A stretch of 64,000 bases of DNA from a virus: the IMG/VR virus record IMGVR_UViG_3300042922_000295, positions 1 through 64,000 of that record. One strand, 5' to 3'. Below the pieces are notes generated by a model, which did not search any database, was not told where the DNA came from, and saw only the letters and a list, made by a program, of their open reading frames with translations. Made by a program: the position numbers and the translations under genes. Positions within the stretch are counted from its first letter, which is position 1, and every line of letters starts with the position of its first letter. Of the stretch, positions 1 through 64,000 are shown in pieces.

Positions 1-1
1 G

Positions 2-1498
2 TACAAGAACGACGCCACCTTCCACAAGCTGCGCGAGCAGATGGCGAAGGACTTCGGCTTCACCATCCAGAAGATGCCGGGTGGTGTGACTCACGTCATC
101 GCCCCCGAGCCGGAGCCGGAGGAGGAACCGACGACGACAGCCCCCGGGCCTGTCGTCGTCGGTTCGGAGCCTACGGTTCCCGAATTGGCGCCCGTCATCG
201 AGATGAACGACGACGGGGACCTGCCGCAGTATGTGTTCCCCGCTCTCGACTGGCGCTCCATCGTCCCCGAGAACAGCTTCATCCGCATGTACATGCGGCA
301 GTGCTGCATCGACGATGTCGCCGAAGAGTACCACTTCTGGAACGCAATGGTGGCAGTCGGATTCGCCCTCGGCCGCGAGGCCAGGCTGTTCGACTCTAGG
401 CCGGTGTACGGGAACCTGTTCGTCTGCACGCTCGGCACGTCCGGGTCCGGCAAGTCTAAGGCAGCGGGTTACCTTAACGACTGCGTCGACCAGGCCCTGC
501 CTCACGACTGGACCGACCCCTCGTCTCGGGGCGTTCGCCGCATCGCCACTCCCGGCTCGGCCGAGGTTCTGATCCACAGCTTCATGAAGCCGATCGCGAA
601 CACCTCAAACCCCAAGGTCATCGACTACTACGCACCAGTCAAGGGCCTGATCGACTTCAACGAGTTCTCGCAGCTCATGTCGCGTGCACAGCGCCAGGGG
701 AACGCACTCAAGCCCACCCTGATGCAGTTCTACGACATGGACCGTCTGATCACGTCAAACTCGATCACGACCGGCTCCAAGGAAGCTCACGACCCCTTCG
801 CATCCATCATCACGACGACTCAGCCCGCCGCATTCCGCAATCTCGTCGGAAAGGGTGACGACGATTCGGGATTCTTGAACCGGTGGCTATTCGTTGCCGG
901 GCCGGACAAAAAGAAGATCGCGGTCGGCGGTCAGCGCATCGACGTCTCGCCGTCGGCTCCGTACCTCAAGGCGATTTTCGCCTGGGCTGGACAGTTCCGC
1001 GATAACGAGTTCGTAGAGTGGGGTCCGGAGGCACTGGAGCTGTTCGAGAAGTTCTTCCACGAGACCCTGTATCCGCGCAAGGTGCAGGGAACCTCGGCAC
1101 TGTTCAACCGCATCGACCTTCTCATGAAGAAGGTCATTCTGCTGCTCGCGGGGAACAAGATGGAGCGCGTGGTGTCCGGCAAGACGGTCGAGGATGCCAT
1201 CAGCATCTACGACTACATCATCAAGTGCTACGAGATGCCGCAGGCCGAGCTCGGCAAGACGCTGAACTCCGAAGTCCAGGAAGCTGTGCTGTACCAGTGC
1301 CGCAAGCAGTTCGAGAAGAACCCCCAGGCTGGTGTGACGGTGTCCATCATCGCTCGCAACCTCGCCAGGAGGAACTATCCGAGGGAGATGATCGTGAAGA
1401 CGCTTGACACCCTTGTCAAGCTGGACCTTATCGAACCCGTGGTGTCCGAACCGGGCAAGCGCGGCCGACCGACAACGAGGTACCGCTATGTCGGCTGA
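2..1498 (+). CDS. Primase/helicase C-terminal part, DUF3987/YfjI-like P-loop NTPase with C-terminal winged helix (5'-truncated by window)
   Basis: Frame open from base 2; Walker A GTSGSGKS, DSGFLNRWLF motif, C-terminal GKRGRPTTRY wing. Confidence 0.75.
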   Translation, partial: YKNDATFHKLREQMAKDFGFTIQKMPGGVTHVIAPEPEPEEEPTTTAPGPVVVGSEPTVPELAPVIEMNDDGDLPQYVFPALDWRSIVPENSFIRMYMRQCCIDDVAEEYHFWNAMVAVGFALGREARLFDSRPVYGNLFVCTLGTSGSGKSKAAGYLNDCVDQALPHDWTDPSSRGVRRIATPGSAEVLIHSFMKPIANTSNPKVIDYYAPVKGLIDFNEFSQLMSRAQRQGNALKPTLMQFYDMDRLITSNSITTGSKEAHDPFASIITTTQPAAFRNLVGKGDDDSGFLNRWLFVAGPDKKKIAVGGQRIDVSPSAPYLKAIFAWAGQFRDNEFVEWGPEALELFEKFFHETLYPRKVQGTSALFNRIDLLMKKVILLLAGNKMERVVSGKTVEDAISIYDYIIKCYEMPQAELGKTLNSEVQEAVLYQCRKQFEKNPQAGVTVSIIARNLARRNYPREMIVKTLDTLVKLDLIEPVVSEPGKRGRPTTRYRYVG

Positions 1499-1856
1499 CC
1501 ACGACGTGAACCTTCTCCGGAACGCCTCGATCGAGTGGGTCGAGAACGGCCGTCTCGTTCTTCAGCTCTCCAATGGCGACAGGCTCATCCTCGCGCAGGA
1601 CGTTTACGACGAGCTGTGCGACGGCGAATACTCCAACCGGCAGCACTACAGCCGCGCCACCTACGCCAAGGGGTGCCGTGGCCCGATGTGCCGTCTCGCT
1701 GAGACACACCGGGGCCGCAAGCGCAACGCCGACCGCGCCCACGAGGGCGGGCGGGAGTACCGCGAGGGCTTCCGCACTAACGACAGGTCGGTCGAACTCG
1801 CGCCGATCATCACGTGGCACCTCGCGACCCGGGGCCGCAAGATACGCGAGTCCTAG
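1488..1856 (+). CDS. Hypothetical protein with H-x5-Y-x2-GCR-x3-C putative zinc-binding motif
   Basis: ATG overlaps upstream stop; HYSRATYAKGCRGPMC. Confidence 0.7.
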   Translation: MSADHDVNLLRNASIEWVENGRLVLQLSNGDRLILAQDVYDELCDGEYSNRQHYSRATYAKGCRGPMCRLAETHRGRKRNADRAHEGGREYREGFRTNDRSVELAPIITWHLATRGRKIRES

Positions 1857-1862
1857 AAGCAG

Positions 1863-1899
1863 AGAAACCCCCCGGCTGGAATCCAGCCGGGGGGTTTCT
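1863..1899. terminator. Bidirectional intrinsic terminator
   Basis: Perfect 18-bp inverted repeat AGAAACCCCCCGGCTGGA-A-TCCAGCCGGGGGGTTTCT between convergent genes. Confidence 0.9.
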
Positions 1900-1906
1900 T
1901 GTGCCC

Positions 1907-2650
1907 TTATTGCAAGGCGCCTCGTTGGATCGGCGGTAGGTCGCCGGACAGGTTTCCAGTCGCATAGTCGTACGCGACGTCAGCGATGTGCCCGATGAGC
2001 GACCCGTCGAACTCGTCGCCGCAGATACACCCGGGCTCCGTCTGCGAGATGGGGCCGTGGTGCTCCTCGACTAGCGCCACGACCTGCTCGGGAGGGCGCC
2101 GTGCCCACATGTGACCCTCGAAGATGAGGGACCCATCCTTGTCGTGGTTGAACTCCACCTCAACGCGGGGCACCTCGCCCACGGCATGCGTGAAGGTGAC
2201 GAAATGCACACCGTCGAGCGAGGTGCCGTTGACCACGACCTCTGTAGTGGAGGGCGAGATGTTCTGCACCTTCACCATGCCAGACTTCGGAATGCGGGAC
2301 TTGACGTTGGTGCGCTCGGCCTGCGTGGTGTACTTCTTGGCGCTGCACTTGGGGCAGTAGTAGCGCGTGACAACATTGCCCTCGATCTCGTCTGGAAGCC
2401 AGGCGTGTTCGCACGACCCAGAGGTGGGAGCTCCGCCCACAACCTCCAGAGGCCCGTTTCCCAGGGAGTCCTTGAAGACCTGTGGCGGCTCAGTGCCCAC
2501 CTCCCACCACAGGTCGGAGTTGCAGATGAAGCAGTTGACGAGATACCGACCTTTGGTGTGACCCAGATCAGTTCGTACGTGACCCCACTGGTGCCTGTCG
2601 TCGCGACAGCAGGCGACAGTGCGGTCGAAGTCCCAGCTCAGCTGACCCAC
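1907..2650 (-). CDS. Hypothetical protein (CxxC pairs)
   Basis: GTG start with AGGAGA upstream, overlaps upstream gene; phage-like codon usage. Confidence 0.65.
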   Translation of the reverse strand: MGQLSWDFDRTVACCRDDRHQWGHVRTDLGHTKGRYLVNCFICNSDLWWEVGTEPPQVFKDSLGNGPLEVVGGAPTSGSCEHAWLPDEIEGNVVTRYYCPKCSAKKYTTQAERTNVKSRIPKSGMVKVQNISPSTTEVVVNGTSLDGVHFVTFTHAVGEVPRVEVEFNHDKDGSLIFEGHMWARRPPEQVVALVEEHHGPISQTEPGCICGDEFDGSLIGHIADVAYDYATGNLSGDLPPIQRGALQ

Positions 2651-3330
2651 CTCCAGTTCTCCTTGCCAGCCTTGAAGCCGCCGCACACCTGGCATTGCGT
2701 GCCCGTGATGCTCCCCACCATGGCGCGTGCCGTTCGCGTGTGCGAGCAGGCGTCGACCTCTTCCTTGGTGTACTGACGCTTCTCGTTGCACCCGTGGCAG
2801 ATCTTCCAGCCGCGCCGCATGTGGTGGTGCTCCCACTCGTGCTCGTGCGGCTGCTCCTCCAACACGGCCTCAAGCAGGACTGCCGCGCCGTCGAGCCACA
2901 TGATGCGAGTGTGCCCGCCGTGCCCGTGGACCTTCAGCGCGTCGTCGGCGGATGCGTACGTGATGGTGGAGGCCGTGTCCCCACGCCAGCGGAGCGTCAC
3001 GGTGCCGTCAGTAAACTGCACCCCGTCCGCGATGACGCCGGTGCCCGAGACGCCTGTAACGTCGTGAGAGCGGATGAGGACGAACTTGCGGAACCCCTTG
3101 GTCGGCGCACCCTCGCGCTCATCGTGCGGCTCCAGGCCGGGGCCGAACACCGCGACCTCCATCTGCACGAGGGTGATCGCGTCCATGAGTGCGCAGAGCG
3201 CCGGGTGGGTCTCCTGGAGAGACTTCCCGGCGCGCTGCTTGGGGTGGACCGACTCGTTGGCTTCCTGCATGGCCTTGGTGAACGCCGCTGAGAGCTGGTT
3301 CGCAGCAGCCTGGATGACACGGAGGTCCAT
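2638..3330 (-). CDS. Hypothetical protein
   Basis: 230-aa ORF coupled to neighbours; central FVLIRSHDVTGVSGTGVIADGVQFTDG segment looks like a compact domain. Confidence 0.8.
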   Translation of the reverse strand: MDLRVIQAAANQLSAAFTKAMQEANESVHPKQRAGKSLQETHPALCALMDAITLVQMEVAVFGPGLEPHDEREGAPTKGFRKFVLIRSHDVTGVSGTGVIADGVQFTDGTVTLRWRGDTASTITYASADDALKVHGHGGHTRIMWLDGAAVLLEAVLEEQPHEHEWEHHHMRRGWKICHGCNEKRQYTKEEVDACSHTRTARAMVGSITGTQCQVCGGFKAGKENWRWVS

Positions 3331-3581
3331 CAGTCGACCTCCGGCTTGGTGGGCTCTTCGGTGGCATCGAGCAAGGCCTCGCCGACCATCCGGAGAACCT
3401 TGTTCCCCAGGTCTCGGGCGAGCACCGGGTTCTCGGCCTGTATCGACTCGGCGTAGGCGATGATCGCGTTGACGGCGTGAGGGTCGTGCTTGGGGTCCAA
3501 GACGAACACCCAGCAGTTGTCGTGCTTGCCCTCCGGGTCGTTGATCTTCTTGACCTCGTAGCGTGCTTCCAGGCCCTTCAC
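3330..3581 (-). CDS. Hypothetical protein
   Basis: Coupled 83-aa ORF; FVLDPKHDPHA motif. Confidence 0.8.
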   Translation of the reverse strand: MKGLEARYEVKKINDPEGKHDNCWVFVLDPKHDPHAVNAIIAYAESIQAENPVLARDLGNKVLRMVGEALLDATEEPTKPEVD

Positions 3582-3808
3582 GATACCTCCTTGTAGGGGA
3601 CGAGCAGTGCGGCCAGGGCGCAGATTGCGCTGGCGATGAGGGGGAGCAGGGCGACGGGGGTCAGGTTGCCGCTGATGATGACGAACCAGACGAACCCCGC
3701 CAGGGCGCCGATGCTGGCGCTGAAAAGGAGCTTCGCACCGTAGCGCATCTCGTACCGACGCGGCGGGGCGGGCTTCTTGGCGATCACTGTTGCGTGTCTA
3801 CCTTTCAT
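3578..3808 (-). CDS. Small two-TM membrane protein
   Basis: Two hydrophobic segments; 4-bp overlap. Confidence 0.7.
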   Translation of the reverse strand: MKGRHATVIAKKPAPPRRYEMRYGAKLLFSASIGALAGFVWFVIISGNLTPVALLPLIASAICALAALLVPYKEVS

Positions 3809-3810
3809 CG

Positions 3811-4005
3811 TTACTCGTCGTGGAACGTGGGCGTTGCGCGAGCAACCCGGCAGAACCAGTAGGTCTCGTATCGCTTGTACACGTCACTGTACGTGACGTG
3901 CATCCAGGAGGGTGTGCCGTCTCCGCGCTTGAGGAAGCGCAGCGCCTGGCCGCAGAGCTTGCAGGTGTCCTTCTTGACCGGGGTCTCGGGGGTCTCTTCG
4001 CTCAT
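3811..4005 (-). CDS. Small Cys-containing hypothetical protein
   Basis: MSEETPETP start overlapping upstream stop; CKLC...WMH...WFC resembles neighbour 4002-4208. Confidence 0.65.
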   Translation of the reverse strand: MSEETPETPVKKDTCKLCGQALRFLKRGDGTPSWMHVTYSDVYKRYETYWFCRVARATPTFHDE

Positions 4006-4208
4006 GGGATCGGGGTCACCTTCTTCGTCGGCATGGGCTCCGGAAGGCGCCTCTTGCGCTCGCCCGGCTCGGCTGTGGTGCGGTGGCAGAACCAGTGGTC
4101 GTTGTGAGAACCGGCGCCGGGGGTGTAGTGAACCCACTTCTCCCCGAGGGCGAAGCGCACCTTCTTGATCGCCTTACCGCAGTGCTTGCAGGACTTGGGC
4201 TGGGCCAT
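4002..4208 (-). CDS. Small Cys-containing hypothetical protein
   Basis: AGGAG RBS; CKHC...WVH...WFC. Confidence 0.7.
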   Translation of the reverse strand: MAQPKSCKHCGKAIKKVRFALGEKWVHYTPGAGSHNDHWFCHRTTAEPGERKRRLPEPMPTKKVTPIP

Positions 4209-4216
4209 GAGGTCTC

Positions 4217-4744
4217 CTAGAAGGGGAGGTCGTCGTCGGTGTCGGCCGAACGCTCGGCTGCTGTCGTGTACTGCGCGGGCTTCGAGTCGTACAGGAGCGT
4301 GGTGATGCCTGTTGCGTCCTTCGTGGCCGTTAGCGGCTGAAAGTCGACGCCGGGACCCGCGAGGTCCAGCGTGGGCGTCGCGTCAGGCGGGGGATTCTCG
4401 GGCAGACTGCCTTCGTGGAAGTATGACGTGTCGCCTAGATCTTGTGCGCCGGGCCGGATGATCCACATGCCCTGCGAAGGGTCCCACAGGTGGTAGGAGT
4501 GCTTCGGGCAGGCGGGGTTGTAGGCGAGGTAGTACTCGATCATCCCGCCCCCGTGGTCCTCCGACTCCTGCGAGCAGGCGCACTCAACCTTGTCCCGCGT
4601 GGGGAGGATCATCTGCAGAGCAGCCGCGACCAGATGATTGCGGTCCTCGGTGGCGAGGCATGTACCGTACTTGTCGAGCATGTAGCGGTCGAGTTCTTCG
4701 GCAAGGTCCTTCATCAGGACATCGTCGTACTTGATCTCACTCAT
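4217..4744 (-). CDS. Hypothetical protein ending in SSB-like acidic tail DDDLPF
   Basis: ATGA overlap, GGAGG RBS, C-terminus DTDDDLPF. Confidence 0.75.
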   Translation of the reverse strand: MSEIKYDDVLMKDLAEELDRYMLDKYGTCLATEDRNHLVAAALQMILPTRDKVECACSQESEDHGGGMIEYYLAYNPACPKHSYHLWDPSQGMWIIRPGAQDLGDTSYFHEGSLPENPPPDATPTLDLAGPGVDFQPLTATKDATGITTLLYDSKPAQYTTAAERSADTDDDLPF

Positions 4745-5148
4745 CGCAGCACGCACCTCCTGTGGGGGCTCACGTGGTGGTTGTGAGTCGGGCAGCACGC
4801 CTTGTCAGTGTGGTCGTGCCACACCACCTTCTCGGAGTCGAGCAGGGCGAGGGCCATGTCGAAGAACGTCGCGACGAACGATGTCGGGTACTTCGAGAGG
4901 TTGTGGTCGGGCTCTGCCTTGCCGTACGACTCGAGCAGCACACCCGCCATCCGCCACGCCTGCGTGCGCTCTTCGGTGGTATTCGAGAGCGTCTCGGTCT
5001 GCATGCGCTGGCCGACAATCTCTGCCTCGGTGCGCCCGTCGAACTCGATGCAGTAGCATCCGCGCTTGGTGCACGACTCGTTGAAGTGCGAGTGCTGGAA
5101 GCGCGTGTGGGTGCAGCGGCGGCACTTGACGTCCTGCTTGTGCGTCAC
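4741..5148 (-). CDS. Hypothetical Cys/His-rich protein
   Basis: Coupled ORF; terminal CCPTHNHHVSPHRRCVLR. Confidence 0.75.
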   Translation of the reverse strand: MTHKQDVKCRRCTHTRFQHSHFNESCTKRGCYCIEFDGRTEAEIVGQRMQTETLSNTTEERTQAWRMAGVLLESYGKAEPDHNLSKYPTSFVATFFDMALALLDSEKVVWHDHTDKACCPTHNHHVSPHRRCVLR

Positions 5149-5807
5149 TTGAACGAGTCCTTTTCGACCTGGTGCAGCGTCTCGTTGAACTCGGCGACGG
5201 CCTCCTCGGAGGCCGGAGCGTACACCGCCAGCACCTGGTCGGCCGTCTCGATGATGGACTCCTGCACCCGAGCAGCAAGCTCGACGTACCCGTCGTCACC
5301 CTCTGTGGCGAGGACGTCGAACGTCACCTGCTCGCCAGCAGTCATCCCCTCGACCGCGATGGTACCCGCCACCGTCGTCGCGCTCCGCTGCGCCAGCGCG
5401 GCGAACTCGGCCTGCGCAGCGGTGCGGCAGGCGCGCCGATCCGACCATCCGGCGTTGACCCAGCTCGCCATTCCGGGCGTCCAGAAGTCGCGCTCGTAAA
5501 TCTCCTGCGCCCGCTCGTTCAGAACGTCCGGGTCGATGTCCAGCTTTCCTGCCACCGTGAACTCCTCGCTATCGGATGCGACTTTCCTCTTGACACCCCA
5601 AGGCTTATCGGCGTCGAGCCGCTGCAGTAGGGCTGCCACTACATCGCCCGCCGTTACCGGCACCTTGCGGTGCGACCCTTCGACAGACGGGTCGTCGACC
5701 CAGGCGACTACTGTGGTGCACTCGCTCGCGGCGTCGTAGAGGTGCTTCATGAGCTCAGAGCCTATCACTCCGCGCCCATGGAACCTAGCCCCCGGCGCTA
5801 TCGGCAT
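5145..5807 (-). CDS. Hypothetical protein, first gene of leftward block (start uncertain)
   Basis: 220-aa ORF with 4-bp overlap to next gene. Confidence 0.65.
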   Translation of the reverse strand: MPIAPGARFHGRGVIGSELMKHLYDAASECTTVVAWVDDPSVEGSHRKVPVTAGDVVAALLQRLDADKPWGVKRKVASDSEEFTVAGKLDIDPDVLNERAQEIYERDFWTPGMASWVNAGWSDRRACRTAAQAEFAALAQRSATTVAGTIAVEGMTAGEQVTFDVLATEGDDGYVELAARVQESIIETADQVLAVYAPASEEAVAEFNETLHQVEKDSFK

Positions 5808-5835
5808 CCCTCAGGCACTCACGACAGAGGTTTAC

Positions 5836-6325
5836 TGCAACGGCCGCTGCACTAAATGCTGTGAACCCGAACAAACGTCCCTCTCCAGGTTTTCCGCAAC
5901 GGCGTTGCACATAATGAGAGTGGGCGTCTAGACCCGAATCATGTACGTAAACGGACATCGTCTACGAAGTCGTGACATCTAGGGACGACCTGTACGGGGG
6001 TTCATGTTGCAGCAACAGATAGTGCAACACCCTCTGTTGCAGATGAAAAACGGCCCCTGACCTGCGGAAACACCATTTAGTGCAACAACTGCAACGCCCC
6101 CCCCTTACAAGCCCCCCCACACCCCACATCCCCAGCGACTGACGCTACCCGGAGCGCGGCCATGGGACGACCGTTGCAAGAATTCCCTGTTGCACTAAAT
6201 CTGGGGGGTCCCCAGCCCGGGGCTCAGGACCGTGTCCCTCCTACTACTACTACTACTACTACTATATATACAGTAAATAGGTTATAGGGGTATAACCCCT
6301 AGTCAGAGGGTGTTTTTTTAGTGCA
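5836..6325. repeat. Candidate replication origin: TGCAAC/GTTGCA and TGCACTAAAT repeats plus (CTA)8-TATATA tract
   Basis: TGCACTAAA(T) at 5848, 6075(rc), 6191, 6317(rc); TGCAAC/GTTGCA at 5836, 5904, 6006, 6023, 6036, 6081, 6090, 6173, 6189; (CTA)8 at 6241-6264. Confidence 0.55.
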
Positions 6326-6524
6326 TCACTTCCTGCTACGAACGTGTAACTGTGCGACAGTCGTTTTCAACTAATATTCTCGTCCTTGGGTGCGAAAGAG
6401 AGCAATGTCAGCGGGGTTGTGCGTAAGAATCATCGTTCTTAAGGGTAATCAGAAGACTTTTCCAAAGTTTTATGCGCGTCGAACGGGGCAAGAGAGCGCC
6501 GGGCAAAGGCGGGGTCTGGATTTT

Positions 6525-7286
6525 ATTGCCGGGGGCAACAGTGTGCATTCCGTCGGGATAATTGCCGACGGCAACTATGTCGCCTTTGTTGCGCTAGGCA
6601 ATCATCAGAATGCGTTAGCGCAATGGGTCCGATAGTGCACACTATCGGCGCACCTCATTGTCATTGTTTGCATTCTCATTGTTTCGCGTGCATTAGGCGC
6701 CGACTATGGCGACGATTGCCTCACGCAACAGTCGTATCTATGCATTCATTGAACGTGCGCGTATTAGGTCCGGTAATGAGGCGAATCGAAATACGCGCAT
6801 CGATTGGCGCCTCACCCAATTCACAATGCACACCACGTATAGCACTGTTTCATCAGGCAACTACACACCCATTCCCACAGACGTTTCATCAGGCAACTAT
6901 GTACATTCACCATTCTGTTTAGGAAAGGCTAATGGTGCACACATAACAGACCATTGCCCATGACAACTGTCTATGCACTATGCACATGCACCATTCATGG
7001 TTACCCTACGCAACTACACTGTTGCATCAGGCAACTACCCTACGGGTGCATACCTATGCACACCATGCATACCTATGTGTGCCTCACGCAACAGTATGCA
7101 ACGCGTTGACTAGGCAATTCGCGTGTAACGGCCGAACAGACCTCACCCTAGGTAATGACACCCGGGACGCATGTACGGGCGCCTACGGGGCGCCTAGGCA
7201 CGTCTACGCGTGTCCTATGGGTGCGACTACGCCTAGCGCTACGCATGCATATGCATCCCACTAGATCGACTGTTGCCTAGGGCAAC
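6525..7286. repeat. Left cluster of 15-bp palindrome RTTGCC-N3-GGCAAC (11 degenerate copies)
   Basis: Copies start at 6525, 6561, 6588, 6715, 6847, 6883, 6953, 7000, 7021, 7078, 7272. Confidence 0.85.
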
Positions 7287-7342
7287 GGCTAGCGCTAGGT
7301 CACGACCGTTACCAAACCGTTATCGGAAAGAACGGTTTCGAC

Positions 7343-7371
7343 TAGACACCACCTAGCGCTAGGCGTATGGT
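7343..7371 (+). promoter_or_regulatory. SigA-type promoter for a leaderless transcript, TAGCGCTA palindrome in the spacer
   Basis: TAGACA-17 bp-TATGGT, then 6 nt to ATG 7378 with no SD. Confidence 0.7.
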
Positions 7372-7377
7372 TGGGGC

Positions 7378-7848
7378 ATGACAACGAACCGGAACACCCG
7401 CCCCGCGCCCGACGCGGCGCCCGCGCCCCGCGTGCGACTCGCTACGGTCGCGACGGGCGCGCACGTCTACTACGCCACCGACGCAATCGACCACGTCGTG
7501 ACCGGGACCGTCGGCGACTCGTTCGGCATGGCCGAATTGGGCAACCGTGGTATCCGCATCCACGGTTGCGCATGCGGGACGACTCACAACGTGACCCGCT
7601 ACGCAATGGTCGTCGTCATCGACCCGTCGCCCGCGACGGTTGTCCCGGACACCCGTACGCGACGAGTCGCCTACACCATCGCGGACGTTGTTTCGTGGAT
7701 CAACAATGACGACGCGGACAATGACTATGCGGGACCGGGCGCGGCGCCCGCACCTAGCGCTACGTGCGAACACATGACGACCGTTTGCGACTCATGCGTT
7801 GACGAATGGTGCACCGACTACGCGATCACGTACATGCCGCACGCATAG
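7378..7848 (+). CDS. Hypothetical protein with C-terminal TCEH-x4-C-x2-C module
   Basis: Promoter directly upstream; module shared with 9281-9553. Confidence 0.75.
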   Translation: MTTNRNTRPAPDAAPAPRVRLATVATGAHVYYATDAIDHVVTGTVGDSFGMAELGNRGIRIHGCACGTTHNVTRYAMVVVIDPSPATVVPDTRTRRVAYTIADVVSWINNDDADNDYAGPGAAPAPSATCEHMTTVCDSCVDEWCTDYAITYMPHA

Positions 7849-7961
7849 TTCACCCGCTAGCACCTAGCGCTAGGGTGGCACATAGGCTAGACTGGTCTAT
7901 GTACCGCCCGGGAACTAGGTCCCTAGTCACCCCACCGACCCCACATAGGGAGATGTTTCAA

Positions 7962-8624
7962 ATGGCACGCACGAACACCCGCACCGCGCCCGCTACGTCC
8001 GCCAAGTCGTCCGCCACGGTCGACCCGTGGGACGCCGCCGTGGACGCCTACCACGCCGCGTCGGGCGCCGAAAAGTCCCGCGTGCGTCGGGACGCCGACG
8101 CGTCGATGCGCGCCGCGCTCATCGCCGGTGACGCGTCGGGCGCCATGGCGTGGTTGGCCGCTACCGAAAAGATGGTGGCCAGCCGCCCGACGGCCGACGC
8201 GCCCGACTACGTCGACATCGTCGCCCGTCGCATCGTGACCCTTCGGGGCGCGGCCGAATCGATCCTCAACGGGTCGACCCGTCCGGCCGGTATCCCGGAC
8301 GACGTCGACCTGTCCGCCGTCGCGGCACGCGTCGCCACGATGTCCTACGACGACGTGTCGGCCGACGACATGTCCGCCGTCGCGTCCGCAAAGGTGGCGC
8401 GGTCGGCCGTCCGACGCGACATCGCGGACGTCGTGCGCCGTGCGTTCGACGTCACCGGAAAGAACCGGTTGACGGTCGCGGCCATCGCGCGGCACGGTGC
8501 CACCGACGACTACACGCCTTCGGGCGGTGCGGTCGCGGCGCGCATGTTCGGTGGTCGCGGTGTCGACGGATTCACCGCCCACGAGGCGACGGCCGACGCG
8601 CCCCGCACGATCACCCGCGACTAG
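7962..8624 (+). CDS. Putative DNA-binding protein (C-terminal winged-helix-like domain)
   Basis: GGGAG RBS; C-terminus aligns by eye with that of 14160-15122; followed by terminator. Confidence 0.75.
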   Translation: MARTNTRTAPATSAKSSATVDPWDAAVDAYHAASGAEKSRVRRDADASMRAALIAGDASGAMAWLAATEKMVASRPTADAPDYVDIVARRIVTLRGAAESILNGSTRPAGIPDDVDLSAVAARVATMSYDDVSADDMSAVASAKVARSAVRRDIADVVRRAFDVTGKNRLTVAAIARHGATDDYTPSGGAVAARMFGGRGVDGFTAHEATADAPRTITRD

Positions 8625-8637
8625 TCACTAGTCGCCC

Positions 8638-8675
8638 AAAAGGCGCCCGTCCCCTAATCGGGACGGGCGCCTTTT
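8638..8675. terminator. Intrinsic terminator (bidirectional)
   Basis: AAAAGGCGCCCGTCCC-loop-GGGACGGGCGCCTTTT. Confidence 0.9.
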
Positions 8676-8689
8676 CGTGTCCCTAGATA

Positions 8690-8976
8690 GTTGCCCCGGG
8701 CGACAGTCGCCTAGCGCAACTACGAGCTACGCGGACGGTTGCCAGGGGCAACTATCCCGGTTGCGTCGGGCGACTGTTGCCTAGGGCAACGAACGCGTGT
8801 GTGCCGTTCTGACGGCCGTACACGCGTCGACCCTACCCACCTACCCACCTAGCGCTACGCGCCCCGTACGCGGGCGCCTAGGCACGTCTACGGCGAGATT
8901 GTGCCTAGGCGCCCCGCGCCCGTAGCGGTCGGGCGACTATGCGCCGACTACCGGCACGACTGTTGCCTAGGTCAAC
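8690..8976. repeat. Right cluster of 15-bp palindrome GTTGCC-N3-GGCAAC (6 degenerate copies)
   Basis: Copies start at 8690, 8706, 8738, 8760, 8776, 8962. Confidence 0.85.
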
Positions 8977-9214
8977 CAACGCGTGTGCGCCCCGTAGGCG
9001 CCCGACTAGGCGCCCCGGGTCACCTAGTACCCACCTAGCGCTAGTCGCGTCCCTACGGGGCGCCTAGACACGTCTCACGCGTAGTCGCGCCCCGTGCGCT
9101 AGTCGCCCGCTAGTCGACCGCCCGCGCCCCGCCCGTAGTCACCCGCGCCCCGTGCCACGGGCGCCCCGCGCCGACGATCCTTCGGGCGCATCGGCACCCG
9201 TGCGCGTAGTCACC

Positions 9215-9262
9215 AAAAAGGGCGCCCCACACACGAAGTGACATCTCGTGTGTGGGGCGCCC
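9215..9262 (-). terminator. Intrinsic terminator for 9281-9553
   Basis: 17-bp stem GGGCGCCCCACACACGA/TCGTGTGTGGGGCGCCC with T-run on minus strand. Confidence 0.85.
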
Positions 9263-9280
9263 GTGCGCGCTAGTTATGCG

Positions 9281-9553
9281 CTAGTCGCGTGCCTCGTCGT
9301 GCGCGTCGTCGGACTCGTCCACCATGTCCGCGTAGTGAGCTCGCGTCGCCGTGATCGTCACCTCGTAGTCGGCCGACCATGAGTCCACGCATTCCACGCA
9401 CACAGTCACCGTGTGCTCGCACGTCGTCGGCGCGATGAGAGTTGTGTTGAAAGGTGCGGCCGGTTCGTTCGTCCAGGTGACCCCACCATCGCGTGACACC
9501 CGGTTGTCGCGGATGATGAGTCGCACGTTGTCGCCCGTGTTGAAGGTCATCAT
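9281..9553 (-). CDS. Hypothetical protein with TCEH-x4-C-x2-C module
   Basis: MMTFNTGDNVRL start; upstream TGG-TACGAT extended -10 candidate; own terminator. Confidence 0.65.
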   Translation of the reverse strand: MMTFNTGDNVRLIIRDNRVSRDGGVTWTNEPAAPFNTTLIAPTTCEHTVTVCVECVDSWSADYEVTITATRAHYADMVDESDDAHDEARD

Positions 9554-9750
9554 GAGTCCAATCAATGTGTCGGGTGCGCTAGATTCCCTAGCGCTATGAA
9601 TATCGTACCACAAATGGTCACACTTTGTATTCTGGGTAATGCTGGGAATCCCAGAGAAATGCAGCATTTCAAGTGAAATGAGATATGCCTTTGTATGTGG
9701 CATCCGACTATGAATTGCCTGTGGAAATGGTCACCTGACGAACAAAGGTT

Positions 9751-9759
9751 TGATAGAAT
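9751..9759 (+). promoter_or_regulatory. Extended -10 promoter candidate for rightward early arm
   Basis: TGA-TAGAAT in an AT-richer intergenic region. Confidence 0.5.
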
Positions 9760-9824
9760 GGTCTCGTGCCCGCAACGGGCGCGGATTCGGCAGTCGGACA
9801 CTTTGACCCCATACGGGAGGCATC

Positions 9825-10445
9825 ATGAAGATCAGGGCTTTCAACCTGGTTCCGGGCGCAGTCATCTATGGCCCGAACGAGGAGCCGCGAGTCGTCCACT
9901 CGGTTCACCGCAACGTGGACAACGAGTCGGTCACCCTGTGGTTCGTCGGCATCCTGCGGGCGGCACAGTTCGACTTCAACGAGGACCTGTCCCTCATGGG
10001 CCTGACGCCGCACTACGACGACTGGACGCACGTCGAGACCGACTTCGGCACCGACGCGGGCGACGCCTACGCGAAGGCGCAGATGGCTATGCACAACCCT
10101 GCAGACGACGACGAGGGCGTCCCGTTCGCGAAGTACACGTCAGACGAGCTGTGGGGCCAGGTCCAGTCGGACTACGAGGCGCTCGGTCGGGACGGCGTGG
10201 AGATGCTGCTGGACGAGATCCTGTCCCGCAACCCGCAGTACTTCGACAGGACGGTCCCGGCCGGGTCGCTCGAAGTCGGGACGAAGTTCCGGTTCGCCGA
10301 CAAGCGCGAGTGGTACTACACCGGTAGCAACCAGGACTACACAGTCAAGGAGCACTTCGGCGGTCGTACCACCTTCGACACCCAGACCGGCCAGGGCTCA
10401 GTCCCCAGCGAGTTCCTCGTCCGCATCGTCTCCACGGAGGTCTGA
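9825..10445 (+). CDS. Hypothetical protein
   Basis: GGGAGG RBS, strong GC3 bias. Confidence 0.85.
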   Translation: MKIRAFNLVPGAVIYGPNEEPRVVHSVHRNVDNESVTLWFVGILRAAQFDFNEDLSLMGLTPHYDDWTHVETDFGTDAGDAYAKAQMAMHNPADDDEGVPFAKYTSDELWGQVQSDYEALGRDGVEMLLDEILSRNPQYFDRTVPAGSLEVGTKFRFADKREWYYTGSNQDYTVKEHFGGRTTFDTQTGQGSVPSEFLVRIVSTEV

Positions 10446-10448
10446 ACC

Positions 10449-10916
10449 GTGACGATCCACCAGTTCACCTCGAACGACGCACCGCACCTCGGAGTCATGC
10501 GCTTCTTCGGGCAGCACGTCGGTGTGCAGATTCGCCTGAAGCCGTACGACCGTGCACTGATGGTCCGTATCGACGACGAGGAGGGCACGGCAAGCCTCCT
10601 GGTCGAGACGTACATCGTCCGCGAAGGGGCGCGCAAGACGACGTTCCTCAAGCGCGGGAAGCGCCTGTACGGATTCAAGATGACGGCCGGTGGAGGCTAC
10701 CGTCCAGTCGGTGAGCCTATGGTGATCTGGGATGACGACTTCACCATCACCGAAGAGGTCCCCTGGGGATCGTCGCAGACGACCCGGGAGCGCAACGAGA
10801 AGCGTGAGTGGGAGGGTATGGCGTACCGAGTCGGCGCGCCCCGCGCCCCCATGGACAACGCTGCACGTGTGGCTGAAGGTCACACCACCGACGCAATGGC
10901 ACGTCACTGGCGCTAG
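10449..10916 (+). CDS. Hypothetical protein
   Basis: GGAGG RBS, GC3 bias. Confidence 0.8.
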   Translation: MTIHQFTSNDAPHLGVMRFFGQHVGVQIRLKPYDRALMVRIDDEEGTASLLVETYIVREGARKTTFLKRGKRLYGFKMTAGGGYRPVGEPMVIWDDDFTITEEVPWGSSQTTRERNEKREWEGMAYRVGAPRAPMDNAARVAEGHTTDAMARHWR

Positions 10917-10968
10917 ACGCGCCGACTAGCCTAGTGCTAGTCAGACCCCGAGAGGGAGGCTGGACAAG

Positions 10969-11151
10969 ATGTTCAAGATTCGTCGCCGCTCGTACATCAG
11001 GTGCTCATGCGGCAAGAAGTTCTACATCAGTGACACCTGCCCGATGGCCGGAGCACAGTCGCTCGCCATCCTGCACGTCGTCGCCTGGCACGCGTGGCAG
11101 CCGACCGAGGCACCCGCGATTCTGACCACGAAGGAGTTTCACCGTGCGTGA
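10969..11151 (+). CDS. Small zinc-finger-like protein
   Basis: CSCG...H-x4-H; RBS. Confidence 0.7.
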   Translation: MFKIRRRSYIRCSCGKKFYISDTCPMAGAQSLAILHVVAWHAWQPTEAPAILTTKEFHRA

Positions 11152-11581
11152 CATCACCGAGCCGGACTGGCCGAACCTGCCCCACGCCGTCAAGATCGAG
11201 TCCTACTACGCTCACACCGGGACGAACAAGGCGATCGAGAAGGTGTTCGACACCGAGGCCGAGGCCATCGCCTTCGCCCGGCTCGTCACGCCCGAGGAGC
11301 TGCGCCCGCAGGCCGAGGCGTGCCGCTACGACGAGGTCATGTGGCAGTCGTGCCACATGGAGTGGTGCGTGTCGATCAGCCTGCACCTGCCCAGCATCGT
11401 GGACGAGCCGCGACGGGTCGACCGCAAGTCGCTCGGATACCGGATCGGCTACTTCCTCGGTGAGCGGTGCGCCTACGTCGCCGCATGGATCGGTGACAAG
11501 TTGGCGCCCGAGCTGCCCGCCGGTCACCCGGAGTTCAACTCGCGCCTCGACATCCGCGACGCCGAGGCACACGGCAAGTAG
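11144..11581 (+). CDS. Hypothetical protein
   Basis: AAGGAG RBS, coupled. Confidence 0.8.
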   Translation: MRDITEPDWPNLPHAVKIESYYAHTGTNKAIEKVFDTEAEAIAFARLVTPEELRPQAEACRYDEVMWQSCHMEWCVSISLHLPSIVDEPRRVDRKSLGYRIGYFLGERCAYVAAWIGDKLAPELPAGHPEFNSRLDIRDAEAHGK

Positions 11582-11667
11582 TCACGCCAGGTCCGCCACC
11601 AGTCACATGATTGGTGGCGGGCCTAGTCTGACTAACAGGCTACCGACCCCGACATGGGAGGCTTCAA

Positions 11668-12036
11668 ATGAGCAACACGTACGCGTCACAGCAGGCTGCG
11701 CGCAACATCGGCGGTGTCATCGGCCGAGCGCTGGTCCGAGCGCTCCGCATCCAGTCCGAGATCAAGGGCGACAACACGTCCGCCGTCCTCGCCACCATGC
11801 GCAGGCGTGACGTCGAGCGCGGTCGAGTCGAGGGCGCCCGCACGGTCGCGGTCTGCCTCGCGTACCAGTTCGGGCTCGACGATGGCGCCTTCGACGCCGA
11901 CGAGTTCTACCAGCTCGTCCTCGACGAGGCGTACCGAGCCTACCGGGGAGAGTGGGACAAGGCGCCGGAGGGGACCACCAACTTCTACCGCACCTGGGTG
12001 TTCGACCAGCCCTGGGCCAGCTTCGGCAACCTCTGA
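11668..12036 (+). CDS. Hypothetical protein
   Basis: GGGAGG RBS. Confidence 0.8.
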   Translation: MSNTYASQQAARNIGGVIGRALVRALRIQSEIKGDNTSAVLATMRRRDVERGRVEGARTVAVCLAYQFGLDDGAFDADEFYQLVLDEAYRAYRGEWDKAPEGTTNFYRTWVFDQPWASFGNL

Positions 12037-12055
12037 TCGGGAAGGCTAACTCATC

Positions 12056-12346
12056 ATGAAGGCTCACATGCGCCTCACCGACCGCGAGCGCCAGTACCCG
12101 TTCCCCGAGCTCATCCAGGAGTGCCACGTCCCGGCCGGAGGCTACGACCAGATCAAGGCCAACTTCCCGGAGGTCAGGTCGACACCGCACGACCTGGGTA
12201 ACTTCTTCAGCTCGGCGCGCCGCTACCGAGCGATGTTCGAGTCCATCAACCGCGCCGCGAAGTTGGAGCGCGAGTGGAACGAGCGTCACGCGCACGACAT
12301 GACACCCGGGGCGCGCACGCGGGGCGCCCTCATCGAGGTTGTCTAG
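12056..12346 (+). CDS. Hypothetical protein
   Basis: GC3 bias. Confidence 0.75.
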   Translation: MKAHMRLTDRERQYPFPELIQECHVPAGGYDQIKANFPEVRSTPHDLGNFFSSARRYRAMFESINRAAKLEREWNERHAHDMTPGARTRGALIEVV

Positions 12347-12429
12347 GCGCCCCGTAGGCGCCCGCTAGACACGTCCGGGTGCCACACACCCTGGCGACCT
12401 AGGCGCCCCGCACGCGGGCGCACACACAA

Positions 12430-12460
12430 CGGCCCGACTCGCACACCGCGAGTCGGGCCG
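12430..12460 (+). terminator. Stem-loop, probable terminator
   Basis: CGGCCCGACTCGC-loop-GCGAGTCGGGCCG. Confidence 0.6.
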
Positions 12461-12505
12461 CTCGTGCTGTACGCACAGTCCATGACCCAGATCACTGGAG
12501 GAACA

Positions 12506-13315
12506 ATGGGAAAGAAGTCACGAACCTGGGACGGCTTCTGGTCGGCCATCGAGTCGTACGTGATGGGCGCGACCATGCAGGGCAAGACGCTCTCCATGCA
12601 GCGCGCCAGGAACTTCTGGGACGACCTGGCCGACGAGCAGAAGCGTGACGCTGTCGAGGCGCTGCGCTACAAGAAGCAGAACAACAGTCAGTACCCGTCC
12701 GCGTACACCGAGATCTGGGTGGCCCTCTCGGGTTACGACCCCGAGCCGTTCAAGGACCCCGAGCTGCAGACCGGCCTGCCGACGCTCACGCACCCGGCCG
12801 ACTTCCCTCCCGGGGAGCGCTACCGGATCACGCTCACGAAGGTGAACACGAGCTGGCACTACGTGGTCGACAACCACAAGGGTCACGCCATCGCAGCCGA
12901 CAACCAGCCGACGGCGAGCGCGGCCGTCGTCGCCTCTTCGCAGGCGATGTTCGCGGACATCAACAGCCACACGACACCGCCTCGCAAGGTCTACAACTTC
13001 GTCCTCTACGACCCCGCCGGGCAGATCATCGGCAAGTCGCACGCGGTCGACATCGACGACCCGCAGACGATGATGTCCAACGTCATCAAGTACCTCGGTA
13101 AGCGCTACAACGAGGGGCCTGGCCAGGAGATCATCGAGGCGGGCGCCGGACTCAAGTTCAGGGAGTTCGACGCCGCCAACGACGAGGAGGGGGCCATCAT
13201 CCACGCCATCGAGATCGAACAGGACACCGTCCAGTTCGACAACACCTTCAACGAGTACATCTGGCCCGCCGAATCCAGCACCCGGCGCCAGGTGTTCCAG
13301 TTCACCCTGCTGTGA
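12506..13315 (+). CDS. Hypothetical protein
   Basis: GGAGG RBS before ATG 12506. Confidence 0.85.
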   Translation: MGKKSRTWDGFWSAIESYVMGATMQGKTLSMQRARNFWDDLADEQKRDAVEALRYKKQNNSQYPSAYTEIWVALSGYDPEPFKDPELQTGLPTLTHPADFPPGERYRITLTKVNTSWHYVVDNHKGHAIAADNQPTASAAVVASSQAMFADINSHTTPPRKVYNFVLYDPAGQIIGKSHAVDIDDPQTMMSNVIKYLGKRYNEGPGQEIIEAGAGLKFREFDAANDEEGAIIHAIEIEQDTVQFDNTFNEYIWPAESSTRRQVFQFTLL

Positions 13316-13322
13316 GGTCACC

Positions 13323-13670
13323 ATGAGCATCACCTACGCCATTCCCAACGAGCCGGGCAACAACGACACGGTCGTTCGCACCGAAGTGAAGATCTGGTGC
13401 TCAACCGGGCACCTGGTCACCCAGCGTTCAGTGCGCACCATCGCTGAGTACTTCGCGGAGACCGGGGATGCCATGGACACGCTTGCCAGGTGCAAGCCTG
13501 TCGAGCTGGACGCGGTCATCTTCCGGTGCCTCACCATCATGCGAGGTCCGATGGTCGGCGTCGACGAGCAGATGCGCCTCATGGCACTGCTCGCATGGAC
13601 GGCGAACCGGTATGCACGCGAGGCGCAGTTGTTCGAGCTGCGCAGACGTGCTGCCATGAAGCCGCACTAG
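13323..13670 (+). CDS. Hypothetical protein
   Basis: GAGG RBS. Confidence 0.75.
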   Translation: MSITYAIPNEPGNNDTVVRTEVKIWCSTGHLVTQRSVRTIAEYFAETGDAMDTLARCKPVELDAVIFRCLTIMRGPMVGVDEQMRLMALLAWTANRYAREAQLFELRRRAAMKPH

Positions 13671-13807
13671 ACCTGGAAAAAACGCTGACGTTCCAGGTGG
13701 AAACACTCACGGCTACGTGGTAAGCTCGACGTAGTCGAAACGGCACCATTGCGCCCACCGACGACTGACCCGCCCGGGTCAGTCGAGACCCGTCACGGAG
13801 GAAAGAC

Positions 13808-13957
13808 ATGTACGTCAGCAACGAGGTCATGGAGTTCGGAGTCGCCACCTTCTCGGTCATCGGCCTCCTGTGGTCGGCCAAGGTGGTCGCGGTGTACGTC
13901 ACCAACAAGGTCACCGACACGATCGACTGGTTCCGGGCTCGTCGCACGGCGCAGTAG
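13808..13957 (+). CDS. Small single-TM protein (49 aa, not in ORF track)
   Basis: GGAGG RBS; MYVSNEVMEFGVATFSVIGLLWSAKVVAVYV... Confidence 0.7.
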   Translation: MYVSNEVMEFGVATFSVIGLLWSAKVVAVYVTNKVTDTIDWFRARRTAQ

Positions 13958-13968
13958 TTCCCACAGTG

Positions 13969-14007
13969 GCGCCCCGGTCAGGTGAGTTACAACCCTGACC
14001 GGGGCGC
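13969..14007 (+). terminator. Stem-loop, probable terminator
   Basis: GCGCCCCGGTCAGG / CCTGACCGGGGCGC. Confidence 0.65.
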
Positions 14008-14052
14008 ACTGCAACCGATAACGAATCACCCTGATTCAGGGTGGGATACGTA

Positions 14053-14081
14053 TTGACTCCGCCTAGGTTGCATGACACGCT
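14053..14081 (+). promoter_or_regulatory. SigA-like promoter candidate
   Basis: TTGACT-17 bp-CACGCT. Confidence 0.45.
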
Positions 14082-14159
14082 GAGTTTCATGCCACCCAGG
14101 GACGGTCAATCCGACAACCGTTCCCCACGACCGGACCGACACACAGGGAGTTGAGCATC

Positions 14160-15122
14160 ATGGCACGACGCAAGGCAACCGAGACCCCGGAGACGACCGA
14201 GGTCCAGAGCACGGAGGAGAACACCGTGAGCACCGACACCACCACCGAGGCGCCCGTCGAGGCCGTCGCGGACGCGCCGGAGACGGACGCGCCCGAGGCG
14301 CCCGAGTACGACCTCACCGACTTCCAGGCCGCGCTGAAGCAGGCGCTGGAGGTCCGCGACGAGACGACCGGCGTCGTCCCCGAGGCGAACGTCAGCGAGG
14401 TCGTCGTCGCGTACCGCCAGATCAAGGGCGCGGCGGGCAAGCGCGCCGCCAAGGAGATCGTCGACGAGGCGATGAAGGAGGCGATGCGCGAGGCGAACCT
14501 GTCCGTCGCCCGTGCCAACCTCTCCATCAGCGAGAAGCTCGTCGCCGGTCCGTCCGGCGGCGGCTCGTCCAAGTCGTCCACGCCCCGCGAGCCGGTCGAC
14601 CCGACCGAGGCGTTCGTCGAGCTCGCGGCCGGTCTGCGGCTCGCCACGACGCTCGTCGGCAACACCGCGCCCGAGGGTGTCGCCGAGGACTGGCAGGAGA
14701 AGGCGAAGGAGAAGGTCGACGACGCCTTCGGCGACGCCGAGACGTTCCTCGCCTGGCTCCAGAGCGAGGACGAGGGCAAGGGCGACGAGCCCGAGGTCCC
14801 CGCCTTCGTGAAGGCGGCGGTCAAGCTCGCCCTCGGCAAGTCGGCCCGCGTGGGCACGGCTCGGGCGCGTGCCACGGGCGGCGGCTACTCGGGCGAGCGC
14901 CGCGACGTCGCGAAGCACATCCAGTCGGCCTTCGCCGACGTGGCCGAGGGCACGTTCCTCGCGGTCGCGGAGATCAGGAACCACAAGTCGGAGGAGTACG
15001 GCAACGACGCCCCGAGCGCCGGTGCCATCTCCGCCCGCCTGTTCCCCCGCAACGGCAAGGTCACGATCGAGGGCGTCGAGCCCGCGACGCAGAACGGCAA
15101 GAAGGGCGCCGTCAAGGCCTGA
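14160..15122 (+). CDS. Putative DNA-binding protein (acidic N-terminus, C-terminal winged-helix-like domain)
   Basis: Very strong codon bias; own promoter candidate and terminator; RRDVAKHIQSAF...PSAGAISARLF. Confidence 0.8.
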   Translation: MARRKATETPETTEVQSTEENTVSTDTTTEAPVEAVADAPETDAPEAPEYDLTDFQAALKQALEVRDETTGVVPEANVSEVVVAYRQIKGAAGKRAAKEIVDEAMKEAMREANLSVARANLSISEKLVAGPSGGGSSKSSTPREPVDPTEAFVELAAGLRLATTLVGNTAPEGVAEDWQEKAKEKVDDAFGDAETFLAWLQSEDEGKGDEPEVPAFVKAAVKLALGKSARVGTARARATGGGYSGERRDVAKHIQSAFADVAEGTFLAVAEIRNHKSEEYGNDAPSAGAISARLFPRNGKVTIEGVEPATQNGKKGAVKA

Positions 15123-15140
15123 CGTCGGCCTGCACGACCC

Positions 15141-15180
15141 GGCCCCGCACTCTCCCACACGGGAGGGTGCGGGGCCTTCG
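15141..15180 (+). terminator. Intrinsic terminator
   Basis: GGCCCCGCACTCTCCC-loop-GGGAGGGTGCGGGGCC-TTCG. Confidence 0.75.
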
Positions 15181-15220
15181 TGCTGTAGGGTACAGCACGA
15201 GTCACGGAAGGAGAGAGAAC

Positions 15221-15490
15221 ATGAGCACGAACCTCACGATCAACAACACGAACAACGGAGGCTTCCCTGGCTATCGGCCGGTGAAGAACGCGTGGGCCGT
15301 CTTCTGGCTCGACATGTTCTTCGGCTTCCTGGGCGTGCACCGCTTCTACCTGGGGCACGTCGGACTCGGCGTCCTGTACCTGTTCACCGTGGGCCTGTTC
15401 GGTATCGGTGCCATCGTCGACCTGTTCATCGCCTGGCGCATCACGCGCAAGGAGAACATGCGACGCGGCCACGGTCCCGTCACCCGCTGA
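15221..15490 (+). CDS. TM2-domain membrane protein
   Basis: FFGFLGVHRFYLGH...LYLFTVGLFGIGAIVDL is the TM2 signature. Confidence 0.9.
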   Translation: MSTNLTINNTNNGGFPGYRPVKNAWAVFWLDMFFGFLGVHRFYLGHVGLGVLYLFTVGLFGIGAIVDLFIAWRITRKENMRRGHGPVTR

Positions 15491-15526
15491 CTCCAACACC
15501 ACTGACCCCACACGGGAGGATTCACC

Positions 15527-15910
15527 ATGAGCCGCATCGACCGCGACCTGCAGACCTGGATCGAGCAGCGCGCCACGCAGGGCCACGTCAACGAGAAGAT
15601 CGGGCTGGCCATCGACGAGGCGCCGGAGTTCGACTACCTCGACCCGAGCGCCAACCTCTACGAGGTCGCGGGCACCTACGCGGGTGCCGTCGACTTCGAG
15701 GTCATCGTCACCGGTCCGTACGAGGTGAACGTCGCCGACTGGTGCGCCGAGTACTACGCCAAGACCAACCAGGAGACCGGCGACGGTGAGCCCTGGGAGA
15801 TCACGGTCACGCCGTACGTCAAGGACGACGAGACGGGTGAGTACTTCACGCACATGAGCAACGGCGACATGCCGACGTACAAGGTCACCGACGAGACCTG
15901 GAACGCCTGA
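15527..15910 (+). CDS. Acidic hypothetical protein
   Basis: GGGAGG RBS. Confidence 0.85.
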   Translation: MSRIDRDLQTWIEQRATQGHVNEKIGLAIDEAPEFDYLDPSANLYEVAGTYAGAVDFEVIVTGPYEVNVADWCAEYYAKTNQETGDGEPWEITVTPYVKDDETGEYFTHMSNGDMPTYKVTDETWNA

Positions 15911-16167
15911 TGGCACTCGGTGACGGGATCGTCCGCGCCATCGAGACGCCCAAGAACCGGCGTGACATCATCCCGGCAGGCACTCGCGAGGTGTCGGTCA
16001 CGCTCGCCACACTCGGCAAGCAGCGCATGCGAGTGATCGACCGAGGTATTGCCATCGTGACGAAGGAGTATGTTGCGAAGTGGGGCGAGGTGCCGTGGGA
16101 CCTGGCAAGCCTGCACTTCCACTTCGTCACGGTCCAGTGCGTCGTGGTGCTGGAGGTCCGGCCGTGA
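15910..16167 (+). CDS. Hypothetical protein
   Basis: TGATG coupling. Confidence 0.7.
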   Translation: MALGDGIVRAIETPKNRRDIIPAGTREVSVTLATLGKQRMRVIDRGIAIVTKEYVAKWGEVPWDLASLHFHFVTVQCVVVLEVRP

Positions 16168-16892
16168 CCTACACCTGCGGCGCGTGCAAGCGCCAGCACG
16201 CCGACCCGTACCAGGCGCGCATCTGTTACGGGCTCGCTTCGCCGTACCCGGCACCCATGGCTGCGCCGCACTACGACGGCCGCGACGAGCCTGGCTCGAT
16301 GTCGCCTCGTCAGGAGCGCGTACTCGTGGAGCAGTACGCCGCGACCCGTGACATGACGCACCCGCACGGCCGTCGCCTGTCCGTCAACGCAGCATCCAAG
16401 CTGATCACCGAGCTGAAGGAGAAGGCCGTGAGTGGCGAGCTCAAGCTTCCCGAAGAGGACCCGCGCCTCACCATGCTCAAGGGCATGTTCGACATGATCC
16501 CGAACGGCTACTTCGCGGTCGAGATGGGCGACGGTTCGCCGCTCAAGTTCTTCCGCATCTCGAAGCGGAAGGTCGGCCACCTCAAGGGCTGCCGTGTCAT
16601 CCAGACGCAGCACGGCGAGGCGTACACGACGCGCATCGTCGTGACCGAGGCGGGGCGCTGGTCGATCCGAGACGACATGATCCTCGACCACCTCATGCTC
16701 GTCGTGGTCGACTACCAGCACGCCGCCATGCGGTACGCCAAGGAGATCGGCAAGTGCGCCCGGTGCAACGCCGAGCTGACCGACGAGCGCAGTCGGTGGT
16801 ACGGCATCGGTCCCGAGTGCGAGAAGCACTGGCCCTGGTACATCGAGGCCGTGGACCTGGAGCACAACGGAGTTCCGTACCGTGCAGGGTAA
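16164..16892 (+). CDS. DUF6011-like zinc-ribbon protein
   Basis: CARCNAELTDERSRWYGIGPEC. Confidence 0.8.
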   Translation: MTYTCGACKRQHADPYQARICYGLASPYPAPMAAPHYDGRDEPGSMSPRQERVLVEQYAATRDMTHPHGRRLSVNAASKLITELKEKAVSGELKLPEEDPRLTMLKGMFDMIPNGYFAVEMGDGSPLKFFRISKRKVGHLKGCRVIQTQHGEAYTTRIVVTEAGRWSIRDDMILDHLMLVVVDYQHAAMRYAKEIGKCARCNAELTDERSRWYGIGPECEKHWPWYIEAVDLEHNGVPYRAG

Positions 16893-17319
16893 GACCAAGG
16901 CTGGGATCGTTGGTGCGGTCGTCCTGCTCGTTGCCGGTTTCGGCATCGGGCAGGGCGTCCAGCCCAAGGTCTACCAGCCTGAGCCACGAACCGAGGTCGT
17001 CGTCAAGTACATCGACCGCGTCGAGGAGGTGGAGGTCGAGGTTCCCGCCGAACTTCCCGCCGTCTGTATCGAGGCGATCGACGCCATGCACGCGCTCCGC
17101 CTGAACATGGAGAGCATCGACACCGCAGCAGGTGACATCCTGCTGGAGGGTGCAGCACTCCAGTCGGCCGCAGTGCAGAACGACGTCAACGGCATGGTCC
17201 TCTCGCAGGAGGCTATCCGTGAGAGCCTGTCCACACTGGACACCGGCACTGTCGAGAAGCTCGACCTCATCAACCACATCGATTCATCGCTTGAGCGCTG
17301 CGAGTCGGCTATCGGGTGA
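16882..17319 (+). CDS. Membrane-anchored or secreted protein
   Basis: N-terminal hydrophobic segment then helical region. Confidence 0.75.
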   Translation: MQGKTKAGIVGAVVLLVAGFGIGQGVQPKVYQPEPRTEVVVKYIDRVEEVEVEVPAELPAVCIEAIDAMHALRLNMESIDTAAGDILLEGAALQSAAVQNDVNGMVLSQEAIRESLSTLDTGTVEKLDLINHIDSSLERCESAIG

Positions 17320-17515
17320 CGCGTTCCCTCGTACGTACGCGCCCCGTAGGCGCCCGACCACGGCCGACCGCTACAGGATCACCCGTCCGGCCGTCCGCGC
17401 CCCGTGGCGCCCCGTGCGGGCGCCCGTGCGGACGGCCGTAGCGGGGCGCCCCCGTGGTCGGGCGCCCCCGCCCGTAGCGCTATGATGTACCTACCGAAGA
17501 AAGGAACGAGACCTC

Positions 17516-17731
17516 ATGAAGCACACGTGCCAATGGGTCACCGAAGATGACACTGTGTGCGGCGAGAGCGCCGAGCACGAGCAGCGCCTGCCCATCGCAT
17601 TGGGCGCGACCGGTGTCATCTTCTTGTGCGACGCGCACAAGGCGAAGTTCAACCAGCTGATGCGGAAGAACCGGCGACTCGCCGCCCGCGTCGGCTACAC
17701 CCGTGGTGACCGAGACCGTCGGAAGGACTAG
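17516..17731 (+). CDS. Small zinc-binding hypothetical protein
   Basis: AAGGA RBS; C..C..CxxH; TATGAT -10 candidate at 17481. Confidence 0.7.
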   Translation: MKHTCQWVTEDDTVCGESAEHEQRLPIALGATGVIFLCDAHKAKFNQLMRKNRRLAARVGYTRGDRDRRKD

Positions 17732-17737
17732 AGACCA

Positions 17738-19282
17738 GTGACCAGCACCAAGCCGTCTTGCGAGACGTGTCCCGCCTTCATCAAGGCGGAGGATGTACCG
17801 GGCAAGCTCCGCCGCGCAACTGGCTCAGCCATGTGCGGACGGTTCTTGATCCCCCTTGACCGGCCGACACAGGCCGAGCCCAAGGTGCTGAAGAAGGTGC
17901 ACGAGCACTTCGCATCGACCTGCGGGTCGTACGGCGAGCCGATGCCACCGACGCCCGAGGAGGCGCGACTCACCGTCGCGTTCCCCGACCCCGACCGACA
18001 GGTCAACACGCAGGGCACACCCAACTCCGCTGCGGTGCAGTCATGCAGCGGCTGTGCGCACTTCGTGCGAGACGACGCCGTCGCCCGCGAGTTCGGCTGG
18101 GTGACCGGGATGTGCTCGGCCAAGGGCAAGCTCGTCCTCACCAACCGCCAGACGTACGAGGCCCGCGACTGCGACTTCCGTACGTTCGGGGCACCTCGGA
18201 CCGAGACAGACGGCATCACCCTGTTCCCCGAGTACGCCGATGACTTCGGAGCGTACGACCCGGTGAAGGACTTCATCAACAACCTGTCCTCCGGTCCGGT
18301 CGACCCGCTGTCCTACGAGAGCGACGCGCCGGTCACCGAAGCCGAGCAGGCCGAGGGTGTGCAGGCGTGGCGCAAGATCGAGGACCCCGAGACCGGGAAC
18401 AGCACCCTGCTGCCGATCTTCCGGCCGTCGTACTTCGACGAGGACATGCAGGCGCTCATCCCCAAGACGGGCGACCCCGAGCACCCCGAGAACTACGTCG
18501 ACCACTTCCGAGGTGTGTACCTCGCTGCCGTGTGCTGGCAGGAGCTGGACGAGACGCCTGCCCTGTGGGGACAGGCCGGGACCGGCAAGACGGAGTTGTT
18601 CCGTCACCTCGCCTGGCTCATGCAGCTTCCGTTCCGCCGCATCAGCATCACAGGGTCGACGGAGCTGGACGACCTCGCCGGGAAGATGCGGTTCAACAAG
18701 GAGCAGGGTACGTACTTCCAGTACGGCCGTCTCCCGATGGCATGGTCGCACCCGGGTGTCATCTGCATCGACGAGCCGAACACCGGCGCGCCTGACGTGT
18801 GGCAGTTCATCCGCCCGCTGACGGACAACAGCAAGCAGCTCGTCCTCGACATGAACAAGGGCGAGGTCATCAAGCGTCACGACAGCGCGTACCTCGGCAT
18901 GGCGATGAACCCAAGCTGGGACGTCAAGAACGTCGGCACCATCGAGATCGGTGACGCAGACGCTAACCGACTGTTCCACGTCTACGTCGACCTGCCGCCG
19001 GAGAAGTTGGAACGCGAGATCATCAAGGCTCGCGTGAAGCTCGACGGCTGGGAGCTGTCCGGTCCTCAGATGGACATGCTCATGGGCGTGGCCAGGGACC
19101 TGCGCGCCCTCGTGGTCGACGGTTCGCTGCCGATCTCGTGGGCCATCCGCCCCCAGATCAAGGTCGCCCGCGCCCTGCGCTGGTTCGACACGGTCACGGC
19201 GTACAGGCGTGCCGTTGCTGACTACCTGGAGCCTGCCACCCAGGACATCATCCTGGACGTCGTGCGCTCGCACGCGTCCTGA
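17738..19282 (+). CDS. MoxR/CobS-like AAA+ ATPase with Cys-rich N-terminal domain
   Basis: Walker A GQAGTGKT, Walker B ICIDEPN, AMNP sensor I, DADANRL. Confidence 0.9.
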   Translation: MTSTKPSCETCPAFIKAEDVPGKLRRATGSAMCGRFLIPLDRPTQAEPKVLKKVHEHFASTCGSYGEPMPPTPEEARLTVAFPDPDRQVNTQGTPNSAAVQSCSGCAHFVRDDAVAREFGWVTGMCSAKGKLVLTNRQTYEARDCDFRTFGAPRTETDGITLFPEYADDFGAYDPVKDFINNLSSGPVDPLSYESDAPVTEAEQAEGVQAWRKIEDPETGNSTLLPIFRPSYFDEDMQALIPKTGDPEHPENYVDHFRGVYLAAVCWQELDETPALWGQAGTGKTELFRHLAWLMQLPFRRISITGSTELDDLAGKMRFNKEQGTYFQYGRLPMAWSHPGVICIDEPNTGAPDVWQFIRPLTDNSKQLVLDMNKGEVIKRHDSAYLGMAMNPSWDVKNVGTIEIGDADANRLFHVYVDLPPEKLEREIIKARVKLDGWELSGPQMDMLMGVARDLRALVVDGSLPISWAIRPQIKVARALRWFDTVTAYRRAVADYLEPATQDIILDVVRSHAS

Positions 19283-19321
19283 TTCACCACCACCGACCCG
19301 ACACCTCGGAGGCATTACATC

Positions 19322-19807
19322 ATGAGCATCAACCCGACTGACATCGACCACCTGCTCGGCGACACCCTGACGATGCCGCCGCTCCACATCTACTCGGACA
19401 GCCAGGGGCAGGTACGTCTGCTCAAGCGGGCGCCCGTCCGACACGAGGCGTTCGCCGCCCACACGGCGCACGTGCAGGTGGTGCAGGCTGCGCCTCGCCG
19501 GACCCAGATCGAGCAGTTCGCCTGGGACCGGGCCGACTGGTTCACGGAGAAGTGGACCGCCTTCGTCGACGCCGAGGGCGACTCGCTCACGCCGATCTTC
19601 GACGAGGTCAAGCGCGAGCAGGAGGAGCGCGCCAAGGCGGCGCCGATGACGATGACCCGCCTGCGCAAGATGAAGGTCGCTGACCTGCGCGAGTGGGTTC
19701 GGGCGAACATCGACCCCGACCTCCGTCGCGACGAGGTCATCGACGCGGCTAGCAAGTACGTGCTGCTGCACATCAGCCGCGACGACATCCTGCCCAAGCT
19801 GGGCTGA
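19322..19807 (+). CDS. Hypothetical protein (C-terminal small helical domain)
   Basis: GGAGG RBS; LRKMKVADLREW resembles SAP/Rho-N-type motifs. Confidence 0.8.
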   Translation: MSINPTDIDHLLGDTLTMPPLHIYSDSQGQVRLLKRAPVRHEAFAAHTAHVQVVQAAPRRTQIEQFAWDRADWFTEKWTAFVDAEGDSLTPIFDEVKREQEERAKAAPMTMTRLRKMKVADLREWVRANIDPDLRRDEVIDAASKYVLLHISRDDILPKLG

Positions 19808-19810
19808 CCG

Positions 19811-19990
19811 ATGGCTACCTGGGTGGTGGCGCGCACCGCAAGGAAGCGCCCCACGCTCATGCACAGCCTGGACCCTGACCGGGTCGGGTACACTCTGTGT
19901 GGCGTCGATGTGTCGGCATGGTCGCGTGCGTACTTCAACGCACCCATCCCGCAGATCGAGTGCCTCCGATGCAAGGGAGTTCGCAGGTGA
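19811..19990 (+). CDS. Small zinc-binding protein (59 aa, not in ORF track)
   Basis: H...TLCG...CLRC; GTGA overlap with next gene. Confidence 0.7.
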   Translation: MATWVVARTARKRPTLMHSLDPDRVGYTLCGVDVSAWSRAYFNAPIPQIECLRCKGVRR

Positions 19991-22920
19991 CCAACACGCT
20001 TCCGTTCGAGGGTTCCGCCGAGGAGCGCACGGAGAAGGCGCAGGCTGCGGTCAAGGTGTTCCGCAGCATGCTACCCAGCCTCAACGGCTTCGTGCGTGCC
20101 CTCACGGGGAACCCTCGTGCCCGCATCGAGGTGCACCCTACCTCGAACGGTGGGACCGATGGGCAGACGATCATGTACCGTCCGCCCATCGCCCTGGGTG
20201 ACAAGCGCCCGCACGACAAGGGGCTGTGCGACAAGCGGGACGACGCGGGGCAGCAGCGCTGCCCCGCGTGTCACCTGCGCGAGAGCATCCTCACGACGCT
20301 CTATCACGAGATGGCGCACATCGCCTTCAACACCTTCGCTCCAGTCAGCCCCGACCACGCGGCGGACTTCACCCGGCGAGCAGCCGAGGAGTGGGGATCG
20401 AAGTACGCCAAGGCAATCGTGGAGAGGCTCAACGCCTTGCCCGAGCGCCAGCGCAACAACTACCTCACGCTCGCCAGCATGCTCAGCCCCTTTCTCCCGC
20501 TCCTGCTGAACGGACTGGAGGACGCCCGGGTCAACGCTCGCATGTTCGCGGCTCGCCCCGGCACCCGCGCCATGTTCGAGGCGAACGTGCGCGAGGTGAT
20601 GGCGAACGGCTTCGAGACGCATGAGGGTACGGTGCGGTGGAACGAGCGCCCGCTCAACGCACAGATCACCATTGGCCTGTACGCGGTCGCCAGCGGGTAC
20701 GACTACACCGGCTGGTTCCACGAGAAGGTCGAGCACGACCTCAAGGATGCCAAGCTCGTCGGCATCTGCGAGCAGGTGGCCGGGTCCGAGGGTGCCGGTC
20801 AGGTGTACAACCTCGCCTTCAAGGCGCTGGCGCGACTGCGCGAACTCGGATACTGCCTGTCCGAGCGTGACCCCGACGTGGAGGAAGAAGAAGATGAGCA
20901 GCCCGACGACGAGTCAGTACCTGAGCCGGATAGCGGAGAGGGTGAGCAGCCGGACGGGGATGCCTCCGAACCCGAGCACGCTGACAGCGATCAGCAGGGC
21001 GAGGGTGAGGATGAACAACCGGAAGCTGAAGAAGCTGACGGGACGTCCGAACCTGACGGCAGCGCCGACGACAGCGACGCACACGCCGACCCAGATCAGC
21101 AGGGTTCTGACGAGCCAGACTCCGGCGAGGCGCCGTCCGACGAGCCTGCATCCGACGAAGCGGACGATGGTTCCGAGAGCGACGCTGGTGACCCCGGTGA
21201 CGGGGATTCGGGAGCCGGAGCTGACGACGATGGTGGTCCTGCAGACTCCGAGGATGCTGGTGACGATGCCGACTCTGAGGGCGATGACGGAGGAGCACCT
21301 GAAGGGGAAGGTGCTGACGGGCGACCTGACGAAGCTGGCGGCAGTGACGGAGTGGACGATCAGGACTCCGAAGCAGGCGATGACTCGTCAGGCCAGGATT
21401 CGGGCGAAGCGGATGCTTCGAACGAGCAGCAGGATGGGGTAGACTCCGATGGCGAAGAGAGTGCTAACGGTGGGGCGCCTGACTCCGAAGGAGAAGAGGG
21501 TGCTGATCAGCCCGAGGCAGGGGGAGAGCTGGGAACTGGTGATCGCTCCGCCGACGCGCCAGTGGCTGACAACGATGAGCCTCTGGACGGGGACGGAGCC
21601 GACGACGCTGGCGAGGGTCAGCCCGAAGGAGACGTGACCGATGGAGCAGCCCTGGGTGAAGCTGGAAGTCCAGGAGGGGCCGACGAAGGTGTATCGGGTG
21701 ACGTGCCTCCTGGGGACAGTGCAGACGTCGGTGAGGTTCGAGACGACGAGACGCCTGCCGCCGAGGCTGGCGAAGGCGACGATGGACGTCACGAGGTCAG
21801 CGACGACGGCGATCAACCGTCTGACAGCGATGGGGCGCTCGACGTCGGACCGGCGAAGAAGGCCGGATGGGCAGAGCCCCTCCCCGAGTACGGCGAAGCC
21901 CGAGATGTCGAGGGAGACCTCGACGCCGCCATGCACCACGACGGTGACCAGGTAGCACCTTCGGGAGACATCGTCTACGACACGCAGGACGACGCCGAGG
22001 AGGTTGCCCGGGAGATCATCCAGGGCATCTACTTCGAGACGGGGTCACTCAACGTCGCGGGCGTGGTCGAGCATCGTCGTGACGACGAGCGCACTGGCGC
22101 ACACTGGAGCGCGGCCAAGAGGTTCAACGCCTTCGACAGGCGCCAGCGTGGCATCGACGGTGACTTCACCGTGCCGGAGTCCGTGCTCGGTGCCGCCCTG
22201 CAGCGCATGCGTGTCGTGTTCTCCGAGAACCGTCGAGCCGTCCACACGCGCAACCTCAAGGCCGGGAAGGTCAACGCACGGTCGCTCGGCAAGCGTGCGT
22301 GGGGTGACGACGAGCGGCTGTTCCGCCGCAAGCAGCAGCCGGGCAAGCGTGACTACTCGGTCGTCATCGGTATGGACATCAGCGGCTCGACGGCCGGGCA
22401 GGAGATCGCCATTGAGAAGCGGGCCGTCATGGCGCAGGCTGAGCTGCTCAACCGTATGGGTATCAGGTTCGCCATCGTGGCGCACTCGACCCAGCATGGT
22501 GGCGTACCAGGCATGACCGGCGGCATCACGCTGAGCATGTACCACGTCAAGGAGTTCGACCAGCCGTGGACGGACAAGACGCGGGACAACCTGTCGTCGT
22601 TGGCATCTGGCAACGGCAACCTCGACGGTCACAGCATGGAGTTCTACCGCAAGATGCTGGACCGAGAGAACACCACCGACCGCATCATCATGTACTACAC
22701 TGACGGCGCAATGCCTGCCTCCAACTACGACGAGGAACTTGAAATCCTGCGTCGGGAGCTCCAGGTGTGCGCCCAGAAACGGTACACCGTGATGGGAGTC
22801 GGCATCCGTACAGACTCGCCCACGGAGCACGGACTCGACACGGTCGTGGTGGAAGAAGACTCCGATATCGTCAACGTCGTGAAGTTCCTGGAGCGGCGGC
22901 TAGAGCGTACGGTACGGTAG
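19987..22920 (+). CDS. CobT-like protein: HExxH domain, long acidic linker, vWA domain
   Basis: HEMAH, LNGLEDARV, D/E/G-rich middle, MIDAS DISGS...TDG. Confidence 0.88.
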   Translation: MTNTLPFEGSAEERTEKAQAAVKVFRSMLPSLNGFVRALTGNPRARIEVHPTSNGGTDGQTIMYRPPIALGDKRPHDKGLCDKRDDAGQQRCPACHLRESILTTLYHEMAHIAFNTFAPVSPDHAADFTRRAAEEWGSKYAKAIVERLNALPERQRNNYLTLASMLSPFLPLLLNGLEDARVNARMFAARPGTRAMFEANVREVMANGFETHEGTVRWNERPLNAQITIGLYAVASGYDYTGWFHEKVEHDLKDAKLVGICEQVAGSEGAGQVYNLAFKALARLRELGYCLSERDPDVEEEEDEQPDDESVPEPDSGEGEQPDGDASEPEHADSDQQGEGEDEQPEAEEADGTSEPDGSADDSDAHADPDQQGSDEPDSGEAPSDEPASDEADDGSESDAGDPGDGDSGAGADDDGGPADSEDAGDDADSEGDDGGAPEGEGADGRPDEAGGSDGVDDQDSEAGDDSSGQDSGEADASNEQQDGVDSDGEESANGGAPDSEGEEGADQPEAGGELGTGDRSADAPVADNDEPLDGDGADDAGEGQPEGDVTDGAALGEAGSPGGADEGVSGDVPPGDSADVGEVRDDETPAAEAGEGDDGRHEVSDDGDQPSDSDGALDVGPAKKAGWAEPLPEYGEARDVEGDLDAAMHHDGDQVAPSGDIVYDTQDDAEEVAREIIQGIYFETGSLNVAGVVEHRRDDERTGAHWSAAKRFNAFDRRQRGIDGDFTVPESVLGAALQRMRVVFSENRRAVHTRNLKAGKVNARSLGKRAWGDDERLFRRKQQPGKRDYSVVIGMDISGSTAGQEIAIEKRAVMAQAELLNRMGIRFAIVAHSTQHGGVPGMTGGITLSMYHVKEFDQPWTDKTRDNLSSLASGNGNLDGHSMEFYRKMLDRENTTDRIIMYYTDGAMPASNYDEELEILRRELQVCAQKRYTVMGVGIRTDSPTEHGLDTVVVEEDSDIVNVVKFLERRLERTVR

Positions 22921-23035
22921 TCGTAGGTCCCCACGGGAACGGGGGCCACAGCCAGGCGACGGCGCGGCCCGTTGGCACGAGCGGCGCGGCCCGTCGCCTG
23001 GCTCGCCCCCCGACACACACACGAAAGAAGGAACA

Positions 23036-23482
23036 ATGAGCAACGCGGACTACAGCGAGTTCGAGGGCAAGAAGGTCATCCTCACCGCCACCGTCGACGG
23101 CGAGCAGGTCGAGCTGGAGGGCACCGCCGAGACGGTGAACGAGCTCGCCATCCTGTTCAAGCCGAAGGGCAAGGCGAAGCTCGACATCATCGAGGCCGAG
23201 AACATCGTCGGCGTCCGGTACGCGCCGGAGAAGCCGAAGACGCTCAAGGCGAAGTCGCTCCTCCCGATCCAGTACGGGCAGGCGCGCCAGCACCTCATCG
23301 ACCGGCACGGCTACACGCTCTCGGACATCAACGCGATGACCGAGGAGCAGGCGTACAACTTCCACAAGGAGCTCGACCACAAGGCGAGCGACCTCGGCCA
23401 CGTCCACGCGGCCAAGGAGCAGACCGAGGCCGAGGCCGCCGTCGAGGCCGTCGAGTCCGGCGAGACCGACTCCGAGGCCTGA
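23036..23482 (+). CDS. Hypothetical protein, likely highly expressed
   Basis: AAGGA RBS, very strong codon bias. Confidence 0.85.
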   Translation: MSNADYSEFEGKKVILTATVDGEQVELEGTAETVNELAILFKPKGKAKLDIIEAENIVGVRYAPEKPKTLKAKSLLPIQYGQARQHLIDRHGYTLSDINAMTEEQAYNFHKELDHKASDLGHVHAAKEQTEAEAAVEAVESGETDSEA

Positions 23483-23707
23483 GAGAGCCTTCGGGGTTCC
23501 CTCCCGACGTCCGGCAGGCGCGGCGGTCGAGGGTTTCCAACAGGGGTGAGGCTAGCGGCGAGGTTGTCGGACCGGTCGCTGCAGGCCCTTCCCAAGTCTG
23601 CCTCATAAACGGTCCCGGGCGGCGGCATTCTACGCCGTGCGCCCGGGACTGATTAAAGGATGAGTGTGGTCGGCAAGAACTCATCACAAAAACTCCTGCC
23701 GGGCACT

Positions 23708-23750
23708 CGCCCCGCACCTGGTTCCCCTGGCCAGGTGCGGGGCGTTCGTG
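23708..23750 (+). terminator. Probable terminator
   Basis: CGCCCCGCACCTGG / CCAGGTGCGGGGCG-TTCGT. Confidence 0.7.
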
Positions 23751-23788
23751 CTGACCCAACCAGACCCCAATGACGGGAGACAAGACGC

Positions 23789-24007
23789 GTGGACATCGCA
23801 CTCATCATCCTCATCGCCTACCTCATCATCGGCGCCGTCGTCGGCACGGTGCTCGTGTTCGTGGGCGAGCGAGGCAACAACGACGACCTGTACGCGTTCC
23901 TCGGAGGCCTCATCTTCTGGCCGCTCGTGGTGACCGTGCTGCTCGGCTTCTTCTTCTACAACATCATCCGCAAGACGGCGGACAAGATGAACGAGACCGG
24001 GCTGTGA
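23789..24007 (+). CDS. Two-TM membrane protein
   Basis: Two hydrophobic segments with FWP motif. Confidence 0.8.
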   Translation: MDIALIILIAYLIIGAVVGTVLVFVGERGNNDDLYAFLGGLIFWPLVVTVLLGFFFYNIIRKTADKMNETGL

Positions 24008-24281
24008 CCACCGAGCCGACCGTGGCGCCACGGGTGCCACGCGCCCCGCACACGGGCGCCGACGCCCCGGCCGCTACCCCGGTAGCCTCCGACGAGGAGC
24101 GGCCGTCCACGGGGCGCACGCACGACCGGGCATCTTCCCGCCAGTGGCGAGACGGCATGCTCCTCATCAACCTTCTACCGTCTCAGCGTCGAGACGGGAC
24201 GATGGCCGTGGTGGACTCCCGTGGTCGCATCCGCGACTACGACAGTGGCGAGCTGCTCGCCGTGACTAGAAGGAAGTCGAA

Positions 24282-24560
24282 GTGAAGAAGGCACTCGCAC
24301 TTGCTGCGGCGGTCGCTGTTGCACTCGTCGCCACCGCATGTACCCCCGACATGGAGTCGGGGGTGGTGATCGCCAAGGACCACCAGTCGGGACACTGGAT
24401 GCACTGCGGCAAGGGCTGCATGATCTGGAACGACGAGGAGTGGAACCTCCGCATCCAGGGGGTCAACGAGGAGGGCGAAGAGGCTACCGGCTGGGTCGAC
24501 GTCCCCATGGAGGTTTGGGACGCCACCGAGGTCGGCGACGAGTACCCTCCCCGTGGTTGA
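24282..24560 (+). CDS. Lipoprotein
   Basis: MKKALALAAAVAVALVATA-C lipobox-like signal. Confidence 0.75.
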   Translation: MKKALALAAAVAVALVATACTPDMESGVVIAKDHQSGHWMHCGKGCMIWNDEEWNLRIQGVNEEGEEATGWVDVPMEVWDATEVGDEYPPRG

Positions 24561-25323
24561 CGGCTGGCCGGGCGTCACCTGGCAGGAGGACATCGGGCGC
24601 TGGCTGTTCGAGTGCCCCGAGCCCAGGTGCTGGTGGCGCCTACTCATCAAGCACGAGCACGACACGGAGCACACCTGCCCGCACGAGGGGCAGGTCACGT
24701 ACGGATGGAGCGAGACGGTGAAGCTGGTCAGCCAGATCTGGGAGATGCTCGACAAGTGCATCGACGACGTGAAGAACCCCGAGGTGAACGAGGCACAGCG
24801 GGCCGTCGCAGGCAACCAGGCCAGGGCCTACTGCAACACGCTGGTGCTGTTCATGACGCCGATCTTCTCCACCAGCAACGACGTCGCCAAGGAGGCGATG
24901 GCACGCTGGCGCGCCCGGCGAGACGGTGTCGAGCACCACACGCCCGGCATGATGCACGCCACCTACAAGACCGTGCTCGACGGTGACGTCTGGTACGAGG
25001 GGACGGACGGATTCACCTCGGACCCGGCCTTCGCCTCGGGTGCGCCGCGCATCAACAACGAGACCGTGAAGAACCGGATGAAGGGCGCGCTAGATGCGGC
25101 GGCGTCGCAGTCCGGCGCGGAGGCCACACGCCTCCATTGGGAGAAGCAGGGCAAGCCGCACATGGGCCGACCCCGCCAGCCCGAGCTGCCTGTCGCCCAC
25201 AACCTGGACGACAAGCAGGTTGCTGTCGTCAAGCAGTTCGCCGCCGCCGGTGCGTCTCACGACGAGCTGGCGAAGATGTTCAGCGTCAGTGCTGCGCAGA
25301 TTGCGTCGATCGTTTCGATTTGA
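24553..25323 (+). CDS. Hypothetical protein with C-terminal HTH
   Basis: GRP...GASHDELAKMFSVSAAQIASIV. Confidence 0.75.
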   Translation: MVDGWPGVTWQEDIGRWLFECPEPRCWWRLLIKHEHDTEHTCPHEGQVTYGWSETVKLVSQIWEMLDKCIDDVKNPEVNEAQRAVAGNQARAYCNTLVLFMTPIFSTSNDVAKEAMARWRARRDGVEHHTPGMMHATYKTVLDGDVWYEGTDGFTSDPAFASGAPRINNETVKNRMKGALDAAASQSGAEATRLHWEKQGKPHMGRPRQPELPVAHNLDDKQVAVVKQFAAAGASHDELAKMFSVSAAQIASIVSI

Positions 25324-25393
25324 GAAACTTATCGGCGTAGTGTACGATAGCGCTATGTGTTCATGACCCGACACGGAGAAACGAGATTCAAGA

Positions 25394-25870
25394 ATGGACA
25401 CCTTCATTCCACTGAGGAGCTTCGAGGCTTCGGCTGAGGTTCTTCGTCCGCAGGAGGCACTGATCAGCCTGGAGGGCGCCATCCGGCTCCTTGAGCTCGA
25501 TCACGAGGTTGGCAACCTCGACCGCAACAAGATGATCGCTCGGCACCCGCTCGTGCAGATGTGGGGCAGGCACACTCCCGTGCTGTGCACGTACGCCTAC
25601 GCCATGCTGGAGCGCATGAAGAGCGACCAGGAGCACCGGCGCCTCCCGAACAGCCAGCGCATGAACTTCTCCAAGCTGGAGAAGAACCTCGACTATCACA
25701 TGGAGTGCGCCTCGTCGGGCGAGCTCGTGATGGAGAAGCCGCGCTGGCTGGGCAACGAGAAGTTCCACCAGACGCAGCGCGCTGCGCTCATGCGCCTCGA
25801 ACCGGAGCACTACGGCAAGGAGTGGCCGGACGAGGACATGCACTACCCGACCTTCTGGCCGGTGTCCTGA
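25394..25870 (+). CDS. Pyrimidine-dimer DNA glycosylase (DenV)/MSMEG_6728-like protein
   Basis: MDTFIP..SF..SA..L, HPLVQMW, PRWLG...H......L, WPV. Confidence 0.8.
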   Translation: MDTFIPLRSFEASAEVLRPQEALISLEGAIRLLELDHEVGNLDRNKMIARHPLVQMWGRHTPVLCTYAYAMLERMKSDQEHRRLPNSQRMNFSKLEKNLDYHMECASSGELVMEKPRWLGNEKFHQTQRAALMRLEPEHYGKEWPDEDMHYPTFWPVS

Positions 25871-26320
25871 ATGGCGAAGAACACGGTCGAAGCCTGCATG
25901 TTCTGCGGGTCGGTTCCGTGCGAGTGCAACAAGCCTGCACCGAAGCCGAAGGCAGCGAAGCGTGCACCGCGCACGCCGAAGCCTGTCGAGGTCGAGGCTA
26001 CGGCGACGGCGCCCGCGCCTTCGCCTGCCGAAGACATAGCGCTAGGTGAACCGTCCGGGGGCAAAAAGATCAACGTGCGAGCTGCGATGAAGGCGACGGC
26101 GAAGCCGCTACCGCCGAAGTCGGAGCCCGCACCACCGGCACCTGTCGATGACGGGAGTGTCAGTCCGGAGTTGGCGTCCGCGTTGCGGGTGCTCGACACG
26201 GTCGGCATCCTGCACCCGACGGAGCGCCGCAAGTACTCCGATGTACTCGACGCCGAGCCCGACGTCGAGGAGCGCAAGGTGACGTTCAGGAAGGCGAGGG
26301 AGTATGCCCAAGGCACGTAA
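25871..26320 (+). CDS. Hypothetical protein
   Basis: CxxC..PCxC then Pro/Ala/Lys-rich. Confidence 0.7.
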   Translation: MAKNTVEACMFCGSVPCECNKPAPKPKAAKRAPRTPKPVEVEATATAPAPSPAEDIALGEPSGGKKINVRAAMKATAKPLPPKSEPAPPAPVDDGSVSPELASALRVLDTVGILHPTERRKYSDVLDAEPDVEERKVTFRKAREYAQGT

Positions 26321-26537
26321 CTACCGAGGCCAGCGTCCCCGGCAGCTCACCGACGAGGACATCGCCTGGTTCGAGGACACCAAGCTCGACAAGCCGCTGA
26401 CGATGGAGGACGTGAAGGCGCTCCTTCGTCAGCGCAACCCGGTTCGATGGTGGCGGCTGCAGAACGACTTCAAGTGGATGCAGCGCCAGCTTCGCAAGAT
26501 GGGGCGGAACCCCGAGGATGCGAGGTGGTTGTTTTGA
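26304..26537 (+). CDS. Hypothetical protein
   Basis: GGGAG RBS, coupled. Confidence 0.75.
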   Translation: MPKARNYRGQRPRQLTDEDIAWFEDTKLDKPLTMEDVKALLRQRNPVRWWRLQNDFKWMQRQLRKMGRNPEDARWLF

Positions 26538-27277
26538 GCGCCCTGGAGGACTCGCTCCGCAAGCTCGTCCGCTTCGATGGGAACAACTTCCGACTGAAGT
26601 GCATGTTCACAGAGGGCAGTGAGTGCAAGACGAGTTGGTGCAGGCACCGGAGCGACTACATCAACCGTCGCCTCGACAGCAGGGCCATCTTCGACCTGTT
26701 CTTCGGCGAGGATGGCGAGATGCTAGGGCAGGACGAGATCGACCTCCTCGCCCCCATCCGCCCGACCGCCGACAAGTGGTCAGCGGTTCGCCTGAAAGTC
26801 GTGAGTTACAACATCCTCAGTGTGATCGACCCGAACGACGAGAGCGTCTTCTACGGTGTCATAGGCGCCGGACAGGGCCTGCGAGACGTTCGCGATCTGT
26901 GGTTCGACTCCATGCAGCAGCGGGTCGAGATTCACGGGGAGGGCACCGAAGAGGGGCGCAAGCTCCTCAAGTGCACCGGCGCCCACGGATGGAAGGCCAA
27001 GACGGCGGAAGCCCTGGTCGTCAAGAACAAGGCCCAGGTCAACCAGTACAACATCGAGGTACACCTCACGGGCAAGTGTCCGACCTGTTCCCGGAGCGAG
27101 GGCTTCGAGAACTACGAGGACATGATCCCCGAGATTCAGAACACCGAGCGCAAGACCGTCTGGCAGCGCCAGCAGGAGCGCGCCAACGGTGGGCAGCTCA
27201 GCCGGTACGCCGTCCAGGCTGGGTCGTACATGGACAAGGACGGCAACACCTGGCACTACGATCCGAACGCCTTCTAG
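26534..27277 (+). CDS. Hypothetical protein (SWIM-like Cys/His motif)
   Basis: TTGA overlap; C...C....CRH. Confidence 0.7.
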   Translation: MSALEDSLRKLVRFDGNNFRLKCMFTEGSECKTSWCRHRSDYINRRLDSRAIFDLFFGEDGEMLGQDEIDLLAPIRPTADKWSAVRLKVVSYNILSVIDPNDESVFYGVIGAGQGLRDVRDLWFDSMQQRVEIHGEGTEEGRKLLKCTGAHGWKAKTAEALVVKNKAQVNQYNIEVHLTGKCPTCSRSEGFENYEDMIPEIQNTERKTVWQRQQERANGGQLSRYAVQAGSYMDKDGNTWHYDPNAF

Positions 27278-27287
27278 GAGAGAACAA

Positions 27288-27512
27288 GTGAAGCAGCGAG
27301 TCTACCGATGCACCCGGTGCCGACGTGGCGAGGAGTCGGGTATCACCCGCGAGAAGCTCATGGTCAAGAAGGCCGTGTTCTACACCATGGGTGTCGCGCC
27401 CAAGATCATCCGATCCCGACGCCTCGACTGGCTCTGCCCCGCGTGCGTGGCCGAGGACCCCGACTGGCAGAAGGAGTCCCAGCAGGGCGCTTCGGAGGCC
27501 CTCGTTGGCTAG
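27288..27512 (+). CDS. Small zinc-ribbon protein
   Basis: AGGAG RBS; CTRC...CPAC. Confidence 0.75.
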   Translation: MKQRVYRCTRCRRGEESGITREKLMVKKAVFYTMGVAPKIIRSRRLDWLCPACVAEDPDWQKESQQGASEALVG

Positions 27513-28113
27513 GCAGGGTAGGCCGCGCAACGCCAAGGCTGCTGAAGGTCTGATCAGCAAGCACCGTGTGGCGTGGCTGGAGACCTTCATCGGCCACGTC
27601 TACATCATGATGTATCCCGAGGGTCACGCCGACGAGACCGACGCACCCTCAGTCAAATCAGAACCCGGCCCGACACTCCGGCTGATGTTCGTCAAGAACG
27701 GGCGTCCGATCTACTGGACGCTCACGGCGCTGACATCAGATGAGCTCGACAAGCTCAAGACCCTTCTCGACATGGCCTTCGACATCGCTCGCCCGATAGT
27801 CGAGGAAAGAGACAAGGCGGCACAACATGCGTACGACACCCAGGGTGACGACTCTATCGCCCGACTCTATCGCGCAGTTTCGCGCCTCATTGTGCGCGAG
27901 GGGGCGATCACCGAAAACAGCACAAGCGTACGGCAGCGACCTGAAGACGATGCTGCTGGACCTGGAGGACCCGGAGATTCCGATGAAGGACTTCGAGTCA
28001 TCGGCCCAGAACTGGCTGACGTTCAACCGGAAGCTGGTGGGGTACAAGACGACGGGACGCAGGCTGACGAGTCTCCGGGCGTTCGCCCGGTGGGCTGGAT
28101 GGCCGACCTCTGA
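27505..28113 (+). CDS. Hypothetical protein whose 3' end overlaps the recombinase gene
   Basis: TTG start with GGAGG RBS; fills the 27.5-27.85 kb gap. Confidence 0.65.
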   Translation: MARQGRPRNAKAAEGLISKHRVAWLETFIGHVYIMMYPEGHADETDAPSVKSEPGPTLRLMFVKNGRPIYWTLTALTSDELDKLKTLLDMAFDIARPIVEERDKAAQHAYDTQGDDSIARLYRAVSRLIVREGAITENSTSVRQRPEDDAAGPGGPGDSDEGLRVIGPELADVQPEAGGVQDDGTQADESPGVRPVGWMADL

Positions 28114-28663
28114 CCTCGACGAGTACAAGGCGCCTTCTGCCCCGCCGACCCAGCCTCACCCGATCCCCGAGGGCGTGGACGGACTTCGTCGCATGGTTGC
28201 GGCGGCGCGAAAGCCGAGCCATCGTGCACTAGTGGCGTTGTGCGGTTTCATCGGCTGTCGAGTCGGCGAGGCTCTCTCTGTCCGACCTAGCGACATCGAC
28301 CTCGGGTCGATGGTCCTGAAGGTCGACGGCAAGGGCGACAAGATTCGCTTCGTCCCCATCTCCACCGAGGCGTGGGGGTACATGGCGGATGCAGTAACAG
28401 CAGCTTTCCTGAACGGTGACGAGCGAATCATCAACGTTCAGGAGCGGGTGGCACGTCAGAACATCACCACCCTCGCGAAGCGCGCCGGACTCTCCCGGCA
28501 CGTTTCCTCGCATGACCTGCGGTCGACGTTCTCGACCGCTGTGTACGACAAGACGGGCGACATCCGTCTTGTGCAGGAACTCCTCGGGCACTCGTCCGTG
28601 GAGACGACCCAGATCTACATTGGCGTCAAGCACCAGAAGATGCGCGACGCTGTGGAACTGTGA
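27845..28663 (+). CDS. Tyrosine recombinase, XerC/D-like (no arm-binding domain)
   Basis: GCRVGE, GKGDK, HDLR, LLGH, TTQIY: full catalytic set. Confidence 0.93.
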   Translation: MTTLSPDSIAQFRASLCARGRSPKTAQAYGSDLKTMLLDLEDPEIPMKDFESSAQNWLTFNRKLVGYKTTGRRLTSLRAFARWAGWPTSDLDEYKAPSAPPTQPHPIPEGVDGLRRMVAAARKPSHRALVALCGFIGCRVGEALSVRPSDIDLGSMVLKVDGKGDKIRFVPISTEAWGYMADAVTAAFLNGDERIINVQERVARQNITTLAKRAGLSRHVSSHDLRSTFSTAVYDKTGDIRLVQELLGHSSVETTQIYIGVKHQKMRDAVEL

Positions 28664-28678
28664 CGAAGGGAAGTGATC

Positions 28679-29908
28679 GTGAAGAAGCAGATCATCAGCA
28701 GCATCGCGGCCGTGGGCCTGGCCCTCGGTAGCATGCTGGCGGGGGCAAGCGTCGCCGCCGCCGAGGAGGCACCGTCGACCGGCGTGTGCGTCCCGGCTCC
28801 GGCAGTCCCCGCGACCACGGAGGAGCGTCTCGTCACCGAGGCGTGGGTCGAGACGATCGTGCACCCGGCCGTGACCGAGGAGGTCGAGCACGACGCTGTC
28901 TACGAGACGGTCGAGCACCCGGCCGAGACCGTCGACCACCCGGCCGAGACCGTCGACCACCCCGCCGTCTACGAGACGGTCGTCATCGTCGAGGCGCAGC
29001 CCGCCGTTCCGGAGGTTCCCGAGGTCAGCCACACGGACTACGTGTGGAAGAACTGGATCACCCAGGAGCGTCAGGTCACGCACGACTCCAACTCGCCCGG
29101 GTTCTTCTGGGCGAAGGTCGGCACCGAGAAGCATGTCACCCAGGAGTACGTCCCGGGCAAGCCCGCCGTCGAGGAGGTCACCGAGCAGCGTCTCGTCAAG
29201 GAGGCATGGAGCGAGACCGTCAAGGAGGCGTACACCGAGACGATCAAGGAGGCGTACACCGAGGAGGTGCTCGTCACCGAGGCCTGGACCGAGACGGTCG
29301 TCATCGTCGAGGCGCACACCGAGAAGATCGAGCACGACGCCGTCTACGAGACGATCGATCACCCGGCGGTCGAGGCGATCAAGTGCCAGGACGGTGTGAC
29401 GGTCACGGCCAGCACGCGGTGCCTCGACGGCACCGCCTACGTCGGCGTCCGTGTGGTCAACAACACGGGCGGCGCACTCACGGTGAAGTCCGGTCCGACG
29501 TCCGATGTCGCCTTCGCGGCGAACGAGGTCGCGGCGGGCGGGAACTTCTACCAGTCCTACAACCAGCGTGCCGCAACCCTGGACGCGGGCAAGGTCGTCG
29601 TCGCCCTGAAGAACGCGGGCGGCGCGTGGACGTCCACGGCGCGCTACACGTCCCTGGACTGCGAGGTCACGCCCGTGACGCCGGAGAGCCCGGCGCCCTC
29701 CAACGCGGCGCCCGCACCGGCGCCCACGGTGACGCAGGTCAGCAACCCGGTGGTCAACGAGGCGAACCCGACCGAGACGCTGTCGGCGCAGGAGGGTAGT
29801 ACGCTCGCCAGCACGGGAGCGAACACCCGCCTGTTCGGCATCGGCGCGGGCATCCTCATCCTCGGCGGTGTCGTCATCATGGCGACTCGCCGGTTCAGCA
29901 GCAACTGA
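28679..29908 (+). CDS. Secreted, sortase-anchored (LAxTG) surface protein
   Basis: Signal peptide, T/E/V-rich repeats, LASTG + hydrophobic helix + RR tail. Confidence 0.85.
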   Translation: MKKQIISSIAAVGLALGSMLAGASVAAAEEAPSTGVCVPAPAVPATTEERLVTEAWVETIVHPAVTEEVEHDAVYETVEHPAETVDHPAETVDHPAVYETVVIVEAQPAVPEVPEVSHTDYVWKNWITQERQVTHDSNSPGFFWAKVGTEKHVTQEYVPGKPAVEEVTEQRLVKEAWSETVKEAYTETIKEAYTEEVLVTEAWTETVVIVEAHTEKIEHDAVYETIDHPAVEAIKCQDGVTVTASTRCLDGTAYVGVRVVNNTGGALTVKSGPTSDVAFAANEVAAGGNFYQSYNQRAATLDAGKVVVALKNAGGAWTSTARYTSLDCEVTPVTPESPAPSNAAPAPAPTVTQVSNPVVNEANPTETLSAQEGSTLASTGANTRLFGIGAGILILGGVVIMATRRFSSN

Positions 29909-29922
29909 TCCATCCGCTCGAA

Positions 29923-29952
29923 GTCGGGCTGGAGCCTCGGTTCCAGCCCGGC
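29923..29952 (+). terminator. Stem-loop, probable terminator
   Basis: GTCGGGCTGGAGCC / GGTTCCAGCCCGGC. Confidence 0.55.
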
Positions 29953-30001
29953 CTCGGACTGATGTTATCAGCCCGACCCGACACAGCGAAAGGAGTTCCC
30001 G

Positions 30002-30244
30002 ATGGCCGAGAAGCTTCTGGTCTTCGAGAACAACCTCGGAGAGCGTGCGTTCATCAACGCGATCACCTCCGAGGTCAACCCGAGGTCCGGTCACCGCGAG
30101 GTGTACCTGAAGGGCTTCGACACGGAGGCAAAGCCGGTGTCCTACCCGGCTGACCTCCTCCTCGACGGACGCCTCCACGTCGAGCGCGGGATCGCGGTCC
30201 GGTGGCACTTCAAGCGATCGGAGTACACGGGTGCCGCAGGCTGA
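30002..30244 (+). CDS. Hypothetical protein
   Basis: AAAGGAG RBS. Confidence 0.8.
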   Translation: MAEKLLVFENNLGERAFINAITSEVNPRSGHREVYLKGFDTEAKPVSYPADLLLDGRLHVERGIAVRWHFKRSEYTGAAG

Positions 30245-30968
30245 CGCCGCCTACGATCTCCGGTACACCGACCGGGACGTACGGGAGGACCCCCGTCTGA
30301 CCGAGCTGGCCATCGCCTACCTCGGTCAGTACGGCGGGGACTTCGAACCACTCGTGGGCGCGCAGCGCATGCTGCGCGCTCGCGGGGGGCTCACCACGGC
30401 AGTGACACGCAAGGTGTTGAACTGCATGCGCCACGACTGGAACGTCGCAGGCGAACTGCCCGAGCCCAAGGGCTACAGCCTAGGGAGCAACGTCGTGCCT
30501 TTCCCGAAGCAAGAGCCCGAGCCCGAGCCGCCACCGCCGCTCGGTAGCCCGAGGTGCAACATCAAGGCGCTGCATCATTCTCACAGCGTCCCGGCCCTCT
30601 TCGAGAACCAGTACCGTGGCTGGTGCCCAGGCGTGCGAAACGAGCGAGAGGTTCTCATTCGCCCCGCCAGGGTTAAGCACGAGTTTCTCATCGGCAAGAC
30701 GGGGCGCCTGATTCACAGACTCAATCCGTGGCACCCACCCGTCGTCATCTGGGAGCCCAACCAGTATGACGACACGGGGTGGGACAAGGTCTACCTCAAG
30801 GTATGGACGCAGTGCAAGAACCCGGGCAACATCAAGTCGCCCATCGTCATGTCGTACTTCGAGGCTGCATCGCTGTGGGCGACGGGCGAGCGTAACATCG
30901 GATACGCAAAGCCGGTCGCGCTGAGCCTGTGCATGAACTGCTTTCCCAGGGGAGATCTGAATGCGTGA
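30231..30968 (+). CDS. Hypothetical protein
   Basis: GGAG RBS, coupled. Confidence 0.75.
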   Translation: MPQADAAYDLRYTDRDVREDPRLTELAIAYLGQYGGDFEPLVGAQRMLRARGGLTTAVTRKVLNCMRHDWNVAGELPEPKGYSLGSNVVPFPKQEPEPEPPPPLGSPRCNIKALHHSHSVPALFENQYRGWCPGVRNEREVLIRPARVKHEFLIGKTGRLIHRLNPWHPPVVIWEPNQYDDTGWDKVYLKVWTQCKNPGNIKSPIVMSYFEAASLWATGERNIGYAKPVALSLCMNCFPRGDLNA

Positions 30969-31131
30969 GTTCGCGCTCATGAACGGTGACACGGTGGTAA
31001 ACATCGTGCTCACCAACAAGACCAAGGAGCAGGTGGAGCGCACCGCCTCGGAGGGCTACAAGGTGGTCCCCATCGAGATGGTGCCGCGTGCTTCGCTGAC
31101 CCGCTACAAGTACTGGAAGGAGCGGTCCTGA
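30961..31131 (+). CDS. Small hypothetical protein (56 aa)
   Basis: GGGAG RBS, fills gap. Confidence 0.7.
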   Translation: MREFALMNGDTVVNIVLTNKTKEQVERTASEGYKVVPIEMVPRASLTRYKYWKERS

Positions 31132-31395
31132 ATGGACATGGCCCAGGCCCTGGAGTGGGCTGCCAAGTTCGCTGAGGACACCAAGCTGTTCGAGCCGGTC
31201 CTCAACGCTCGCGGCTACGCGGACGGCTGGAAGCCGCCGGACCCGCACGACAAGTCGGTCATCATCACCGAGCTCGCCAAGACGGTGGTGACCCCGGTCG
31301 TGAGCCTCAACGACGTGTCCAACGTCTGCATGCACGGCGCGCTCATCTGTGCACCGTGTGACTTCATCCCGCCCTCGTGGCGCCCGAGCGAGTGA
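31132..31395 (+). CDS. Hypothetical protein
   Basis: AAGGAG RBS. Confidence 0.75.
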   Translation: MDMAQALEWAAKFAEDTKLFEPVLNARGYADGWKPPDPHDKSVIITELAKTVVTPVVSLNDVSNVCMHGALICAPCDFIPPSWRPSE

Positions 31396-31403
31396 GGACA
31401 GGA

Positions 31404-32213
31404 ATGGCAGAGACAACGACCGCCGAAAAGTTCTGCACCAAGAAGGTCAAGAACGAGTACGGCGAGCAGGTGCCCTGCGGGCAGCGCCTGAAGGGGGAGT
31501 GCCGGAACCGCAAGAACCACGTCGGCAAGTACAAGACGGGGTTCTGCTCGAACGGGTTCTGCGAGGGGGTGAGTGTCAAGTCCCCTCGCACCGGCAAGCC
31601 GATGAAGCACTGCGAGGCATGGCAGACGTGCGGGTGCCAGTGCCACGTCGGCGTCGACAAGCTCTTCATCATGACGAAGATGCCTCGCGTCCACCAGGAC
31701 ATGTCCGGCTACAGCCCGCCGCACAGCCCGTACAAGATGCCGACCGCCGAGGAGCGTGCACTGCTGCACGCCGCCGCGAAGTCGAGCACGCCCGACAAGC
31801 CCGTAGTCGTCATCGAGTCGCCCGCCCCCGGGCTGGTTCCCCCGACGATCCAGCGCGAGTTCAAGGAGACTCCGACCGGCCGCGCCGGGCGCGGTCAGCT
31901 CGAATACCGGGTGAAGGAGTTCTGCGACGAGTACCTGGTCGCCACGCTGGACCTCGCCTGCACACCGAAGGCCGTGGCCGAGGGCATCGCGAAGAAGTAC
32001 GGGATCGAGCCGCCGAGCCAGGGTGCCGTCGATGCCGTGTTCAAGCGGTGGGTCGCGCTCGACTTCGCCATGGTCGCGAGCAAGCCGACGCGCTTCATCG
32101 GGTACACGCCCGAGGGCGCGAAGCTCGGCCTGGAGGCCATGAAGGTCCAGGCCAAGCAGCGTGCCAAGTCGAAGGAAGCGGAGTCAGCGCGCACCTTGCG
32201 TCCGCGCAAGTAA
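31404..32213 (+). CDS. Cys-rich zinc-binding protein with C-terminal winged-helix-like domain
   Basis: N-terminal Cys cluster; TPKAVAEGI...PSQGAVDAVFKRW. Confidence 0.75.
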   Translation: MAETTTAEKFCTKKVKNEYGEQVPCGQRLKGECRNRKNHVGKYKTGFCSNGFCEGVSVKSPRTGKPMKHCEAWQTCGCQCHVGVDKLFIMTKMPRVHQDMSGYSPPHSPYKMPTAEERALLHAAAKSSTPDKPVVVIESPAPGLVPPTIQREFKETPTGRAGRGQLEYRVKEFCDEYLVATLDLACTPKAVAEGIAKKYGIEPPSQGAVDAVFKRWVALDFAMVASKPTRFIGYTPEGAKLGLEAMKVQAKQRAKSKEAESARTLRPRK

Positions 32214-32362
32214 CCGCTCCACGCCGATAGCATCCCTCGCTAGACGGCGACCGGGCGCATGCCCTAGACTATGACCTGCCGCCGTACTGTGTCGGGTCGA
32301 TGGCATCCGCCGAGGGTCACGCTTAATCAGCGTGGCCCTCGGCTTCTCTGTGAGGAGGAAAC

Positions 32363-32665
32363 GTGGCAGACAATCGCGGCCAAGGGGTCAACCTTCCGGC
32401 GCCTAACGTCGGACTGCCTCCGCGCCCGTTCCTGTACACGATCGATCAGCTCGCGGTCGTGCTGAACATGCGCGAGGAGAACATCAAGAACCGCTACCTC
32501 TACCTCGAAGGGCGCAGTATCGGCGTCCGGAGGAAGGATCTCATGGTGGCGCGGAACATCGCACTGCGGGAAGAGAAGCCCGACTGGCGGGTGACCGAGC
32601 GCGAGTTCATCCGGTGGATGAAGCTCAAGGGCTTCAAATACTACGAACGAGGTACCTTCGCCTAG
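32363..32665 (+). CDS. HTH DNA-binding protein (excisionase-like)
   Basis: LYTIDQLAVVLNM...WRVTEREFIRWM. Confidence 0.7.
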   Translation: MADNRGQGVNLPAPNVGLPPRPFLYTIDQLAVVLNMREENIKNRYLYLEGRSIGVRRKDLMVARNIALREEKPDWRVTEREFIRWMKLKGFKYYERGTFA

Positions 32666-32714
32666 TAGCCGATAGCGCGCCGTGACGTGCACGAACGTAT
32701 GGGATGGTACGGTT

Positions 32715-33167
32715 ATGAACATGCCGGAGCCCCAGCCTGGACCGCTACGTAAGGCGCTGAACTACGCCGAGAACGACCTCGGAGTGCACGCGGCTTACGA
32801 GGAGGCCAACAAGGCAAAGGCCACACTGGAGGCCGATCTGGACCTCCTTGCACAGGCTCGCAGTGGCAAGCGCGAGCTGGAACAGAAGATTGCCGACAGG
32901 GAGATGGAGCTCGTCATCGACGAGACTTCCAAGCACCCGAGCATGTCGGTAGCGGCCATGGAGCGTCACCTCAAGGTGGTGGTCCACACGGATGAACCGA
33001 TGCGGAGCCTGAAGCAGGGCCTGTCCAATCAAGCCCTAGCCCTTGACCTGGCCGAATCAAGGGTGAAGTCATCCGACGCAGCGGTTCGGATTGCAGTCGC
33101 TCGCCTGAGTGAGTTGGGTGGATATCTCACCTACCTCGCTGCAATCAAGTCAGCCCAGAAAGCGTAG
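32715..33167 (+). CDS. Coiled-coil hypothetical protein
   Basis: Helical composition; lies before SSB-like gene. Confidence 0.75.
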   Translation: MNMPEPQPGPLRKALNYAENDLGVHAAYEEANKAKATLEADLDLLAQARSGKRELEQKIADREMELVIDETSKHPSMSVAAMERHLKVVVHTDEPMRSLKQGLSNQALALDLAESRVKSSDAAVRIAVARLSELGGYLTYLAAIKSAQKA

Positions 33168-33181
33168 AAAGCGAGAACGGA

Positions 33182-34342
33182 ATGACAGTCGACACGGTCG
33201 GCAACGCAGGGGCCGTCGGCGCCTGGTCGCAGGGTGACCAGGGGGTCGCGGGCCTGGAGGACATCGGTGCGGAGGACTTCAGCGTCCCCCGGCTGAAGAT
33301 CATGCAGCGGGAGTCGCGGTTCAAGCTCCCGGACGGTTCCGAGCTGCAGCAGCTCGACTGCATCCTGCTCGGCATGACCAAGCAGCGCATCATGTGGTAC
33401 AGGGACCTGGAGGACAACGACAAGCCGCAGTGCAAGTCCCCGGACTTCCAGCACGGCTTCCCGAACATCGGGCGCGGTCGTCCCCAGACGCACTTCCCGT
33501 TCTCGATCACGCCCTTCACGCCGGAGTCGCTCCGGCCGGTCGAGGAGCCGCCGTCGTACGAGTGGCAGGACGGGTACTCGTCCAACGGTCACCCGGTCAT
33601 CGCCTGCTCCACGTGCCCGCTCAAGGAGTGGGGCAAGGACTCGTCGGGCAAGTCGACGCCCCCGCCGTGCTCGGAGCAGCACACGTACGCGCTGCTCTAC
33701 ACCACGGACCAGGGTCAGAGCTGGTTCCCGGCGATCCTCACGCTCCAGAAGACCGGCATCAAGCCCTCGAAGAACTACATCCAGGGCTTCGCGCAGCGTC
33801 GGCTCCCGCTGTTCTCGGCGCAGACCCGCATCACGCTGCGCGGCGAGAAGCGCGGCATGGTCGAGTACTCCGTGCCGACGTTCGAGAAGATCGGTGACAA
33901 CGATCCTTCGATGGCGGCGGAGTTCGCGGACAAGGGTCGGGCCATCCGCGACTTCCTCCGGGCGGCTCCCCGTCCGAACGAGGTCGAGGCAGCTCCGGAG
34001 TCGAACCCGGGCGCGGCAGACCCGTGGGCGACGGACGGTCAGCGTCCGGCACCCGCACCGGCTCCCGCCCCGGCACCGGCAGCCCCGGCACCCGCCGCAC
34101 CGGCACCGGCAGCGGTCGCTGCTGCCCCTGTGGCGCCCGCTCCGGCCGCACCGGCACCCGTGGCACCGGCAGCCCCGGCTGCGCCCGCACCGGCCGCTCC
34201 GGCGCCGCCCGTGGCACCCGCCGCGACGGCGCCCACGGCCCCGGCAGCGCCGCCCACGCCGACGCCCGCGCCGCCCTCCATGCCCGCCATGGCGACGCCT
34301 CCTCCGGCGTCGGAGGACGACGACGACGAGATTCCCTTCTGA
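33182..34342 (+). CDS. Probable ssDNA-binding/recombination protein
   Basis: VPRLKIMQ, CKSPD, CSTCPLKEW core; Pro/Ala linker; acidic tail EDDDDEIPF. Confidence 0.7.
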   Translation: MTVDTVGNAGAVGAWSQGDQGVAGLEDIGAEDFSVPRLKIMQRESRFKLPDGSELQQLDCILLGMTKQRIMWYRDLEDNDKPQCKSPDFQHGFPNIGRGRPQTHFPFSITPFTPESLRPVEEPPSYEWQDGYSSNGHPVIACSTCPLKEWGKDSSGKSTPPPCSEQHTYALLYTTDQGQSWFPAILTLQKTGIKPSKNYIQGFAQRRLPLFSAQTRITLRGEKRGMVEYSVPTFEKIGDNDPSMAAEFADKGRAIRDFLRAAPRPNEVEAAPESNPGAADPWATDGQRPAPAPAPAPAPAAPAPAAPAPAAVAAAPVAPAPAAPAPVAPAAPAAPAPAAPAPPVAPAATAPTAPAAPPTPTPAPPSMPAMATPPPASEDDDDEIPF

Positions 34343-34370
34343 TCGTCGAGGGGTAATTCGTCAGTAAGAC

Positions 34371-34415
34371 CAGGGCGGTCCCGGTGTGCATCCCCACACC
34401 ACCGGGACCGCCCTG
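34371..34415 (+). terminator. Stem-loop, probable terminator
   Basis: CAGGGCGGTCCCGGTG / CACCGGGACCGCCCTG. Confidence 0.65.
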
Positions 34416-34443
34416 CCCATGATCCGACGAAAGTAGAGGTGCT

Positions 34444-35001
34444 ATGGACATCAACATGTACGTCCAGGACCAGATCAACCAGGTGAACGACACCCTGGAC
34501 TCCCTGGACAACGAGTCGCTCGCCGTCATCGGGCAGCTCGTCAGCGCAATCGTCCTCGGCCACGAGGGCCTCGGGCACTACTGGAAGGGCACCATCGACG
34601 CACGCCTCCGGGCACGCGGCGCCTGCCTCGGCTGCGGCGGAGACCCGCTGCGTCACGCACACGACATGGACGGCCAGATCGTCCCGCTGGACGAGGACGA
34701 GCCTGTTGCGGCGCAGGGTGACTCGTATAAGCACTTCCAGAGCGAGCCCAAGGAGGTCGCGGAGTACCTCCAGGGAACGCTGTTCGACGACCCCGCAGAC
34801 ATCGTTCCGGGTGACCCCATCGCGAACATGAAGGCCAACGCCTTGGAGTGGGGAGTCACCTTCGCGGACGAGGGCAACCTCTTCGGTCCGGTCATCTGCG
34901 ATGGCTGCGGCCAGGAGTACGTGTCGCTGGAGGACCGCATGCTCCGCCCGCCCGGCCTCGACGGGTGCCACTTCTGCCAGCTCAAGTCGCGGCTCGGCTG
35001 A
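34444..35001 (+). CDS. Hypothetical zinc-binding protein
   Basis: GAGGT RBS; three CxxC. Confidence 0.8.
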   Translation: MDINMYVQDQINQVNDTLDSLDNESLAVIGQLVSAIVLGHEGLGHYWKGTIDARLRARGACLGCGGDPLRHAHDMDGQIVPLDEDEPVAAQGDSYKHFQSEPKEVAEYLQGTLFDDPADIVPGDPIANMKANALEWGVTFADEGNLFGPVICDGCGQEYVSLEDRMLRPPGLDGCHFCQLKSRLG

Positions 35002-35159
35002 TGGACTGGCTCGCACTGCTCGGCAGTGTCGTCACGTTCGGGATCGGCTGGCACATGGGTAGCCTCAAGGGCTACAAGATCGGCGTCAAGTCTGGCACCG
35101 AGCGAACCACGCAGGCCATCACCGAGGGCTACATGCTGATTCCCCGGAGGAAGCGATGA
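35001..35159 (+). CDS. Small membrane protein
   Basis: TGATG coupling; N-terminal TM. Confidence 0.7.
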   Translation: MDWLALLGSVVTFGIGWHMGSLKGYKIGVKSGTERTTQAITEGYMLIPRRKR

Positions 35160-35410
35160 ACCAGGGTCGACGCAGGCGCAACGGACAGATCGACCGCAAG
35201 CGCATGACGTGCGCTCACTGCCTGCAGGGCAACTGCATGCGGTGCGTCGACGTCGTCCGAGTGGCGTTCGACATGAAGCCTCTGTGCACCTGCACGGCCA
35301 AGGACCACGGTGGCGAGCCTGCTGCGAAGCAGATCGAAGACCCTTTCACCGGCGACGTTCACGCGCCGGGAATGGTCATCAAGAAGGATGGGGAGGTGGA
35401 GCGGAAGTGA
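35156..35410 (+). CDS. Small Cys-rich protein
   Basis: ATGA overlap. Confidence 0.75.
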   Translation: MNQGRRRRNGQIDRKRMTCAHCLQGNCMRCVDVVRVAFDMKPLCTCTAKDHGGEPAAKQIEDPFTGDVHAPGMVIKKDGEVERK

Positions 35411-35667
35411 AGTGCGCGCTGTGTGGTAACCCGATCCTGGACGGTGGCGAGGTTGCCGTCGAGGTCAAGGGCTGGGTCAGCGGGCCGAAGCGGGACTCGA
35501 TGCGACTCCGCGCCGAGACCGGCAGGAAGGCGCACGAGCACTGCGTCACCATCGTGGCCGCAGGCCAGGACCCCGTCCAGCCCGACCTGTTCGAGCCGGA
35601 GGGTCGGCTCGCAACGGCGGCGACCCAGAACACGGTCACAACCGAGAACCTGGAGGACATGCTGTGA
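35407..35667 (+). CDS. Small zinc-binding protein
   Basis: CALC...HEHC; QPDLF motif. Confidence 0.75.
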   Translation: MKCALCGNPILDGGEVAVEVKGWVSGPKRDSMRLRAETGRKAHEHCVTIVAAGQDPVQPDLFEPEGRLATAATQNTVTTENLEDML

Positions 35668-35836
35668 AGGGCATGAGCACGGTATTCGAGTTCGAGAGGG
35701 GCGAGGCGACGCCGCAGGCTGTCTCCCAAGTCCTGTCGGACATCCCCGAGGGCGCCACCATGAAGGTGCTGTCCTACATGAACGGTGACCTCCGCAAGAT
35801 CACCGTCACCTTCCCGTTCGACACCCCGCCTGCAGC

Positions 35837-36118
35837 ATGAGCGAGCAGGCGAACCCCCGCGAGGGGGAGTACGAGGCGGCAGCCTACATCTACTACGACG
35901 ACAAGCTCAACGAGGTCTTCAGGTCGTCGCAGCCGAAGTCGGACGCCGAGGCGAAGGATCACTACTACGACCTCTTCGAGCGCGAGCCCGCGTTCATCCA
36001 CGCCCGCCGCTTCGACGGCAAGCACGAGGCGCTGGAGTTCAACCCGGACGAGTACTACGAAGAGCCGACACCCGAGGAGCGAGAGGAGCTGGACGGCCTT
36101 GGCAGTAGCAACGCCTGA
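35837..36118 (+). CDS. Acidic hypothetical protein
   Basis: GC3 bias, coupled. Confidence 0.7.
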   Translation: MSEQANPREGEYEAAAYIYYDDKLNEVFRSSQPKSDAEAKDHYYDLFEREPAFIHARRFDGKHEALEFNPDEYYEEPTPEEREELDGLGSSNA

Positions 36119-37577
36119 GACGAACCAGTACACCGGACAGCGTCCGCGCAAGTCACTGGAGCCGTGGATCAAGGATGAGGTGCACTTCTACCCTCATCAG
36201 ATCGACGGTGTGCGGACGCTCGCCCGGCGTCGGTCGTTCCTTCTCGCAGACGACATGGGCCTCGGCAAGTCACTGCAGGCACTCACGGTGTTCGCAGTCG
36301 ACGTCGTGCAGGGGTACTCGAAGACCGCCATCGTGGTTGCGCCCGTCACCCTGAAGGGCAACTGGTCCGACGAGATCGAGAAGTTCTCGCGGTTCCCGCA
36401 CGTGGTTCTCGACGGGACCCCGGCCAAGCGCCGCAAGCAGATCGAGGAGTTCCGGCAGATCGATGGCCCGAAGATTCTCGTCGTGAACTACGAGCAGGTC
36501 GTCACCCACAAGGATGACCTGAACAGCCTCCTGTTCGACATCGCGATCTTCGACGAGGCGCACTACCTCAAGAACCCGAAGGCGCAGCGCACCAAGGCGT
36601 GCCTCATGCTCTACTCGCGTCGGTCGTTCCTCCTCACGGGTACGCCGATGCTGAACCACGTCGATGAGCTGTGGTCCATTCTCAACCGGATCGACCCGGT
36701 GAAGTGGCCCAAGTACTGGAGCTTCCTCAATCGCTACGCAGTCTTCGGCGGATACAAGGACAAGCAGATCATCGGCGTGAAGAACGAGCTGGAGCTCACC
36801 GAGCGCCTCAAGGACGTCATGGTTCGGCGCCTCAAGAAGGATGTGCTCGACCTCCCCGAGGTCCAGTACATCGAGCGCCGCGTCGACCTGGAGAAGGAGC
36901 AGCGGACGCTGTACGACGAGGTCGCGAACGAGCTGCGACTCCCGACCCCGGACGGCGACCCGCAGGACATCGAGAACGCCCTCACGAAGTTCCTCCGACT
37001 CAAGCAGATCTGTGGCACGACACTCCCGTTCACCGGCGAGGACGTGTCCAGCAAGCTCACGCTGGCGGTGTCGGACGACGTCGAGTTGCTGGAGAACGGC
37101 GAGCGTGTCGTGGTGTTCACGCAGTTCAGGGACGTCCAGCGTGCGTACATCGACCGCCTCAAGAAGGCTCGGCCTAACACGCCTATCTTCGAGCTGCACG
37201 GTGACGTGCCGACAGACGGTCGCCAGCAGGTCGTCAAGCAGTGGGGGATGACCCAGGAGCCTGGCGTGATCGTCTGCATGCTCCAGGTTGCAGGCGTCGG
37301 CCTGAACATGACGCAGGCGCGGCACGGCAGCTTCATCGACAAGCTCTTCGTCCCCGGCCTCAACCAGCAGGCCGTCGACCGGCTCCACCGTATCGGACAG
37401 TCCGAGACGCAGCAGGTGCAGATTCGCGAGTACCTGTGCCGCAACACGATCGAGTCCAGGGTCAACCAGATCCTTCGGACGAAGAAGAAGTTGTTCGGGG
37501 AGATCGTGGAGACCGACCCGAACTGGAAGCGGAAGCTCATCGCGGCCATGCGAGAGGATGACAACTACGGTGGATGA
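36099..37577 (+). CDS. SNF2-family DNA helicase
   Basis: DDMGLGKS, DEAH, LTGTP, GVGLN, QAVDRLHRIGQ. Confidence 0.95.
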   Translation: MAVATPETNQYTGQRPRKSLEPWIKDEVHFYPHQIDGVRTLARRRSFLLADDMGLGKSLQALTVFAVDVVQGYSKTAIVVAPVTLKGNWSDEIEKFSRFPHVVLDGTPAKRRKQIEEFRQIDGPKILVVNYEQVVTHKDDLNSLLFDIAIFDEAHYLKNPKAQRTKACLMLYSRRSFLLTGTPMLNHVDELWSILNRIDPVKWPKYWSFLNRYAVFGGYKDKQIIGVKNELELTERLKDVMVRRLKKDVLDLPEVQYIERRVDLEKEQRTLYDEVANELRLPTPDGDPQDIENALTKFLRLKQICGTTLPFTGEDVSSKLTLAVSDDVELLENGERVVVFTQFRDVQRAYIDRLKKARPNTPIFELHGDVPTDGRQQVVKQWGMTQEPGVIVCMLQVAGVGLNMTQARHGSFIDKLFVPGLNQQAVDRLHRIGQSETQQVQIREYLCRNTIESRVNQILRTKKKLFGEIVETDPNWKRKLIAAMREDDNYGG

Positions 37578-37758
37578 CAACGACCCTCTCGTGAAGGTCA
37601 GCAGCGTGGCGGAGATCTTCGGCGTCCAGCCCCGCACCGTTCGCGAGTGGATCAAGAGCGGCAAGATCAAGGCCACCAGCACGCCGGGTGGTCAGTACCG
37701 AATCCCTCAGTCCGAAGTTCAGCGACTCGCTGACGCCATGTACGGGAGCAACGCATGA
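37558..37758 (+). CDS. MerR-like/excisionase-family HTH protein
   Basis: VAEIFGVQPRTVREWIKSGKI...TPGGQYRIP. Confidence 0.9.
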   Translation: MTTTVDDNDPLVKVSSVAEIFGVQPRTVREWIKSGKIKATSTPGGQYRIPQSEVQRLADAMYGSNA

Positions 37759-38372
37759 ACAAGTTCTTCTGGATCGACGTCGAGACCACCGGTCTGGACC
37801 CCCAGCAGGGGGACGTCCTGGAGGTGTCGTTCGCCGTCACCGACACCGAGCTGAACATCATCGACATCGCCAACTGGATCATCCGCCAGCATGGCGCCGA
37901 GGACTACGTCGCCCTCCGCGCCAGCGGCGGTGACACCGGCGCCGAGACCGTCCTGCAGATGCACCGCAAGACCGGGCTCTGGGAGGACATCCTCTCGCCC
38001 AAGGCGTGGTCGGAGAACGACGCGGCGAAGGCGATGATCCAGTTCCTGGAGCAGAACGGCATCACCCTGAAGGACCCGATGTGCGGCTCGTCCGTGCACT
38101 TCGACCGGGCCTGGATGGCCCAGCACTTCCCCGACGTGCACGCCCTGTTCCACTACAGGAACATCGACATCAGCACGCTCAAGGAGCTGTGCCGTCGGCT
38201 GCAGCCCGAGATGTTCGCCTACCAGGAGAACGACCTCCGGCCCTCGATGAAGGAGCCGTTCCACCGGGCGGAGAACGACGTCGAGAACACCATCGCCGAG
38301 GCGCGGTGGTACTTCGACAACTTCCTCTTCATCCCGACCATCGAGGTCATCAGCGACCCGGGTGAGATCTGA
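37755..38372 (+). CDS. orn: Oligoribonuclease (DEDDh exonuclease)
   Basis: WIDVETTGLDP, GSSVHFDR, FHYRNIDISTLKEL, HRAEND. Confidence 0.9.
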   Translation: MNKFFWIDVETTGLDPQQGDVLEVSFAVTDTELNIIDIANWIIRQHGAEDYVALRASGGDTGAETVLQMHRKTGLWEDILSPKAWSENDAAKAMIQFLEQNGITLKDPMCGSSVHFDRAWMAQHFPDVHALFHYRNIDISTLKELCRRLQPEMFAYQENDLRPSMKEPFHRAENDVENTIAEARWYFDNFLFIPTIEVISDPGEI

Positions 38373-38950
38373 TGAACCCCGAAGGCGATCCGGTGGACGG
38401 GAAGGTCGGCCCGTCCACCGATGAGGTTATCGGTCACCTCGTCGATGCCGCCAAGAAGGGCTTCATCACGCCGCCGAACCAGTCGGGCTCGTGGTCGGAC
38501 CCCAACACAGACGTCATGGCGAGCCTTCGGAAGGCGTCGGATGCCTTGTCGAAGCAGATCGGTTCGGGGAAGATCTTCGCGCTGCCTGCCGACATGCAGC
38601 CCACGGTCGCCTCACTGCTGGGTCCCAACGGTCTGGGGCAGCCGCTGAACGGCATCCGGTCGGGCAGGTTCACGGGACCGACGCCACCGGCCAACACGCC
38701 CGCAAGTGGTGGCATGCTGTCACGAGCTGCCGGGCATCGGGATTGGGCAGAGAAGATGAACAGCACCGAGACCGACTACCTCATCAACCTCCTCGCCCTG
38801 CTCATCGAGCAGGTCGGTGGCAGCATCGTCCTGTCCAAGCAGGAGGTCGAGCAGCTCGCTATCGCCCCGCGCCGAACCCTCGAAGTGTTCGAGGACCCCG
38901 AGCGCGGTTCCATCACCTATCGAGTCGACATCGAGGAGACCCAGCAGTGA
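38372..38950 (+). CDS. Hypothetical protein
   Basis: TGATG coupling. Confidence 0.75.
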   Translation: MNPEGDPVDGKVGPSTDEVIGHLVDAAKKGFITPPNQSGSWSDPNTDVMASLRKASDALSKQIGSGKIFALPADMQPTVASLLGPNGLGQPLNGIRSGRFTGPTPPANTPASGGMLSRAAGHRDWAEKMNSTETDYLINLLALLIEQVGGSIVLSKQEVEQLAIAPRRTLEVFEDPERGSITYRVDIEETQQ

Positions 38951-40047
38951 CGATCAAGGTCACATTCGAGACTGCGACGCTGGCGGACGCCATCAAGAAG
39001 GCCGACCGCGTCGCCCCCGGAAAGGGGAAGGCCTTTGACGAGGCCGGTGGCATCGTCATGGAGTTTGTCCCTGACGAGAACCTGGTTGTCGTACGCGCCA
39101 CCAACACCGAGATCTTCTACCGCGAGTGGATCAACGGTCAGATCGAGACCGACCAGGAGTCCGTCCTCTGGCGGCTCCCGAGCCAGATGCTCACGCCCAT
39201 CGTCACCAGCCTCCCCATCGGGTCCGGCAAGACGGTGACGTTCGAGCAGGTGGGCTCGCGCATCGAGTTCAAGTCGGGGCGCGCCAAGGGCAAGATCAAC
39301 CTGCTGGACCCCTCGTACTACCCCGAGTGGGACGTGTTCGACCCGGACGACCTGAAGCCGGTTGCCGACCTCGGCGGCAAGGTCAGCCTGGTGGAGTGGG
39401 CTATCGACAAGACTGCCCCGCCCTTCAATGGGGTGAACTTCAACGGTGACGCGGTGCGTGCCACCGACAAGTACAGGATCGCCACCGTTCCGCTCGCCAT
39501 CCCGCTGGACGCGCCGGTCACGGTTCCCGGAGGCCTCCTCGGGTCGATCCTGAAGCAGACTGGCGAAGTCATGGTCGGCTTCACGGAGCACCAGATGCTC
39601 CTGATGCCGAACGAGACGACGCAGATTCGCCTCGTGCTGATCGGCAGCCAGTACCCGGCGGTCGAGCGTGTCATGGATCGTGACATGGAGATGTCGGTGA
39701 CTTTCAACAAGACGGAGTTGCTGGAAGTCATCAACCGTGTCATCATCGCGGCGGGCGGGGATCGGCTTCCCGTCATGAGGATGTACTTCGGTCGTGAGGG
39801 CATCAACGCAGTCGTGAAGTCGGACACCAGTTCGATCCTCGACGGCATTGAGACGCCGGGGTACTGCGTGCACGACCGCATCGAGATAATGTTCACGCCC
39901 AAGAACATCGTTGACCCGATCTCGAACGCGCCGAACGAGAAGGTTACCCTGCACTACAACCTCTCGGACAACAAGAAGGTCTACATCGACGGAGGTTCAG
40001 GCTACGAGGCCTGGGCCGTCGTTCGGGCCTCCACTGGCGAGTCATGA
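38947..40047 (+). CDS. dnaN: DNA polymerase III beta sliding clamp
   Basis: About 366 aa; ATNTEI, ATDKYRI, YPAVERVM match the beta-clamp pattern. Confidence 0.85.
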   Translation: MTIKVTFETATLADAIKKADRVAPGKGKAFDEAGGIVMEFVPDENLVVVRATNTEIFYREWINGQIETDQESVLWRLPSQMLTPIVTSLPIGSGKTVTFEQVGSRIEFKSGRAKGKINLLDPSYYPEWDVFDPDDLKPVADLGGKVSLVEWAIDKTAPPFNGVNFNGDAVRATDKYRIATVPLAIPLDAPVTVPGGLLGSILKQTGEVMVGFTEHQMLLMPNETTQIRLVLIGSQYPAVERVMDRDMEMSVTFNKTELLEVINRVIIAAGGDRLPVMRMYFGREGINAVVKSDTSSILDGIETPGYCVHDRIEIMFTPKNIVDPISNAPNEKVTLHYNLSDNKKVYIDGGSGYEAWAVVRASTGES

Positions 40048-40448
40048 GAGACGAGGAGACGACGGGAATGAAGCTTCCCAAGGGGTTCGACTTCCAGCGG
40101 GAGTACTACCTCGCTGGGCCGATGACGGGGTACGAGCACTTCAACTACCCCGCCTTCGAGCGCAACATGCACGAGCTCGAAGGAGAGGCGGTGACGATCA
40201 AGTCGCCGCACACGATCCCCTGGCCCGAGGAGCCTCAGGAGGGGGAGGAGCTCTGGCAGACCATGATGCGCAAGGCGCTCGCGATGCTCCTCACCTGCAA
40301 CGGCATCATCCTCATGCGAGGGTGGACCGAGAGCAAGGGGGCGTTGGTCGAGTACAACATCGCCACCGCCCTTCGCATGCCCGTCTACTTCCTGGACGGT
40401 AAGTACGTAGTTCCGATGCACGACCACGAGAGGACGCTTGTTTCATGA
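40044..40448 (+). CDS. DUF4406 / nucleoside 2-deoxyribosyltransferase-like protein
   Basis: YLAGPMTG...NYPAF...GWTESKGALVE. Confidence 0.85.
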   Translation: MRDEETTGMKLPKGFDFQREYYLAGPMTGYEHFNYPAFERNMHELEGEAVTIKSPHTIPWPEEPQEGEELWQTMMRKALAMLLTCNGIILMRGWTESKGALVEYNIATALRMPVYFLDGKYVVPMHDHERTLVS

Positions 40449-41044
40449 CCAACGCAGCTTACGCCGAGCCGATGTCCGTTGAGGACTACTCGGCCAAGGC
40501 GCTCACGACCGCCATCTACCCGGGTCGCAACGAGACGGGTGGTGTGCTGTACGCCACCCTCGGCCTCGTCGGCGAGGTGGGCGAGACGGGCGAGTTGTTC
40601 CTGGAGGACAAGGACTTCGAGCGGTCCGCCACGACGCCCGAGCTGGGTGACGTCCTGTGGTACATCAACGCGCTGGCCGACGAGCTCGAGTGGGGTCTCC
40701 CGGGCGTGCACAACGAGGTGTGCTACCGCCTGGGGATCGACGTCGCGAACATCTTCCTCGCGTCATCCCGGTCAGCGATCCCGTGGCGCCTGCACGCCGA
40801 GCTCGTCGTCAAGACCGGGGCCATCGCCAACAAGGTGAAGAAGGCGCTCCGCGACGACAAGGGCGTCATCACCGAGGACCGGGCGTCGCACCTTCGCGTC
40901 CTGCTGTCCCAGGCGTACGAGGTCTACATCCAGCTCGTCTGGGCGTGCGACCTCGACCTGCACGCCGTGATGGTGTACAACATCGACAAGCTCTTCGACC
41001 GCAAGCAGCGCGGTGCCCTGGGTGGCGACGGGGACAAGCGGTGA
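40445..41044 (+). CDS. MazG-like nucleotide pyrophosphohydrolase
   Basis: GLVGEVGE, ELGDVLWY, NIDKLFDRKQRG..GGDGDKR. Confidence 0.9.
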   Translation: MTNAAYAEPMSVEDYSAKALTTAIYPGRNETGGVLYATLGLVGEVGETGELFLEDKDFERSATTPELGDVLWYINALADELEWGLPGVHNEVCYRLGIDVANIFLASSRSAIPWRLHAELVVKTGAIANKVKKALRDDKGVITEDRASHLRVLLSQAYEVYIQLVWACDLDLHAVMVYNIDKLFDRKQRGALGGDGDKR

Positions 41045-41595
41045 GCCAGTTCATCTACCTCTACGTACCGGTCAACCCCGAGCCGTGGGCCATCGGGCCT
41101 GTCGGCTACGCTCGCCGGGGTGGTAAGATGTCGGCGTATGTCGGGCAGAACAAGCAGCTCGCTGCCTTCAAGGAGGCCGTCGCGGAGTCCGTTCGTGAGC
41201 AGTGGGGCGGGCTGCCGATGCTCGAAGGTGCCATCGAGATGCGACTGTGGTTCTGGCGCCAGCGAGCCGCGTACAAGACTCCGGCAGCCCGCGTCCACCG
41301 CAAGCACGAGGCCGACGCGACGAACATGCAGAAGGCAACCGAGGACGCCCTCCAGGGCATCGTGTTCGGGAACGACCGGGACGTGAAGATTCCCCGCTCC
41401 GTCATCATGGAGCAGGGCGAGTCGACGGTCGGCGGTATCGTCATCGCGGTTCGGAGCATCGAGGGGTGGGCCGAGGCCGAGGAGGATGCCCTGCCTCCCG
41501 GCGTGCGCGCCGCTCGTATCCAGCACATCGGCAGCTTCACCCCATCCCCCGAGACCGACAGCAACGCGTGGCCCCCGGCTGACGGAGCCTTCTGA
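41041..41595 (+). CDS. rusA: RusA-like Holliday junction resolvase
   Basis: DATNMQKATEDALQGIVFGND. Confidence 0.8.
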   Translation: MSQFIYLYVPVNPEPWAIGPVGYARRGGKMSAYVGQNKQLAAFKEAVAESVREQWGGLPMLEGAIEMRLWFWRQRAAYKTPAARVHRKHEADATNMQKATEDALQGIVFGNDRDVKIPRSVIMEQGESTVGGIVIAVRSIEGWAEAEEDALPPGVRAARIQHIGSFTPSPETDSNAWPPADGAF

Positions 41596-41900
41596 TGCTG
41601 ACGGTGTCGGTCAAGGTCAATGACCTCGAAGTCGCCATCGTGGAAATCAAGAACGTCCAGACGAACGAGGACGGGACTGCTAACTACGTAGCGACCTTCG
41701 AGGTTGACCGGATGGGTGCGCGAGGCCGACACCGTCGCAGGCTGTTCGGATTCCCGCGCACGCAGTACAACGCACTTGGGCTACTCAAGTTGGCCCTGGA
41801 TTCACTCGACCCGAGAGACTTGGAGCTCGAAACCGATGGGACTGGTACATCAGATCTGGCACGGCGACAGCGTGGAGCTGGCCCAGCGCTTCCACGCTAA
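41595..41900 (+). CDS. Hypothetical protein
   Basis: TGATG coupling. Confidence 0.7.
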   Translation: MLTVSVKVNDLEVAIVEIKNVQTNEDGTANYVATFEVDRMGARGRHRRRLFGFPRTQYNALGLLKLALDSLDPRDLELETDGTGTSDLARRQRGAGPALPR

Positions 41901-42564
41901 GCGTCGCATCCAGAGCGTCATCACCGACCCGCCCTTCGGCGTGGACAACCTGTCGAACATGGCGACGACGCAGGCTGGCAAGGAGTATGCCCGCAAGATC
42001 GCCAACGACGAGTCCCCCGAGGTGGCGATCAAGGTCTTCCGTGACGTCATGGAGTCCGTCATCCCCGGGATGAAGGAGGAGTCGGACATCTACATCTTCA
42101 CGGCGCACCAGGTGCTGGAGGAGTGGCTGGTGTTCACCCGGGACCTCCTGGAGCCGCACGGCTTCCGCCGCAAGGCGATCCTCGTGTGGGAGAAGGATGG
42201 CCCCGGCATGGGCGACCTCAACTCGTGGGGCATGGGCTGCGAGTTCGTCCTGTACTACAAGCGGGGCAACCGCGAGAAGTCGGACAAGCGCCGGAACAAC
42301 GTCCTGCACCTCCCGCAGCTCAGGCCGAACGAGCTCATCCACCCGCACGAGAAGCCGGAGCAGTTGCTGGAGTTGCTCCTGAAGCACTCGACGGACCCGG
42401 GCGACTTCGTCATCGACCCGTTCGGTGGTAGCGGCAGCCTCGTGCGCGCCGCTCGCCGGTGCGGCCGGTCGGCGGTCGCCATCGAGCTGGACGAGAAGAA
42501 CTACGAACTCGCCAGCAAGAAGCTCAACGAGGGCGACGGCGGAGGCTTCGACTTCGGAGTGTGA
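41836..42564 (+). CDS. Orphan amino-DNA methyltransferase (N6A/N4C, beta-class motif order)
   Basis: ITDPPF, HPHEKP, DPFGGSGS. Confidence 0.92.
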   Translation: MGLVHQIWHGDSVELAQRFHAKRRIQSVITDPPFGVDNLSNMATTQAGKEYARKIANDESPEVAIKVFRDVMESVIPGMKEESDIYIFTAHQVLEEWLVFTRDLLEPHGFRRKAILVWEKDGPGMGDLNSWGMGCEFVLYYKRGNREKSDKRRNNVLHLPQLRPNELIHPHEKPEQLLELLLKHSTDPGDFVIDPFGGSGSLVRAARRCGRSAVAIELDEKNYELASKKLNEGDGGGFDFGV

Positions 42565-42674
42565 TCGACCTGCCAGGCGGGGGCGGCGTATCCGGTAGTG
42601 CACGCACTATCACGCCGCCCCCGCTTTCGGCTACCATGACACCACCCGAAGCCCCGACCCAGCAGGAGGCACCA

Positions 42675-43028
42675 GTGAGTACGACCGAAGGCCAGGAGGT
42701 GCGGGAAGTCCACCCGTTCTCCATGGACAGGATCAGCCCTGTCATGAGCTTCGCCCCCGTCCCCGAAGTCGAGGCGGAGGTCCCAAAAGAAGAATCTGCA
42801 CCGGAGCCTGCTCCCGTGCCCGATCCGACGCCGACGACTCCGGACCCGGAGAAGAAGGACCCGGAGGACGACCCGCTCAAGGACGTGAAGGTGAGCGAGG
42901 GGGAGGCTTCGAAGAAGTCTGGGGAATCGACCTCGTCCCCCACGCCGCCCACGACCCCCGCACCCCCGGCGAAGCCTGCGACTGCGGCGAAGGTGTCGAA
43001 GAGCGACTCGCCGACTTCTTCCAAGTAG
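42675..43028 (+). CDS. Low-complexity Pro/Ser/Glu/Lys-rich protein
   Basis: AGGAGG RBS before GTG 42675. Confidence 0.65.
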   Translation: MSTTEGQEVREVHPFSMDRISPVMSFAPVPEVEAEVPKEESAPEPAPVPDPTPTTPDPEKKDPEDDPLKDVKVSEGEASKKSGESTSSPTPPTTPAPPAKPATAAKVSKSDSPTSSK

Positions 43029-43249
43029 ACACGTCATGGCAGGAGCGCGGAGCATGCTTCGGCCGGGCTCCTGCCAAGCGTGGCGAGCCTGACCCCTTCT
43101 TCCCGGAGAAGGGGTCTATCGCCTTGGCGAACAAGGCAATCAAGGAGTATTGCATGGTCTGCCCCGTGCGCAAGCTGTGCAAGCAGTACCAAGAAGAGAC
43201 TGGCTCCGTCGGAGTATGGGGCGGGCAGTACATCGGTCGAGATTCCTGA
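42962..43249 (+). CDS. whiB: WhiB-family transcription factor domain (no canonical start codon; 5' end uncertain)
   Basis: Hand translation: WQERGAC...DPFFPE...CMVCPVRKLC...GVWGG; absent from ORF track. Confidence 0.85.
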   Translation, partial: TPGEACDCGEGVEERLADFFQVDTSWQERGACFGRAPAKRGEPDPFFPEKGSIALANKAIKEYCMVCPVRKLCKQYQEETGSVGVWGGQYIGRDS

Positions 43250-43260
43250 AGGGAACAACA

Positions 43261-43581
43261 GTGAACGTCCACAAGGTCACCATCTACACGGACCCCGAGA
43301 CCGGCAAGCTCAGGTGGCGCTTCGTCCGCAAGGATGGGTCGATCCTCGCGGAGAGCACCAAGGTGTACGACACCCGCGAAGAGCTCATGGAGGACATGCA
43401 GATCGTCGTCGGCCTGTGGTTCGCCTTCGACGAGCACATGCCGGACCGCGTCAAGCAGGTCAGCCTCCACCGGAGCGAGCCGGTCGGCCTGGAGCTGCCT
43501 CAGCCGCAGGTCACCCCGGCCGAGCCCGAGGAGTCCGGCGAGGTCATCGGCGACCCCGACACCGAGGTCGAGCAGCCGTGA
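43261..43581 (+). CDS. DUF1508/YegP-like protein
   Basis: GKLRWRF...GSILAES...Y. Confidence 0.65.
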   Translation: MNVHKVTIYTDPETGKLRWRFVRKDGSILAESTKVYDTREELMEDMQIVVGLWFAFDEHMPDRVKQVSLHRSEPVGLELPQPQVTPAEPEESGEVIGDPDTEVEQP

Positions 43582-44801
43582 GGCCCAAGTCTCTGTCGGC
43601 ATCAGCGCTGCAGGTTGCAGCGCTGTGCCTCTCTCGGTACAACGCGGAGAACATCAACTACTCACGCGGCGCGTCCAACGAGGCGGCTCTCACCGGAACG
43701 TCGGCGCACGGCGCACTGGAGTTGTACGTCCAGAAGGTGTACCTGGAGAAGTCGATGGAGCCGAGCGTCGAGCTGCTCCTGGAGTTCTTCAAGCTGTCGT
43801 ACGTCAAGACGTTCGGCAACTCGGACTTCCGCTCGAAGAACTACAAGGACGGCGTGAAGATGCTCACGGCGTGGTTCGAGCGTACGTCGTTCGAGGGCTT
43901 CGAGGTCATCAGTACGGAGAAGAAGAAGAACTTCCCCATCCCCGTGATGATCGACGGAGTCAAGGACTCCATCCCGTTCAACTATGTTCTCGACCGGTTC
44001 GATCGCCTCGGCGAGACGAAGTACCGAGTCGTGGACTACAAGACGAACATCATGCCGCTCTCGCCGTCCGACCTGCGCGACAAGCCGCAGGCTCGCTGCT
44101 ACGCACTCGCCATGCAGATCGAGCACAAGGATGCCACCCAGATCTGGGTCGAGTTCGACATGCTTCGTCACGACGGCCCCGTGGGTGTGACCTACACCCG
44201 CGAGGACAACGTCGAGACGTGGAAGTGGATCAAGGCCGAGGCGCAGCGCATCATCGACACGCCCACGACCAAGATCGACAAGCAGACGGGCGAGGAGGTT
44301 CCGGCCAAGCTGCCCGAGACGCTCAACCCGGAGTGCAACTTCTGCATCCGCAAGACCACGTGCGAGACGGTCACCCGGAACATCGAGAACGGCGGCGTCC
44401 TGAGTCTCGGGATGCCGGGGATCGCTGACCGCCGCGCCGCGCTGGAGAACCAGAAGAAGGCGGCGGCGGCTGCCATCGAGGAGATCGACCGCGTCCTCCT
44501 GGCCGAGGCCAAGGTTGCCGACGTCGACCTCATCCCGGGAGACGACTACGACCTCGCGGTCGGCGTCTCGAAGCGTCGGGGCGTGGACGCGGAACGTCTC
44601 GTCATGGTACTGGCGGACAGCCCGAACCTGATCCGCAAGTACACCGGCGGCGCGTCCATCACGATGCGTGACTACGACGCCCTGCTGTCCGACCCCGAGC
44701 TCACCGAGGATCAGCGGCGGCACGTGTCAGGGCTGGTTTCGACCCGCTACGGGGAGCCGAGCATCCGAGTCAAGAAGAAGCCGACGATCCGCTCGAAGTA
44801 G
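43578..44801 (+). CDS. PD-(D/E)XK exonuclease (RecB/Cas4-like)
   Basis: LSAS...C, GTSAH, DR...VVDYKT, Q..CY, CNFC.....C. Confidence 0.9.
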   Translation: MRPKSLSASALQVAALCLSRYNAENINYSRGASNEAALTGTSAHGALELYVQKVYLEKSMEPSVELLLEFFKLSYVKTFGNSDFRSKNYKDGVKMLTAWFERTSFEGFEVISTEKKKNFPIPVMIDGVKDSIPFNYVLDRFDRLGETKYRVVDYKTNIMPLSPSDLRDKPQARCYALAMQIEHKDATQIWVEFDMLRHDGPVGVTYTREDNVETWKWIKAEAQRIIDTPTTKIDKQTGEEVPAKLPETLNPECNFCIRKTTCETVTRNIENGGVLSLGMPGIADRRAALENQKKAAAAAIEEIDRVLLAEAKVADVDLIPGDDYDLAVGVSKRRGVDAERLVMVLADSPNLIRKYTGGASITMRDYDALLSDPELTEDQRRHVSGLVSTRYGEPSIRVKKKPTIRSK

Positions 44802-44929
44802 CGCCACGCGGCCCGGTGGGACCCGCCCGGAGACGAACGGCGCGCTAGCGGCGGCACGTCCTCTAGGGAATCGGCTCCACCGGGCCGTTTCGCTTTAAAG
44901 ACCCGACACAACTGTAGTGAGGACTGAAA

Positions 44930-45229
44930 GTGCCCGAGTTCAAGAACATGATCGTCATGATCCAGCGAGGGTTCGGCAAGGCTGCTCTCGCGGCGAAGGA
45001 GGCCGGAAAGGCCTTCGAGATGTGGGGCCAGACGACCTACCGCAAGGTGCAGCGCTACAGGCTGCAGATGGAGACGGCCGACTGGCCTCCGTACAAGCGA
45101 GCCGAGGCTCTTCGCAAGCTGGATGCGACGTACCGCAAGCGGGATGCCATCGCTGCCAACCACGCGCAGGGTCACCCGAGCATGCGTGGTATCATCAGGA
45201 AGTCCAACAAGTCCCGAAAGGGGTGGTGA
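44930..45229 (+). CDS. Hypothetical protein
   Basis: GAGG RBS. Confidence 0.7.
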   Translation: MPEFKNMIVMIQRGFGKAALAAKEAGKAFEMWGQTTYRKVQRYRLQMETADWPPYKRAEALRKLDATYRKRDAIAANHAQGHPSMRGIIRKSNKSRKGW

Positions 45230-45549
45230 CAGTGCCGCACGACAAGAACAAGCCGACCTTCATCTGCGGTGGCGATGACACGCCGGGTGATCGTGGAACC
45301 GAGTGCCCGAACGCCCTGCACGATCATCCTCTTCCGTCCGGCTACGTGGACGCTGCTGCAGCGGCAGACAGGCGCTTGCGCTCGGGCAACTGGCGCAACA
45401 AGCGCTGCCCGGAGTGCGGCACGTACGGCTGGGAGGGGAGAGAGGACGACGCCCCACCGGAGGAGGTGCGGGGCGTCGTCCAGTCCAAGGGCCGGATCGT
45501 CGGCGGCAGCATGAAGGGACTCGAGTCCCAGGGCCGCATCATTCGATAG
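45226..45549 (+). CDS. Small zinc-binding protein, last rightward gene
   Basis: GTGA overlap; CP...H...CPECG. Confidence 0.65.
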   Translation: MTVPHDKNKPTFICGGDDTPGDRGTECPNALHDHPLPSGYVDAAAAADRRLRSGNWRNKRCPECGTYGWEGREDDAPPEEVRGVVQSKGRIVGGSMKGLESQGRIIR

Positions 45550-45943
45550 GGGACTTCTCCTCGTCCTCGTCCTCCTCGTTGAAATCGACTTCGGCCAGTT
45601 CCATCACCGGCGGGTCGGGCAAGTTAAGCCCGGCCCGCCGAAGCTCTTTGACGACAATCTGGTCCCACGTGGCGTGCGCGTCGAAGAGCTTTCGCATCTT
45701 GTCGTCTCGCCTGCGCACCGCAGTCTTGAACCGGTCGAACCGAGACGAGACGCGGATGTTCTCTGCACGCAGTCGCCCGTTGTCCTCCTGCAGGTTGAGG
45801 ACGATCCCGCCCGCCGCCTGCGTGATGATGTGGGTTGCGTCCGCAGAAAGCTTACGCTTCTGGATTACGCCGTTGGCAATCGCTCCGAGGATCACGGTTA
45901 CGCCTGACGATCCAATGACCGCAATAAGGACGTCAGTGTCCAC
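45539..45943 (-). CDS. Membrane-anchored coiled-coil protein (lysis cassette)
   Basis: N-terminal TM then coiled coil. Confidence 0.75.
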   Translation of the reverse strand: MDTDVLIAVIGSSGVTVILGAIANGVIQKRKLSADATHIITQAAGGIVLNLQEDNGRLRAENIRVSSRFDRFKTAVRRRDDKMRKLFDAHATWDQIVVKELRRAGLNLPDPPVMELAEVDFNEEDEDEEKSPIE

Positions 45944-46379
45944 GATTCCCGAACCCCCTCTGCCGACGCTGTGCGAGAACCTCGGCCTTCTTCAGTGCCT
46001 TCTGGATGCGCCACCAACGCCGGAAGCAGGCCAGGCCGAAGCCGGTAACCGCGATGGCTGGGAAGAAGCCTGACCACCCGGCCGCGTCGAGGACAGCAGC
46101 AGCATACGCGAGCATGCCTACGCCCGTCGCCACCATCCCGATCTGCTCGATGATGAGCCCGGTGTCCCGCCTCGGGAGAAAGATTCCGATGAGGGCGATG
46201 AGCGACCCGAGGCAGATCATCAACCCCCATACGAGCTGCCACTGGTGCGGGAGAAGAGCCTGGATCGTGCCCGGCGTGGCGTCCCCGAAGATGATCGGCG
46301 GTCCACCGAGCACGCACAGTACGAGCGTGTAGATCTCGAAGCCTTCACGGCCTTCCCGCGTCACCTCGGTCAGTGGCAT
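45933..46379 (-). CDS. Four-TM membrane protein (lysis cassette)
   Basis: Four hydrophobic segments downstream of endolysin. Confidence 0.8.
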   Translation of the reverse strand: MPLTEVTREGREGFEIYTLVLCVLGGPPIIFGDATPGTIQALLPHQWQLVWGLMICLGSLIALIGIFLPRRDTGLIIEQIGMVATGVGMLAYAAAVLDAAGWSGFFPAIAVTGFGLACFRRWWRIQKALKKAEVLAQRRQRGFGNRGH

Positions 46380-46797
46380 TGTAAGCCTTCCTCGTGTTTC
46401 GGTAGACCTCGGCCATGCCCGCGTACATCACTCCGAGGATAGCGAAGATGATGAGACCGAGGCCTGACGAGCTGGGGATATCCATGAAGGCCTTGCCGAA
46501 GACCCCTGCAAAGAAGAACGACCATACGGCACTGGCGTAGAAGCCGATGACGATGTAGATGAGCTTGTGAAGTATGCCGCCGTAGGCGGATACGAGTCCT
46601 GCCAGGAGGATCACCCAGCCCCACGTCGGAGGAGCGCCGGGCACCGCCAGGGCGTATGTGAACCCTGGCGATGCCCAGCGACTCGGTTCCGTGAGGACGA
46701 TGAAGACTCCCTGGAGGATGGCGAACAGCGACAGTAGCCGCGACCCCTGCGTGACGGCCCACTGAGCCATCTTCAGGGGAATGATCGGTCCAGTCAC
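46345..46797 (-). CDS. Four-TM membrane protein (lysis cassette)
   Basis: GGAGG RBS, four hydrophobic segments. Confidence 0.8.
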   Translation of the reverse strand: MTGPIIPLKMAQWAVTQGSRLLSLFAILQGVFIVLTEPSRWASPGFTYALAVPGAPPTWGWVILLAGLVSAYGGILHKLIYIVIGFYASAVWSFFFAGVFGKAFMDIPSSSGLGLIIFAILGVMYAGMAEVYRNTRKAYNATDRGDAGRP

Positions 46798-46810
46798 TCC
46801 AGGGCCTCCG

Positions 46811-47914
46811 TCACTTGTTGATAGCGTGCTTGCGCCACGCCTGGACGAAGGCTGCGTCCGTTCCCGGACCCCACTGCCCGTCGATGGCTCCCTTGTAGAA
46901 GCCGTGGGCCTTGAGGGCCTGCTGGACACGGATGACCGCCTGGTCGTGGGCCTTGATCGACTTGCGACCCCAGTCCCCGTCCTGTCCGGTGCCGACGACA
47001 GCCTGCGCGTACTTCACGCCGAACGGGAACTGGCGACCCTTGAGCGACGAGGACATGCGAACCGCGTGGGTGCGCTTGTCGGTGTCGTTCCCCCAGAAGC
47101 CGTCGTCCGTCGCGCCGACCGCACGCTGGATGGCCTTGACGGCCTCGTTCCCAGCGGGCTTGGGCGGCTTCGGCAGCGCGGGCTTGCCCTTGTTGGCGAT
47201 GGCCCGGTCGAGCGCGGCCATCGTTGCAGGACCCGGGTCGCCGTCCACCGAGATGCCCGCCGCCTTCTGGAAGGCACGCGTGGCGTCGTAGGTGTACTTG
47301 CCCAGGTCGCCGTCCACGCCCGCAGGGCCGAGGTTGTACCCCAGCGCCTTGAGCTTGGTCTGGATGGCCTTGATCCAGACGCTGGTGCGACCGTTCGGGT
47401 TGTACTTGACGGTCGTGCCGCCACCCGTGGAGACCGCGTTGGAGTACGCCGGGGAGCCGTAGCCCACGATGTACGCCTTGCGACGCTTGCGGACAACGGC
47501 GCGCCCGTTGCGCTGGTCACCGGCAGCGGTGCCGCTGGTGTTGAACTCGATCGTGTTGACCGAGCCGTCACCGTTCACGGACTCCACGATGCCGACGTGC
47601 GAGATGCGGTTCGGCTGACCGGGCCAGTCGAAGAACACGATGGCGCCACGGTGGATGCCACGCGTGCCCGTCGTCCACTGGCCGCGAGCCTTGAACCAGT
47701 TCGCACCCGCAGGGGTGTAGGCGTGCAGCGGGAAGATGTCGAGTCCACCGACGCCGTCGAACACCCACGACAGACCCATCGCGCAGAACGCGGCGGAGTC
47801 GTAGACGCTGGAGCCGACCTTGTCGCCGTACCAGACACCGTACTTCGAGTTGCCGGGGTAGTAGTTCCCCAGCTCCCCGCGAGCCTTGGCGAGAACCTGC
47901 TCGATGGTCGTCAT
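46811..47914 (-). CDS. Endolysin: CHAP amidase/peptidase plus peptidoglycan-binding domains
   Basis: FCAM...HVGIVE...TIEFNT; DGDLG..T..A..AFQ...DG repeats. Confidence 0.92.
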   Translation of the reverse strand: MTTIEQVLAKARGELGNYYPGNSKYGVWYGDKVGSSVYDSAAFCAMGLSWVFDGVGGLDIFPLHAYTPAGANWFKARGQWTTGTRGIHRGAIVFFDWPGQPNRISHVGIVESVNGDGSVNTIEFNTSGTAAGDQRNGRAVVRKRRKAYIVGYGSPAYSNAVSTGGGTTVKYNPNGRTSVWIKAIQTKLKALGYNLGPAGVDGDLGKYTYDATRAFQKAAGISVDGDPGPATMAALDRAIANKGKPALPKPPKPAGNEAVKAIQRAVGATDDGFWGNDTDKRTHAVRMSSSLKGRQFPFGVKYAQAVVGTGQDGDWGRKSIKAHDQAVIRVQQALKAHGFYKGAIDGQWGPGTDAAFVQAWRKHAINK

Positions 47915-48063
47915 CCGCCGACCTCCTGCTCGCCGTCCGGGCCGACCTCGACGCTCGGGTCGTTCGGCGGGTCCGGATACTCCGAGGGGTGGTTGCCCGT
48001 GTCGGGCAGGTCACCGCCCGTGGGGTCGTTGGTCGCCTTGGCGATCTTCTTCTCCTCGGTCAT
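47911..48063 (-). CDS. Small acidic protein
   Basis: ATGA overlaps on both sides. Confidence 0.6.
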   Translation of the reverse strand: MTEEKKIAKATNDPTGGDLPDTGNHPSEYPDPPNDPSVEVGPDGEQEVGG

Positions 48064-48401
48064 GCTGCGTGCCGCCCCTCGTACGTCTGGACGGCAGCCT
48101 GCTCCAGCGCGACGACCTCGGCGTCCTCGTTGAGGTCGACCACGGCGTTGCCGGGATAGATGACCTCGGGGGCGTCGAACGGCTTCGGCTGGAAGGCGAT
48201 GACCTTCGCCATGCTCGTGACGGTCGGTCGTGCCACGAGCACCAGGAACAGCGCGCTGACCGCCGTGAACAGGTCGACGATGAGGTCGACCCACTGGTTC
48301 ACGTCGGGGATGCCGAACTGCGCCAGGATGCCCGCGAGCGCCACCAGCAGGCCGCGCACCAGCACGGGCTCCGTCTGGAAGAACTGCTTGAGCTTCTCCA
48401 A
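48060..48401 (-). CDS. Holin-like two-TM protein
   Basis: EPVLV..., two TMs, ARPTVT; upstream of endolysin. Confidence 0.75.
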   Translation of the reverse strand: MEKLKQFFQTEPVLVRGLLVALAGILAQFGIPDVNQWVDLIVDLFTAVSALFLVLVARPTVTSMAKVIAFQPKPFDAPEVIYPGNAVVDLNEDAEVVALEQAAVQTYEGRHAA

Positions 48402-48502
48402 GTTCCTCTCCTCCTTCTGTCAGGCCGAACTGTACGGCCCACTAACCACCCGCGTCAAACGGGAGGCTGTTCGCGGATTGAACGCACCCGCGTCTATAAG
48501 TA

Positions 48503-49957
48503 CTACGCCTCGGCGACGAAGTTGATGCCGTTGAGACTGTGCCAGGAAGTGACCGTACGGTTCATGTGCTCGATGTCACCAAGTGAGGCTGCAAACAGGT
48601 CAACTCGTGCCCACTGATTGTCGGACGAGATGGTGTACAGGCCTCGCTCGGAGGGGCGTGCGCCGACAGGAAGGATTCCAGAGTCGCCAGGAAAGGTTCC
48701 ACCGGTGATGAGTCCCTGGAGTTGGACAAGGCTGTCAGCATGGCGCTGGTACTGCTGTGCTGGCATAGAAGCGTTGAACGATGCCCAACTGTTTGTGTAA
48801 GGGATGTTGGTCATCGCCTCGTACTCTTCCGGGGTGTACATCAACCCAGCGAGCGAGACCCAGGTAGTCGTGTTGGTGCCGGTGGTCTTGCGCTTCCAGC
48901 GGAGCGTCGGGTAGTTGGCGTCGCCACCCGCCGCGTTGATCCTGGCAAAGTCGACACCGCTTCCGACGTTCGTCATGAGAGCAGGCATGTGGAGCTGCAG
49001 TCGAGGCTGGAGGTTCGTCGGGAGCTGGGCCATGATACTGTCAGCCGTGGGAACTGCTCCCCTGTACACCATGCCCCGGAACCAGACTCGTCCCAACCGA
49101 TCCTGCCACCACGAGGGCGTGCCATAACCAGAGCCGCCCGAGTCCGTGTATTCCAGCCACGAGTTGACGAGCGTGAGCGGCTGCCAGTCGGCAACACCAG
49201 CGGCTGGGAACATGATGCCGTCGAGGCCGATCCAATCCGGGTCAGACCGAACAGCCACGATGTTCCCGTTAGGGTGGACGTCCACACGCCCGACGATGTT
49301 GGAGAACGTGGACGTCTCGAACACCATCCGCTCGTCAGGCCGGTAGCCCTCCGGAAGCTGGGCAATCACGCTACCCTCGGCTCCGCCCTTCACAAGTCCC
49401 TTGAGGACAACGATGCCGGTATTGAGCTTGAGGTATCCACCGTCTGCATACGATGTGGCGTAGCGGGTCCACGGAGTCTCGTAGGGGAGCTGGGTCCATG
49501 TAGCCTTGCTGGGCATGGCGTCAATGGAGAGCCAGGTCACCCCGTCCGTCGTGAGGCGAAACTTGTACGGGTCCGTAACGGCGTCGTTCCTGTGGATGAT
49601 GACAGGCGAGTTGTGATCCGGCCTCATGGCCGCGAGGATAGCCTGCTGCTCGGTGAAGGTGGAAGCGCTCAGGATCGGGACCGTCTCGGGTACACCGACG
49701 ACTCCGTCGATGAAGCGGTCGGTGCCGATGCCTGACACTCGCACGATCTGCCCCGGTCGCGGCCAGACGCCAGCGATGGGAACGTTCACCGGGTCGAGGT
49801 CGCCGTTGAACAGAACGCTAGCCCTCTTGGCGGGGATGTCGACCGAAACGCACGCGCCATACCTGTACGCCGGGCGCAGCTTGTTGATCGTACTCTCGGC
49901 GATCGACGTGATGAGGTCACGCATCTTCGCTGAGACGTTGTACTCGGACAGGCCCAT
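48503..49957 (-). CDS. Minor tail protein with three tandem C-terminal repeats
   Basis: W..L...W..Y...G.V.L.G...LP.G.RP unit three times. Confidence 0.8.
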   Translation of the reverse strand: MGLSEYNVSAKMRDLITSIAESTINKLRPAYRYGACVSVDIPAKRASVLFNGDLDPVNVPIAGVWPRPGQIVRVSGIGTDRFIDGVVGVPETVPILSASTFTEQQAILAAMRPDHNSPVIIHRNDAVTDPYKFRLTTDGVTWLSIDAMPSKATWTQLPYETPWTRYATSYADGGYLKLNTGIVVLKGLVKGGAEGSVIAQLPEGYRPDERMVFETSTFSNIVGRVDVHPNGNIVAVRSDPDWIGLDGIMFPAAGVADWQPLTLVNSWLEYTDSGGSGYGTPSWWQDRLGRVWFRGMVYRGAVPTADSIMAQLPTNLQPRLQLHMPALMTNVGSGVDFARINAAGGDANYPTLRWKRKTTGTNTTTWVSLAGLMYTPEEYEAMTNIPYTNSWASFNASMPAQQYQRHADSLVQLQGLITGGTFPGDSGILPVGARPSERGLYTISSDNQWARVDLFAASLGDIEHMNRTVTSWHSLNGINFVAEA

Positions 49958-49959
49958 GG

Positions 49960-52287
49960 TCAGCTCACATTCGTGACGCGTCGTGCCTTGCCGTCCATGA
50001 GGCCGAGGCCGAGCGGGATGGAAAAGTCGCTAAGCAAGAACGTCGTCGGGTCGCCGGGCGCCGGACGAGGGTCCACGAACCCGACGATATCACCCGCCTC
50101 CAACCAGGGAAGCATGAGGGAGCTGAATCCCAGCTCGAACTCCTCCAGTGCGTGCACTGCGAGGAAGCTGTCTGCGACCTGCTGCGCCTGCGGTGTCGTC
50201 TCGATGAACGAGCTGGAGTACTCGTAGACCCGCTCCCCGATGTTCACAGTACTCGTGGGGGAGTTGGGGTCGTCGTTGCGAGCGACCGCATAGACAGGCG
50301 GCGAGTCAGCGTCGGACGACTCGCCCGTCACGAGCACCACGTTGTAGATGCGCGTATCCGTCGTGGACTTCTCGTACGATCCGAGCTGACCGCCGTCGCG
50401 CCCGGTCTTGAGTACCAGGACGGGGCTCGTGCTGACAGGATCGCTGTACGGACGGAGGATCAGGAACCCGGTCGCGTCGAAGAAGATCTCGTAGTCGTAC
50501 GCAGTTGCGATCTCCTTCATCGCTTCCCACCGGGATACGCCCCGGTCGAAGAAGAATTCGCGGGCGACGACGACACCCGTCGTGGGGAGGCTCCGCTTCG
50601 TGATGCCCGCCGCCCCGGCGATGGACGCGATGATCGACTCAAGCGCCATGCCGGAAGCAAACTGCGTGGCGTAGAGGAACTTCGACCCCATGCACTTCTT
50701 GGTGTAGTCTCGTCCTGTGAGCGACACGTCGTAGGGGAAGTGACGCTCGGTGATCCGATCGATCATGAACTCACCGATCTGGCATTCCCACTCCAGCATC
50801 GGCTTCACCGTGTTGAGCCACCCGAAGAAGCTCGCCAGCATGTTGACGACCTGCGGAACGTCATACTGGTTGTAATCGAAGGGCAGGTGCGCTGCAATGA
50901 GTCGCCCGCCGCGAATCGGCTCGGCGTAAGCCACGATGCGCGAGTAGATCGCGTCCACAGGGTCGGCGGAGATGACGGACGCCTGGGAGATGCCAGACAC
51001 ATCGTACGACCGGCCCGCGATAGCCGAGCGAGTGGACGTCGAAGCGTTCGCCGTCGATGTCCACGCGTAGTCGTAGAACTGCGTGTCAGTCATGTCGCCA
51101 TCGACATACGGCTGAATCTCCGGCTCATAGTAGGTGCGACCGCCGGTCCAGTGGAAGATGTCTCCCACTCCGAGGTACGAGCCGCCCGAGGGGACGAACC
51201 ACACTCGAGTCGAGGTGTAGTCGCCGGTCGACGTCACAACGTCCGACAGCTCCAGCCACTGGTTGAGCGGCAGGGTGACGCTGACCTGCTTGCTGCCGAC
51301 GACGGTGCTGCCGTTGTAGAAGCGGAAGTAGGCGATGCCACTCACAGCTCGATTCGCCCTGATCCACATGCCGATGTTCGCCGTCTGTCCAGCACTGCCC
51401 GAGACGAACACACTGCGGTAGGGTCCGCTCGACCCAGCCGTCTGCGCTGTCGTGACCTCTGCACGGCGGTACGTCGTGATCTTCGAGCCGTCCGAGAGAA
51501 CCGGGCCGTCCGACGCTCCCGTGACGTTCGAGAGGGTAGCCGCTCCACCGGTGCCGAGTCCCAAGGGCCAGTTAGTCGCAGTCGTTGCACGCGGGTCAGG
51601 GTCGAGGTTCGTGAGCTGGATCGGCGTGTAGTTCTCGAACTCCTGCCAAGCCTTGGATGCGGGGTGCGGCGACCCAGCCAGCGGCGCAACGGTCCTGTCG
51701 GTCGAGTAGATCGACAGTGCAGTCGGGTGGTACGCCTCCATCCAGGCAGCCGCGTCGGCGTCCTGGAGGTACACGGACTTGCCAGCCTCGTACGCCTCCT
51801 GGAACAGCTCGACCTGCGACTCCACGGCGCCGCCGAGGCCGACGATGATGTCGAAGTCGAGAACGTCGCCCCAGACGTAAGCGGTGGTGTTCACGAGGAC
51901 GTCACCGAATCCGCTGGTAACGAGCGCGTCACGGAACGAGCTGGCGAGCGTCTCCGGGCCAGCCTTGTCCGTGATGATAAGAATCTTCGGAGTGCGCGTC
52001 GGCTGGTTGATCCGAACCCCACGGAAGACCTTGATGATCTTGTCGTACCAGAACTCGTCCGGCGCGTTGACAAGAACGCCGTCCGCGTTCGCGAGCTGAA
52101 GGTCGAGGGTGCGGCGCTCATCGCGATTCTGGTCGACGCTCACCGTCCCATCCTTGAGGCGCAGCTCGGTGTCCTTCGACCAGCGAGTCAACCCATCCGC
52201 CTCGTAAATCTCCACGCGGCGGATGTGGCGAGTCGTCGAGCCGAGGAACTCTCGGAGTGCGATCTGCGGGGGAGTAGTGGTGGGCAC
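49960..52287 (-). CDS. Minor tail protein (DUF5047-like, with inserted domain)
   Basis: GTVSVD...RRTL, YNVVLVTGES, PWLEAGD; position in tail module. Confidence 0.8.
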   Translation of the reverse strand: MPTTTPPQIALREFLGSTTRHIRRVEIYEADGLTRWSKDTELRLKDGTVSVDQNRDERRTLDLQLANADGVLVNAPDEFWYDKIIKVFRGVRINQPTRTPKILIITDKAGPETLASSFRDALVTSGFGDVLVNTTAYVWGDVLDFDIIVGLGGAVESQVELFQEAYEAGKSVYLQDADAAAWMEAYHPTALSIYSTDRTVAPLAGSPHPASKAWQEFENYTPIQLTNLDPDPRATTATNWPLGLGTGGAATLSNVTGASDGPVLSDGSKITTYRRAEVTTAQTAGSSGPYRSVFVSGSAGQTANIGMWIRANRAVSGIAYFRFYNGSTVVGSKQVSVTLPLNQWLELSDVVTSTGDYTSTRVWFVPSGGSYLGVGDIFHWTGGRTYYEPEIQPYVDGDMTDTQFYDYAWTSTANASTSTRSAIAGRSYDVSGISQASVISADPVDAIYSRIVAYAEPIRGGRLIAAHLPFDYNQYDVPQVVNMLASFFGWLNTVKPMLEWECQIGEFMIDRITERHFPYDVSLTGRDYTKKCMGSKFLYATQFASGMALESIIASIAGAAGITKRSLPTTGVVVAREFFFDRGVSRWEAMKEIATAYDYEIFFDATGFLILRPYSDPVSTSPVLVLKTGRDGGQLGSYEKSTTDTRIYNVVLVTGESSDADSPPVYAVARNDDPNSPTSTVNIGERVYEYSSSFIETTPQAQQVADSFLAVHALEEFELGFSSLMLPWLEAGDIVGFVDPRPAPGDPTTFLLSDFSIPLGLGLMDGKARRVTNVS

Positions 52288-54902
52288 TACCCGACCTCCT
52301 CGTAAGGAATGGTGATGTCACCCATCTCGGAGGTGCCGGTCCCCGGGAGGGGCGACCAGCCGATGTTCCCGAGGGCGACCTCGAACAGGCGACCGAACGG
52401 CGTCCGGTAGTAGTACGACTCCTGCGAGTTGCGCATCGCCTCGATGGCGAGACGGAACCGGTTCGGCCGCTCCGTCCCACGCGCCTGGCAGACGATCGAT
52501 CCGGTGTACCCGAGTCGGTCACCGTAGTCACGGTGGCGCCCTCGACCGATGATGGTAGACGTCTCGGACTCGTACTCCAGGGTGCTGTCATCGCTGATGA
52601 CGTTCTGGAGGCGAACGCTAAGCTGGGGGTTGTCCGGGTCGATCAGCCAGTAGTGCGTGAGGTCGATGAAGTAGACGCGGTTCTCGACCTGCTCGTCACC
52701 GCTGGGGTCATCTGCAGGGACATAGTAGCCGACCGGGCTCTCCAGGAGGATGCCGGAACGGCTCGCCGCCTGGGTAACCGAGTAGGCGTAGTTGCTCCCG
52801 GCGCTGACCATGTAGTCGCGGAACTCGCGGGTGTTCTGGTTCGTGACCTCGCCGATCAGCTTCCACGTGGTGTCGGGCAGGTTACGTCGGTAGACCTTCC
52901 ATGCTGCGAAGAGCGGGTCGGGAGCCGCATCCACCCAGGTGACACTGACGTAGCCGTTCTCGTCCACCTGATCCACGTTGACACTGTAGGACAAGATGTC
53001 CGGGGCGATGTACTCCGTCTCGAACGCTCCGGTAGCCACGCCCGTGAGGCCAAGCGAGTCGGTAGCCTCGATACGGAAGTGGTAACTACGAGCGTTGATG
53101 AGGACGACGACCTGGGGCGTGACCTGGGTGGCCTGCCCGACCACCGCATCGGTCCAGATGAGCTCGTTGTTGGCGTCGTCGAACACCTCGATGACAGCCA
53201 GAGCCTGCGTGCCACCGGACGGGGCGGTGAACTCCCACGAGAACGTCGGCGCGCCGTTGTCGACCGGCAGGGACGGGGCGGGCGTGATGACCGTCACGAC
53301 AGGCGGGTCGGCCAGCGTGAACAGTCCCCAGCCGGTCCAGCCGGACTCGGTGTCGCCCTTGTCCCAGACCTTCACGCGCCAGCGCAGGACGTCGTTCTTC
53401 TTGTCCTCCGGGATGGCGACCGACCGCGAGACCGTCGGGTTGGAGGCACTCGACACGAGTGCGACCTTGCCGCTGTCGTAGACCACGTCGCCGGAGAGGT
53501 TGTCCTCGATGACGAGCTGGTAGGCAGACTGCACGTCGTTCGGGTTGGCCGCGTCCGTGAAGCGCCACTGGAACACCGTCTGCGCCTCGTACCGAACCGT
53601 GCTCCCTGTGACGGGAGACTGGAGAGAGACGGACGGCTGGTGTGCCTGGGTGATCTTGAGCGTGGTCGACCAGGGAGTGATGTAGCCCGTGTTGAGGTTC
53701 GTGACCTTCGACCGCATGTACCAGTCGCCGGACTTCAGGTACACCGCCGTCTTGGTGAAGCGGTACAGGCTGTTCGAGGCGACCGCAGCAGGGGTCAGCG
53801 TCTCGGTGGTAACTCCCGTGGCAAAGGTGGAGTCCTGCGACACCTCGACCGTAATGAGGCTCTTCGTGGCGATGATGCCGAGTGCCTTGATCGTGACGTC
53901 GAGGATGCCGTTGCTGACGGTCGCGTTGTTCGCGGGGGACGAGAACTCCGGGGTGCCAGCGAGTGTGGTGAACGCCTGTGCAGCAGACCACGGGCCAGGG
54001 CCGACACCGTTGGTGGCGCGGACGCGAGCCCAGTATGGCGTGCCAGGCGTGAGGTCCGTCAGCTCGGCAGGCGTGGTTCCGTCATCGAAGTTCTTGACGC
54101 CTGCCGTGAAGCCGCTGTTCGTGGCATACTGGATGTTGAACGTCTTGAGCGCCGACCCGCCGGTGCTGGCAGGGTTCACGAAGTTCAGCCGAGCGGACGT
54201 CTGCTCGACGTTCGAGATGGACACGCTCTGCGGCACGGTGGGGATCGTGGCGCCCGTAGTGAAGGAGATCGTGCCGGACCAGGCACCCCATCCTACGCCG
54301 TTACGTGCCCGCGTACGGGCGTAGTAGGTGGTTGCCGCAGCCAGACCCGTGACGGTCCCCGAACCACCGCCCCACGTGAGATGCGGCGAGGCGAAGTTCG
54401 AGTTGTTGTCGACCTGGCTCTGGTACTCCTGGATGCCCGAGCCGCGCCCGTCCGCAGCGCTGACGGTGATGCGAGCGCTGTTGTTCGTGACCGACCCGGC
54501 CGAGATGCCAGGCTGCGTCGGGACGTTCGCAGGGCGCGCCGGAACCTGCCACGACCGGGACACGCTCGGCGCGCCGCCGAGGTAGGAGCCGCTGATCGAG
54601 GCGTTGAATCCCCACACCGGACCTGGCGAGTAGTTCAGCCCAGCGACGACGTGGCGAGTCGAGATGAACTTCGTCTGCGGCTGACCAGGAACGTTCGGGG
54701 TGTTCATGTAGAACGCCCACGACCCACTTCCCCACGAGTCGGCGAAGTGGTACGTCTGGTTGTCCGCGAAGCCCCAGCCGTCCGAGCCGACATAGTAGTC
54801 AGCGTAGACGTTGATGGCAGTCGTGTTCGTGTTGTACGAGTCGTGTCGGATGTCGATACCGACTCGCTCGTGCTGCGAATAGCCGCCCCAGACGATAGCC
54901 AT
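52287..54902 (-). CDS. Minor tail protein with fibronectin type III repeats
   Basis: GL...TTYYARTRARNGVGWGAWS and similar repeats; follows tape measure. Confidence 0.85.
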   Translation of the reverse strand: MAIVWGGYSQHERVGIDIRHDSYNTNTTAINVYADYYVGSDGWGFADNQTYHFADSWGSGSWAFYMNTPNVPGQPQTKFISTRHVVAGLNYSPGPVWGFNASISGSYLGGAPSVSRSWQVPARPANVPTQPGISAGSVTNNSARITVSAADGRGSGIQEYQSQVDNNSNFASPHLTWGGGSGTVTGLAAATTYYARTRARNGVGWGAWSGTISFTTGATIPTVPQSVSISNVEQTSARLNFVNPASTGGSALKTFNIQYATNSGFTAGVKNFDDGTTPAELTDLTPGTPYWARVRATNGVGPGPWSAAQAFTTLAGTPEFSSPANNATVSNGILDVTIKALGIIATKSLITVEVSQDSTFATGVTTETLTPAAVASNSLYRFTKTAVYLKSGDWYMRSKVTNLNTGYITPWSTTLKITQAHQPSVSLQSPVTGSTVRYEAQTVFQWRFTDAANPNDVQSAYQLVIEDNLSGDVVYDSGKVALVSSASNPTVSRSVAIPEDKKNDVLRWRVKVWDKGDTESGWTGWGLFTLADPPVVTVITPAPSLPVDNGAPTFSWEFTAPSGGTQALAVIEVFDDANNELIWTDAVVGQATQVTPQVVVLINARSYHFRIEATDSLGLTGVATGAFETEYIAPDILSYSVNVDQVDENGYVSVTWVDAAPDPLFAAWKVYRRNLPDTTWKLIGEVTNQNTREFRDYMVSAGSNYAYSVTQAASRSGILLESPVGYYVPADDPSGDEQVENRVYFIDLTHYWLIDPDNPQLSVRLQNVISDDSTLEYESETSTIIGRGRHRDYGDRLGYTGSIVCQARGTERPNRFRLAIEAMRNSQESYYYRTPFGRLFEVALGNIGWSPLPGTGTSEMGDITIPYEEVG

Positions 54903-57900
54903 TACTTACCCGCCAGGTCTTCGAGGTTACGGATGAACTTCTCGGCGTCGTTCTCGTCCTTGATGTTCGGGAACGACAGGTCGCCGTGGAAGTGGAAGGT
55001 TCGGTTGTCGTTGTACGTCTGGCTCTGCACTCCGGACTCCGCCTTCTCCAGGCGGGCCATGATGCGGTCGAGACGGCCAGACAGGCTCTGGATGCTGTTG
55101 TTGCCCTGGAACATCGTCTGCCAGTTGCGGGGCAGCGGGATGACAGCCTCGTCTCGACCGGCTTCGCCGATGGTCGCGAGCGTACCACCGCGCCGTGCGC
55201 CGACGATACCGCCGTCTGCAAGCGGCACACCCTTGCTAGCCATCCACGGAACAGGGTTCGTGGCGACCCCGCCCTGCTTCACGATGAAGTGAAGGTGGGA
55301 ACCAGTCGATGCACCTGTGCTACCCATGCGGGCGATGAGCTCGCCCGGGGTGACCTGACGCGGCCCTCCGACGTAGCCGGAGAGGTGGCCGTACCACGTC
55401 TGCAGACCGGCGCCGTGGTCGACCTTCGCGTACTGACCCAGACCGCCGTTCATGCTGTGGTAGGTCACCCGACCACCGGCAGCGGCGAAGATCGAGGAGC
55501 CCATCGGACCGGCAAGGTCGACGCCGTCGTGCAGGCGACGCTGACCGGTGATCGGGTGCGTACGCATACCGAACGGCGAGGACATTCGGTAGCCCGTTGC
55601 AGGCTTGCGCCACGGACCAGACCCGCCAACCTCGGTCGCAGCCTTGCGGTACGCCTCGTCCGTTCCGGTGACCCACTCCCAGACCTGATTGAGCCCGGCC
55701 TGTGCGTACTTCTTGCCGAACTGCCAGGTCATACCGTCGATCTGCGTCTGTGCAAGCTGGCGGATCGGCTCGAAGATGACGGACGCCGCGCCCTGTGCAA
55801 CATCCTTGAGCCAGTCGACACCCTGGCCCGCGAGGTCCGCACCCTTGCCGATGAACGCCTTGACATCCTCCCAGCCGCCCATCCCGAGGCCGGTGTCGTC
55901 CGTCCCGGCGCCGATGCGCTTGCCGAGCTCCTCGTAGAGTGCGCTGGCACGGCGGCGGTGAGTCGGGTCGGTCGGGATGACGAACTCGGGGTGGTTCGCC
56001 TTTCCCTCACCGACGATGGCGCGAGCGCCGTTCGTCTCGAATCCGCCACCAACACGACGCGTCGGGATGGCACCACCCTTAGCCAGCAGGGGGATGGTGC
56101 TGATGTTCCAGTCGAGACCGGGCAGGATGTCCGCGACCTTGTTCAGGCCATCGATCAGCTTGTTGACGAACTTGATGCCGCTGTTGATGCCAGTCTTGAT
56201 GAAGGTCGTGATGTTGTCGAAGATGCCGCCGATCTTGTCCTTGACCCAGGTGAACGCACCAAGCATGTTGTCGCGCAGCGTGTTGAAGGCTGTCGTGGCA
56301 GCGTCCTTGAGGAGGTTGACCTTCTCCATGACGCTGTTGCGAATCTGCTGGAACTTCTCCACGACCTTGTCCCAGATCATCTTCGCGACTGCGATCAGGG
56401 TGTCCTTGAAGTTGTTCCACTTGGTGATGGCACCGGTCACGAGGTCTGCGATCCACTGCAGAACCTTCGCCCGCATGTCCAGAATCCAGCCGACGACCTC
56501 GTAGGCGATCATCTTGGCGAAGTTGACGATGTTGTTGTACCAGCCCTGGACGGTGGTGACGACTGCAACCACCATGTTCTTGATCCAGGTGGTCACCCGG
56601 TTGTACAGGTCCACGAACCAGTCCACGACACCATTGACGAGGCCAGACACGAAGTCGATGACCGTGTCCCACAGGTTCTTGAACCAGTCGATGATCGCCA
56701 GGACCATGTCCGGGATGATCGAGTGGCCGACCAGAACGTCCCAAAGCCAGGTGAAGAACTCGACGATGCCTTCGACCAGGCCGGAAACCAGGCCGTAGAC
56801 GATGTCCCAGGCGGTGGTGAAGATCGACACGATGGTGGACCAGATCGCACCGAAGATCTCGGTGATGCCCGTCCAGGCCCGCGACCAATCGCCCGTGAAC
56901 ACGCCGACGATGAAGTTCACCAGGCCTCGGATAACCTGGATGACGTTCCCGATGAGGTCACCGATGAAGCTGATGACAGGCTCGACGATGTTGCCGATCA
57001 TCGAGAACGCGGTCGAGAAGGCTGCGACGAGCGTTCCGCCGATGAAGCCCACGAGCGGCTTGAGGATGTAGTCCCAGAGCCACTTGAGGACGCCGCCGAT
57101 GTTGCCCAGCGCCTCCTTGACCGGACCCATCATCGGGCCGAACTTGGCGAGCTGGGTCTTGATCTCCTCGACGGCCGGGCCGACCGCCGCGACGAGGTTG
57201 TCCCAGATCTCCTTGAGCTGAGGGCCGAACAGGTCCCAGAGCTGGCTGGCGCCGCTACTAATGCCTTCCCACAGACCCTTGAACCAGTCGCCCACCGCTG
57301 CGAACTTGTCGGTGAACCCGCTGAAGTCGATTCCGCTGAACGCGTCCTTGAGGCCGCCGACGAGACCGTTCCAGGCGGGGACGATGGTCGTGTTCCACCA
57401 GTTGACGACCTTGTCCCACATGTTCTGGAGGCCGGTCAGCGGGTTGATCGACGCGAGCGACGCCGCGAGATCTTCCTCAAGCTGCTTGGTGAACTCGTCG
57501 ATCATCCCGGACTGGTCGCCGAACCCGCCTTCGCGGGCGATCGAATCCATTCCTCCAACGTCGGGGAACTCTCCACCCGCCGCGTTCATAAAGTTTTCGG
57601 CTCCGGGCGACAGGGACCCCGCTCCGCCCGCGCCGCCGCCCGCCGCCGCGTCCCGGGCCTGCTTCGCCGCCGACGCCGCGCTCGCGACGTCGTTCAGTGC
57701 GGCCTCGATCTCCCGGATAGCATCGGCGGTGAGCTGGTACTCGTCCTTCAGGGTCTGGAGGCTCGCGTACTCCTGATCGTACGCAGCCTGCACCGCGTTC
57801 TTCGCTGCGGTGAGCTGGTCAACAGAAGCGGACTGCGCGTCGTACGAGGCCTGGGCGGCGTCGAGCTGAGGCTGCAGCGCCGTCATCGCGGCCTGCTCGC

Positions 57901-60900
57901 GCTGGATGCCAGCGATGATCTCGGCGAACGTAAGCTCCTTGGACGCGTTCGCCGCCTGCTGAATCTGACGCTCCAGCCCGTCGAACTGCAGGCTGTTCTC
58001 CAGGTCGAGCCGGGTGCCCTGTCGCTGCAGGTCGGCAAGCTGCTTCTGCAGGTCGCTGATCCCGTTGCCCTGGCCCATGCTCTGACCCATGGCGTCATAC
58101 GCGGCCTGCATGGCATCGATCTGCGAGTTGATCGGACCGAGCACGTCCGACCCAGCACCTGCAGCGCGGAGGTCGTTAGACTCTCCGCGCAGCTTTTCGA
58201 TGTCGCCCTGCAGGGAGGCCATCTTGCCACTGATGTCCTCGACGGCGCCGCCAGCGTCCTCCAGGTCCATGATGGCGAGCTGGAGTCGCTTCTGCTCCAT
58301 GGTGTTCGCGAAGATCGCGTCGTCCATGGCCTGCATGCCGACGATGCCTGTGTTCGAGTAGTTCGCGATGGCATCGGCGTGAGCCTGGTACTGGTTCTGC
58401 AGCTTCTGCAGCTTGTCAGCCGCCGCGTCGAGCTTGTTCTGCTGCAGGTCGAGAGCGGTGTTCGCCGCGTCGAGCTTCTTCTTCCACGAGTCGACGACGT
58501 TCTGCTGGCGGGTGACCAGAACCTGCTGCTCGGCCAGGAGGGTGTTGAGAACCTTGAGGTCCCCGACCAGGGCGTTGAAGTTGCCGAGGTTCCCCGGCAT
58601 CATGTCCTTGACCTTGCCCCGCTGGTCCGACCACTCGTCGAAGTTCATCGAGGCTGCCATCTTCTTGAACTTGGCGAGGTCTGTAGCAGCCTTGCCGAAG
58701 ATGGCGCCGACGTTGCCGACGCTCTGGAACTGGCGCTTGATGGCTGCCATGCCCCAGGTGACCGTCTCCACGAGGGACGGGGAGTGGTGGGCAAACGGGT
58801 TGATATACGAGAACCACTCGTAGATCGCGAGTGCCGCCTGCTTGATGATGTTCACCACGGCGATCATCGACTTCTGGATACCCTCGGGCAGCTTGTAGAA
58901 CAGCCGCACGATCCCGTCGATGAGCCCCTGGAAGAACTTCCCGAGTGGCTCGAAGCCCTTGGCGATGCCCTCCGCGTTGCGCGACAGCCCCTGTCCGAGC
59001 TGGCTGAAGAAGTCCTTGATGTCGTTCCAGAAGATCGACAGCAGCGTGACAATCGCAGTGATGGCGATACCCCAGGGGCCGGTGAGCAGGCCGATGAGGC
59101 GAGGTCCCCACGTCTTGATGAACGCGAGGATCGCAGGCCAGAGTCCCTTGAAGAATGCGAGGACCGCCGCGCCACCCACCTTGAAGGCGACGAGGATCAT
59201 CGGGAACAGCTTGCCCCAGAGCGTCGCGATGGCAAGCATGGCGGTCCGAGACAGGGCGACGAGGGCGGCGTAGCCCTTCGCCATCACCGTCTGCATAGCC
59301 CACATGGCCTGCGCCATGAGGAGGCCGAGCCGCGCAGCCATTGGAGCGAACACTGCCGTGACGGCGGTCCACATCGCCACGAAGGCGCGCTGGACTCCAG
59401 CGATGCCAGCCCAGACAGCACCGGACAGGCCTGCCATGACCGAAGCCATGGTGCCCATCATCATCGGCACGCCCTTGGTGAACATCGCCGTCATGAGAAT
59501 GACGCCGCGCATCATGAGCAGGTTAATGCCTGCCCATCCCCGCTTGATGATGCCAGGGATCGTGGTGAACAGGAGCATCTGGAAGGCGAAGTTAACCCGC
59601 CCCAGCGCACCGAACACAGCCGGGCCGAGCAGTGCGGCCCTGGTGTACATAAAGGTGGTGATCTTGGCCCAGCCCGTGGAGATTGCGGCGCCCATGGCAG
59701 CGAACATCGAGGCGATTCCCGCCGTGATTCCGCCTGCCGCCGCGAAGGTCTTGACCGACCACAGGGCGATGATGCCCTTCACCCACAGAACCTTCATCGC
59801 CGCCCAACCGGCGGGGATCACCGTTCCAAGAACGGCGAACATCTTCGCGAAGCCAGCCGCTACGGCGATGCGCAGGGTAGCCATGTACGACTGGAACGAC
59901 GACATGCCCTTGACACTCGTCACTGCCGCTGCGCTCACGCCGAGCATGCCCTGGACGAGCCGCGACAGCCCGCCGAACAGCGCCCCGACTCCGGTCGCCG
60001 CCGCCGTGAACGGGAGGGCCAGGAACGAGCCCATGACGCGCACGGCAGGCAGCATACCCCCGGCGAACCAGTGGACGGCCTTTGCGAGCTGACCGAACAG
60101 GACTGCCGTTGCGCCGACGTACCGACCGATGGGGCCAATGAGGGCGAGGAACACTGCCCCGATGACGACGGCCTTCTGAATCCACGGCTCCAGCTCGCTG
60201 AACGACTTGGCGAGTTCCGCGACTTCCTTGGCAGCCCAGACGATCCACGGGATGAGCGGCTGGATGACGTCAGCCAGCGCGTTCTGCAGGATGACCCACA
60301 TCTGCTGCAGCTTGTGCGGCGACGAGTCGAGGACCGCGTTGAGCTCCTTGACCTTCTGGTTGTAGGTCTCGGTAGCACTCGCGGTGTGCTCCAGCGCTCG
60401 GTTGTAGTAGCCGAGCGGGTTGATGATGTCTCGCATGAGAACGTCGAAGCGGTTGATCTGCCAGCGTCCAGCGACCGATGCCGACACCTGCGCCTTCTGT
60501 GCGTCGCTGAGCTGGTCGAACGCCTCCGCCATCTTCTCCAGGCGCTGCGCACCGTTCAGGGACTGCCACCCCATGTCCTGGGTGTTCATCCCCATCATAC
60601 CCATGATCTCGGCAGCCTCCTTGGTAGGCGCCAGGAGACGGGAGAGGATGGTCTTGAGTGCGTTACCGGCATTCGCGGCCGACCCGGACGCCGGGACGAG
60701 CGCGGCGGTCAGGGCTGCGAGGTGCTGGACGTCGACACCGGCCGAGCGGGCCGAACCGGCAGCACGAGCGAAGGTCTGGATCAGACCCTCCATCGTGACA
60801 CCGGTCTCGTTCTCAACCATGTTGAGGGTGTCGATGGTCTTGGAGAGTTCCTGGGTACTCAGACCATACTGAGCCTGGATCGCGATGAGTGCCTCGGTGG

Positions 60901-61408
60901 CGGCAGCCGCCTCCATCTCACCGAGGACCATGGCCTCCAGTGTGAGCTTGACACCCCGGGCGAGCGCGATGCCGGATGCACCGGCTGCAGCCCAGTCTCC
61001 AGCGATCTCGATGACCTGCTGCTGGTGGACGCCGAAGCGGTCCGACAGGGCTCGAAAGGCTCCTTCGAGAGCCTTGAGCTCGTTGGTCATCACCTGCGCG
61101 GAAAGCCTACTATCTCCGTAGACCTTGTTCACGCGCACCATCGCCGCCTCGTTTTCGAGGGCGAACTTCGTTGCCGCCGCACCTGCGATGGCGAGGGGGA
61201 TGGTGAAGTTGTACGTGAGCTGTCGTCCGGCCCACTGCACCTGCGAGCCCCACTTGGTCAGGTTACTCCCAGCACCGACCTTGGTCTGGGCGCCCTGAGC
61301 GCGCTCAAGCTGCTGCTGCAGACTCGCAACTTCGCGGCGCAGGCTCTGGACCTCCTTCTGAGCCTGCGCGGCCTGAATGCGAATCTGGATCGCCATGAAG
61401 GCGTTCAT
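54902..61408 (-). CDS. Tape measure protein with C-terminal M23 peptidase
   Basis: 2168 aa, Trp-periodic helical repeats, HDGVD...YGH...HLHF. Confidence 0.95.
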   Translation of the reverse strand: MNAFMAIQIRIQAAQAQKEVQSLRREVASLQQQLERAQGAQTKVGAGSNLTKWGSQVQWAGRQLTYNFTIPLAIAGAAATKFALENEAAMVRVNKVYGDSRLSAQVMTNELKALEGAFRALSDRFGVHQQQVIEIAGDWAAAGASGIALARGVKLTLEAMVLGEMEAAAATEALIAIQAQYGLSTQELSKTIDTLNMVENETGVTMEGLIQTFARAAGSARSAGVDVQHLAALTAALVPASGSAANAGNALKTILSRLLAPTKEAAEIMGMMGMNTQDMGWQSLNGAQRLEKMAEAFDQLSDAQKAQVSASVAGRWQINRFDVLMRDIINPLGYYNRALEHTASATETYNQKVKELNAVLDSSPHKLQQMWVILQNALADVIQPLIPWIVWAAKEVAELAKSFSELEPWIQKAVVIGAVFLALIGPIGRYVGATAVLFGQLAKAVHWFAGGMLPAVRVMGSFLALPFTAAATGVGALFGGLSRLVQGMLGVSAAAVTSVKGMSSFQSYMATLRIAVAAGFAKMFAVLGTVIPAGWAAMKVLWVKGIIALWSVKTFAAAGGITAGIASMFAAMGAAISTGWAKITTFMYTRAALLGPAVFGALGRVNFAFQMLLFTTIPGIIKRGWAGINLLMMRGVILMTAMFTKGVPMMMGTMASVMAGLSGAVWAGIAGVQRAFVAMWTAVTAVFAPMAARLGLLMAQAMWAMQTVMAKGYAALVALSRTAMLAIATLWGKLFPMILVAFKVGGAAVLAFFKGLWPAILAFIKTWGPRLIGLLTGPWGIAITAIVTLLSIFWNDIKDFFSQLGQGLSRNAEGIAKGFEPLGKFFQGLIDGIVRLFYKLPEGIQKSMIAVVNIIKQAALAIYEWFSYINPFAHHSPSLVETVTWGMAAIKRQFQSVGNVGAIFGKAATDLAKFKKMAASMNFDEWSDQRGKVKDMMPGNLGNFNALVGDLKVLNTLLAEQQVLVTRQQNVVDSWKKKLDAANTALDLQQNKLDAAADKLQKLQNQYQAHADAIANYSNTGIVGMQAMDDAIFANTMEQKRLQLAIMDLEDAGGAVEDISGKMASLQGDIEKLRGESNDLRAAGAGSDVLGPINSQIDAMQAAYDAMGQSMGQGNGISDLQKQLADLQRQGTRLDLENSLQFDGLERQIQQAANASKELTFAEIIAGIQREQAAMTALQPQLDAAQASYDAQSASVDQLTAAKNAVQAAYDQEYASLQTLKDEYQLTADAIREIEAALNDVASAASAAKQARDAAAGGGAGGAGSLSPGAENFMNAAGGEFPDVGGMDSIAREGGFGDQSGMIDEFTKQLEEDLAASLASINPLTGLQNMWDKVVNWWNTTIVPAWNGLVGGLKDAFSGIDFSGFTDKFAAVGDWFKGLWEGISSGASQLWDLFGPQLKEIWDNLVAAVGPAVEEIKTQLAKFGPMMGPVKEALGNIGGVLKWLWDYILKPLVGFIGGTLVAAFSTAFSMIGNIVEPVISFIGDLIGNVIQVIRGLVNFIVGVFTGDWSRAWTGITEIFGAIWSTIVSIFTTAWDIVYGLVSGLVEGIVEFFTWLWDVLVGHSIIPDMVLAIIDWFKNLWDTVIDFVSGLVNGVVDWFVDLYNRVTTWIKNMVVAVVTTVQGWYNNIVNFAKMIAYEVVGWILDMRAKVLQWIADLVTGAITKWNNFKDTLIAVAKMIWDKVVEKFQQIRNSVMEKVNLLKDAATTAFNTLRDNMLGAFTWVKDKIGGIFDNITTFIKTGINSGIKFVNKLIDGLNKVADILPGLDWNISTIPLLAKGGAIPTRRVGGGFETNGARAIVGEGKANHPEFVIPTDPTHRRRASALYEELGKRIGAGTDDTGLGMGGWEDVKAFIGKGADLAGQGVDWLKDVAQGAASVIFEPIRQLAQTQIDGMTWQFGKKYAQAGLNQVWEWVTGTDEAYRKAATEVGGSGPWRKPATGYRMSSPFGMRTHPITGQRRLHDGVDLAGPMGSSIFAAAGGRVTYHSMNGGLGQYAKVDHGAGLQTWYGHLSGYVGGPRQVTPGELIARMGSTGASTGSHLHFIVKQGGVATNPVPWMASKGVPLADGGIVGARRGGTLATIGEAGRDEAVIPLPRNWQTMFQGNNSIQSLSGRLDRIMARLEKAESGVQSQTYNDNRTFHFHGDLSFPNIKDENDAEKFIRNLEDLAGK

Positions 61409-61474
61409 GTGGACCCACGATCTTGTTCGATCTATATGGGCCTCAAGTGCCCGACGACTCGCGAAGCATACAGG

Positions 61475-61509
61475 TAGGGCCGGTCCCGCGTCTAGCGGGA
61501 CCGGCCCTA
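61475..61509. terminator. Strong stem-loop between tail chaperone and tape measure
   Basis: TAGGGCCGGTCCCGC-GTCTA-GCGGGACCGGCCCTA. Confidence 0.6.
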
Positions 61510-61516
61510 GGCTTTG

Positions 61517-62319
61517 CTATCGGCGGCGTCCGCCAGCAACTCGACCTGCTCCCTTGCCGCTCGATTGCTTTTTGCGATCGAGCTCTCGCTTCCGCTCTTG
61601 CTCGGCTTCGTGCTCGCCGCGCTTAGCGAAGATGTAGCGAAAGTCTTCCAGGAGCTTCGGGTGTTGATCGTACAGCCCACCCTCCACCGGGAGGTGGTTC
61701 CACTTCATCGACTCGCACAGTGCGAACAGGCGGATCGACTCGGCAGGGTTCGGTACGGACTCACCCTTGATGAACAGGTCTACTTGCTGGTGGAAGAGCC
61801 TTCCCCCGCCTCGCGCTCCTCGGCCTCCTTGATGAGCTTGTCGAGCTCGTCACGCTGCTCGTACAGCTCCTTGGCCGACAGCTCCGCCGTGAGCCAGGGG
61901 TTGGCCTTGCGGATCGCGACCTCGATCTTCTCGATGATCGCGGGGTTGGCGTCGCGCAGGAACTCGCGACGCGTCTGCGCGTTGAAGGGGACGTCCTCCA
62001 GGGGGCCGTCCGCGCTGCGGCGGCGCTTGAGGTTCCAGCCGACGAGGCTCGTCTCGATGAGCGCGTGGCGCTCCGAGGCCGGGTCCATCCGGGTGCGGGC
62101 GTCGCCGCCGCGCTGGATGACGAGGTCGCGCTGGGTGTCGCGCTGGAAGCGCGCCTTCTGGCCCTCGTTCATGATGGCGTACTCGACGTACGACACCTTG
62201 TCGGGGAAGAGGAAGCGCTCGGTGCCGCCGAAGCCGAAGTAGTCCATCTGCGGCTGCTGGAACGAGTCCGGCGCGGCGTCGACGGGCTGGGGGGTGTACT
62301 GCGTGGAAGTCTCGGACAT
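61517..62319 (-). CDS. Tail assembly chaperone pair (short form 61780-62319; long form via -1 frameshift)
   Basis: GGGGGAA at 61801-61807 (minus); -1 frame is open into the 61517-61708 ORF. Confidence 0.88.
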
Positions 62320-62375
62320 CCTTGTGACCCTCTCTGTGGTCTAGTGGGCATGCATGCAAGGGACATCATGCCACA

Positions 62376-62404
62376 GCCCCGGGGCGCGGTACACACCCCG
62401 GGGC
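62376..62404 (-). terminator. Stem-loop
   Basis: GCCCCGGGG...CCCCGGGGC. Confidence 0.45.
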
Positions 62405-62422
62405 TATCGGCATGACTCCGGC

Positions 62423-64000
62423 CTAGAGCGCTGCGAGCTCTTCCGGCGTCAGGGCCTTGCGGAAGATCTGCACCTCGTCCACGATACACCCCTCCGCGAC
62501 GTCGAGCTTGATCCGATCTGCAATCGGGATGATGCCCGTCGTAGCAGCAGGCGTTCCGATCGACGCTCCGTCTCGGTACAGGCGCAGCATCGATCCGTCG
62601 AACGTCGCTGCGATCTTGTACCACACCTTTCCCGGAGTGTTGCGCGACACCTGCTGGAACACGTTCTTGCTGGCCCCGCCGAACACACCCTCGAAGCGGC
62701 AGGTCACGTAAGGCTGGGTTGCAAGCAGGTTGCCTCGAACGTACATGCGAGCCACGTACTCCGGCAGCCCGTCCGAGAACAGCGAGACGTAGTTGATGTT
62801 GGTCGAGACGCCCTCGGGAAGCATGACGTTCGCGAACAACGTGAAGGCCGATGCCAGCGTGGGTGCGTACCCGATGCCGACATCTCCAACCCCGCCTCCC
62901 GCGAGTCCCTGAACGCCCCCTCCGCCAGGCGTGGACACTCGGCTGACGTTCGACAGAAGCATCGGACGCGCCTTGACGGTGTCGACAGCAACATCCGGGT
63001 CCTCGTCTGCGATGAAACTCCACATCGCCGCCTCGGCCGGAGGCTCCGAGCCAAGGAGGGGGAGGAGGATGCCGCCCTGCTTGACCCACCCCGCGACCAC
63101 GGGGCGAATCTCGGCACCGACCTTCACCTTCTTAATCCGCCGCTCGGTGACGATGCCACCGGACTTCATGCGGATGACGACGCCCGTCTCGGGCTCCTGG
63201 TTGATCGGCACCACCACGTCGAGCTGAACTCGAATGGTGTTCGTCGTGTCGTATCCCCGGAAGGCGAGCGTGACACTGTCGGCCGTCTCGGTGACAGTCG
63301 TGATTCCGTGCTGCGCAACCTCGACGCCCTGCGTGGTGGGGTACATCCCCTCGGACCAGTCGTCGACAGACAGGGTCTTGATGGACGACGTGTTGCGGAA
63401 CGGCGCCGCACAGAAGGACGGAAAGCCGCCCCAGGGGTTGTTCGACCCGTCGTCCGCCCCCAGGGAGTGCTGGTCGCCGGTAGCCGTGACGACCTGACCA
63501 ACCGCCTCGTTTGCGATGAAGGTGCCCAGCTCGGACTTCTCTGCAGGGAAGTCCTGCCACTTGTCCTCGCCGCTGTTCGGCTCGTTGTCGATCCAGATGG
63601 ACTCCTGAATCCACACCTTCACCGGCTCGGGCTGCTGCAGCTCTGCCTTGAACCAAGCCTTCTGCGTGGCCCCCATGCGGGTCACGCCGACCTCTGCAGC
63701 GTATCGAGTGTCCGTCACGATGTAACGAACGCTGCCGATCTTGAAGCTGTGGTACAGCATGTTGGGGTCGGGGCGAGTCAGGAAGGCGTACATCTGCAGG
63801 TTTGCAGCACGGTTGGCAGGCGTGTACACGCCAGGGAAGGAGTTGTTCGCACCTCCGCCGTCGTGATCCGAGTTGAGCGGAATCACGGGAATGGACTTGT
63901 GAAGCTCGCGCAGGGCAGACGAGTATGTCAGCGTCTGCTTGAGGTCGTTGTAGTGCGACGACTGCTGCGTACTACTGTTGTTGGCGTACGTCTTGTCGCC
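62423..64000 (-). CDS. PhoD-like metallophosphoesterase fused to LamG-like domain (5'-truncated by window)
   Basis: Frame open to window end: GDKTYAN, DHD, DTR, QKAWF, GDQH; C-terminal WYKIAATFDGS..RLYRDG...DEVQIFRKALT. Confidence 0.8.
   Translation of the reverse strand, partial: GDKTYANNSSTQQSSHYNDLKQTLTYSSALRELHKSIPVIPLNSDHDGGGANNSFPGVYTPANRAANLQMYAFLTRPDPNMLYHSFKIGSVRYIVTDTRYAAEVGVTRMGATQKAWFKAELQQPEPVKVWIQESIWIDNEPNSGEDKWQDFPAEKSELGTFIANEAVGQVVTATGDQHSLGADDGSNNPWGGFPSFCAAPFRNTSSIKTLSVDDWSEGMYPTTQGVEVAQHGITTVTETADSVTLAFRGYDTTNTIRVQLDVVVPINQEPETGVVIRMKSGGIVTERRIKKVKVGAEIRPVVAGWVKQGGILLPLLGSEPPAEAAMWSFIADEDPDVAVDTVKARPMLLSNVSRVSTPGGGGVQGLAGGGVGDVGIGYAPTLASAFTLFANVMLPEGVSTNINYVSLFSDGLPEYVARMYVRGNLLATQPYVTCRFEGVFGGASKNVFQQVSRNTPGKVWYKIAATFDGSMLRLYRDGASIGTPAATTGIIPIADRIKLDVAEGCIVDEVQIFRKALTPEELAAL

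Follow-up and report, generated by a model that had tools for sequence, protein, structure and literature searches.

Strand-symmetric depletion of CAG, GAG and AAG in a CTAG-rich zone very probably adjoining a phage genome end

Genes and features of the locus

The window analysed in this study is a stretch of 64,000 nucleotides from a soil phage (positions 1 to 64,000 of the IMG/VR virus record IMGVR_UViG_3300042922_000295). It contains three genes (g1, g2 and g3) and several non-coding elements, located within and around a zone that is depleted of the trinucleotides CAG, GAG and AAG (VAG) and of their complements CTG, CTC and CTT (CTB). The coordinates of these features, together with those of two genes located elsewhere in the window, are given in Table 1.

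Table 1. Coordinates of the depleted zone, its genes and non-coding elements, and of two other genes of the window
Feature	Position	Strand	Basis or remark
Conserved non-coding motif GGCCCCTGACCTGCGGAAACACC	6064..6086	+	Near-identical in L083 and L084
(CTA)n-TATATA block	6240..6300	.	Sequence; Logan contigs break at the block
Putative short direct terminal repeat/physical ends	6320..6520	.	Analogy with Amore2 and Trogglehumper
TTGCC-N3-GGCAA palindrome array, ~10 copies	6526..7091	.	Motif count
Core of the VAG/CTB-free, CTAG-rich zone	7100..9290	.	Trinucleotide and CTAG counts
Promoter-like site TAGACA-17-TATGGT (sigma-70-like), overlapping palindrome CCTAGCGCTAGG	7343..7371	+	Promoter scan
g1, 156 aa	7378..7848	+	ORF without Gln and Lys; stop TAG
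g2, 220 aa, purged phrog_6708 member	7962..8624	+	Profile match and predicted fold
Perfect 16-nt inverted repeat with A4/T4 flanks, 3' of g2	8638..8675	.	Inverted-repeat search and sequence
Non-coding repeats, two 186-nt units	8676..9219	.	Repeat search
g3 terminator, hairpin and T-run	9220..9262	-	Terminator scan
g3, 90 aa, paralogue of the g1 C-terminus	9281..9553	-	ORF without Gln
Unpurged g2 paralogue, usable as internal control	14151..15122	+	26% identity over 220 aa, E 2e-6
Phage N6-adenine DNA methyltransferase, PF01555	41704..42564	+	Tied to the zone by co-occurrence alone

A C-terminal Cys motif (TCEHxxTVCxxCVDxWxxDY) is common to g1 and g3, and a homologue of the latter was found in the related phage L076 (positions 1512-1841). 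Gene g2 matches the phrog_6708 profile (E 5e-6), and its full-length homologues match this profile with E values reaching 4e-65; a profile built from g2 and two of its homologues matched 231 representatives of the family. Besides ATG 7962, the upstream ATG 7953 may be considered as its start (the 223-aa form of the gene caller), which would bring in one Gln (CAA). In the AF2 model (pLDDT 91.7) a helical N-terminal domain is combined with a C-terminal winged helix of the order H-E-H-H-E-E, and a Foldseek search gave weak matches (E > 0.1), many of them to winged-helix domains over ~70-90 columns. As judged from the profile and the predicted fold, g2 is a winged-helix protein of phrog_6708 with a putative DNA-binding function. 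It represents a second, purged copy of this family, placed next to the probable genome end, while the paralogue at 14151-15122 has normal VAG counts.

In the initial annotation all three genes were proposed to act first against host defence. This does not fit g2 well: since its winged-helix family is conserved in these phages and members present in the relatives are not purged, a regulatory role is more likely than that of an anti-defence effector. The ribosome-site context of g2 is that of early genes.

Word-indexed searches among 5.8 billion proteins returned the query only, for both g1 and g2. With g1, all leads in ESM Atlas were sub-threshold, and searches of g1, g2 and the gene at 9825 against the phage collection and IMG/VR revealed no near-identical or protein-level relatives. 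The failure to find relatives of g1 and g2 is explained by their purged composition, which hides homology. This calls for caution in homology searches, as g2 appears orphan-like at such a scale, yet its family has 231 representatives. Purged homologues (P0027 and P0076) were found in Logan assemblies only.

The palindrome TTGCC-N3-GGCAA, besides forming the array, occurs at 7273 and 8691-8975; the window contains 48 matches (22 +/- 5 expected), 17 of them at 6526-8975, and similar arrays are present in L076 and L083. Given the promoter-like site preceding g1, we infer that the transcript of this gene would be leaderless. The terminator scan returned only the hairpin at 9262-9220; the perfect inverted repeat 3' of g2 was read, from the repeat search and the sequence, as a candidate two-way terminator. 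The promoter and terminators previously ascribed to the island were thus recovered as one promoter-like site (7343-7371) and two hairpins (8638-8675 and 9262-9220). Both 186-nt units contain GACTGTTGCCTAGGGCAAC, CACCTAGCGCTAGG and GGCGCCTAGGCACGTCTAC, and a 21-mer of the same segment (GTGTGTGCCGTTCTGACGGCC) is identical in L076. As to the conserved motif at 6064-6086, TGACCTGCG was also found near the left end of Amore2. A Rfam scan of the region gave nothing meaningful.

Depletion of VAG and CTB trinucleotides

The core of the zone contains 37 VAG/CTB sites on both strands, where ~230 are expected. Their density (1-2 per 100 nt) is to be compared with a gene median of 10.7. The related trinucleotide TAG/CTA escapes the depletion and is enriched 5-8 fold. 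The tetranucleotide CTAG is present in 36 copies in the core, while other 1-kb bins of the record have 0-4 per kb (mean ~0.6).

The initial annotation, which described an island of genes with almost no CAG or CTG and with no Gln, was borne out overall, the effect being stronger and the motif set wider than noted. Neither CAG nor CTG is present anywhere in 7270-7892, so g1 is free of both, and g2 contains one of each (at 8180 and 8310). All three proteins lack Gln, provided that g2 starts at ATG 7962, and the reported preference for GAA as the Glu codon was also found (GAA to GAG 8:5 over the three genes, compared with 10% to 90% elsewhere in the genome), as was the density of CTAG here and its rarity elsewhere. 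Of the island originally delimited at 6350-9800, the depletion is real, but its sharp core is narrower (7100-9290).

To control for amino-acid composition, the protein sequences were kept fixed and synonymous codons were resampled 5,000 times according to the genome codon usage. Gene g1 has 5 VAG/CTB sites (18.9 +/- 3.0 in the resamples) and g2 has 12 (39.8 +/- 4.2); for each of them 0 of the 5,000 resamples was that low, and the depletion of both genes is therefore significant. The difference for g3 (14 vs 16.5) is not significant in this analysis; this gene, previously placed within the purged island, is purged only weakly. Expressed per 100 nt, the values for g1 and g2 are 1.06 and 1.81, and every other gene of the genome has at least 8.6. 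The avoidance extends across codon borders: the codon preceding T[CGT]x ends in C in none of the 23 cases in g2 and in none of the 47 cases in gene gX of L076, compared with 45% in the genome. Non-coding DNA of the zone is depleted too, the two strands equally, while other intergenic segments have mostly 6-13 sites per 100 nt, with two short G+C-rich ones at 3.1-3.4. The depletion is thus independent of coding and strand, and goes beyond amino-acid composition. It does alter the proteins, as had been suggested: Gln, Glu, Lys and Leu together make up 3.2% of g1 and 6.8% of g2, the median in the g2 protein family being 17.7%. The avoided unit, however, is a trinucleotide family, and not particular 5-6-bp recognition sites as previously supposed.

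TAG is the stop codon of all seven purged genes, and of 25% of genes in the genome. Reading of TAG as Gln (code 15) was rejected, as frames with TAG=Q yield low-complexity read-through only and no coherent extended frames; a scan of the window found no tRNA, suppressor or other. The bias in stop codons, the fact that in-frame VAG encodes Gln, Glu and Lys (and CTB Leu), and the identity of the purged genes as the first early genes could all be accommodated by a rule acting on RNA or translation, whereby early messages avoid the target of an mRNA interferase or an anticodon nuclease (Gln, Glu, Lys and Leu codons). We regard such a rule as highly improbable, since occurrences out of frame and across codons are avoided just as strictly, and non-coding DNA is purged (including a stretch of 443 nt in Amore2). 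Moreover, both orientations of the motif are avoided equally on one transcript, which points to duplex DNA.

Another possibility is that composition is shaped by a property of the DNA itself, i.e. CTAG-core operator arrays, bendability, or the placement of the leader inside a very long tail. CTAG indeed sits in repeated palindromes at promoters, and the tails of phages Woes and Monty are ~540 nm long (PMC4982279). By simple arithmetic, a tail of this length corresponds to ~1.6 kb of B-DNA, which is close to the length of the zone. Binding sites would account for the excess of CTAG in non-coding DNA, but not for a 1-kb coding stretch free of VAG/CTB. We know of no sequence rule of this kind and consider the explanation very improbable.

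Occurrence of the zone in other phages

The zone is present at the same place in two uncultivated relatives, L076 and L083, where it starts past the palindrome array and fades within a few kb. L076 contains a 1,053-nt run with zero VAG/CTB (~120 expected) and uses rare GTA-G valine codons. Four cultured Gordonia phages (Amore2, PokyPuppy, Woes and Kvothe) have the zone as well. In these it lies 0.25-4.8 kb from the right end and occupies the 1.5-4.8 kb that directly adjoin the short terminal repeat on the early-gene side. In three of the seven zones the top three depleted classes are CAG/CTG, GAG/CTC and AAG/CTT, and in most of the seven the depletion of these classes is 2- to 11-fold; in L083, AAG/CTT is the only VAG/CTB class in the top five. 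All seven zones show a 3-6 fold enrichment of CTA/TAG.

The contig of L084 stops where the zone starts. Orchid and Trogglehumper have no comparable zone, and L078 shares one 19-mer and shows at most a mild depletion. A motif scan with CACCTAGCGCTAGG gave single matches only, with no comparable island apart from L045, which is mildly VAG-poor and CTAG-rich. A metagenome scan for tandem palindromes gave at least 120 loci, mostly unrelated, and no further clear island among the matches listed.

Taken together, these data show that there is selection against CAG, GAG and AAG, in either orientation, which acts on the DNA duplex in the 1.5-4.8 kb nearest to this end of the genome in these phages. 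This selection is strong enough to strip the proteins of Gln, Lys, most Leu and GAG-encoded Glu, and it sets codon choice across codon borders.

The presence of its own promoter and terminators, and of a gene (g1) that matched itself only in the word-indexed search, might suggest that the island is a recently acquired foreign cassette (moron), or that it reflects a local mutation bias and the composition of a donor. This is extremely improbable. Four hexamers (GCCGGC, CCGCGG, GGGCCC and GGATCC) are absent from the entire genome, island included, which argues against a foreign origin of this DNA and identifies site avoidance as a strategy of this lineage. In addition, g2 has a ribosome-site context of the early-gene type and the open reading frames are intact; a homologous module occupies the corresponding position in L076 and L083, in syntenic relatives whose helicases are only ~30% identical, and the zone recurs in this position in seven phages, over different genes.

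Relation to the genome end

Since the zones of the cultured relatives sit just inside the terminal repeat, the island very probably adjoins a genome end. By the same synteny, it would represent the side carrying the early genes in a linear genome whose termini are short direct repeats, of the type found in the Gordonia siphophages Woes, Monty and GTE7. The record itself is a circular-type assembly, while in cultured Amore2, PokyPuppy, Woes and Kvothe the zone is end-proximal. The terminal repeats of the relatives are 179-330 bp in length (179 bp in Amore2, and 192 bp in Woes; PMC4982279). The repeat of Amore2 and that of Trogglehumper are directly adjoined, on the inner side, by an A/T run and an AT-rich block, and the position of the putative physical ends in Table 1 is drawn from this analogy. 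Blocks similar to (CTA)n-TATATA are present in Orchid, Trogglehumper, L076, L083, L084 and Amore2, and in the relatives this counterpart neighbours the terminal repeat on the helicase side.

The island had been interpreted as a genome end or a terminal repeat. The former is supported by synteny with the cultured phages. A long terminal repeat was rejected: the Logan contig covering 6075-9218 has a depth of 1654, with neighbours at 1477-2035, i.e. without doubling, and the repeats of the relatives lie outside the zone.

Possible causes of the depletion

The N6-adenine methylase encoded by the phage is present at 62-68% identity in seven phages that contain the zone or (L084) its first bases, and absent from three phages devoid of the zone (Orchid, Trogglehumper and L079). 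This co-occurrence is weak evidence, because nearly all of the phages with the methylase form one group, so that the pattern follows phylogeny. The closest solved relative of the enzyme is M1.HpyAVI (E 5e-17), which methylates GAGG, GGAG and GAAG (PMC5173035).

We tentatively favour the view that the zone is a stealth leading end, lacking a short motif that is read by a modification-based system. VAG would then be the core of a motif recognised by a modification-based system of self/non-self discrimination, whose reader might be the conserved M1.HpyAVI-like methylase of the phage itself or, alternatively, a host system countered by this enzyme. A leader free of the motif would be neither cut for missing methylation nor attacked for bearing the motif. 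The benefit would fall in the interval preceding the action of early proteins, and the remaining genome would depend on methylation. In this scheme g2 would most likely bind the repeated palindromes and regulate this end of the genome; g1 and g3 are small Cys-motif proteins. It speaks against stealth that fully methylated virion DNA would not obviously require a purge. Simple avoidance also predicts neither the enrichment of TAG/CTA, where tolerance would suffice, nor the rare GTA-G valine codons of L076. To our knowledge, neither a defence system nor a methylase with exactly VAG as its target is known, nor has a VAG specificity that spares TAG been described.

The same idea can be extended to a two-part strategy, in which a promiscuous N6-adenine methylase marks VAG genome-wide and the first-entering 1.5-5 kb is purged. 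Such a strategy, common to a whole group of actinophages (~100 cultured phages of Gordonia, Tsukamurella and Rhodococcus, plus soil relatives), is conceivable but doubtful.

A motif of three letters, strand-symmetric, independent of frame and fading away from the end, would also be expected from erosion of CRISPR PAMs. The injected end is a hotspot of spacer acquisition, and type I-E PAMs include AAG and GAG; PAMs of type I (AAG/GAG-like, with CTT read by Cas1-Cas2) would have been lost from the first-entering end, either through repeated escape or because PAMs were selected against. We consider this unlikely, as CAG is depleted equally to AAG, the functional I-E PAMs of E. coli ATG and AGG are not removed (ATG 32 vs 31), TAG is enriched, and AAG is not depleted in the rest of the genome.

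The contrast displayed by the zone is precisely that of CTA vs CTB, which recalls the start sites of primases. Bacterial primases initiate at d(CTA), d(TTA) or d(CTG), in a class-specific manner (PMC2978363). Under a replication rule, DnaG-type primases would start at d(CTN), the last base being read and not copied, and the zone would keep CTA and bar CTG, CTC and CTT; the palindrome array might be an origin bound by g2, with the purge limiting primase start sites near the end. The zone does border on a winged-helix protein and on an iteron-like array rich in AT, and helicase-primase genes lie a few kb away. Nevertheless, such a rule seems quite unlikely to us: additional primase sites would hardly be lethal enough to explain total avoidance, only one template strand should matter, yet both are purged equally, and the link with the methylase is left unexplained.

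Significance and comparison with known systems

If selection for a stealth leading end is indeed the cause, the zone points to an agent that reads VAG, which may be the methylase of this phage group itself. It may also provide a sequence signature of first-exposed DNA, which could help to find genome ends and the polarity of entry in uncultivated phages. The two-part strategy, if true, would provide the first example of trinucleotide avoidance that is graded by position and linked to DNA entry order, and the purge would rewrite the amino-acid alphabet of the earliest proteins. These predictions are testable in culture with Woes, Monty, Amore2 and PokyPuppy and the host Gordonia terrae 3612.

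Enzymes recognising 3-4 bp with an AG core exist among short-motif methylase/nickase pairs and beta-class N6-adenine methylases; M.CviQII/Nt.CviQII of a chlorella virus act at RAG. The phage methylase is a relative of M1.HpyAVI by sequence, and no nickase partner was identified.

By analogy, the zone resembles the first-step-transfer region of T5 and the leading end of T7, the latter carrying gene 0.3 (Ocr), in being, very probably, an end-proximal early segment of a genome with direct terminal repeats, which would be exposed ahead of the remaining DNA and in which target sites are scarce or missing. An Ocr-like protein was not identified, and we know of no two-step transfer in these phages. 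The pre-early genes of T5 are located within a 10-kb terminal repeat, whereas the much shorter repeats of the relatives enclose the zone; together with the undoubled depth, this argues against a T5-like placement within a long repeat. In T5 and T7 the missing sites are specific hexamers, whereas the zone lacks a trinucleotide family.

Avoidance of specific restriction sites over whole phage genomes is well known. As with palindromic type II sites, short words are lost here from both strands regardless of coding. In contrast to type II site avoidance, what is lost is a degenerate trinucleotide, VAG, over a few kb at one end, in a graded manner and at the price of whole amino acids. What sets the zone apart is the exclusion of a three-letter word family at one genome end only, as a gradient.

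A trinucleotide rule confined to one island

Recounting of CAG and CTG in the island described in the initial annotation reproduced its counts exactly, and the effect proved to be wider than described. The six trinucleotides CAG, GAG and AAG and their complements CTG, CTC and CTT (VAG/CTB) together occur 37 times in the island core, versus approximately 230 at the frequency seen in the remainder of the genome; the same stretch is enriched 5-8 fold in TAG and CTA and contains 36 occurrences of CTAG. None of the other 1-kb bins across 84 kb comes near these values. Every further depleted tetranucleotide contains AG or CT, and the rule of the island is that AG needs a preceding T, and CT a following A.

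Positions of the features discussed (window coordinates unless another genome is named)
Feature	Position	Strand	Remark
Helicase gene	record 80254-82164; ends at 1498	+	contains the window start
Block of leftward genes	1907-5807	-	
Non-coding DNA	5808-7377		1.6 kb, AT-richer
TATATA block	6240-6300		
Island core	7100-9290		after the non-coding DNA, before the early operon
g1	7378-7848	+	
g2	7962-8624	+	phrog_6708
21-mer GTGTGTGCCGTTCTGACGGCC	8797-8817		adjoins the g2 terminator
g3	9281-9553	-	
Early operon	from 9825	+	long, rightward
g2 paralogue	14151-15122		phrog_6708 family, unpurged
Tyrosine recombinase	27827-28663		Phage_integrase, 278 aa
PF01555 methylase	41704-42564		
First gene of L076	L076 3796-5418	-	at the purged end
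First gene of L083	L083 13389-14555	+	at the purged end
21-mer in L076	L076 1995-2013 and 2147-2165		identical to GTGTGTGCCGTTCTGACGGCC
Motif-free leader of Amore2	Amore2 73140-73540 (L206 10140-10540)		

In the island's non-coding DNA VAG/CTB is equally scarce, a motif and its complement are both missing from the same strand, and the avoidance crosses codon boundaries (C is the last base of 45% of the codons that precede T[CGT]x across the genome, versus 0 of 23 in g2). Taken together, these observations indicate selection on duplex DNA rather than on codons or on one RNA, and they weigh against the rival proposal of an RNA-level cause.

Protein composition was controlled for by synonymous resampling according to the codon usage of this genome. 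The depletion persisted in g1 (5 VAG/CTB versus 18.9 +/- 3.0 expected) and g2 (12 versus 39.8 +/- 4.2), and was not significant in g3 (14 versus 16.5). Gln is absent, where approximately 17 residues would be expected in 456 codons, and the island proteins are poor in Leu (2.2% versus 7.3%), Lys (1.1% versus 4.3%) and Glu (2.9% versus 6.3%, mostly as GAA codons). The reading of TAG as Gln was also considered and was rejected, as no sensible frames result.

Genome layout and native origin of the island

The window covers the opening 64 kb of an IMG/VR virus record of 84,497 nt. The ends of this record overlap (1-3831 versus 80667-84497, 93.7% identity), which indicates a unit genome of ~80.7 kb (80,666 bp) and a circular-type assembly from two strains: the assembler went once round and then ran into the second strain. 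Neither contig end is therefore a physical end. Helicases of Gordonia, Rhodococcus and Tsukamurella phages, Orchid, Jumbo and ReqiDocB7 among them, share 30-34% identity with that of the window phage.

Outside the island the record contains no GCCGGC, CCGCGG, GGGCCC or GGATCC, nearly lacks CGCGCG, CTCGAG and CAGCTG, and has no copy of the pentamer AGCTA/TAGCT versus ~38 expected (both strands counted). Such strong genome-wide avoidance points to host restriction systems. The island, despite being very CG-rich, obeys the same hexamer bans; it has thus been shaped by the same pressures as the remaining genome, and a foreign origin is largely refuted.

The genome also encodes a small tyrosine recombinase. 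Cultured members of this phage group have been described as lytic and without integrase (PMC4982279), and the enzyme may serve dimer resolution rather than integration.

Purged zones in related phages

Three uncultivated relatives were identified, L076 by exact matching of the palindrome GTTGCCTAGGGCAAC, and L083 and L084 by a helicase-based scan. Despite helicases only 29-31% identical to that of the window phage, they have a common architecture with it, comprising the AT-rich TATATA block, TTGCC-N3-GGCAA palindromes in an array, a first gene that takes the place of g1, a gene for a small membrane protein, a homologue of g2, repeats in non-coding DNA (one 21-mer among them matches that of the window phage exactly), a g3 homologue (L076 only) and the early operon. 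L076 contains 1,053 nt with zero VAG/CTB on both strands, where ~120 would be expected. The longest motif-free run falls within the gene that comes first at the purged end. In L076 and L083 this gene is purged and the g2 homologue only mildly so (6.3-6.6 VAG/CTB per 100 nt), so that the effect tracks position and not gene family. The product of the first gene (540 or 388 aa) is acidic, rich in Thr, Asp, Tyr and His, devoid of Lys and without a known family; it is a candidate for the first-made protein of these phages. The 21-mer, exactly conserved between the window phage and L076 (helicases 31% identical), is a strongly conserved non-coding element.

In four cultured Gordonia phages (Amore2, PokyPuppy, Woes and Kvothe) the density of VAG/CTB drops from 25-30 to 0-15 per 250 nt over the last 1.5-4.8 kb of the right end; the early genes are read from there towards the interior. 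Runs without any VAG/CTB occur in this zone, one of 411 nt in PokyPuppy and one of 443 nt in Amore2, at 300-745 nt from the end, and TAG/CTA rises to as many as 28 per 250 nt; coding DNA at the left end is normal. All seven zones compared are depleted of VAG/CTB and 3-6 fold enriched in CTA/TAG; CAG/CTG, GAG/CTC and AAG/CTT are the top three depleted classes in three of the seven, and are 2- to 11-fold down in most. The initial observation is thus confirmed and generalised to other phages, and a limited literature search found no earlier account of such a zone.

In the motif-free leader of Amore2, CTAGTACTAG-type palindromes and GTTCGTT repeats are densely packed and overlap promoter-like sites; related ATAGTACTAT palindromes are present in L076, L083 and L084.

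Position relative to the physical genome end

Woes, Monty and Hotorobo are lytic siphophages with 540-nm tails and direct terminal repeats of 192 bp (PMC4982279), and the repeat of Amore2 measures 179 bp. Judging by gene order, the TATATA block of the window phage would be the counterpart of the left-end block of its relatives, and the island that of their right end. This synteny would place a terminal repeat at ~6.3-6.5 kb, with the island 0.8-3 kb away from that end. The initial interpretation, a genome end or terminal repeat purged of recognition sites, is partly supported: the relatives' synteny speaks for a genome end and the purge stands, while depths from contig-level runs exclude a long repeat across the island. 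In run X2, the depth of Logan contigs declines in steps, from 1907-2035 (1-6104) to 1654 (6075-9218) and ~1480-1500 (9250 onward); strain mixture or replication state are possible reasons for this fall across 1-10900.

Proteins of the island

A profile built from three g2 homologues recovered 231 representatives, whose full-length members match phrog_6708. AlphaFold, supplied with 57 sequences, modelled g2 with a pLDDT of 91.7 and a predicted C-terminal winged helix; Foldseek matches were weak, many of them to winged-helix domains. We consider g2 most likely to be the protein binding the palindromes, and the proposal that all three genes act against host defence is not borne out in its case. 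Q+E+K+L make up 6.8% of g2 versus a family median of 17.7%, and just 2.8% and 4.4% of two family members found solely in Logan assemblies (P0027 and P0076), which indicates that the purge is present in more uncultivated phage lineages. An unpurged paralogue of g2 resides in the same genome. A Cys motif is common to g1 and g3, for which protein searches found no informative relatives.

A possible link with a phage methylase

The agent responsible must read duplex DNA, tell VAG from TAG, and persist across phages diverged to 30% protein identity. Such stability speaks against ordinary restriction specificities, which change fast, and for either conserved machinery of the host or an enzyme borne by the phage. 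Rival explanations are the erosion of PAMs at a hotspot of spacer acquisition, a d(CTN) rule of primase (PMC2978363) and a DNA-structural cause.

A PF01555 methylase, which most of the cultured group share at 62-68% identity, is present in all seven phages showing the zone or its first bases, and is missing from Orchid, Trogglehumper and L079, all of which lack the zone; this co-occurrence is confounded by phylogeny. The L079 helicase is the closest to that of the window phage (51% identity). The methylase and the g2 family each occur in ~97-98 cultured phage records with near-identical genus distributions (88 Gordonia and 6 Tsukamurella in both sets; Rhodococcus 3 and 4, respectively). We tentatively favour, at rather less than even probability, a stealth leader, in which the bulk of the genome would be marked by methylation and the first-entering kilobases would be kept free of the target of the mark. 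The enrichment of TAG is left unexplained by a stealth leader. The nearest solved relative of the phage methylase is M1.HpyAVI, whose promiscuous methylation extends to GAGG, GGAG and GAAG (PMC5173035), and the methylated A in each of these sites stands in an RAG context.

Follow-up and report, generated by a model that had tools for sequence, protein, structure and literature searches.

What purpose does a dense array of short palindromes on both sides of two small genes serve in the genome of an uncultivated phage from soil that is a relative of Gordonia phages, and which protein reads it? The initial annotation of this DNA had reported about 17 copies of a 15-bp palindrome bracketing a putative winged-helix gene. 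For the GTE7/Hotorobo group of actinophages (Cluster CS-like), regulators, origin and packaging signals have not been described, and the published genome papers merely note repeats of unknown role (PMC4524720).

The record comprises 84.5 kb and the genome approximately 80.7 kb (80666 nucleotides were used in the binomial test); the window, that is, the entire stretch of DNA analyzed, covers 64,000 nucleotides (positions 1-64,000). With up to two mismatches to GTTGCC-N3-GGCAAC allowed, 21 sites were found genome-wide, 16 of which are located within 6525-8976. The binomial probability that 2452/80666 of the genome holds at least 16 of the 21 sites is 9e-21. The only other sites in the whole record are five singletons at 14505, 31974, 44514, 52365 and 66772, in agreement with the annotation, which had seen no clustering elsewhere. 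Within the window, the consensus GTTGCCNNNGGCAAC is matched perfectly by three sites, with one mismatch by five and with two mismatches by 12; all eight sites with at most one mismatch lie within 6525-8976, as do eight of the 12 with two. The core TTGCC-N3-GGCAA has five exact matches in the window compared to 0.06 expected from shuffled sequences, and none of the shuffles reached five.

The array sites are all intergenic and form two clusters flanking the open reading frames 7378-7848 and 7962-8624. The left cluster (6525-7286) contains ten sites with up to two mismatches, starting at 6525, 6561, 6588, 6715, 6847, 6883, 6953, 7000, 7021 and 7272, and an eleventh with three mismatches (7078-7092); nine TATGCA(C) repeats are scattered among them. 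The right cluster (8690-8976) contains six sites, at 8690, 8706, 8738, 8760, 8776 and 8962, and is located between two convergent terminators in a stretch devoid of a credible open reading frame. The sites are two-fold symmetric and irregularly spaced in the window (16-251 bp). The 17 copies around two genes had thus been counted correctly, as had the nearly abutting pairs 8690/8706 and 8760/8776, which are 16 bp apart from start to start. Seventeen sites are also, as had been argued, more than one promoter would need, and "nucleoprotein platform" is a fair description of what is the sub-terminal, repeat-rich, low-GC leader of this phage family.

The symmetry of the palindrome continues into its flanks, giving an extended site of approximately 21 bp (AC-N-GTTGCC-N3-GGCAAC-N-GT). 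Over 16 sites, 20 departures from the consensus were counted, and not one was compensated in the partner half-site, as is expected of protein sites and not of selected hairpins. From this pattern, a protein dimer almost certainly docks at the palindromes.

The left cluster falls inside a 1.6-kb non-coding leader (5808-7377) with a GC content of about 50%, compared to 64% for the genome, that separates a block of leftward genes (2638-5807) from the first early gene read rightward. Upstream of the palindromes, the leader contains a zone of GTTGCA/TGCAAC half-sites (5830-6200) with four copies of TTTAGTGCAAC, a box TGACCTGCGGAAAC (6057-6074) common to Hotorobo, the distant relative L030 and the unrelated G006 lineage, and an AT-rich element (6240-6300) consisting of (CTA)7 and then TATATATACAGTAAATAGGTTATAGGGGTATAACCCC, at which the contigs of sequencing run X1 break. 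Directly before the first early gene, a promoter-like TAGACA-17-TATGGT on the plus strand (7343-7371) ends 6 nt 5' of the ATG at 7378, a start that may possibly be leaderless. The spacer of this element contains a second palindrome, CCTAGCGCTAGG (7352-7363), of which eight copies lie between 7232 and 9598 (at 7232, 7288, 7352, 7753, 7863, 8848, 9034 and 9587) and one more at 26035; of the 88 CTAG tetranucleotides in the genome, 38 are found within 7-10 kb. The two-gene cassette is followed by a terminator hairpin on the plus strand (8638-8675; -34.8 kcal/mol, z -7.3) flanked by an A-run and a U-run, and the minus-strand gene by one of 18 bp with a T-run on its own strand (9220-9262). A 186-bp direct-repeat module occurs twice (8771-8895 and 8957-9081), each time with a palindrome followed by CCCACCTAGCGCTA and GGGCGCCTAGRCACGTCT, and the first copy also has a hairpin, GTGTGTGCCGTTCTGACGGCC (8797-8817), which is kept twice in L030. 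The phage was found in two soil DNA sequencing runs, at about 60x and 1,600x, both of which may be the source sample, and in no listed RNA run; the assembled contigs revealed neither a variant strain over the region nor genome ends.

The first early gene (7378-7848, plus strand) encodes a protein of 156 aa with the C-terminal Cys/His motif CEHxxTxCxxCVDxWxxDY, here called the CEH family, and a 90-aa paralog is encoded on the minus strand by the sole leftward gene of the early region (9281-9553). The first early gene and the only divergently transcribed one are thus members of one family. The second early gene (7962-8624, plus strand) encodes a 220-aa protein with an N-terminal helical domain and a C-terminal winged helix.

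By synteny, the leader corresponds to the terminal non-coding region of Hotorobo and to a 1.2-kb gap in GTE7, a phage in which a CEH gene comes first after the non-coding region. Hotorobo also has a 19-bp tandem array approximately 660 bp inside its genome end, and its physical ends are 192-bp direct terminal repeats within the syntenic region (PMC4982279). A megablast search of 6300-9200 against GenBank phages gave no match. L030, whose proteins share 31-58% amino acid identity with those of this phage, retains this palindrome at the corresponding syntenic positions: an array of 11 sites with runs of regular 22-bp phasing follows right after an AT-rich stretch similar to that described above (TATATACAG), and two perfect copies 22 bp apart occupy the divergent intergenic region next to 1512-1841, the ortholog of 9281-9553. 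Judged by its location beside the minus-strand CEH gene, this pair is in a classical operator position. Other relatives carry in the syntenic leader a short repeat of their own lineage instead of this palindrome, as would be expected if a phage protein and its sites co-evolved. From genome comparison, the whole group shows a sub-terminal low-GC leader and lineage-specific repeat arrays, followed by a conserved order of early genes, CEH and then winged-helix.

The motif is not peculiar to this system. The identical palindrome with the same spacings is present in two unrelated phage lineages, and distances of 16 and 22 bp recur across all clustered phage arrays. In the G006/L040/L051 lineage, two to three sites directly abut a conserved CTTGACC (-35-like) box, and in G006 and L040 the non-coding stretch that immediately precedes the gene for the terminase large subunit contains the palindromes; in G001 and G002 they are spread genome-wide. 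Searches by tblastn and phmmer found no protein common to all three motif-bearing lineages: DUF6011 and an SNF2 helicase are shared by this phage and G001/G002 and missing from G006, and a tyrosine recombinase is shared with G006 and missing from G001. In actinobacterial chromosomes, paired identical sites were found immediately upstream of the start codons of MarR-MFS efflux operons in at least nine genomes, with a single such locus per genome and a distance of 25-29 bp, compared to 16/22 bp in the phage arrays. Among 151 genomes of the Mycobacteriaceae, the family of the hosts of all cultured relatives, 0-4 perfect sites per genome were counted (this tally takes in the unpublished genome G080 with one site, on which no conclusion hinges). 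This bears on the possibility, raised at the outset, that the palindrome is a known host regulator site: it does sit upstream of MarR-MFS operons but is neither frequent nor global in the searched host genomes. As far as the context is readable, the palindrome is in operator-like positions throughout. A recurrent match in Mycobacteriaceae, GTTGCCCCCGGCAAC, was ruled out as an operator because it is rpmB coding sequence. A metagenome scan for paired sites turned up one further array (L203) and no new relatives of this phage; most of its matches were unrelated tandem repeats with an 18-45-bp period. The many gammaproteobacterial tandem arrays with a 36-39-bp period from a genome scan were likewise judged unrelated.

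The sites are real, clustered, kept in a distant relative and variable in their half-sites as protein sites are. We tentatively favor, at somewhat less than even confidence, an array of operators or looping sites by which the immediate-early cassette is silenced. The palindromes would be recognized with high affinity by a dimeric, sequence-specific protein of (winged-)helix-turn-helix type, whose dimers would bind cooperatively at the 16- and 22-bp spacings. With the two clusters occupied, a nucleoprotein complex would enclose the cassette 7378-8624 from left and right, a short distance inside where the genome presumably ends, and the coated leader would shut off or time transcription into and out of the cassette. 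Looping between the left and the right cluster, comparable to that mediated by lambda CI between OL and OR, may contribute. Some features sit less well with an operator array: 17 sites and four other repeat classes are more than the known early shut-off systems of lytic phages need, and the AT-rich element beside the array also fits an origin. Moreover, since the right cluster lies between convergent terminators with no evident promoter or gene, its placement is no less suited to a structural cis-element than to an operator.

The reader of such an operator array would most probably be phage-encoded, with the zinc-type CEH family as first candidate and the enclosed winged-helix protein as second. 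CEH genes flank the clusters both in this phage and in L030, and we regard the family (7378-7848 and, on the minus strand, 9281-9553) as the better candidate. It is absent from both unrelated phage lineages with the same palindrome and spacings, has no family in Pfam or PHROGs and no usable match in the ESM Atlas, and its predicted structure is of too low confidence to be used (pLDDT 44); a known DNA-binding fold is lacking in the family. The annotation was right that the enclosed gene 7962-8624 encodes a winged-helix protein with a paralog: the product is a paralog, in the short form, of the phrog_6708 protein of gene 14151-15122, to which the closest relatives have 50-63% identity, and the AlphaFold model of the product (pLDDT 92.9) shows the H1-S1-H2-H3-S2-S3 topology (H154-165, E169-171, H172-178, H188-197, E204-207, E216-219). 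The best structural matches of residues 148-220 are winged-helix domains of the linker histone, MarR, PadR, ArsR and forkhead types (Z 5.6-7.0). Neither tblastn nor a scan of viral contigs gave a match to this protein, and a word-based protein search returned only itself. The annotation had further suggested it as a possible motif binder, which we consider doubtful on sequence grounds. Its presumed recognition helix, PS-x-GAI-x-ARLF, varies hardly at all among long-form proteins and mildly among short-form ones, also across lineages whose arrays use unrelated repeats, and this constancy points against the winged-helix protein as reader. Nor does the family occur in G001 and G006, two complete and unrelated phages with the same palindrome.

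Alternatively, the region could be a replication origin in which the palindromes are initiator sites beside an AT-rich unwinding element, with clusters arranged like P4 ori and crr; an early protein, or a domain of the primase/helicase proteins encoded upstream, would bind there. We consider this unlikely. The stretch (CTA)7-TATATATACAG at 6240-6300 precedes the array by approximately 250 bp, the same order is found in L030 together with its regular 22-bp phasing, genes for a primase and a DUF3987 helicase come before the region, and the right cluster lies in an untranscribed gap. However, the sites are palindromic and not same-orientation iterons, the cumulative GC skew has no turning point at the array region, the G006-lineage sites adjoin the terminase gene and abut the -35-like box, and an origin signal would not tolerate the genome-wide dispersal seen in G001/G002.

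A terminus platform to which an end-binding protein or the small subunit of the terminase would attach, serving packaging recognition, end protection or an injection pause, appears rather improbable. It would agree with the terminal repeats and the tandem array of Hotorobo in the syntenic region and with the palindromes directly upstream of the terminase large subunit gene in G006/L040, and lineage-specific repeats would suit co-evolution with the small subunit. Genome-wide dispersal in G001, G002 and G006 speaks against a packaging signal, though, and two of the L030 sites lie in an ordinary divergent promoter region. Between this phage and L030, the small subunit (39% identity; encoded at about 77752-79284 of the full record, minus strand) shows no special conservation relative to the large subunit (58%), a comparison that is uninformative. 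A centromere-like role, also put forward in the annotation, is unlikely: PF02195 (ParB_N) had no match at E<=1 over the whole 84.5-kb record, whereas control genomes matched, and the cultured relatives are described as lytic, non-temperate phages (PMC4982279).

There is a small chance that the palindrome, the 16/22-bp rule and the box TGACCTGCGG form a portable cis-element that at least three unrelated actinophage lineages took up because one conserved host protein, a MarR-like dimer or another factor, reads it. If so, phages would recruit or soak up a host protein at genome ends and early promoters, and host-factor-dependent control or an anti-defense platform would be common to several phage families. 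The narrower proposal that the array recruits or titrates a host repressor dimer of the MarR type or another type is, in our view, slighter still. It would account for three phage lineages having the same sequence and spacing with no shared protein, and paired copies precede MarR-MFS operons in many Actinomycetota. MarR binds the E. coli marO site TTGCC-N2-GGCAA-CTAA, which the palindrome closely resembles. The PmarO primer includes that site (PMC10799119). On the other hand, the pair spacing in hosts differs from that in the phage arrays, and one locus per host genome would make for a local, low-copy regulator. The perfect sites in Mycobacteriaceae are few, the recurrent one being rpmB coding sequence, and a fixed host factor does not account for the different repeats of relatives at the same place, nor is the benefit to the phage evident. 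No MarR was found in this phage, either with PF01047 and PF12802 or by phmmer with two host MarRs against six-frame translations.

That the palindromes act as hairpins instead of protein sites, whether in RNA or in DNA (as terminators, processing sites or cruciforms), is highly improbable. A perfect copy can form a stem of 7 bp closed by a 3-nt loop (-8.4 kcal/mol), but this fold barely beats shuffles (z -2.3), U-tracts are absent, most copies would forfeit one or two of six pairs with no compensatory change at any of the 16 sites, and an Rfam search at a permissive threshold returned chance microRNA matches and nothing else.

For the GTE7/Hotorobo group, the analysis yields defined sites, together with three or four proteins as candidates for binding them. 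The reuse of the palindrome and its spacing rule in unrelated phages, and of the palindrome in MarR-MFS operators, could reflect either a convergently favored winged-helix site or a shared host factor.

Among known systems, the lambda operators OL and OR comprise six sites in clusters, with looping mediated by CI. The array shares with them palindromes of approximately 15-17 bp in two clusters 1.4-2.4 kb apart that flank early or regulatory genes near divergent transcription, but it has 17 sites instead of six and no CI/Cro-type repressor was found; furthermore, relatives of this phage are described as lytic, and the right cluster is not at a recognizable promoter. The MarR operators of E. coli marO and the actinobacterial MarR-MFS operons have a near-identical TTGCC-N2/3-GGCAA, often followed by CTA, with a dyad symmetry suited to a winged-helix dimer and with sites in pairs. 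They differ in that the phage lacks a MarR gene, has far more sites at spacings of 16/22 instead of 25-29 bp, and has an array that does not overlap one single promoter.

Cluster A mycobacteriophages such as L5 have dispersed stoperators: these are 13-mers without symmetry that point in the direction of transcription and to which the known immunity repressor binds. Common to both systems are the many copies of one short protein-binding site per phage genome, and the unrelated G001/G002 show a comparable genome-wide spread of the present palindrome; here, however, the sites are symmetric, 16 of 21 lie within approximately 2.45 kb, and no repressor-type HTH was found beside the palindrome sites. 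Plasmid iteron origins, whose iterons are direct repeats recognized by a known initiator domain, and P4 ori/crr resemble this region in having two site clusters split by genes, an AT-rich stretch nearby and an adjoining primase-helicase, but the sites here are palindromic, have no assigned initiator and lack direct-repeat phasing. Finally, linear phages have arrays at their ends, as in the short repeats of T7 beside its terminal repeats, the p6 complexes of phi29 and pacL/pacR of SPP1. While those are direct or degenerate repeats or involve binding that is not sequence-specific, and the end of this phage is presumed by synteny, they have in common with the present array a repeat-rich non-coding stretch just inside the genome end, for which multimeric protein-DNA complexes have been proposed.

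Per genome unit, the palindrome GTTGCCNNNGGCAAC is matched by 3 sites without mismatch, 5 with one and 13 with two mismatches. The region 6525-8976 holds all 8 sites with 0-1 mismatch and 8 of the 13 with two (binomial P = 9e-21), and the core TTGCC-N3-GGCAA occurs in 5 exact copies vs 0.06 expected. Once a copy with three mismatches at 7078 is added, the tally of the initial annotation, 11 palindromes in the left cluster (6525-7286) and 6 in the right cluster (8690-8976), is reproduced. All sites are intergenic. None of the 20 departures from the half-site consensus across 16 sites is compensated in the opposite arm, the dyad is prolonged by its flanks (AC-N-GTTGCC-N3-GGCAAC-N-GT), a perfect copy folds weakly (-8.4 kcal/mol, z -2.3), and an Rfam search gave no family matching the palindromes. 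This pattern argues firmly for sites of a dimeric DNA-binding protein and not for hairpins.

The record of this uncultivated phage comprises 84,497 b, of which the window covers bases 1-64000. Its last 3,831 b (G000:C1 80667-84497) are 93% identical to window 1-3831, with 251 mismatches; the record thus wraps, with one genome unit of ~80.7 kb, though IMG/VR labels it linear. The wrapped assembly joins two strain variants. A 278-aa tyrosine recombinase (27827-28663, plus strand; Phage_integrase domain, E 2.6e-26) is encoded midway through the early region, in a phage type described as non-temperate; owing to this gene, a temperate or plasmid-like phase, though unlikely, is conceivable.

Seven leftward genes (2638-5807, minus strand) separate the helicase operon from a non-coding leader of 1.6 kb, which extends to the gene at 7378 and has ~50% GC vs 64% for the genome. 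This block is missing from this position in the cultured Gordonia phages GTE7 and Hotorobo, small leftward genes are found there in Perlina, and one gene of the block matches a sulfatase-modifying-factor PHROG. From 7378 to ~45 kb genes are oriented rightward, with 9281-9553 (minus strand) as the sole leftward early gene. The leader carries GTTGCA/TGCAAC half-sites and a TGACCTGCGGAAAC box (5830-6200), followed by an AT-rich element, (CTA)7-TATATATACAG (6240-6300), and the left cluster is interspersed with nine TATGCA(C) repeats. A TGACCTGCGG(A/T)AAC box is shared by the leaders of the window phage (6057-6074), Hotorobo (L033:397-414 and 592-609) and the unrelated G006/L040/L051 lineage (L040:4101-4118; L051:2668-2687); it may serve as a promoter element or be another protein site that these phages share. 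Two probable source runs from soil were analysed as assembled contigs. In one of them the contigs are interrupted precisely at the (CTA)7-TATATATA stretch (6230-6273), which the other run bridges; the break is probably a low-complexity effect, and it marks a spot where a physical end might be sought.

A second perfect palindrome, CCTAGCGCTAGG, is present in 8 copies between 7232 and 9598 and once more at 26035, mostly a short distance ahead of where an early gene begins. In a promoter-like TAGACA-17-TATGGT, whose end lies 6 nt ahead of the ATG at 7378, the spacer is taken up by one such copy. CTAG tetramers are concentrated in the same part of the genome (38 of 88 within 7-10 kb). The two-gene cassette (7378-7848 and 7962-8624, plus strand) is closed by a strong terminator (8638-8675). 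The right cluster lies downstream of it, as do two repeat modules of 186 bp. Since the terminator of the leftward gene (9262-9220, minus strand) faces it from the other side, the right cluster sits between convergent terminators; a divergent promoter region precedes 9825. A hairpin, GTGTGTGCCGTTCTGACGGCC (8797-8817; -22.9 kcal/mol in context), is conserved in the distant syntenic relative L030 (about 2147-2168 and 1966-2016), in both phages within the gap separating the winged-helix gene from the leftward gene. It might act in cis or as a small RNA.

The phrog_6708 product of 14151-15122 shares ~40% identity with proteins from phages of Gordonia (GTE7, GMA7, Hotorobo), Tsukamurella (TIN2) and Rhodococcus (Perlina). 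The common gene order is primase, helicase, small genes, a low-GC non-coding gap, small early genes, phrog_6708, AAA ATPase and CobT. Short repeats in the gap differ from one examined relative to the next (for example GACGACTAGTCGTC x8, GTGGTACTAG x10 in GTE7, CGTTAGAAC x9, CAAAACGGAC x9). The virion DNA of Hotorobo ends in 192-bp direct terminal repeats (PMC4982279); these fall within the syntenic gap, with a 19-bp tandem array ~660 bp inside the end. We regard two points as firm: the array lies in the sub-terminal control region of the family, and it is conserved in the contig L030. There the same palindrome forms an 11-site array that directly follows a TATATA-rich stretch; two further copies are in frame inside the first gene, and a perfect pair spaced 22 bp occupies the divergent intergenic region by the sole leftward gene. 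Because it is kept although the proteins have diverged far (terminase large subunit 58%, helicase 35%, phrog_6708 31% identity), the palindrome must be under selection.

The product of 7962-8624 had no match in a Pfam search and matches only the C-terminal part of phrog_6708. An exhaustive HMMER search yielded ~130 cluster representatives of similar length, 60 of which were aligned for an AlphaFold model. The model (pLDDT 92.9) predicts an N-terminal helical domain and, at residues 154-219, a winged helix of canonical form, bearing out the proposed fold; in structure comparisons the C-terminal domain resembles generic winged-helix domains (Z 5.6-7.0). In several relatives this short form is among the first genes past their own repeat array, and the long form follows 6-9 kb downstream. 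Across lineages with unrelated repeats, the presumed recognition helix (PS-x-GAI-x-ARLF) hardly changes in long-form proteins and varies only mildly in short-form ones; it consists mostly of small residues. We therefore doubt that the palindrome is recognized by this protein.

The products of 7378-7848, of 9281-9553 and of the L030 leftward gene have in common a C-terminal CEHxxTxCxxCVDxWxxDY motif, also found in GTE7 gp094 (L006:5992-6450), the first gene past the GTE7 gap, and in four more proteins. Its invariant residues (C-x-H-x4-C-x2-C...W..D) make a zinc site probable. The databases hold no annotation for this CEH family, and its structure model was unusable. As CEH is the first early gene in the window phage and GTE7, duplicated as an inverted copy in the former, and also the only divergent gene, adjoining the perfect sites in L030, it is on circumstantial grounds the first candidate reader.

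Scanning public viral contigs revealed two further palindrome-bearing lineages with no protein detectably common with the window phage; the winged-helix and CEH families were not found in them and are confined to the window phage's lineage. One (G006/L040/L051) has its sites, 2-3 in number and spaced 16/22 bp, in a non-coding region of 1.1 kb that adjoins the terminase large subunit. These sites abut a conserved CTTGACC box, and close by is a TGACCTGCG box resembling that at 6057. The other comprises G001 (62 kb, L034-L037) and G002 (L038-L039), with 45 and 28 palindromes, respectively (<=1 mismatch), scattered genome-wide, most of them in codon frame 0, where they encode Val-Ala-x-Gly-Asn; two small HTH genes are close to the perfect copies. 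A 1,126-b soil contig (L203, 66% GC) with seven perfect GGTTGCC-N3-GGCAAC copies at irregular 16-49-bp spacing appears to be another array of the window's type, known from a fragment without coding context. Palindrome and spacing rule alike recur in phages that are unrelated.

Wherever its context is readable, the palindrome looks operator-like, as judged from the divergent promoter of L030, a -35-like box in the G006 lineage and bacterial MarR-MFS promoters. We therefore favour, tentatively, an array that would close the immediate-early cassette by repression or looping, its reader likely being a phage protein, with CEH first. A replication origin, with which the AT-rich element and the untranscribed right cluster are consistent, is clearly less probable. 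Somewhat less probable still is a terminus or packaging platform, to which synteny with the Hotorobo ends and the copies adjoining terminase in the G006 lineage point. That the array is a sink for a host factor, as its occurrence in unrelated lineages might suggest, seems improbable, and the centromere-like platform envisaged initially is unlikely because no ParB was found in the genome.

In 151 genomes of the family to which Gordonia, Rhodococcus and Williamsia belong, we counted 0-4 perfect sites each, and the one that recurs falls in rpmB coding sequence. The palindrome, which might have been a known host site, is therefore not a common host signal. In many Actinomycetota, MarR-MFS efflux operons are immediately preceded by two copies of GTTGCC-N3-GGCAAC at a spacing of 25-29 bp (L064, L081, L083, L096, L103, L107, L110, L113 and L122; Paractinoplanes, Streptomyces, Kitasatospora, Micromonospora, Actinomadura, Cellulomonas, Nocardioides and others), and these are the only two sites in each genome. 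No MarR homolog is encoded in any palindrome-bearing phage. The palindrome is nearly identical in sequence to the E. coli marO site, which is bound by MarR. This marO sequence is contained in a published primer (PMC10799119).

Follow-up and report, generated by a model that had tools for sequence, protein, structure and literature searches.

A repeated hairpin before early genes

The genome studied here (G000) is that of a soil actinobacterial phage with no nucleotide match to known phages; its nearest proteins, 30-45% identical, are found in Gordonia, Rhodococcus, and Tsukamurella phages, and the closest relatives that carry the element described below are uncultured phages. On the best reading, the lineage hosting this hairpin module is a single one of actinobacterial siphoviruses. 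In the 64-kb window (the whole stretch of DNA that was analyzed), ten hairpin copies, whose 3' arm is the Shine-Dalgarno (SD) sequence, are accompanied by weak and degenerate copies:

7937..7952, + strand: GAC-CCC-ACATA-GGG-AG, before the ORFan 7962-8624; 3-bp stem with a predicted dG of -3.9, expected to pair the SD's first two G
9805..9820, + strand: GAC-CCC-ATAC-GGG-AGG, before the ORFan 9825-10445; dG -4.0; CM match of 16.2 bits
10944..10959, + strand: GAC-CCC-GAGA-GGG-AGG, before the ORFan 10969-11151
11645..11661, + strand: GAC-CCC-GACAT-GGG-AGG, before the ORFan 11668-12036; preceded by a 9-bp GC hairpin
12484..12501, + strand: GAC-CCAG-ATCA-CTGG-AGG, 4 bp, covarying, before the ORFan 12506-13315; dG -4.5; CM score of 23.8 bits; preceded by a terminator-like hairpin and TCGTGCTG
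13787..13801, + strand: GAC-CCG-TCA-CGG-AGG, before the ORF 13808-13957; dG -1.8
15504..15519, + strand: GAC-CCC-ACAC-GGG-AGG, before the ORFan 15527-15910, in an intergenic gap of just 36 nt
19295..19312, + strand: GAC-CCGA-CACC-TCGG-AGG, 4 bp, covarying, before the ORFan 19322-19807, in a 39-nt gap after an AAA-ATPase gene
23763..23779, + strand: GAC-CCC-AATGAC-GGG-AG, before 23789-24007 (GTG start); preceded by a 12-bp terminator-like hairpin
25365..25378, + strand: GAC-CCG-ACA-CGG-AG, before 25394-25870; about 10 nt 3' of a promoter-like site (TTGAGA-17-TACGAT) and the TAGCGCTA palindrome
29975..29995, + strand: weak copy, the GACCCGACAC word 7 nt before AAGGAG, with 0 extra pairs and hence no SD hairpin; before 30002-30244
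44900..44922, + strand: weak copy, the GACCCGACAC word with no SD hairpin; before the GTG start at 44930 (or 44917)
14134..14150, + strand: degenerate copy GACCGACACACAGGGAG, before the conserved gene 14160-15122 (phrog_6708), whose orthologue in the relative G001 carries GACCCGCACAGGAGG
41808..41825, + strand: degenerate copy GACCCGAGAGACTTGGAG, before the DNA methylase gene 41836-42564
42656..42669, + strand: degenerate copy GACCCAGCAGGAGG, before 42675-43028
23009: a further degenerate copy

All 12 copies that an earlier note had listed were recovered, sequences and coordinates included; the weaker ones at 29975 and 44900, which it had counted among the hairpins, are instances of a related word only. 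The degenerate copies at 14134, 23009, 41808, and 42656 come in addition to these 12. The genes behind the ten hairpins are ORFans with no Pfam match and no homologues in 17 relatives, and their only PHROG matches are two weak ones of unknown function. In G001, the closest relative (53% at the amino acid level), as in G000, the genes downstream of the motif are non-homologous ORFans, which indicates that the function of the element is independent of the coding sequence.

Position, strand, and class of the marked genes

GACCC shows no overall enrichment in the window (237 occurrences versus 245.5 in shuffles). At -34..-13 of predicted starts it is the top enriched 5-mer (19 versus 3.3 expected, Poisson p 3e-9), so that the comparison with shuffled controls proposed in the earlier note did not refute its claim; among + strand genes between 7 and 46 kb, the word is present at 17 of 61 (p 7e-9). 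It begins 17-30 nt 5' of the start. When 24 motif genes from G000 and G001 are set against the 163 other genes, every motif gene lies on the early (+) strand (24/24 versus 102/163, p 4e-5), 23 have an upstream gap of at least 30 nt (versus 59/163, p 1e-8), 16 have a full GGAGG (versus 29/163, p 2e-6), and none is a structural gene. The earlier statements that most copies precede the first gene after a gap and that none was seen before late genes hold in both genomes. The same strand bias is seen in the CM matches, 40 of 41 of which are on the early (+) strand, and the SD-to-start spacer of motif genes contains 13% G versus 32% genome-wide. A generic descriptor of the form A-CCX-loop-X'GGAG-start is only mildly enriched genome-wide (20 versus 12.1 +/- 3.6). 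Within early cassettes the element marks the first gene and no other, and the description of it as phage-wide has to be dropped.

Covariation and register of the helix

With the register set as GAC|CC-X...X'-GG|AGG, 18 of 22 copies have a complementary third pair; permutation of the 3' halves, a procedure that preserves both composition and the two motif halves, gives 8.9 +/- 1.8 (p<1e-5). The third pair in the CM alignment is CG in 27 cases, GC in 7, AU in 4, and UA in 1, and the covariation score of 0.335 drops to 0.081 on shuffling and to no more than 0.028 if the partner is slid. Covarying combinations other than C:G comprise AG/CT (twice), GA/TC, CT/AG, GAA/TTC, and AAT/ATT. The covariation of stems claimed from G000 is replicated in relatives that had no part in forming the hypothesis: G001 alone has 10 stems of at least 4 bp versus 3.7 (p 5e-4), and eight other relatives have 40 stems of at least 3 bp versus 27.9 (p<5e-4). 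Stem types new to the relatives are CCGAA/TTCGG, CCAAT/ATTGG, CCCCG/CGGGG, CCGT/ACGG, and CCCA/TGGG. The relative L011 has CCGAA-CGA-TTCGG-AGG after its ATPase gene, the position equivalent to that of the copy at 19295. In a set of 12 relatives, there is an excess of helices whose end coincides with the second G of the SD (76/193 versus 54), and this enrichment is restricted to the register that ends at the second G of GGAG, with none at neighboring offsets. The outgroup Gordonia and Rhodococcus phages, on the other hand, are depleted in such helices (6/100 versus 12.8 expected).

These observations bear on the view that the hairpin is a by-product, either because C/A-rich, G-poor leaders next to a GGGAGG SD yield CCC...GGG with no selection on a helix, or because the module of about 30 nt serves mainly as microhomology for cassette exchange, in the manner of the PeSLs of T4-type phages. 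An unbiased all-gene permutation on G000 alone is not significant (17 versus 13.4, p 0.12), and the G000 loops resemble a single consensus, GACCC[C/G]ACAC, so that part of the apparent pairing could stem from two sequence subfamilies. Moreover, leaders of the CCAACCAACC type precede SDs in Niagara, an outgroup Gordonia phage, suggesting that C/A-rich leaders are general in this phage group. Identical 18-21 nt copies within one genome (at 2423 and 3529 in G001, and in L014) show that copies spread by duplication or conversion, and the module, like PeSLs, sits next to ORFans (PMC2839356). Against this stand the significance that survives composition- and motif-preserving permutation, its replication in other genomes, the covariation of non-C:G pairs, the dependence on register, and the depletion of such helices in outgroup phages with similar leaders; further, the copies lack the sigma-70-like promoter of PeSLs. 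We regard a by-product origin as improbable.

The helix is predicted to span 3-5 bp with a stability of typically about -4 kcal/mol (range, -1.8 to -7.2 kcal/mol) and, in most copies, to leave the SD's first two G unpaired with a probability of 0.00-0.1. The AGG of the SD never falls inside it, so the SD is half-masked rather than buried. The claim that the hairpin sequesters the ribosome-binding site stands for the first two G of GGAGG, but as a whole it is overstated, since AGG remains free and the helix is weak. The loop, at 3-10 nt, is constrained neither in sequence nor in length. The unpaired 5' flank is invariant by lineage, being GA in G000 and G001 and CAT[C/T]A in L021 and L012, and in L014, L019, and ReqiDocB7 GACCC(G)ACA stands before the SD with no hairpin at all.

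Relation to transcription and RNA processing

A sigma-70 scan returned four promoter-like sites in 20 kb, just one of which (25320-25348) adjoins a copy. Hexamers resembling a -10 element are either missing or found at no set distance from the motif; the distance of the motif to the SD and start is constant, whereas that to promoter-like hexamers is not. The strand-specific placement on the SD and start codon, rather than on promoters, lends partial support to the suggestion that this may be an element of translational control. A scan for U-tailed terminators gave chance-level results, and a comparison with Rfam 15 yielded 0 matches at the families' gathering scores in the 64-kb window.

Several copies lie 15-25 nt 3' of strong GC hairpins, resembling terminators or protectors of 3' ends, with no room for a promoter. 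This arrangement would suit a processing or stability signal, in which the early polycistronic RNA is cut at GA|CCC and the hairpin at the new 5' end shields the cistron from the 5'-end-dependent RNase E or RNase J. Mycobacterial RNase E prefers to cut 5' of cytidines, a preference that the conserved purine-A before the first paired C fits in part. However, a 3-bp hairpin is a poor 5' stabilizer, the CATYA flank of L021 and L012 misfits a purine at -2, and processing leaves unexplained why the SD itself serves as the 3' arm and why the helix stops exactly at GG|AGG. Such a signal appears quite improbable.

A proposed translation-initiation module for early cassettes

We favor, with about an even chance of being right (a probability of roughly 0.5), the interpretation that the element is a lineage-specific translation-initiation module acting at the mRNA level, which marks the first gene of early, fast-turnover cassettes. 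The element comprises (G)A-C, CC with 1-3 variable bases, a free, A-rich loop of 3-10 nt, and 1-3 complementary bases followed by GG, this GG being the first half of the consensus GGAGG SD; a G-poor spacer and usually ATG follow. The transcript would fold into a 3-5 bp hairpin that occupies the SD's 5' half and always leaves AGG single-stranded. Acting in cis, the hairpin would govern the way in which a strong SD is presented to the 30S subunit, in those cistrons that no upstream ribosome opens. The positional enrichment, the restriction by strand and gene class, the covariation, and the register are demonstrated; an effect of the helix on translation, and likewise its direction, we infer. The hairpin could damp initiation or, alternatively, shield the SD from stronger long-range pairs in an RNA of 64% GC. 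A helix this weak behind a GGAGG SD may have little effect on initiation, and a pure cis model does not explain the invariant 5' flank or the hairpin-less GACCC(G)ACA words.

Both facts would be accommodated if the hairpin were an operator for a lineage-specific reader acting in trans, a protein or nuclease, of phage or host origin, able to bind or cut the hairpin together with its GA and AGG flanks and to switch the early cassettes jointly, much as T4 RegA/RegB or the MS2 coat-protein operator do. The flank, fixed within a lineage and different between lineages, is consistent with such a reader, as are the imposition of the motif on unrelated genes and a helix too weak to do much by itself; the retention of GACCC(G)ACA in the hairpin-less words suggests sequence-specific recognition. 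Yet hairpin-binding proteins usually read the loop, which is unconstrained here. A scan of 50 early-region proteins revealed no RNA-binding Pfam domain and no such RNase domain, so nothing points to the phage RNA-binding protein that the earlier note had envisaged, and the clade-specific regulator candidates, including the clade-restricted and unannotated gene 26304-26537, have no predicted function. A trans-acting reader is, in our judgment, unlikely. Equally doubtful is its fuller form, in which the regulator co-evolves with the flank to turn early ORFan cassettes on or off together and the module doubles as microhomology for cassette capture. If true, it would amount to a post-transcriptional early regulon combined with a gene-capture site in actinobacteriophages, and possibly an explanation for the start-associated sequences of cluster K mycobacteriophages too.

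The clear covariation and the sharp register, with its stop at GG|AGG, provide a concrete, mutable RNA structure to test. The element tags the fastest-evolving, functionally unknown genes of these phages, and it is among such genes that host-takeover and anti-defense functions are usually sought. Half-masked SDs are enriched in this clade and avoided by related Gordonia and Rhodococcus phages, a contrast that any general account of the marking of early accessory genes for translation in phages must cover.

Comparison with known systems

A lambda-type nut/boxB antitermination site carries a GNRA-like loop, which is conserved and recognized by an N-type peptide, and occurs at one or two sites per operon, 3' of a promoter; this identity was rejected for the element, which has unconstrained loops and about ten copies, each fixed to an SD. 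Closer in kind are the regulatory hairpins that occlude the SD, as in the MS2 replicase operator, the early-transcript hairpins of T4 e and soc, and RNA thermometers. Like them, the element is a local helix that takes in SD nucleotides directly 5' of the start codon, here with the support of covariation. It differs in pairing two SD bases through a helix of 3-5 bp, in its non-conserved loop, and in its repetition before about ten unrelated genes, whereas those hairpins serve a single regulated gene. As in T4 RegB/RegA control, many early genes share a signal at the SD or start region, through which they could be regulated in concert after transcription. The T4 systems involve no structured, covarying element; the target that RegB cleaves is GGAG itself, and RegA binds to single-stranded, AU-rich RNA. 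No homologue of either protein was detected among the 50 early-region proteins scanned.

The PeSL cassettes of T4-type phages combine a strong sigma-70 promoter with a terminator stem-loop (Arbiol et al. 2010). Both PeSLs and the present element are repeated short modules that border the non-essential ORFans of a hyperplastic early region and could mediate cassette shuffling; the element, however, is an SD hairpin with no promoter and so falls outside the PeSL class.

The comparison with the start-associated sequences (SAS) of cluster K mycobacteriophages (Pope et al. 2011, PMC3203893), already drawn in the earlier note, is apt. The function of SAS was still without a test in 2025 (PMC12699233). 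Each is a short, asymmetric repeat that occurs about 10-20 times per genome, in one orientation. Each lies across the SD, a few nucleotides 5' of mostly ATG starts, and is lineage-specific and limited to the non-structural half of the genome, where it precedes unrelated gene families. Their sequences are unrelated: the 13-bp SAS consensus GGGATAGGAGCCC, allowing up to 2 mismatches, has one match in the window (2 mismatches, 8746, - strand), which is not at a start, and shuffles average 1.44; ESAS-like 17-bp inverted repeats were not seen here. SAS is a 13-mer of fixed sequence in which GGG...CCC surrounds the SD, whereas the present element joins a conserved (G)ACC and GGAGG to an inner stem that varies and covaries and to a free loop, with the SD as its 3' arm. 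The two also differ in distribution, the one belonging to cluster K mycobacteriophages and the other to relatives of Gordonia, Rhodococcus, and Tsukamurella phages. Thus, a second, unrelated phage lineage displays the logic of SAS, namely a strand-specific repeat placed on the SD of early, non-structural, unrelated genes.

A hairpin word positioned before early start codons

The twelve hairpin copies that the earlier note had listed were all found in place, and its overall observation, namely the recurrence of such hairpins upstream of early start codons, holds.

7937-25365, + strand: ten hairpin copies (a-j), among them g at 15504, h at 19295, and j at 25365
29975 and 44900: two weak copies, each a GACCC[C/G]ACAC-type word without an SD hairpin

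Over the entire window GACCC is not enriched (237 occurrences against 245.5 in shuffles), and a positional test was therefore needed. At positions -34 to -13 of all predicted starts it is the top 5-mer (19 against 3.3 expected, p = 3e-9), and those ranking after it (CCGAC, ACACA, CCCGA, and GACAC) overlap it. This enrichment runs counter to the refuting outcome that the earlier note had named, a GACCC no more frequent before the RBSs than in shuffled controls. It begins 17-30 nt 5' of the start codon in 18 genes and precedes 17 of the 61 + strand genes at 7-46 kb; these k-mer results agree with a (GA)CCCGACAC word set at constant spacing from the starts. The closest relative, G001, has 10-11 copies in the initial 9.5 kb of the early arm, and every one stands ahead of a gene that opens a run after a gap. 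GACCC and GG(G)AGG are common to all of them, but the loops differ widely (TATC, TGAAA, CAACA, ATCAGTTA, AAA, TCA, and GTAA).

Genome layout and relatives

The record (G000) is 84.5 kb long at 64% GC, the window being its first 64 kb. Its ends overlap at 93.7% identity, giving a unique length of about 80.7 kb, and this overlap could reflect either an imperfect terminal repeat or circular permutation in an assembly from a mixed population. Our own gene call, based on codon bias, puts non-structural genes on one strand and structural genes on the other.

1-3831 against 80667-84497 of G000: end overlap, identical to the far end over 1371-3831 and diverged over the first 1370 nt
5.75-7.38 kb: big non-coding region
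7.4-45.5 kb, + strand: non-structural genes
17738-19282: AAA-ATPase, the query handle through which relatives were found
26304-26537, + strand: 77-aa protein
45.5-79 kb, - strand: structural genes

No nucleotide match appeared when 13 kb was compared by megablast with 50,697 phage records. The tape measure, AAA-ATPase, and CobT/VWA proteins share 30-45% identity with their counterparts in siphoviruses of Gordonia, Rhodococcus, and Tsukamurella, for example GMA7, GTE7, Katyusha, ReqiDocB7, and TIN2. Scans of genome contigs returned one distant Gordonia MAG fragment only, and hence no host is assigned. Only two sequencing runs contain the window stretch, both of soil-metagenome DNA and perhaps its origin, with no RNA run among them. 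The ATPase search recovered G001 (a 63-kb contig, 53% amino acid identity), the viral contigs L018-L021, L031, and L036 (51-57% identity, or 69% where the match is partial), and the metagenome fragments L010-L013. The outgroup consisted of records at ≤45% identity, among them L014, ReqiDocB7 (L035, verified), TIN2-, Woes-, and Katyusha-like records, and Gordonia phage Niagara (L006). The 77-aa protein, with homologues in G001, L018, L020, L021, and L036, none in the outgroup loci available, and no Pfam or PHROG match, is among the few conserved early genes restricted to the clade.

Comparative support for a short helix

In a motif-defined test, copies were picked solely by GACCC, GGAG, and a start, and read in the register GAC/CC-X(Y)...(Y')X'-GG/AGG. 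The third pair is Watson-Crick in 18 of 22 copies against 8.9 ± 1.8 with the 3' halves permuted (p<1e-5), the types being C:G in 13, G:C in three, A:T in two, and other in four. An unbiased test took every predicted gene with a GGAG SD and recorded the longest helix with a 3' arm terminating at the second G, the upstream halves being permuted within each genome for the null. The hypothesis was formed on G000, and G001 and the eight other relatives thus constitute an independent replication.

Helices ending at the second G of GGAG, observed against permuted
Twelve clade genomes: at least 3 bp, 76/193 against 53.9 ± 4.9 (p<5e-4); at least 4 bp, 31 against 16.8 (p = 5e-4)
G000 alone: at least 3 bp, 17 against 13.4 (p = 0.12); at least 4 bp, 2 against 2.7 (p = 0.79); not significant
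G001 alone: at least 3 bp, 18 against 11.7 (p = 0.01); at least 4 bp, 10 against 3.7 (p = 5e-4)
Eight other relatives: at least 3 bp, 40 against 27.9 (p<5e-4); at least 4 bp, 18 against 9.5 (p = 0.002)
Outgroup: at least 3 bp, 6/100 against 12.8 (depleted); at least 4 bp, 0 against 3.4

The relatives also supply new stems: CCGAA-CGA-TTCGG in L011, where it follows the ATPase gene just as copy h does; CCCG/CGGG and CCCA/TGGG in L012; CCAAT/ATTGG and CCTG/CAGG in L019; and CCCCG/CGGGG, CCGT/ACGG, and CCCA/TGGG in L021. A MAFFT alignment of the copies was not structure-consistent and was set aside, so a gap-free seed of six copies and an 18-nt covariance model were used instead. This model has 41 matches at E ≤10 in 217 kb, with weak single-match E-values (0.01-10), and 40 of them lie on the early strand. 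On its alignment the third pair is CG in 27, GC in seven, AU in four, and UA in one, and the covariation score is 0.335 against 0.081 ± 0.025 in shuffles and at most 0.028 for slid partners; since the alignment is fitted to the structure, its pair counts lean towards that structure and rank below the permutation tests.

Enrichment is confined to helices ending at the second G of GGAG, the register one base earlier being marginal and those deeper into AGG showing none. Together, the tests show a selected short helix in which CC(N) pairs with (N')GG of GGAGG and stops there, masking half of the SD. The energies predicted for it range from -1.8 to -7.2 kcal/mol, with -4 typical. In predicted folds of 70-nt contexts, most copies have the first two G of the SD in pairs (unpaired probability 0.00-0.1) and the A free. 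Genome-wide, a generic hairpin descriptor is weakly enriched (20 against 12.1 ± 3.6). That the hairpins are a by-product of composition or recombination is improbable in light of the permutation, register, and outgroup results, all of which speak against it.

Genes and surroundings of the element

Motif genes compared with other genes, G000 and G001 pooled
On the early (+) strand: 24/24 against 102/163 (p = 4e-5)
After a gap of at least 30 nt: 23/24 against 59/163 (p = 1e-8)
Full GGAGG: 16/24 against 29/163 (p = 2e-6)
ATG start: 21/24 against 112/163 (p = 0.09, not significant)

The SD-to-start spacer of the motif genes is G-poor (13% G) and the loop A-rich (44% A). The motif is linked with strong SDs, G-poor spacers, and the first cistrons of early ORFan cassettes. 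None of the proteins encoded downstream of the ten copies at 7937-25365 has a Pfam match, two of them weakly match PHROG families of unknown function, and in G001 and 16 other related loci only those at 7962 and 25394 have homologues, both weak. The motif genes of G001 mostly lack a counterpart in G000, and where a conserved gene is tagged in one of the two genomes, its counterpart is often untagged; the ATPase gene, for instance, is tagged in G001 and L012 but not in G000. Since the motif genes are mostly unshared and conserved genes are variably tagged, the element tracks position, as the first cistron of an early cassette, rather than gene ancestry.

We also considered readings at the DNA level. 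A promoter or TSS element was rejected, -10-like hexamers being absent or at variable distances from the motif, and only one of four sigma-70-like sites in 20 kb (25320-25348, before copy j) adjoins a copy; copies g and h lie in intergenic gaps of 36 and 39 nt. Variable spacing between the arms (3-10 nt) and the strict confinement of the copies to a single strand led us to reject a dsDNA operator. The data show a strand-specific, RNA-level element tied to the SD. Unconstrained loops rule out a nut/boxB-type site, and no Rfam family matched in the window. As for pairing with the 16S 3' tail, neither GACCC nor the GCA after GGAGG is known to match the actinobacterial anti-SD region.

Other repeated features lie nearby.

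About 12430-12470, 15150-15190, and 23720-23760: strong GC hairpins (11-12 bp) followed by (T)TCGTGCTG
7234-9596, and again 17475, 25348, and 26037: 8-bp palindrome TAGCGCTA, adjoining -10-like hexamers
48402-48450, and 70484-75862 of G000 outside the window, - strand: (G)CCTGAC[A/G], 3-8 nt 5' of the SD in several late genes

The GC hairpins sit 15-25 nt upstream of several motif copies or SDs, so that no room is left for a promoter, and they resemble either 3'-end protectors or actinobacterial intrinsic terminators whose U-tract is imperfect. The palindrome occurs 11 times against 0.26 expected in shuffles, mainly at 7.2-9.6 kb. It often takes the form CCTAGCGCTAGG, or TAGCGCTATG adjoining -10-like hexamers (TATGAT at about 17480, TACGAT at 25343). 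Its copies are probably operators or promoter-linked sites, the transcriptional operator system of the early region, and are separate from the motif. The late-gene word, which might form a three-pair CCU...AGG helix, was dropped as a counterpart: it is not enriched in the window overall, and its count among late-gene upstreams (4 against 0.19) fails correction for 4,096 6-mers.

Related start-associated words in the phage group

The loops of G000 are non-random and fit GACCC[C/G]ACAC, with CCGACA and CGACAC enriched in their own right (9 against 0.8 and 9 against 1.0). The half-SD hairpin is the form in G000, G001, L020, L021, L012, and L011; in L020, L021, and L012 its 5' flank is A or CAT[C/T]A, not GA. 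GACCC(G)ACA without a hairpin precedes SDs in L014 (10 against 1.2 expected, five at an SD and start, positions 2657-7516), where the repeat extends to about 21 nt as GACCCGACAAGT[CT]AGGAGCAA, and in L019 (four, positions 2669-19694). It likewise stands directly before three SDs, at 4066, 5436, and 9954, in the published, culturable Rhodococcus phage ReqiDocB7, which has GACCCACA(A)GGAG before three genes. Niagara has neither the hairpin nor this word and carries CCAACCAACC-type leaders instead. In the outgroup Gordonia phages, C/A-rich CCAACCAACC(ACC) leaders, a different start-associated repeat, stand directly before the SD of first-after-gap early genes (765-5365 in Niagara); for example, an identical CCAACCAACCACCGAAAGGGGATGG precedes Niagara genes 94 and 93. 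By these distributions, the phage group shows a patchwork of start-associated words.

Functional readings

On the comparative evidence, the motif is a genuine start-associated RNA hairpin, and this part of the earlier interpretation stands; its mechanism we infer. The best reading, to which we give a probability of about one half, is a cis-acting translation-initiation module. The hairpin would control the presentation of a strong SD to the 30S subunit on cistrons that no upstream ribosome opens; it might damp initiation or, alternatively, keep the G-rich SD from stronger long-range pairings in GC-rich RNA. What a purely cis model chiefly fails to explain is the invariant, lineage-specific unpaired flank. 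This conserved flank and the weakness of the helix would suit an operator read in trans by a protein or nuclease particular to the lineage, akin to the phage RNA-binding protein envisaged in the earlier note; however, the loop is free, and searches for a protein reading the element (Pfam on 50 early-region proteins, PHROGs on 20) yielded no RNA-binding or RNase candidate of that kind, making such an operator unlikely. A stability signal formed by cleavage plus a 5' hairpin is distinctly improbable.

Comparison with known systems

The start-associated sequences (SAS) of cluster K mycobacteriophages, notable for following position rather than gene ancestry (PMC3203893), are the closest known thing to this element; they agree with it in position, orientation, and gene class and, like it, do not depend on gene families. 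However, the element matches neither the defining SAS consensus nor the SAS host group, and its architecture differs: the stem varies and covaries, the loop is free, and the SD itself forms the 3' arm. Hence it is not a member of the SAS. The PeSL cassettes of T4-type phages offer a functional analogy as repeated regulatory modules around ORFans, but, unlike the present element, they are promoter-terminator units (PMC2839356). As late as 2025 the function of the SAS was described as unverified (PMC12699233), and this unexplained phenomenon now gains a second instance, with a defined, testable structure.
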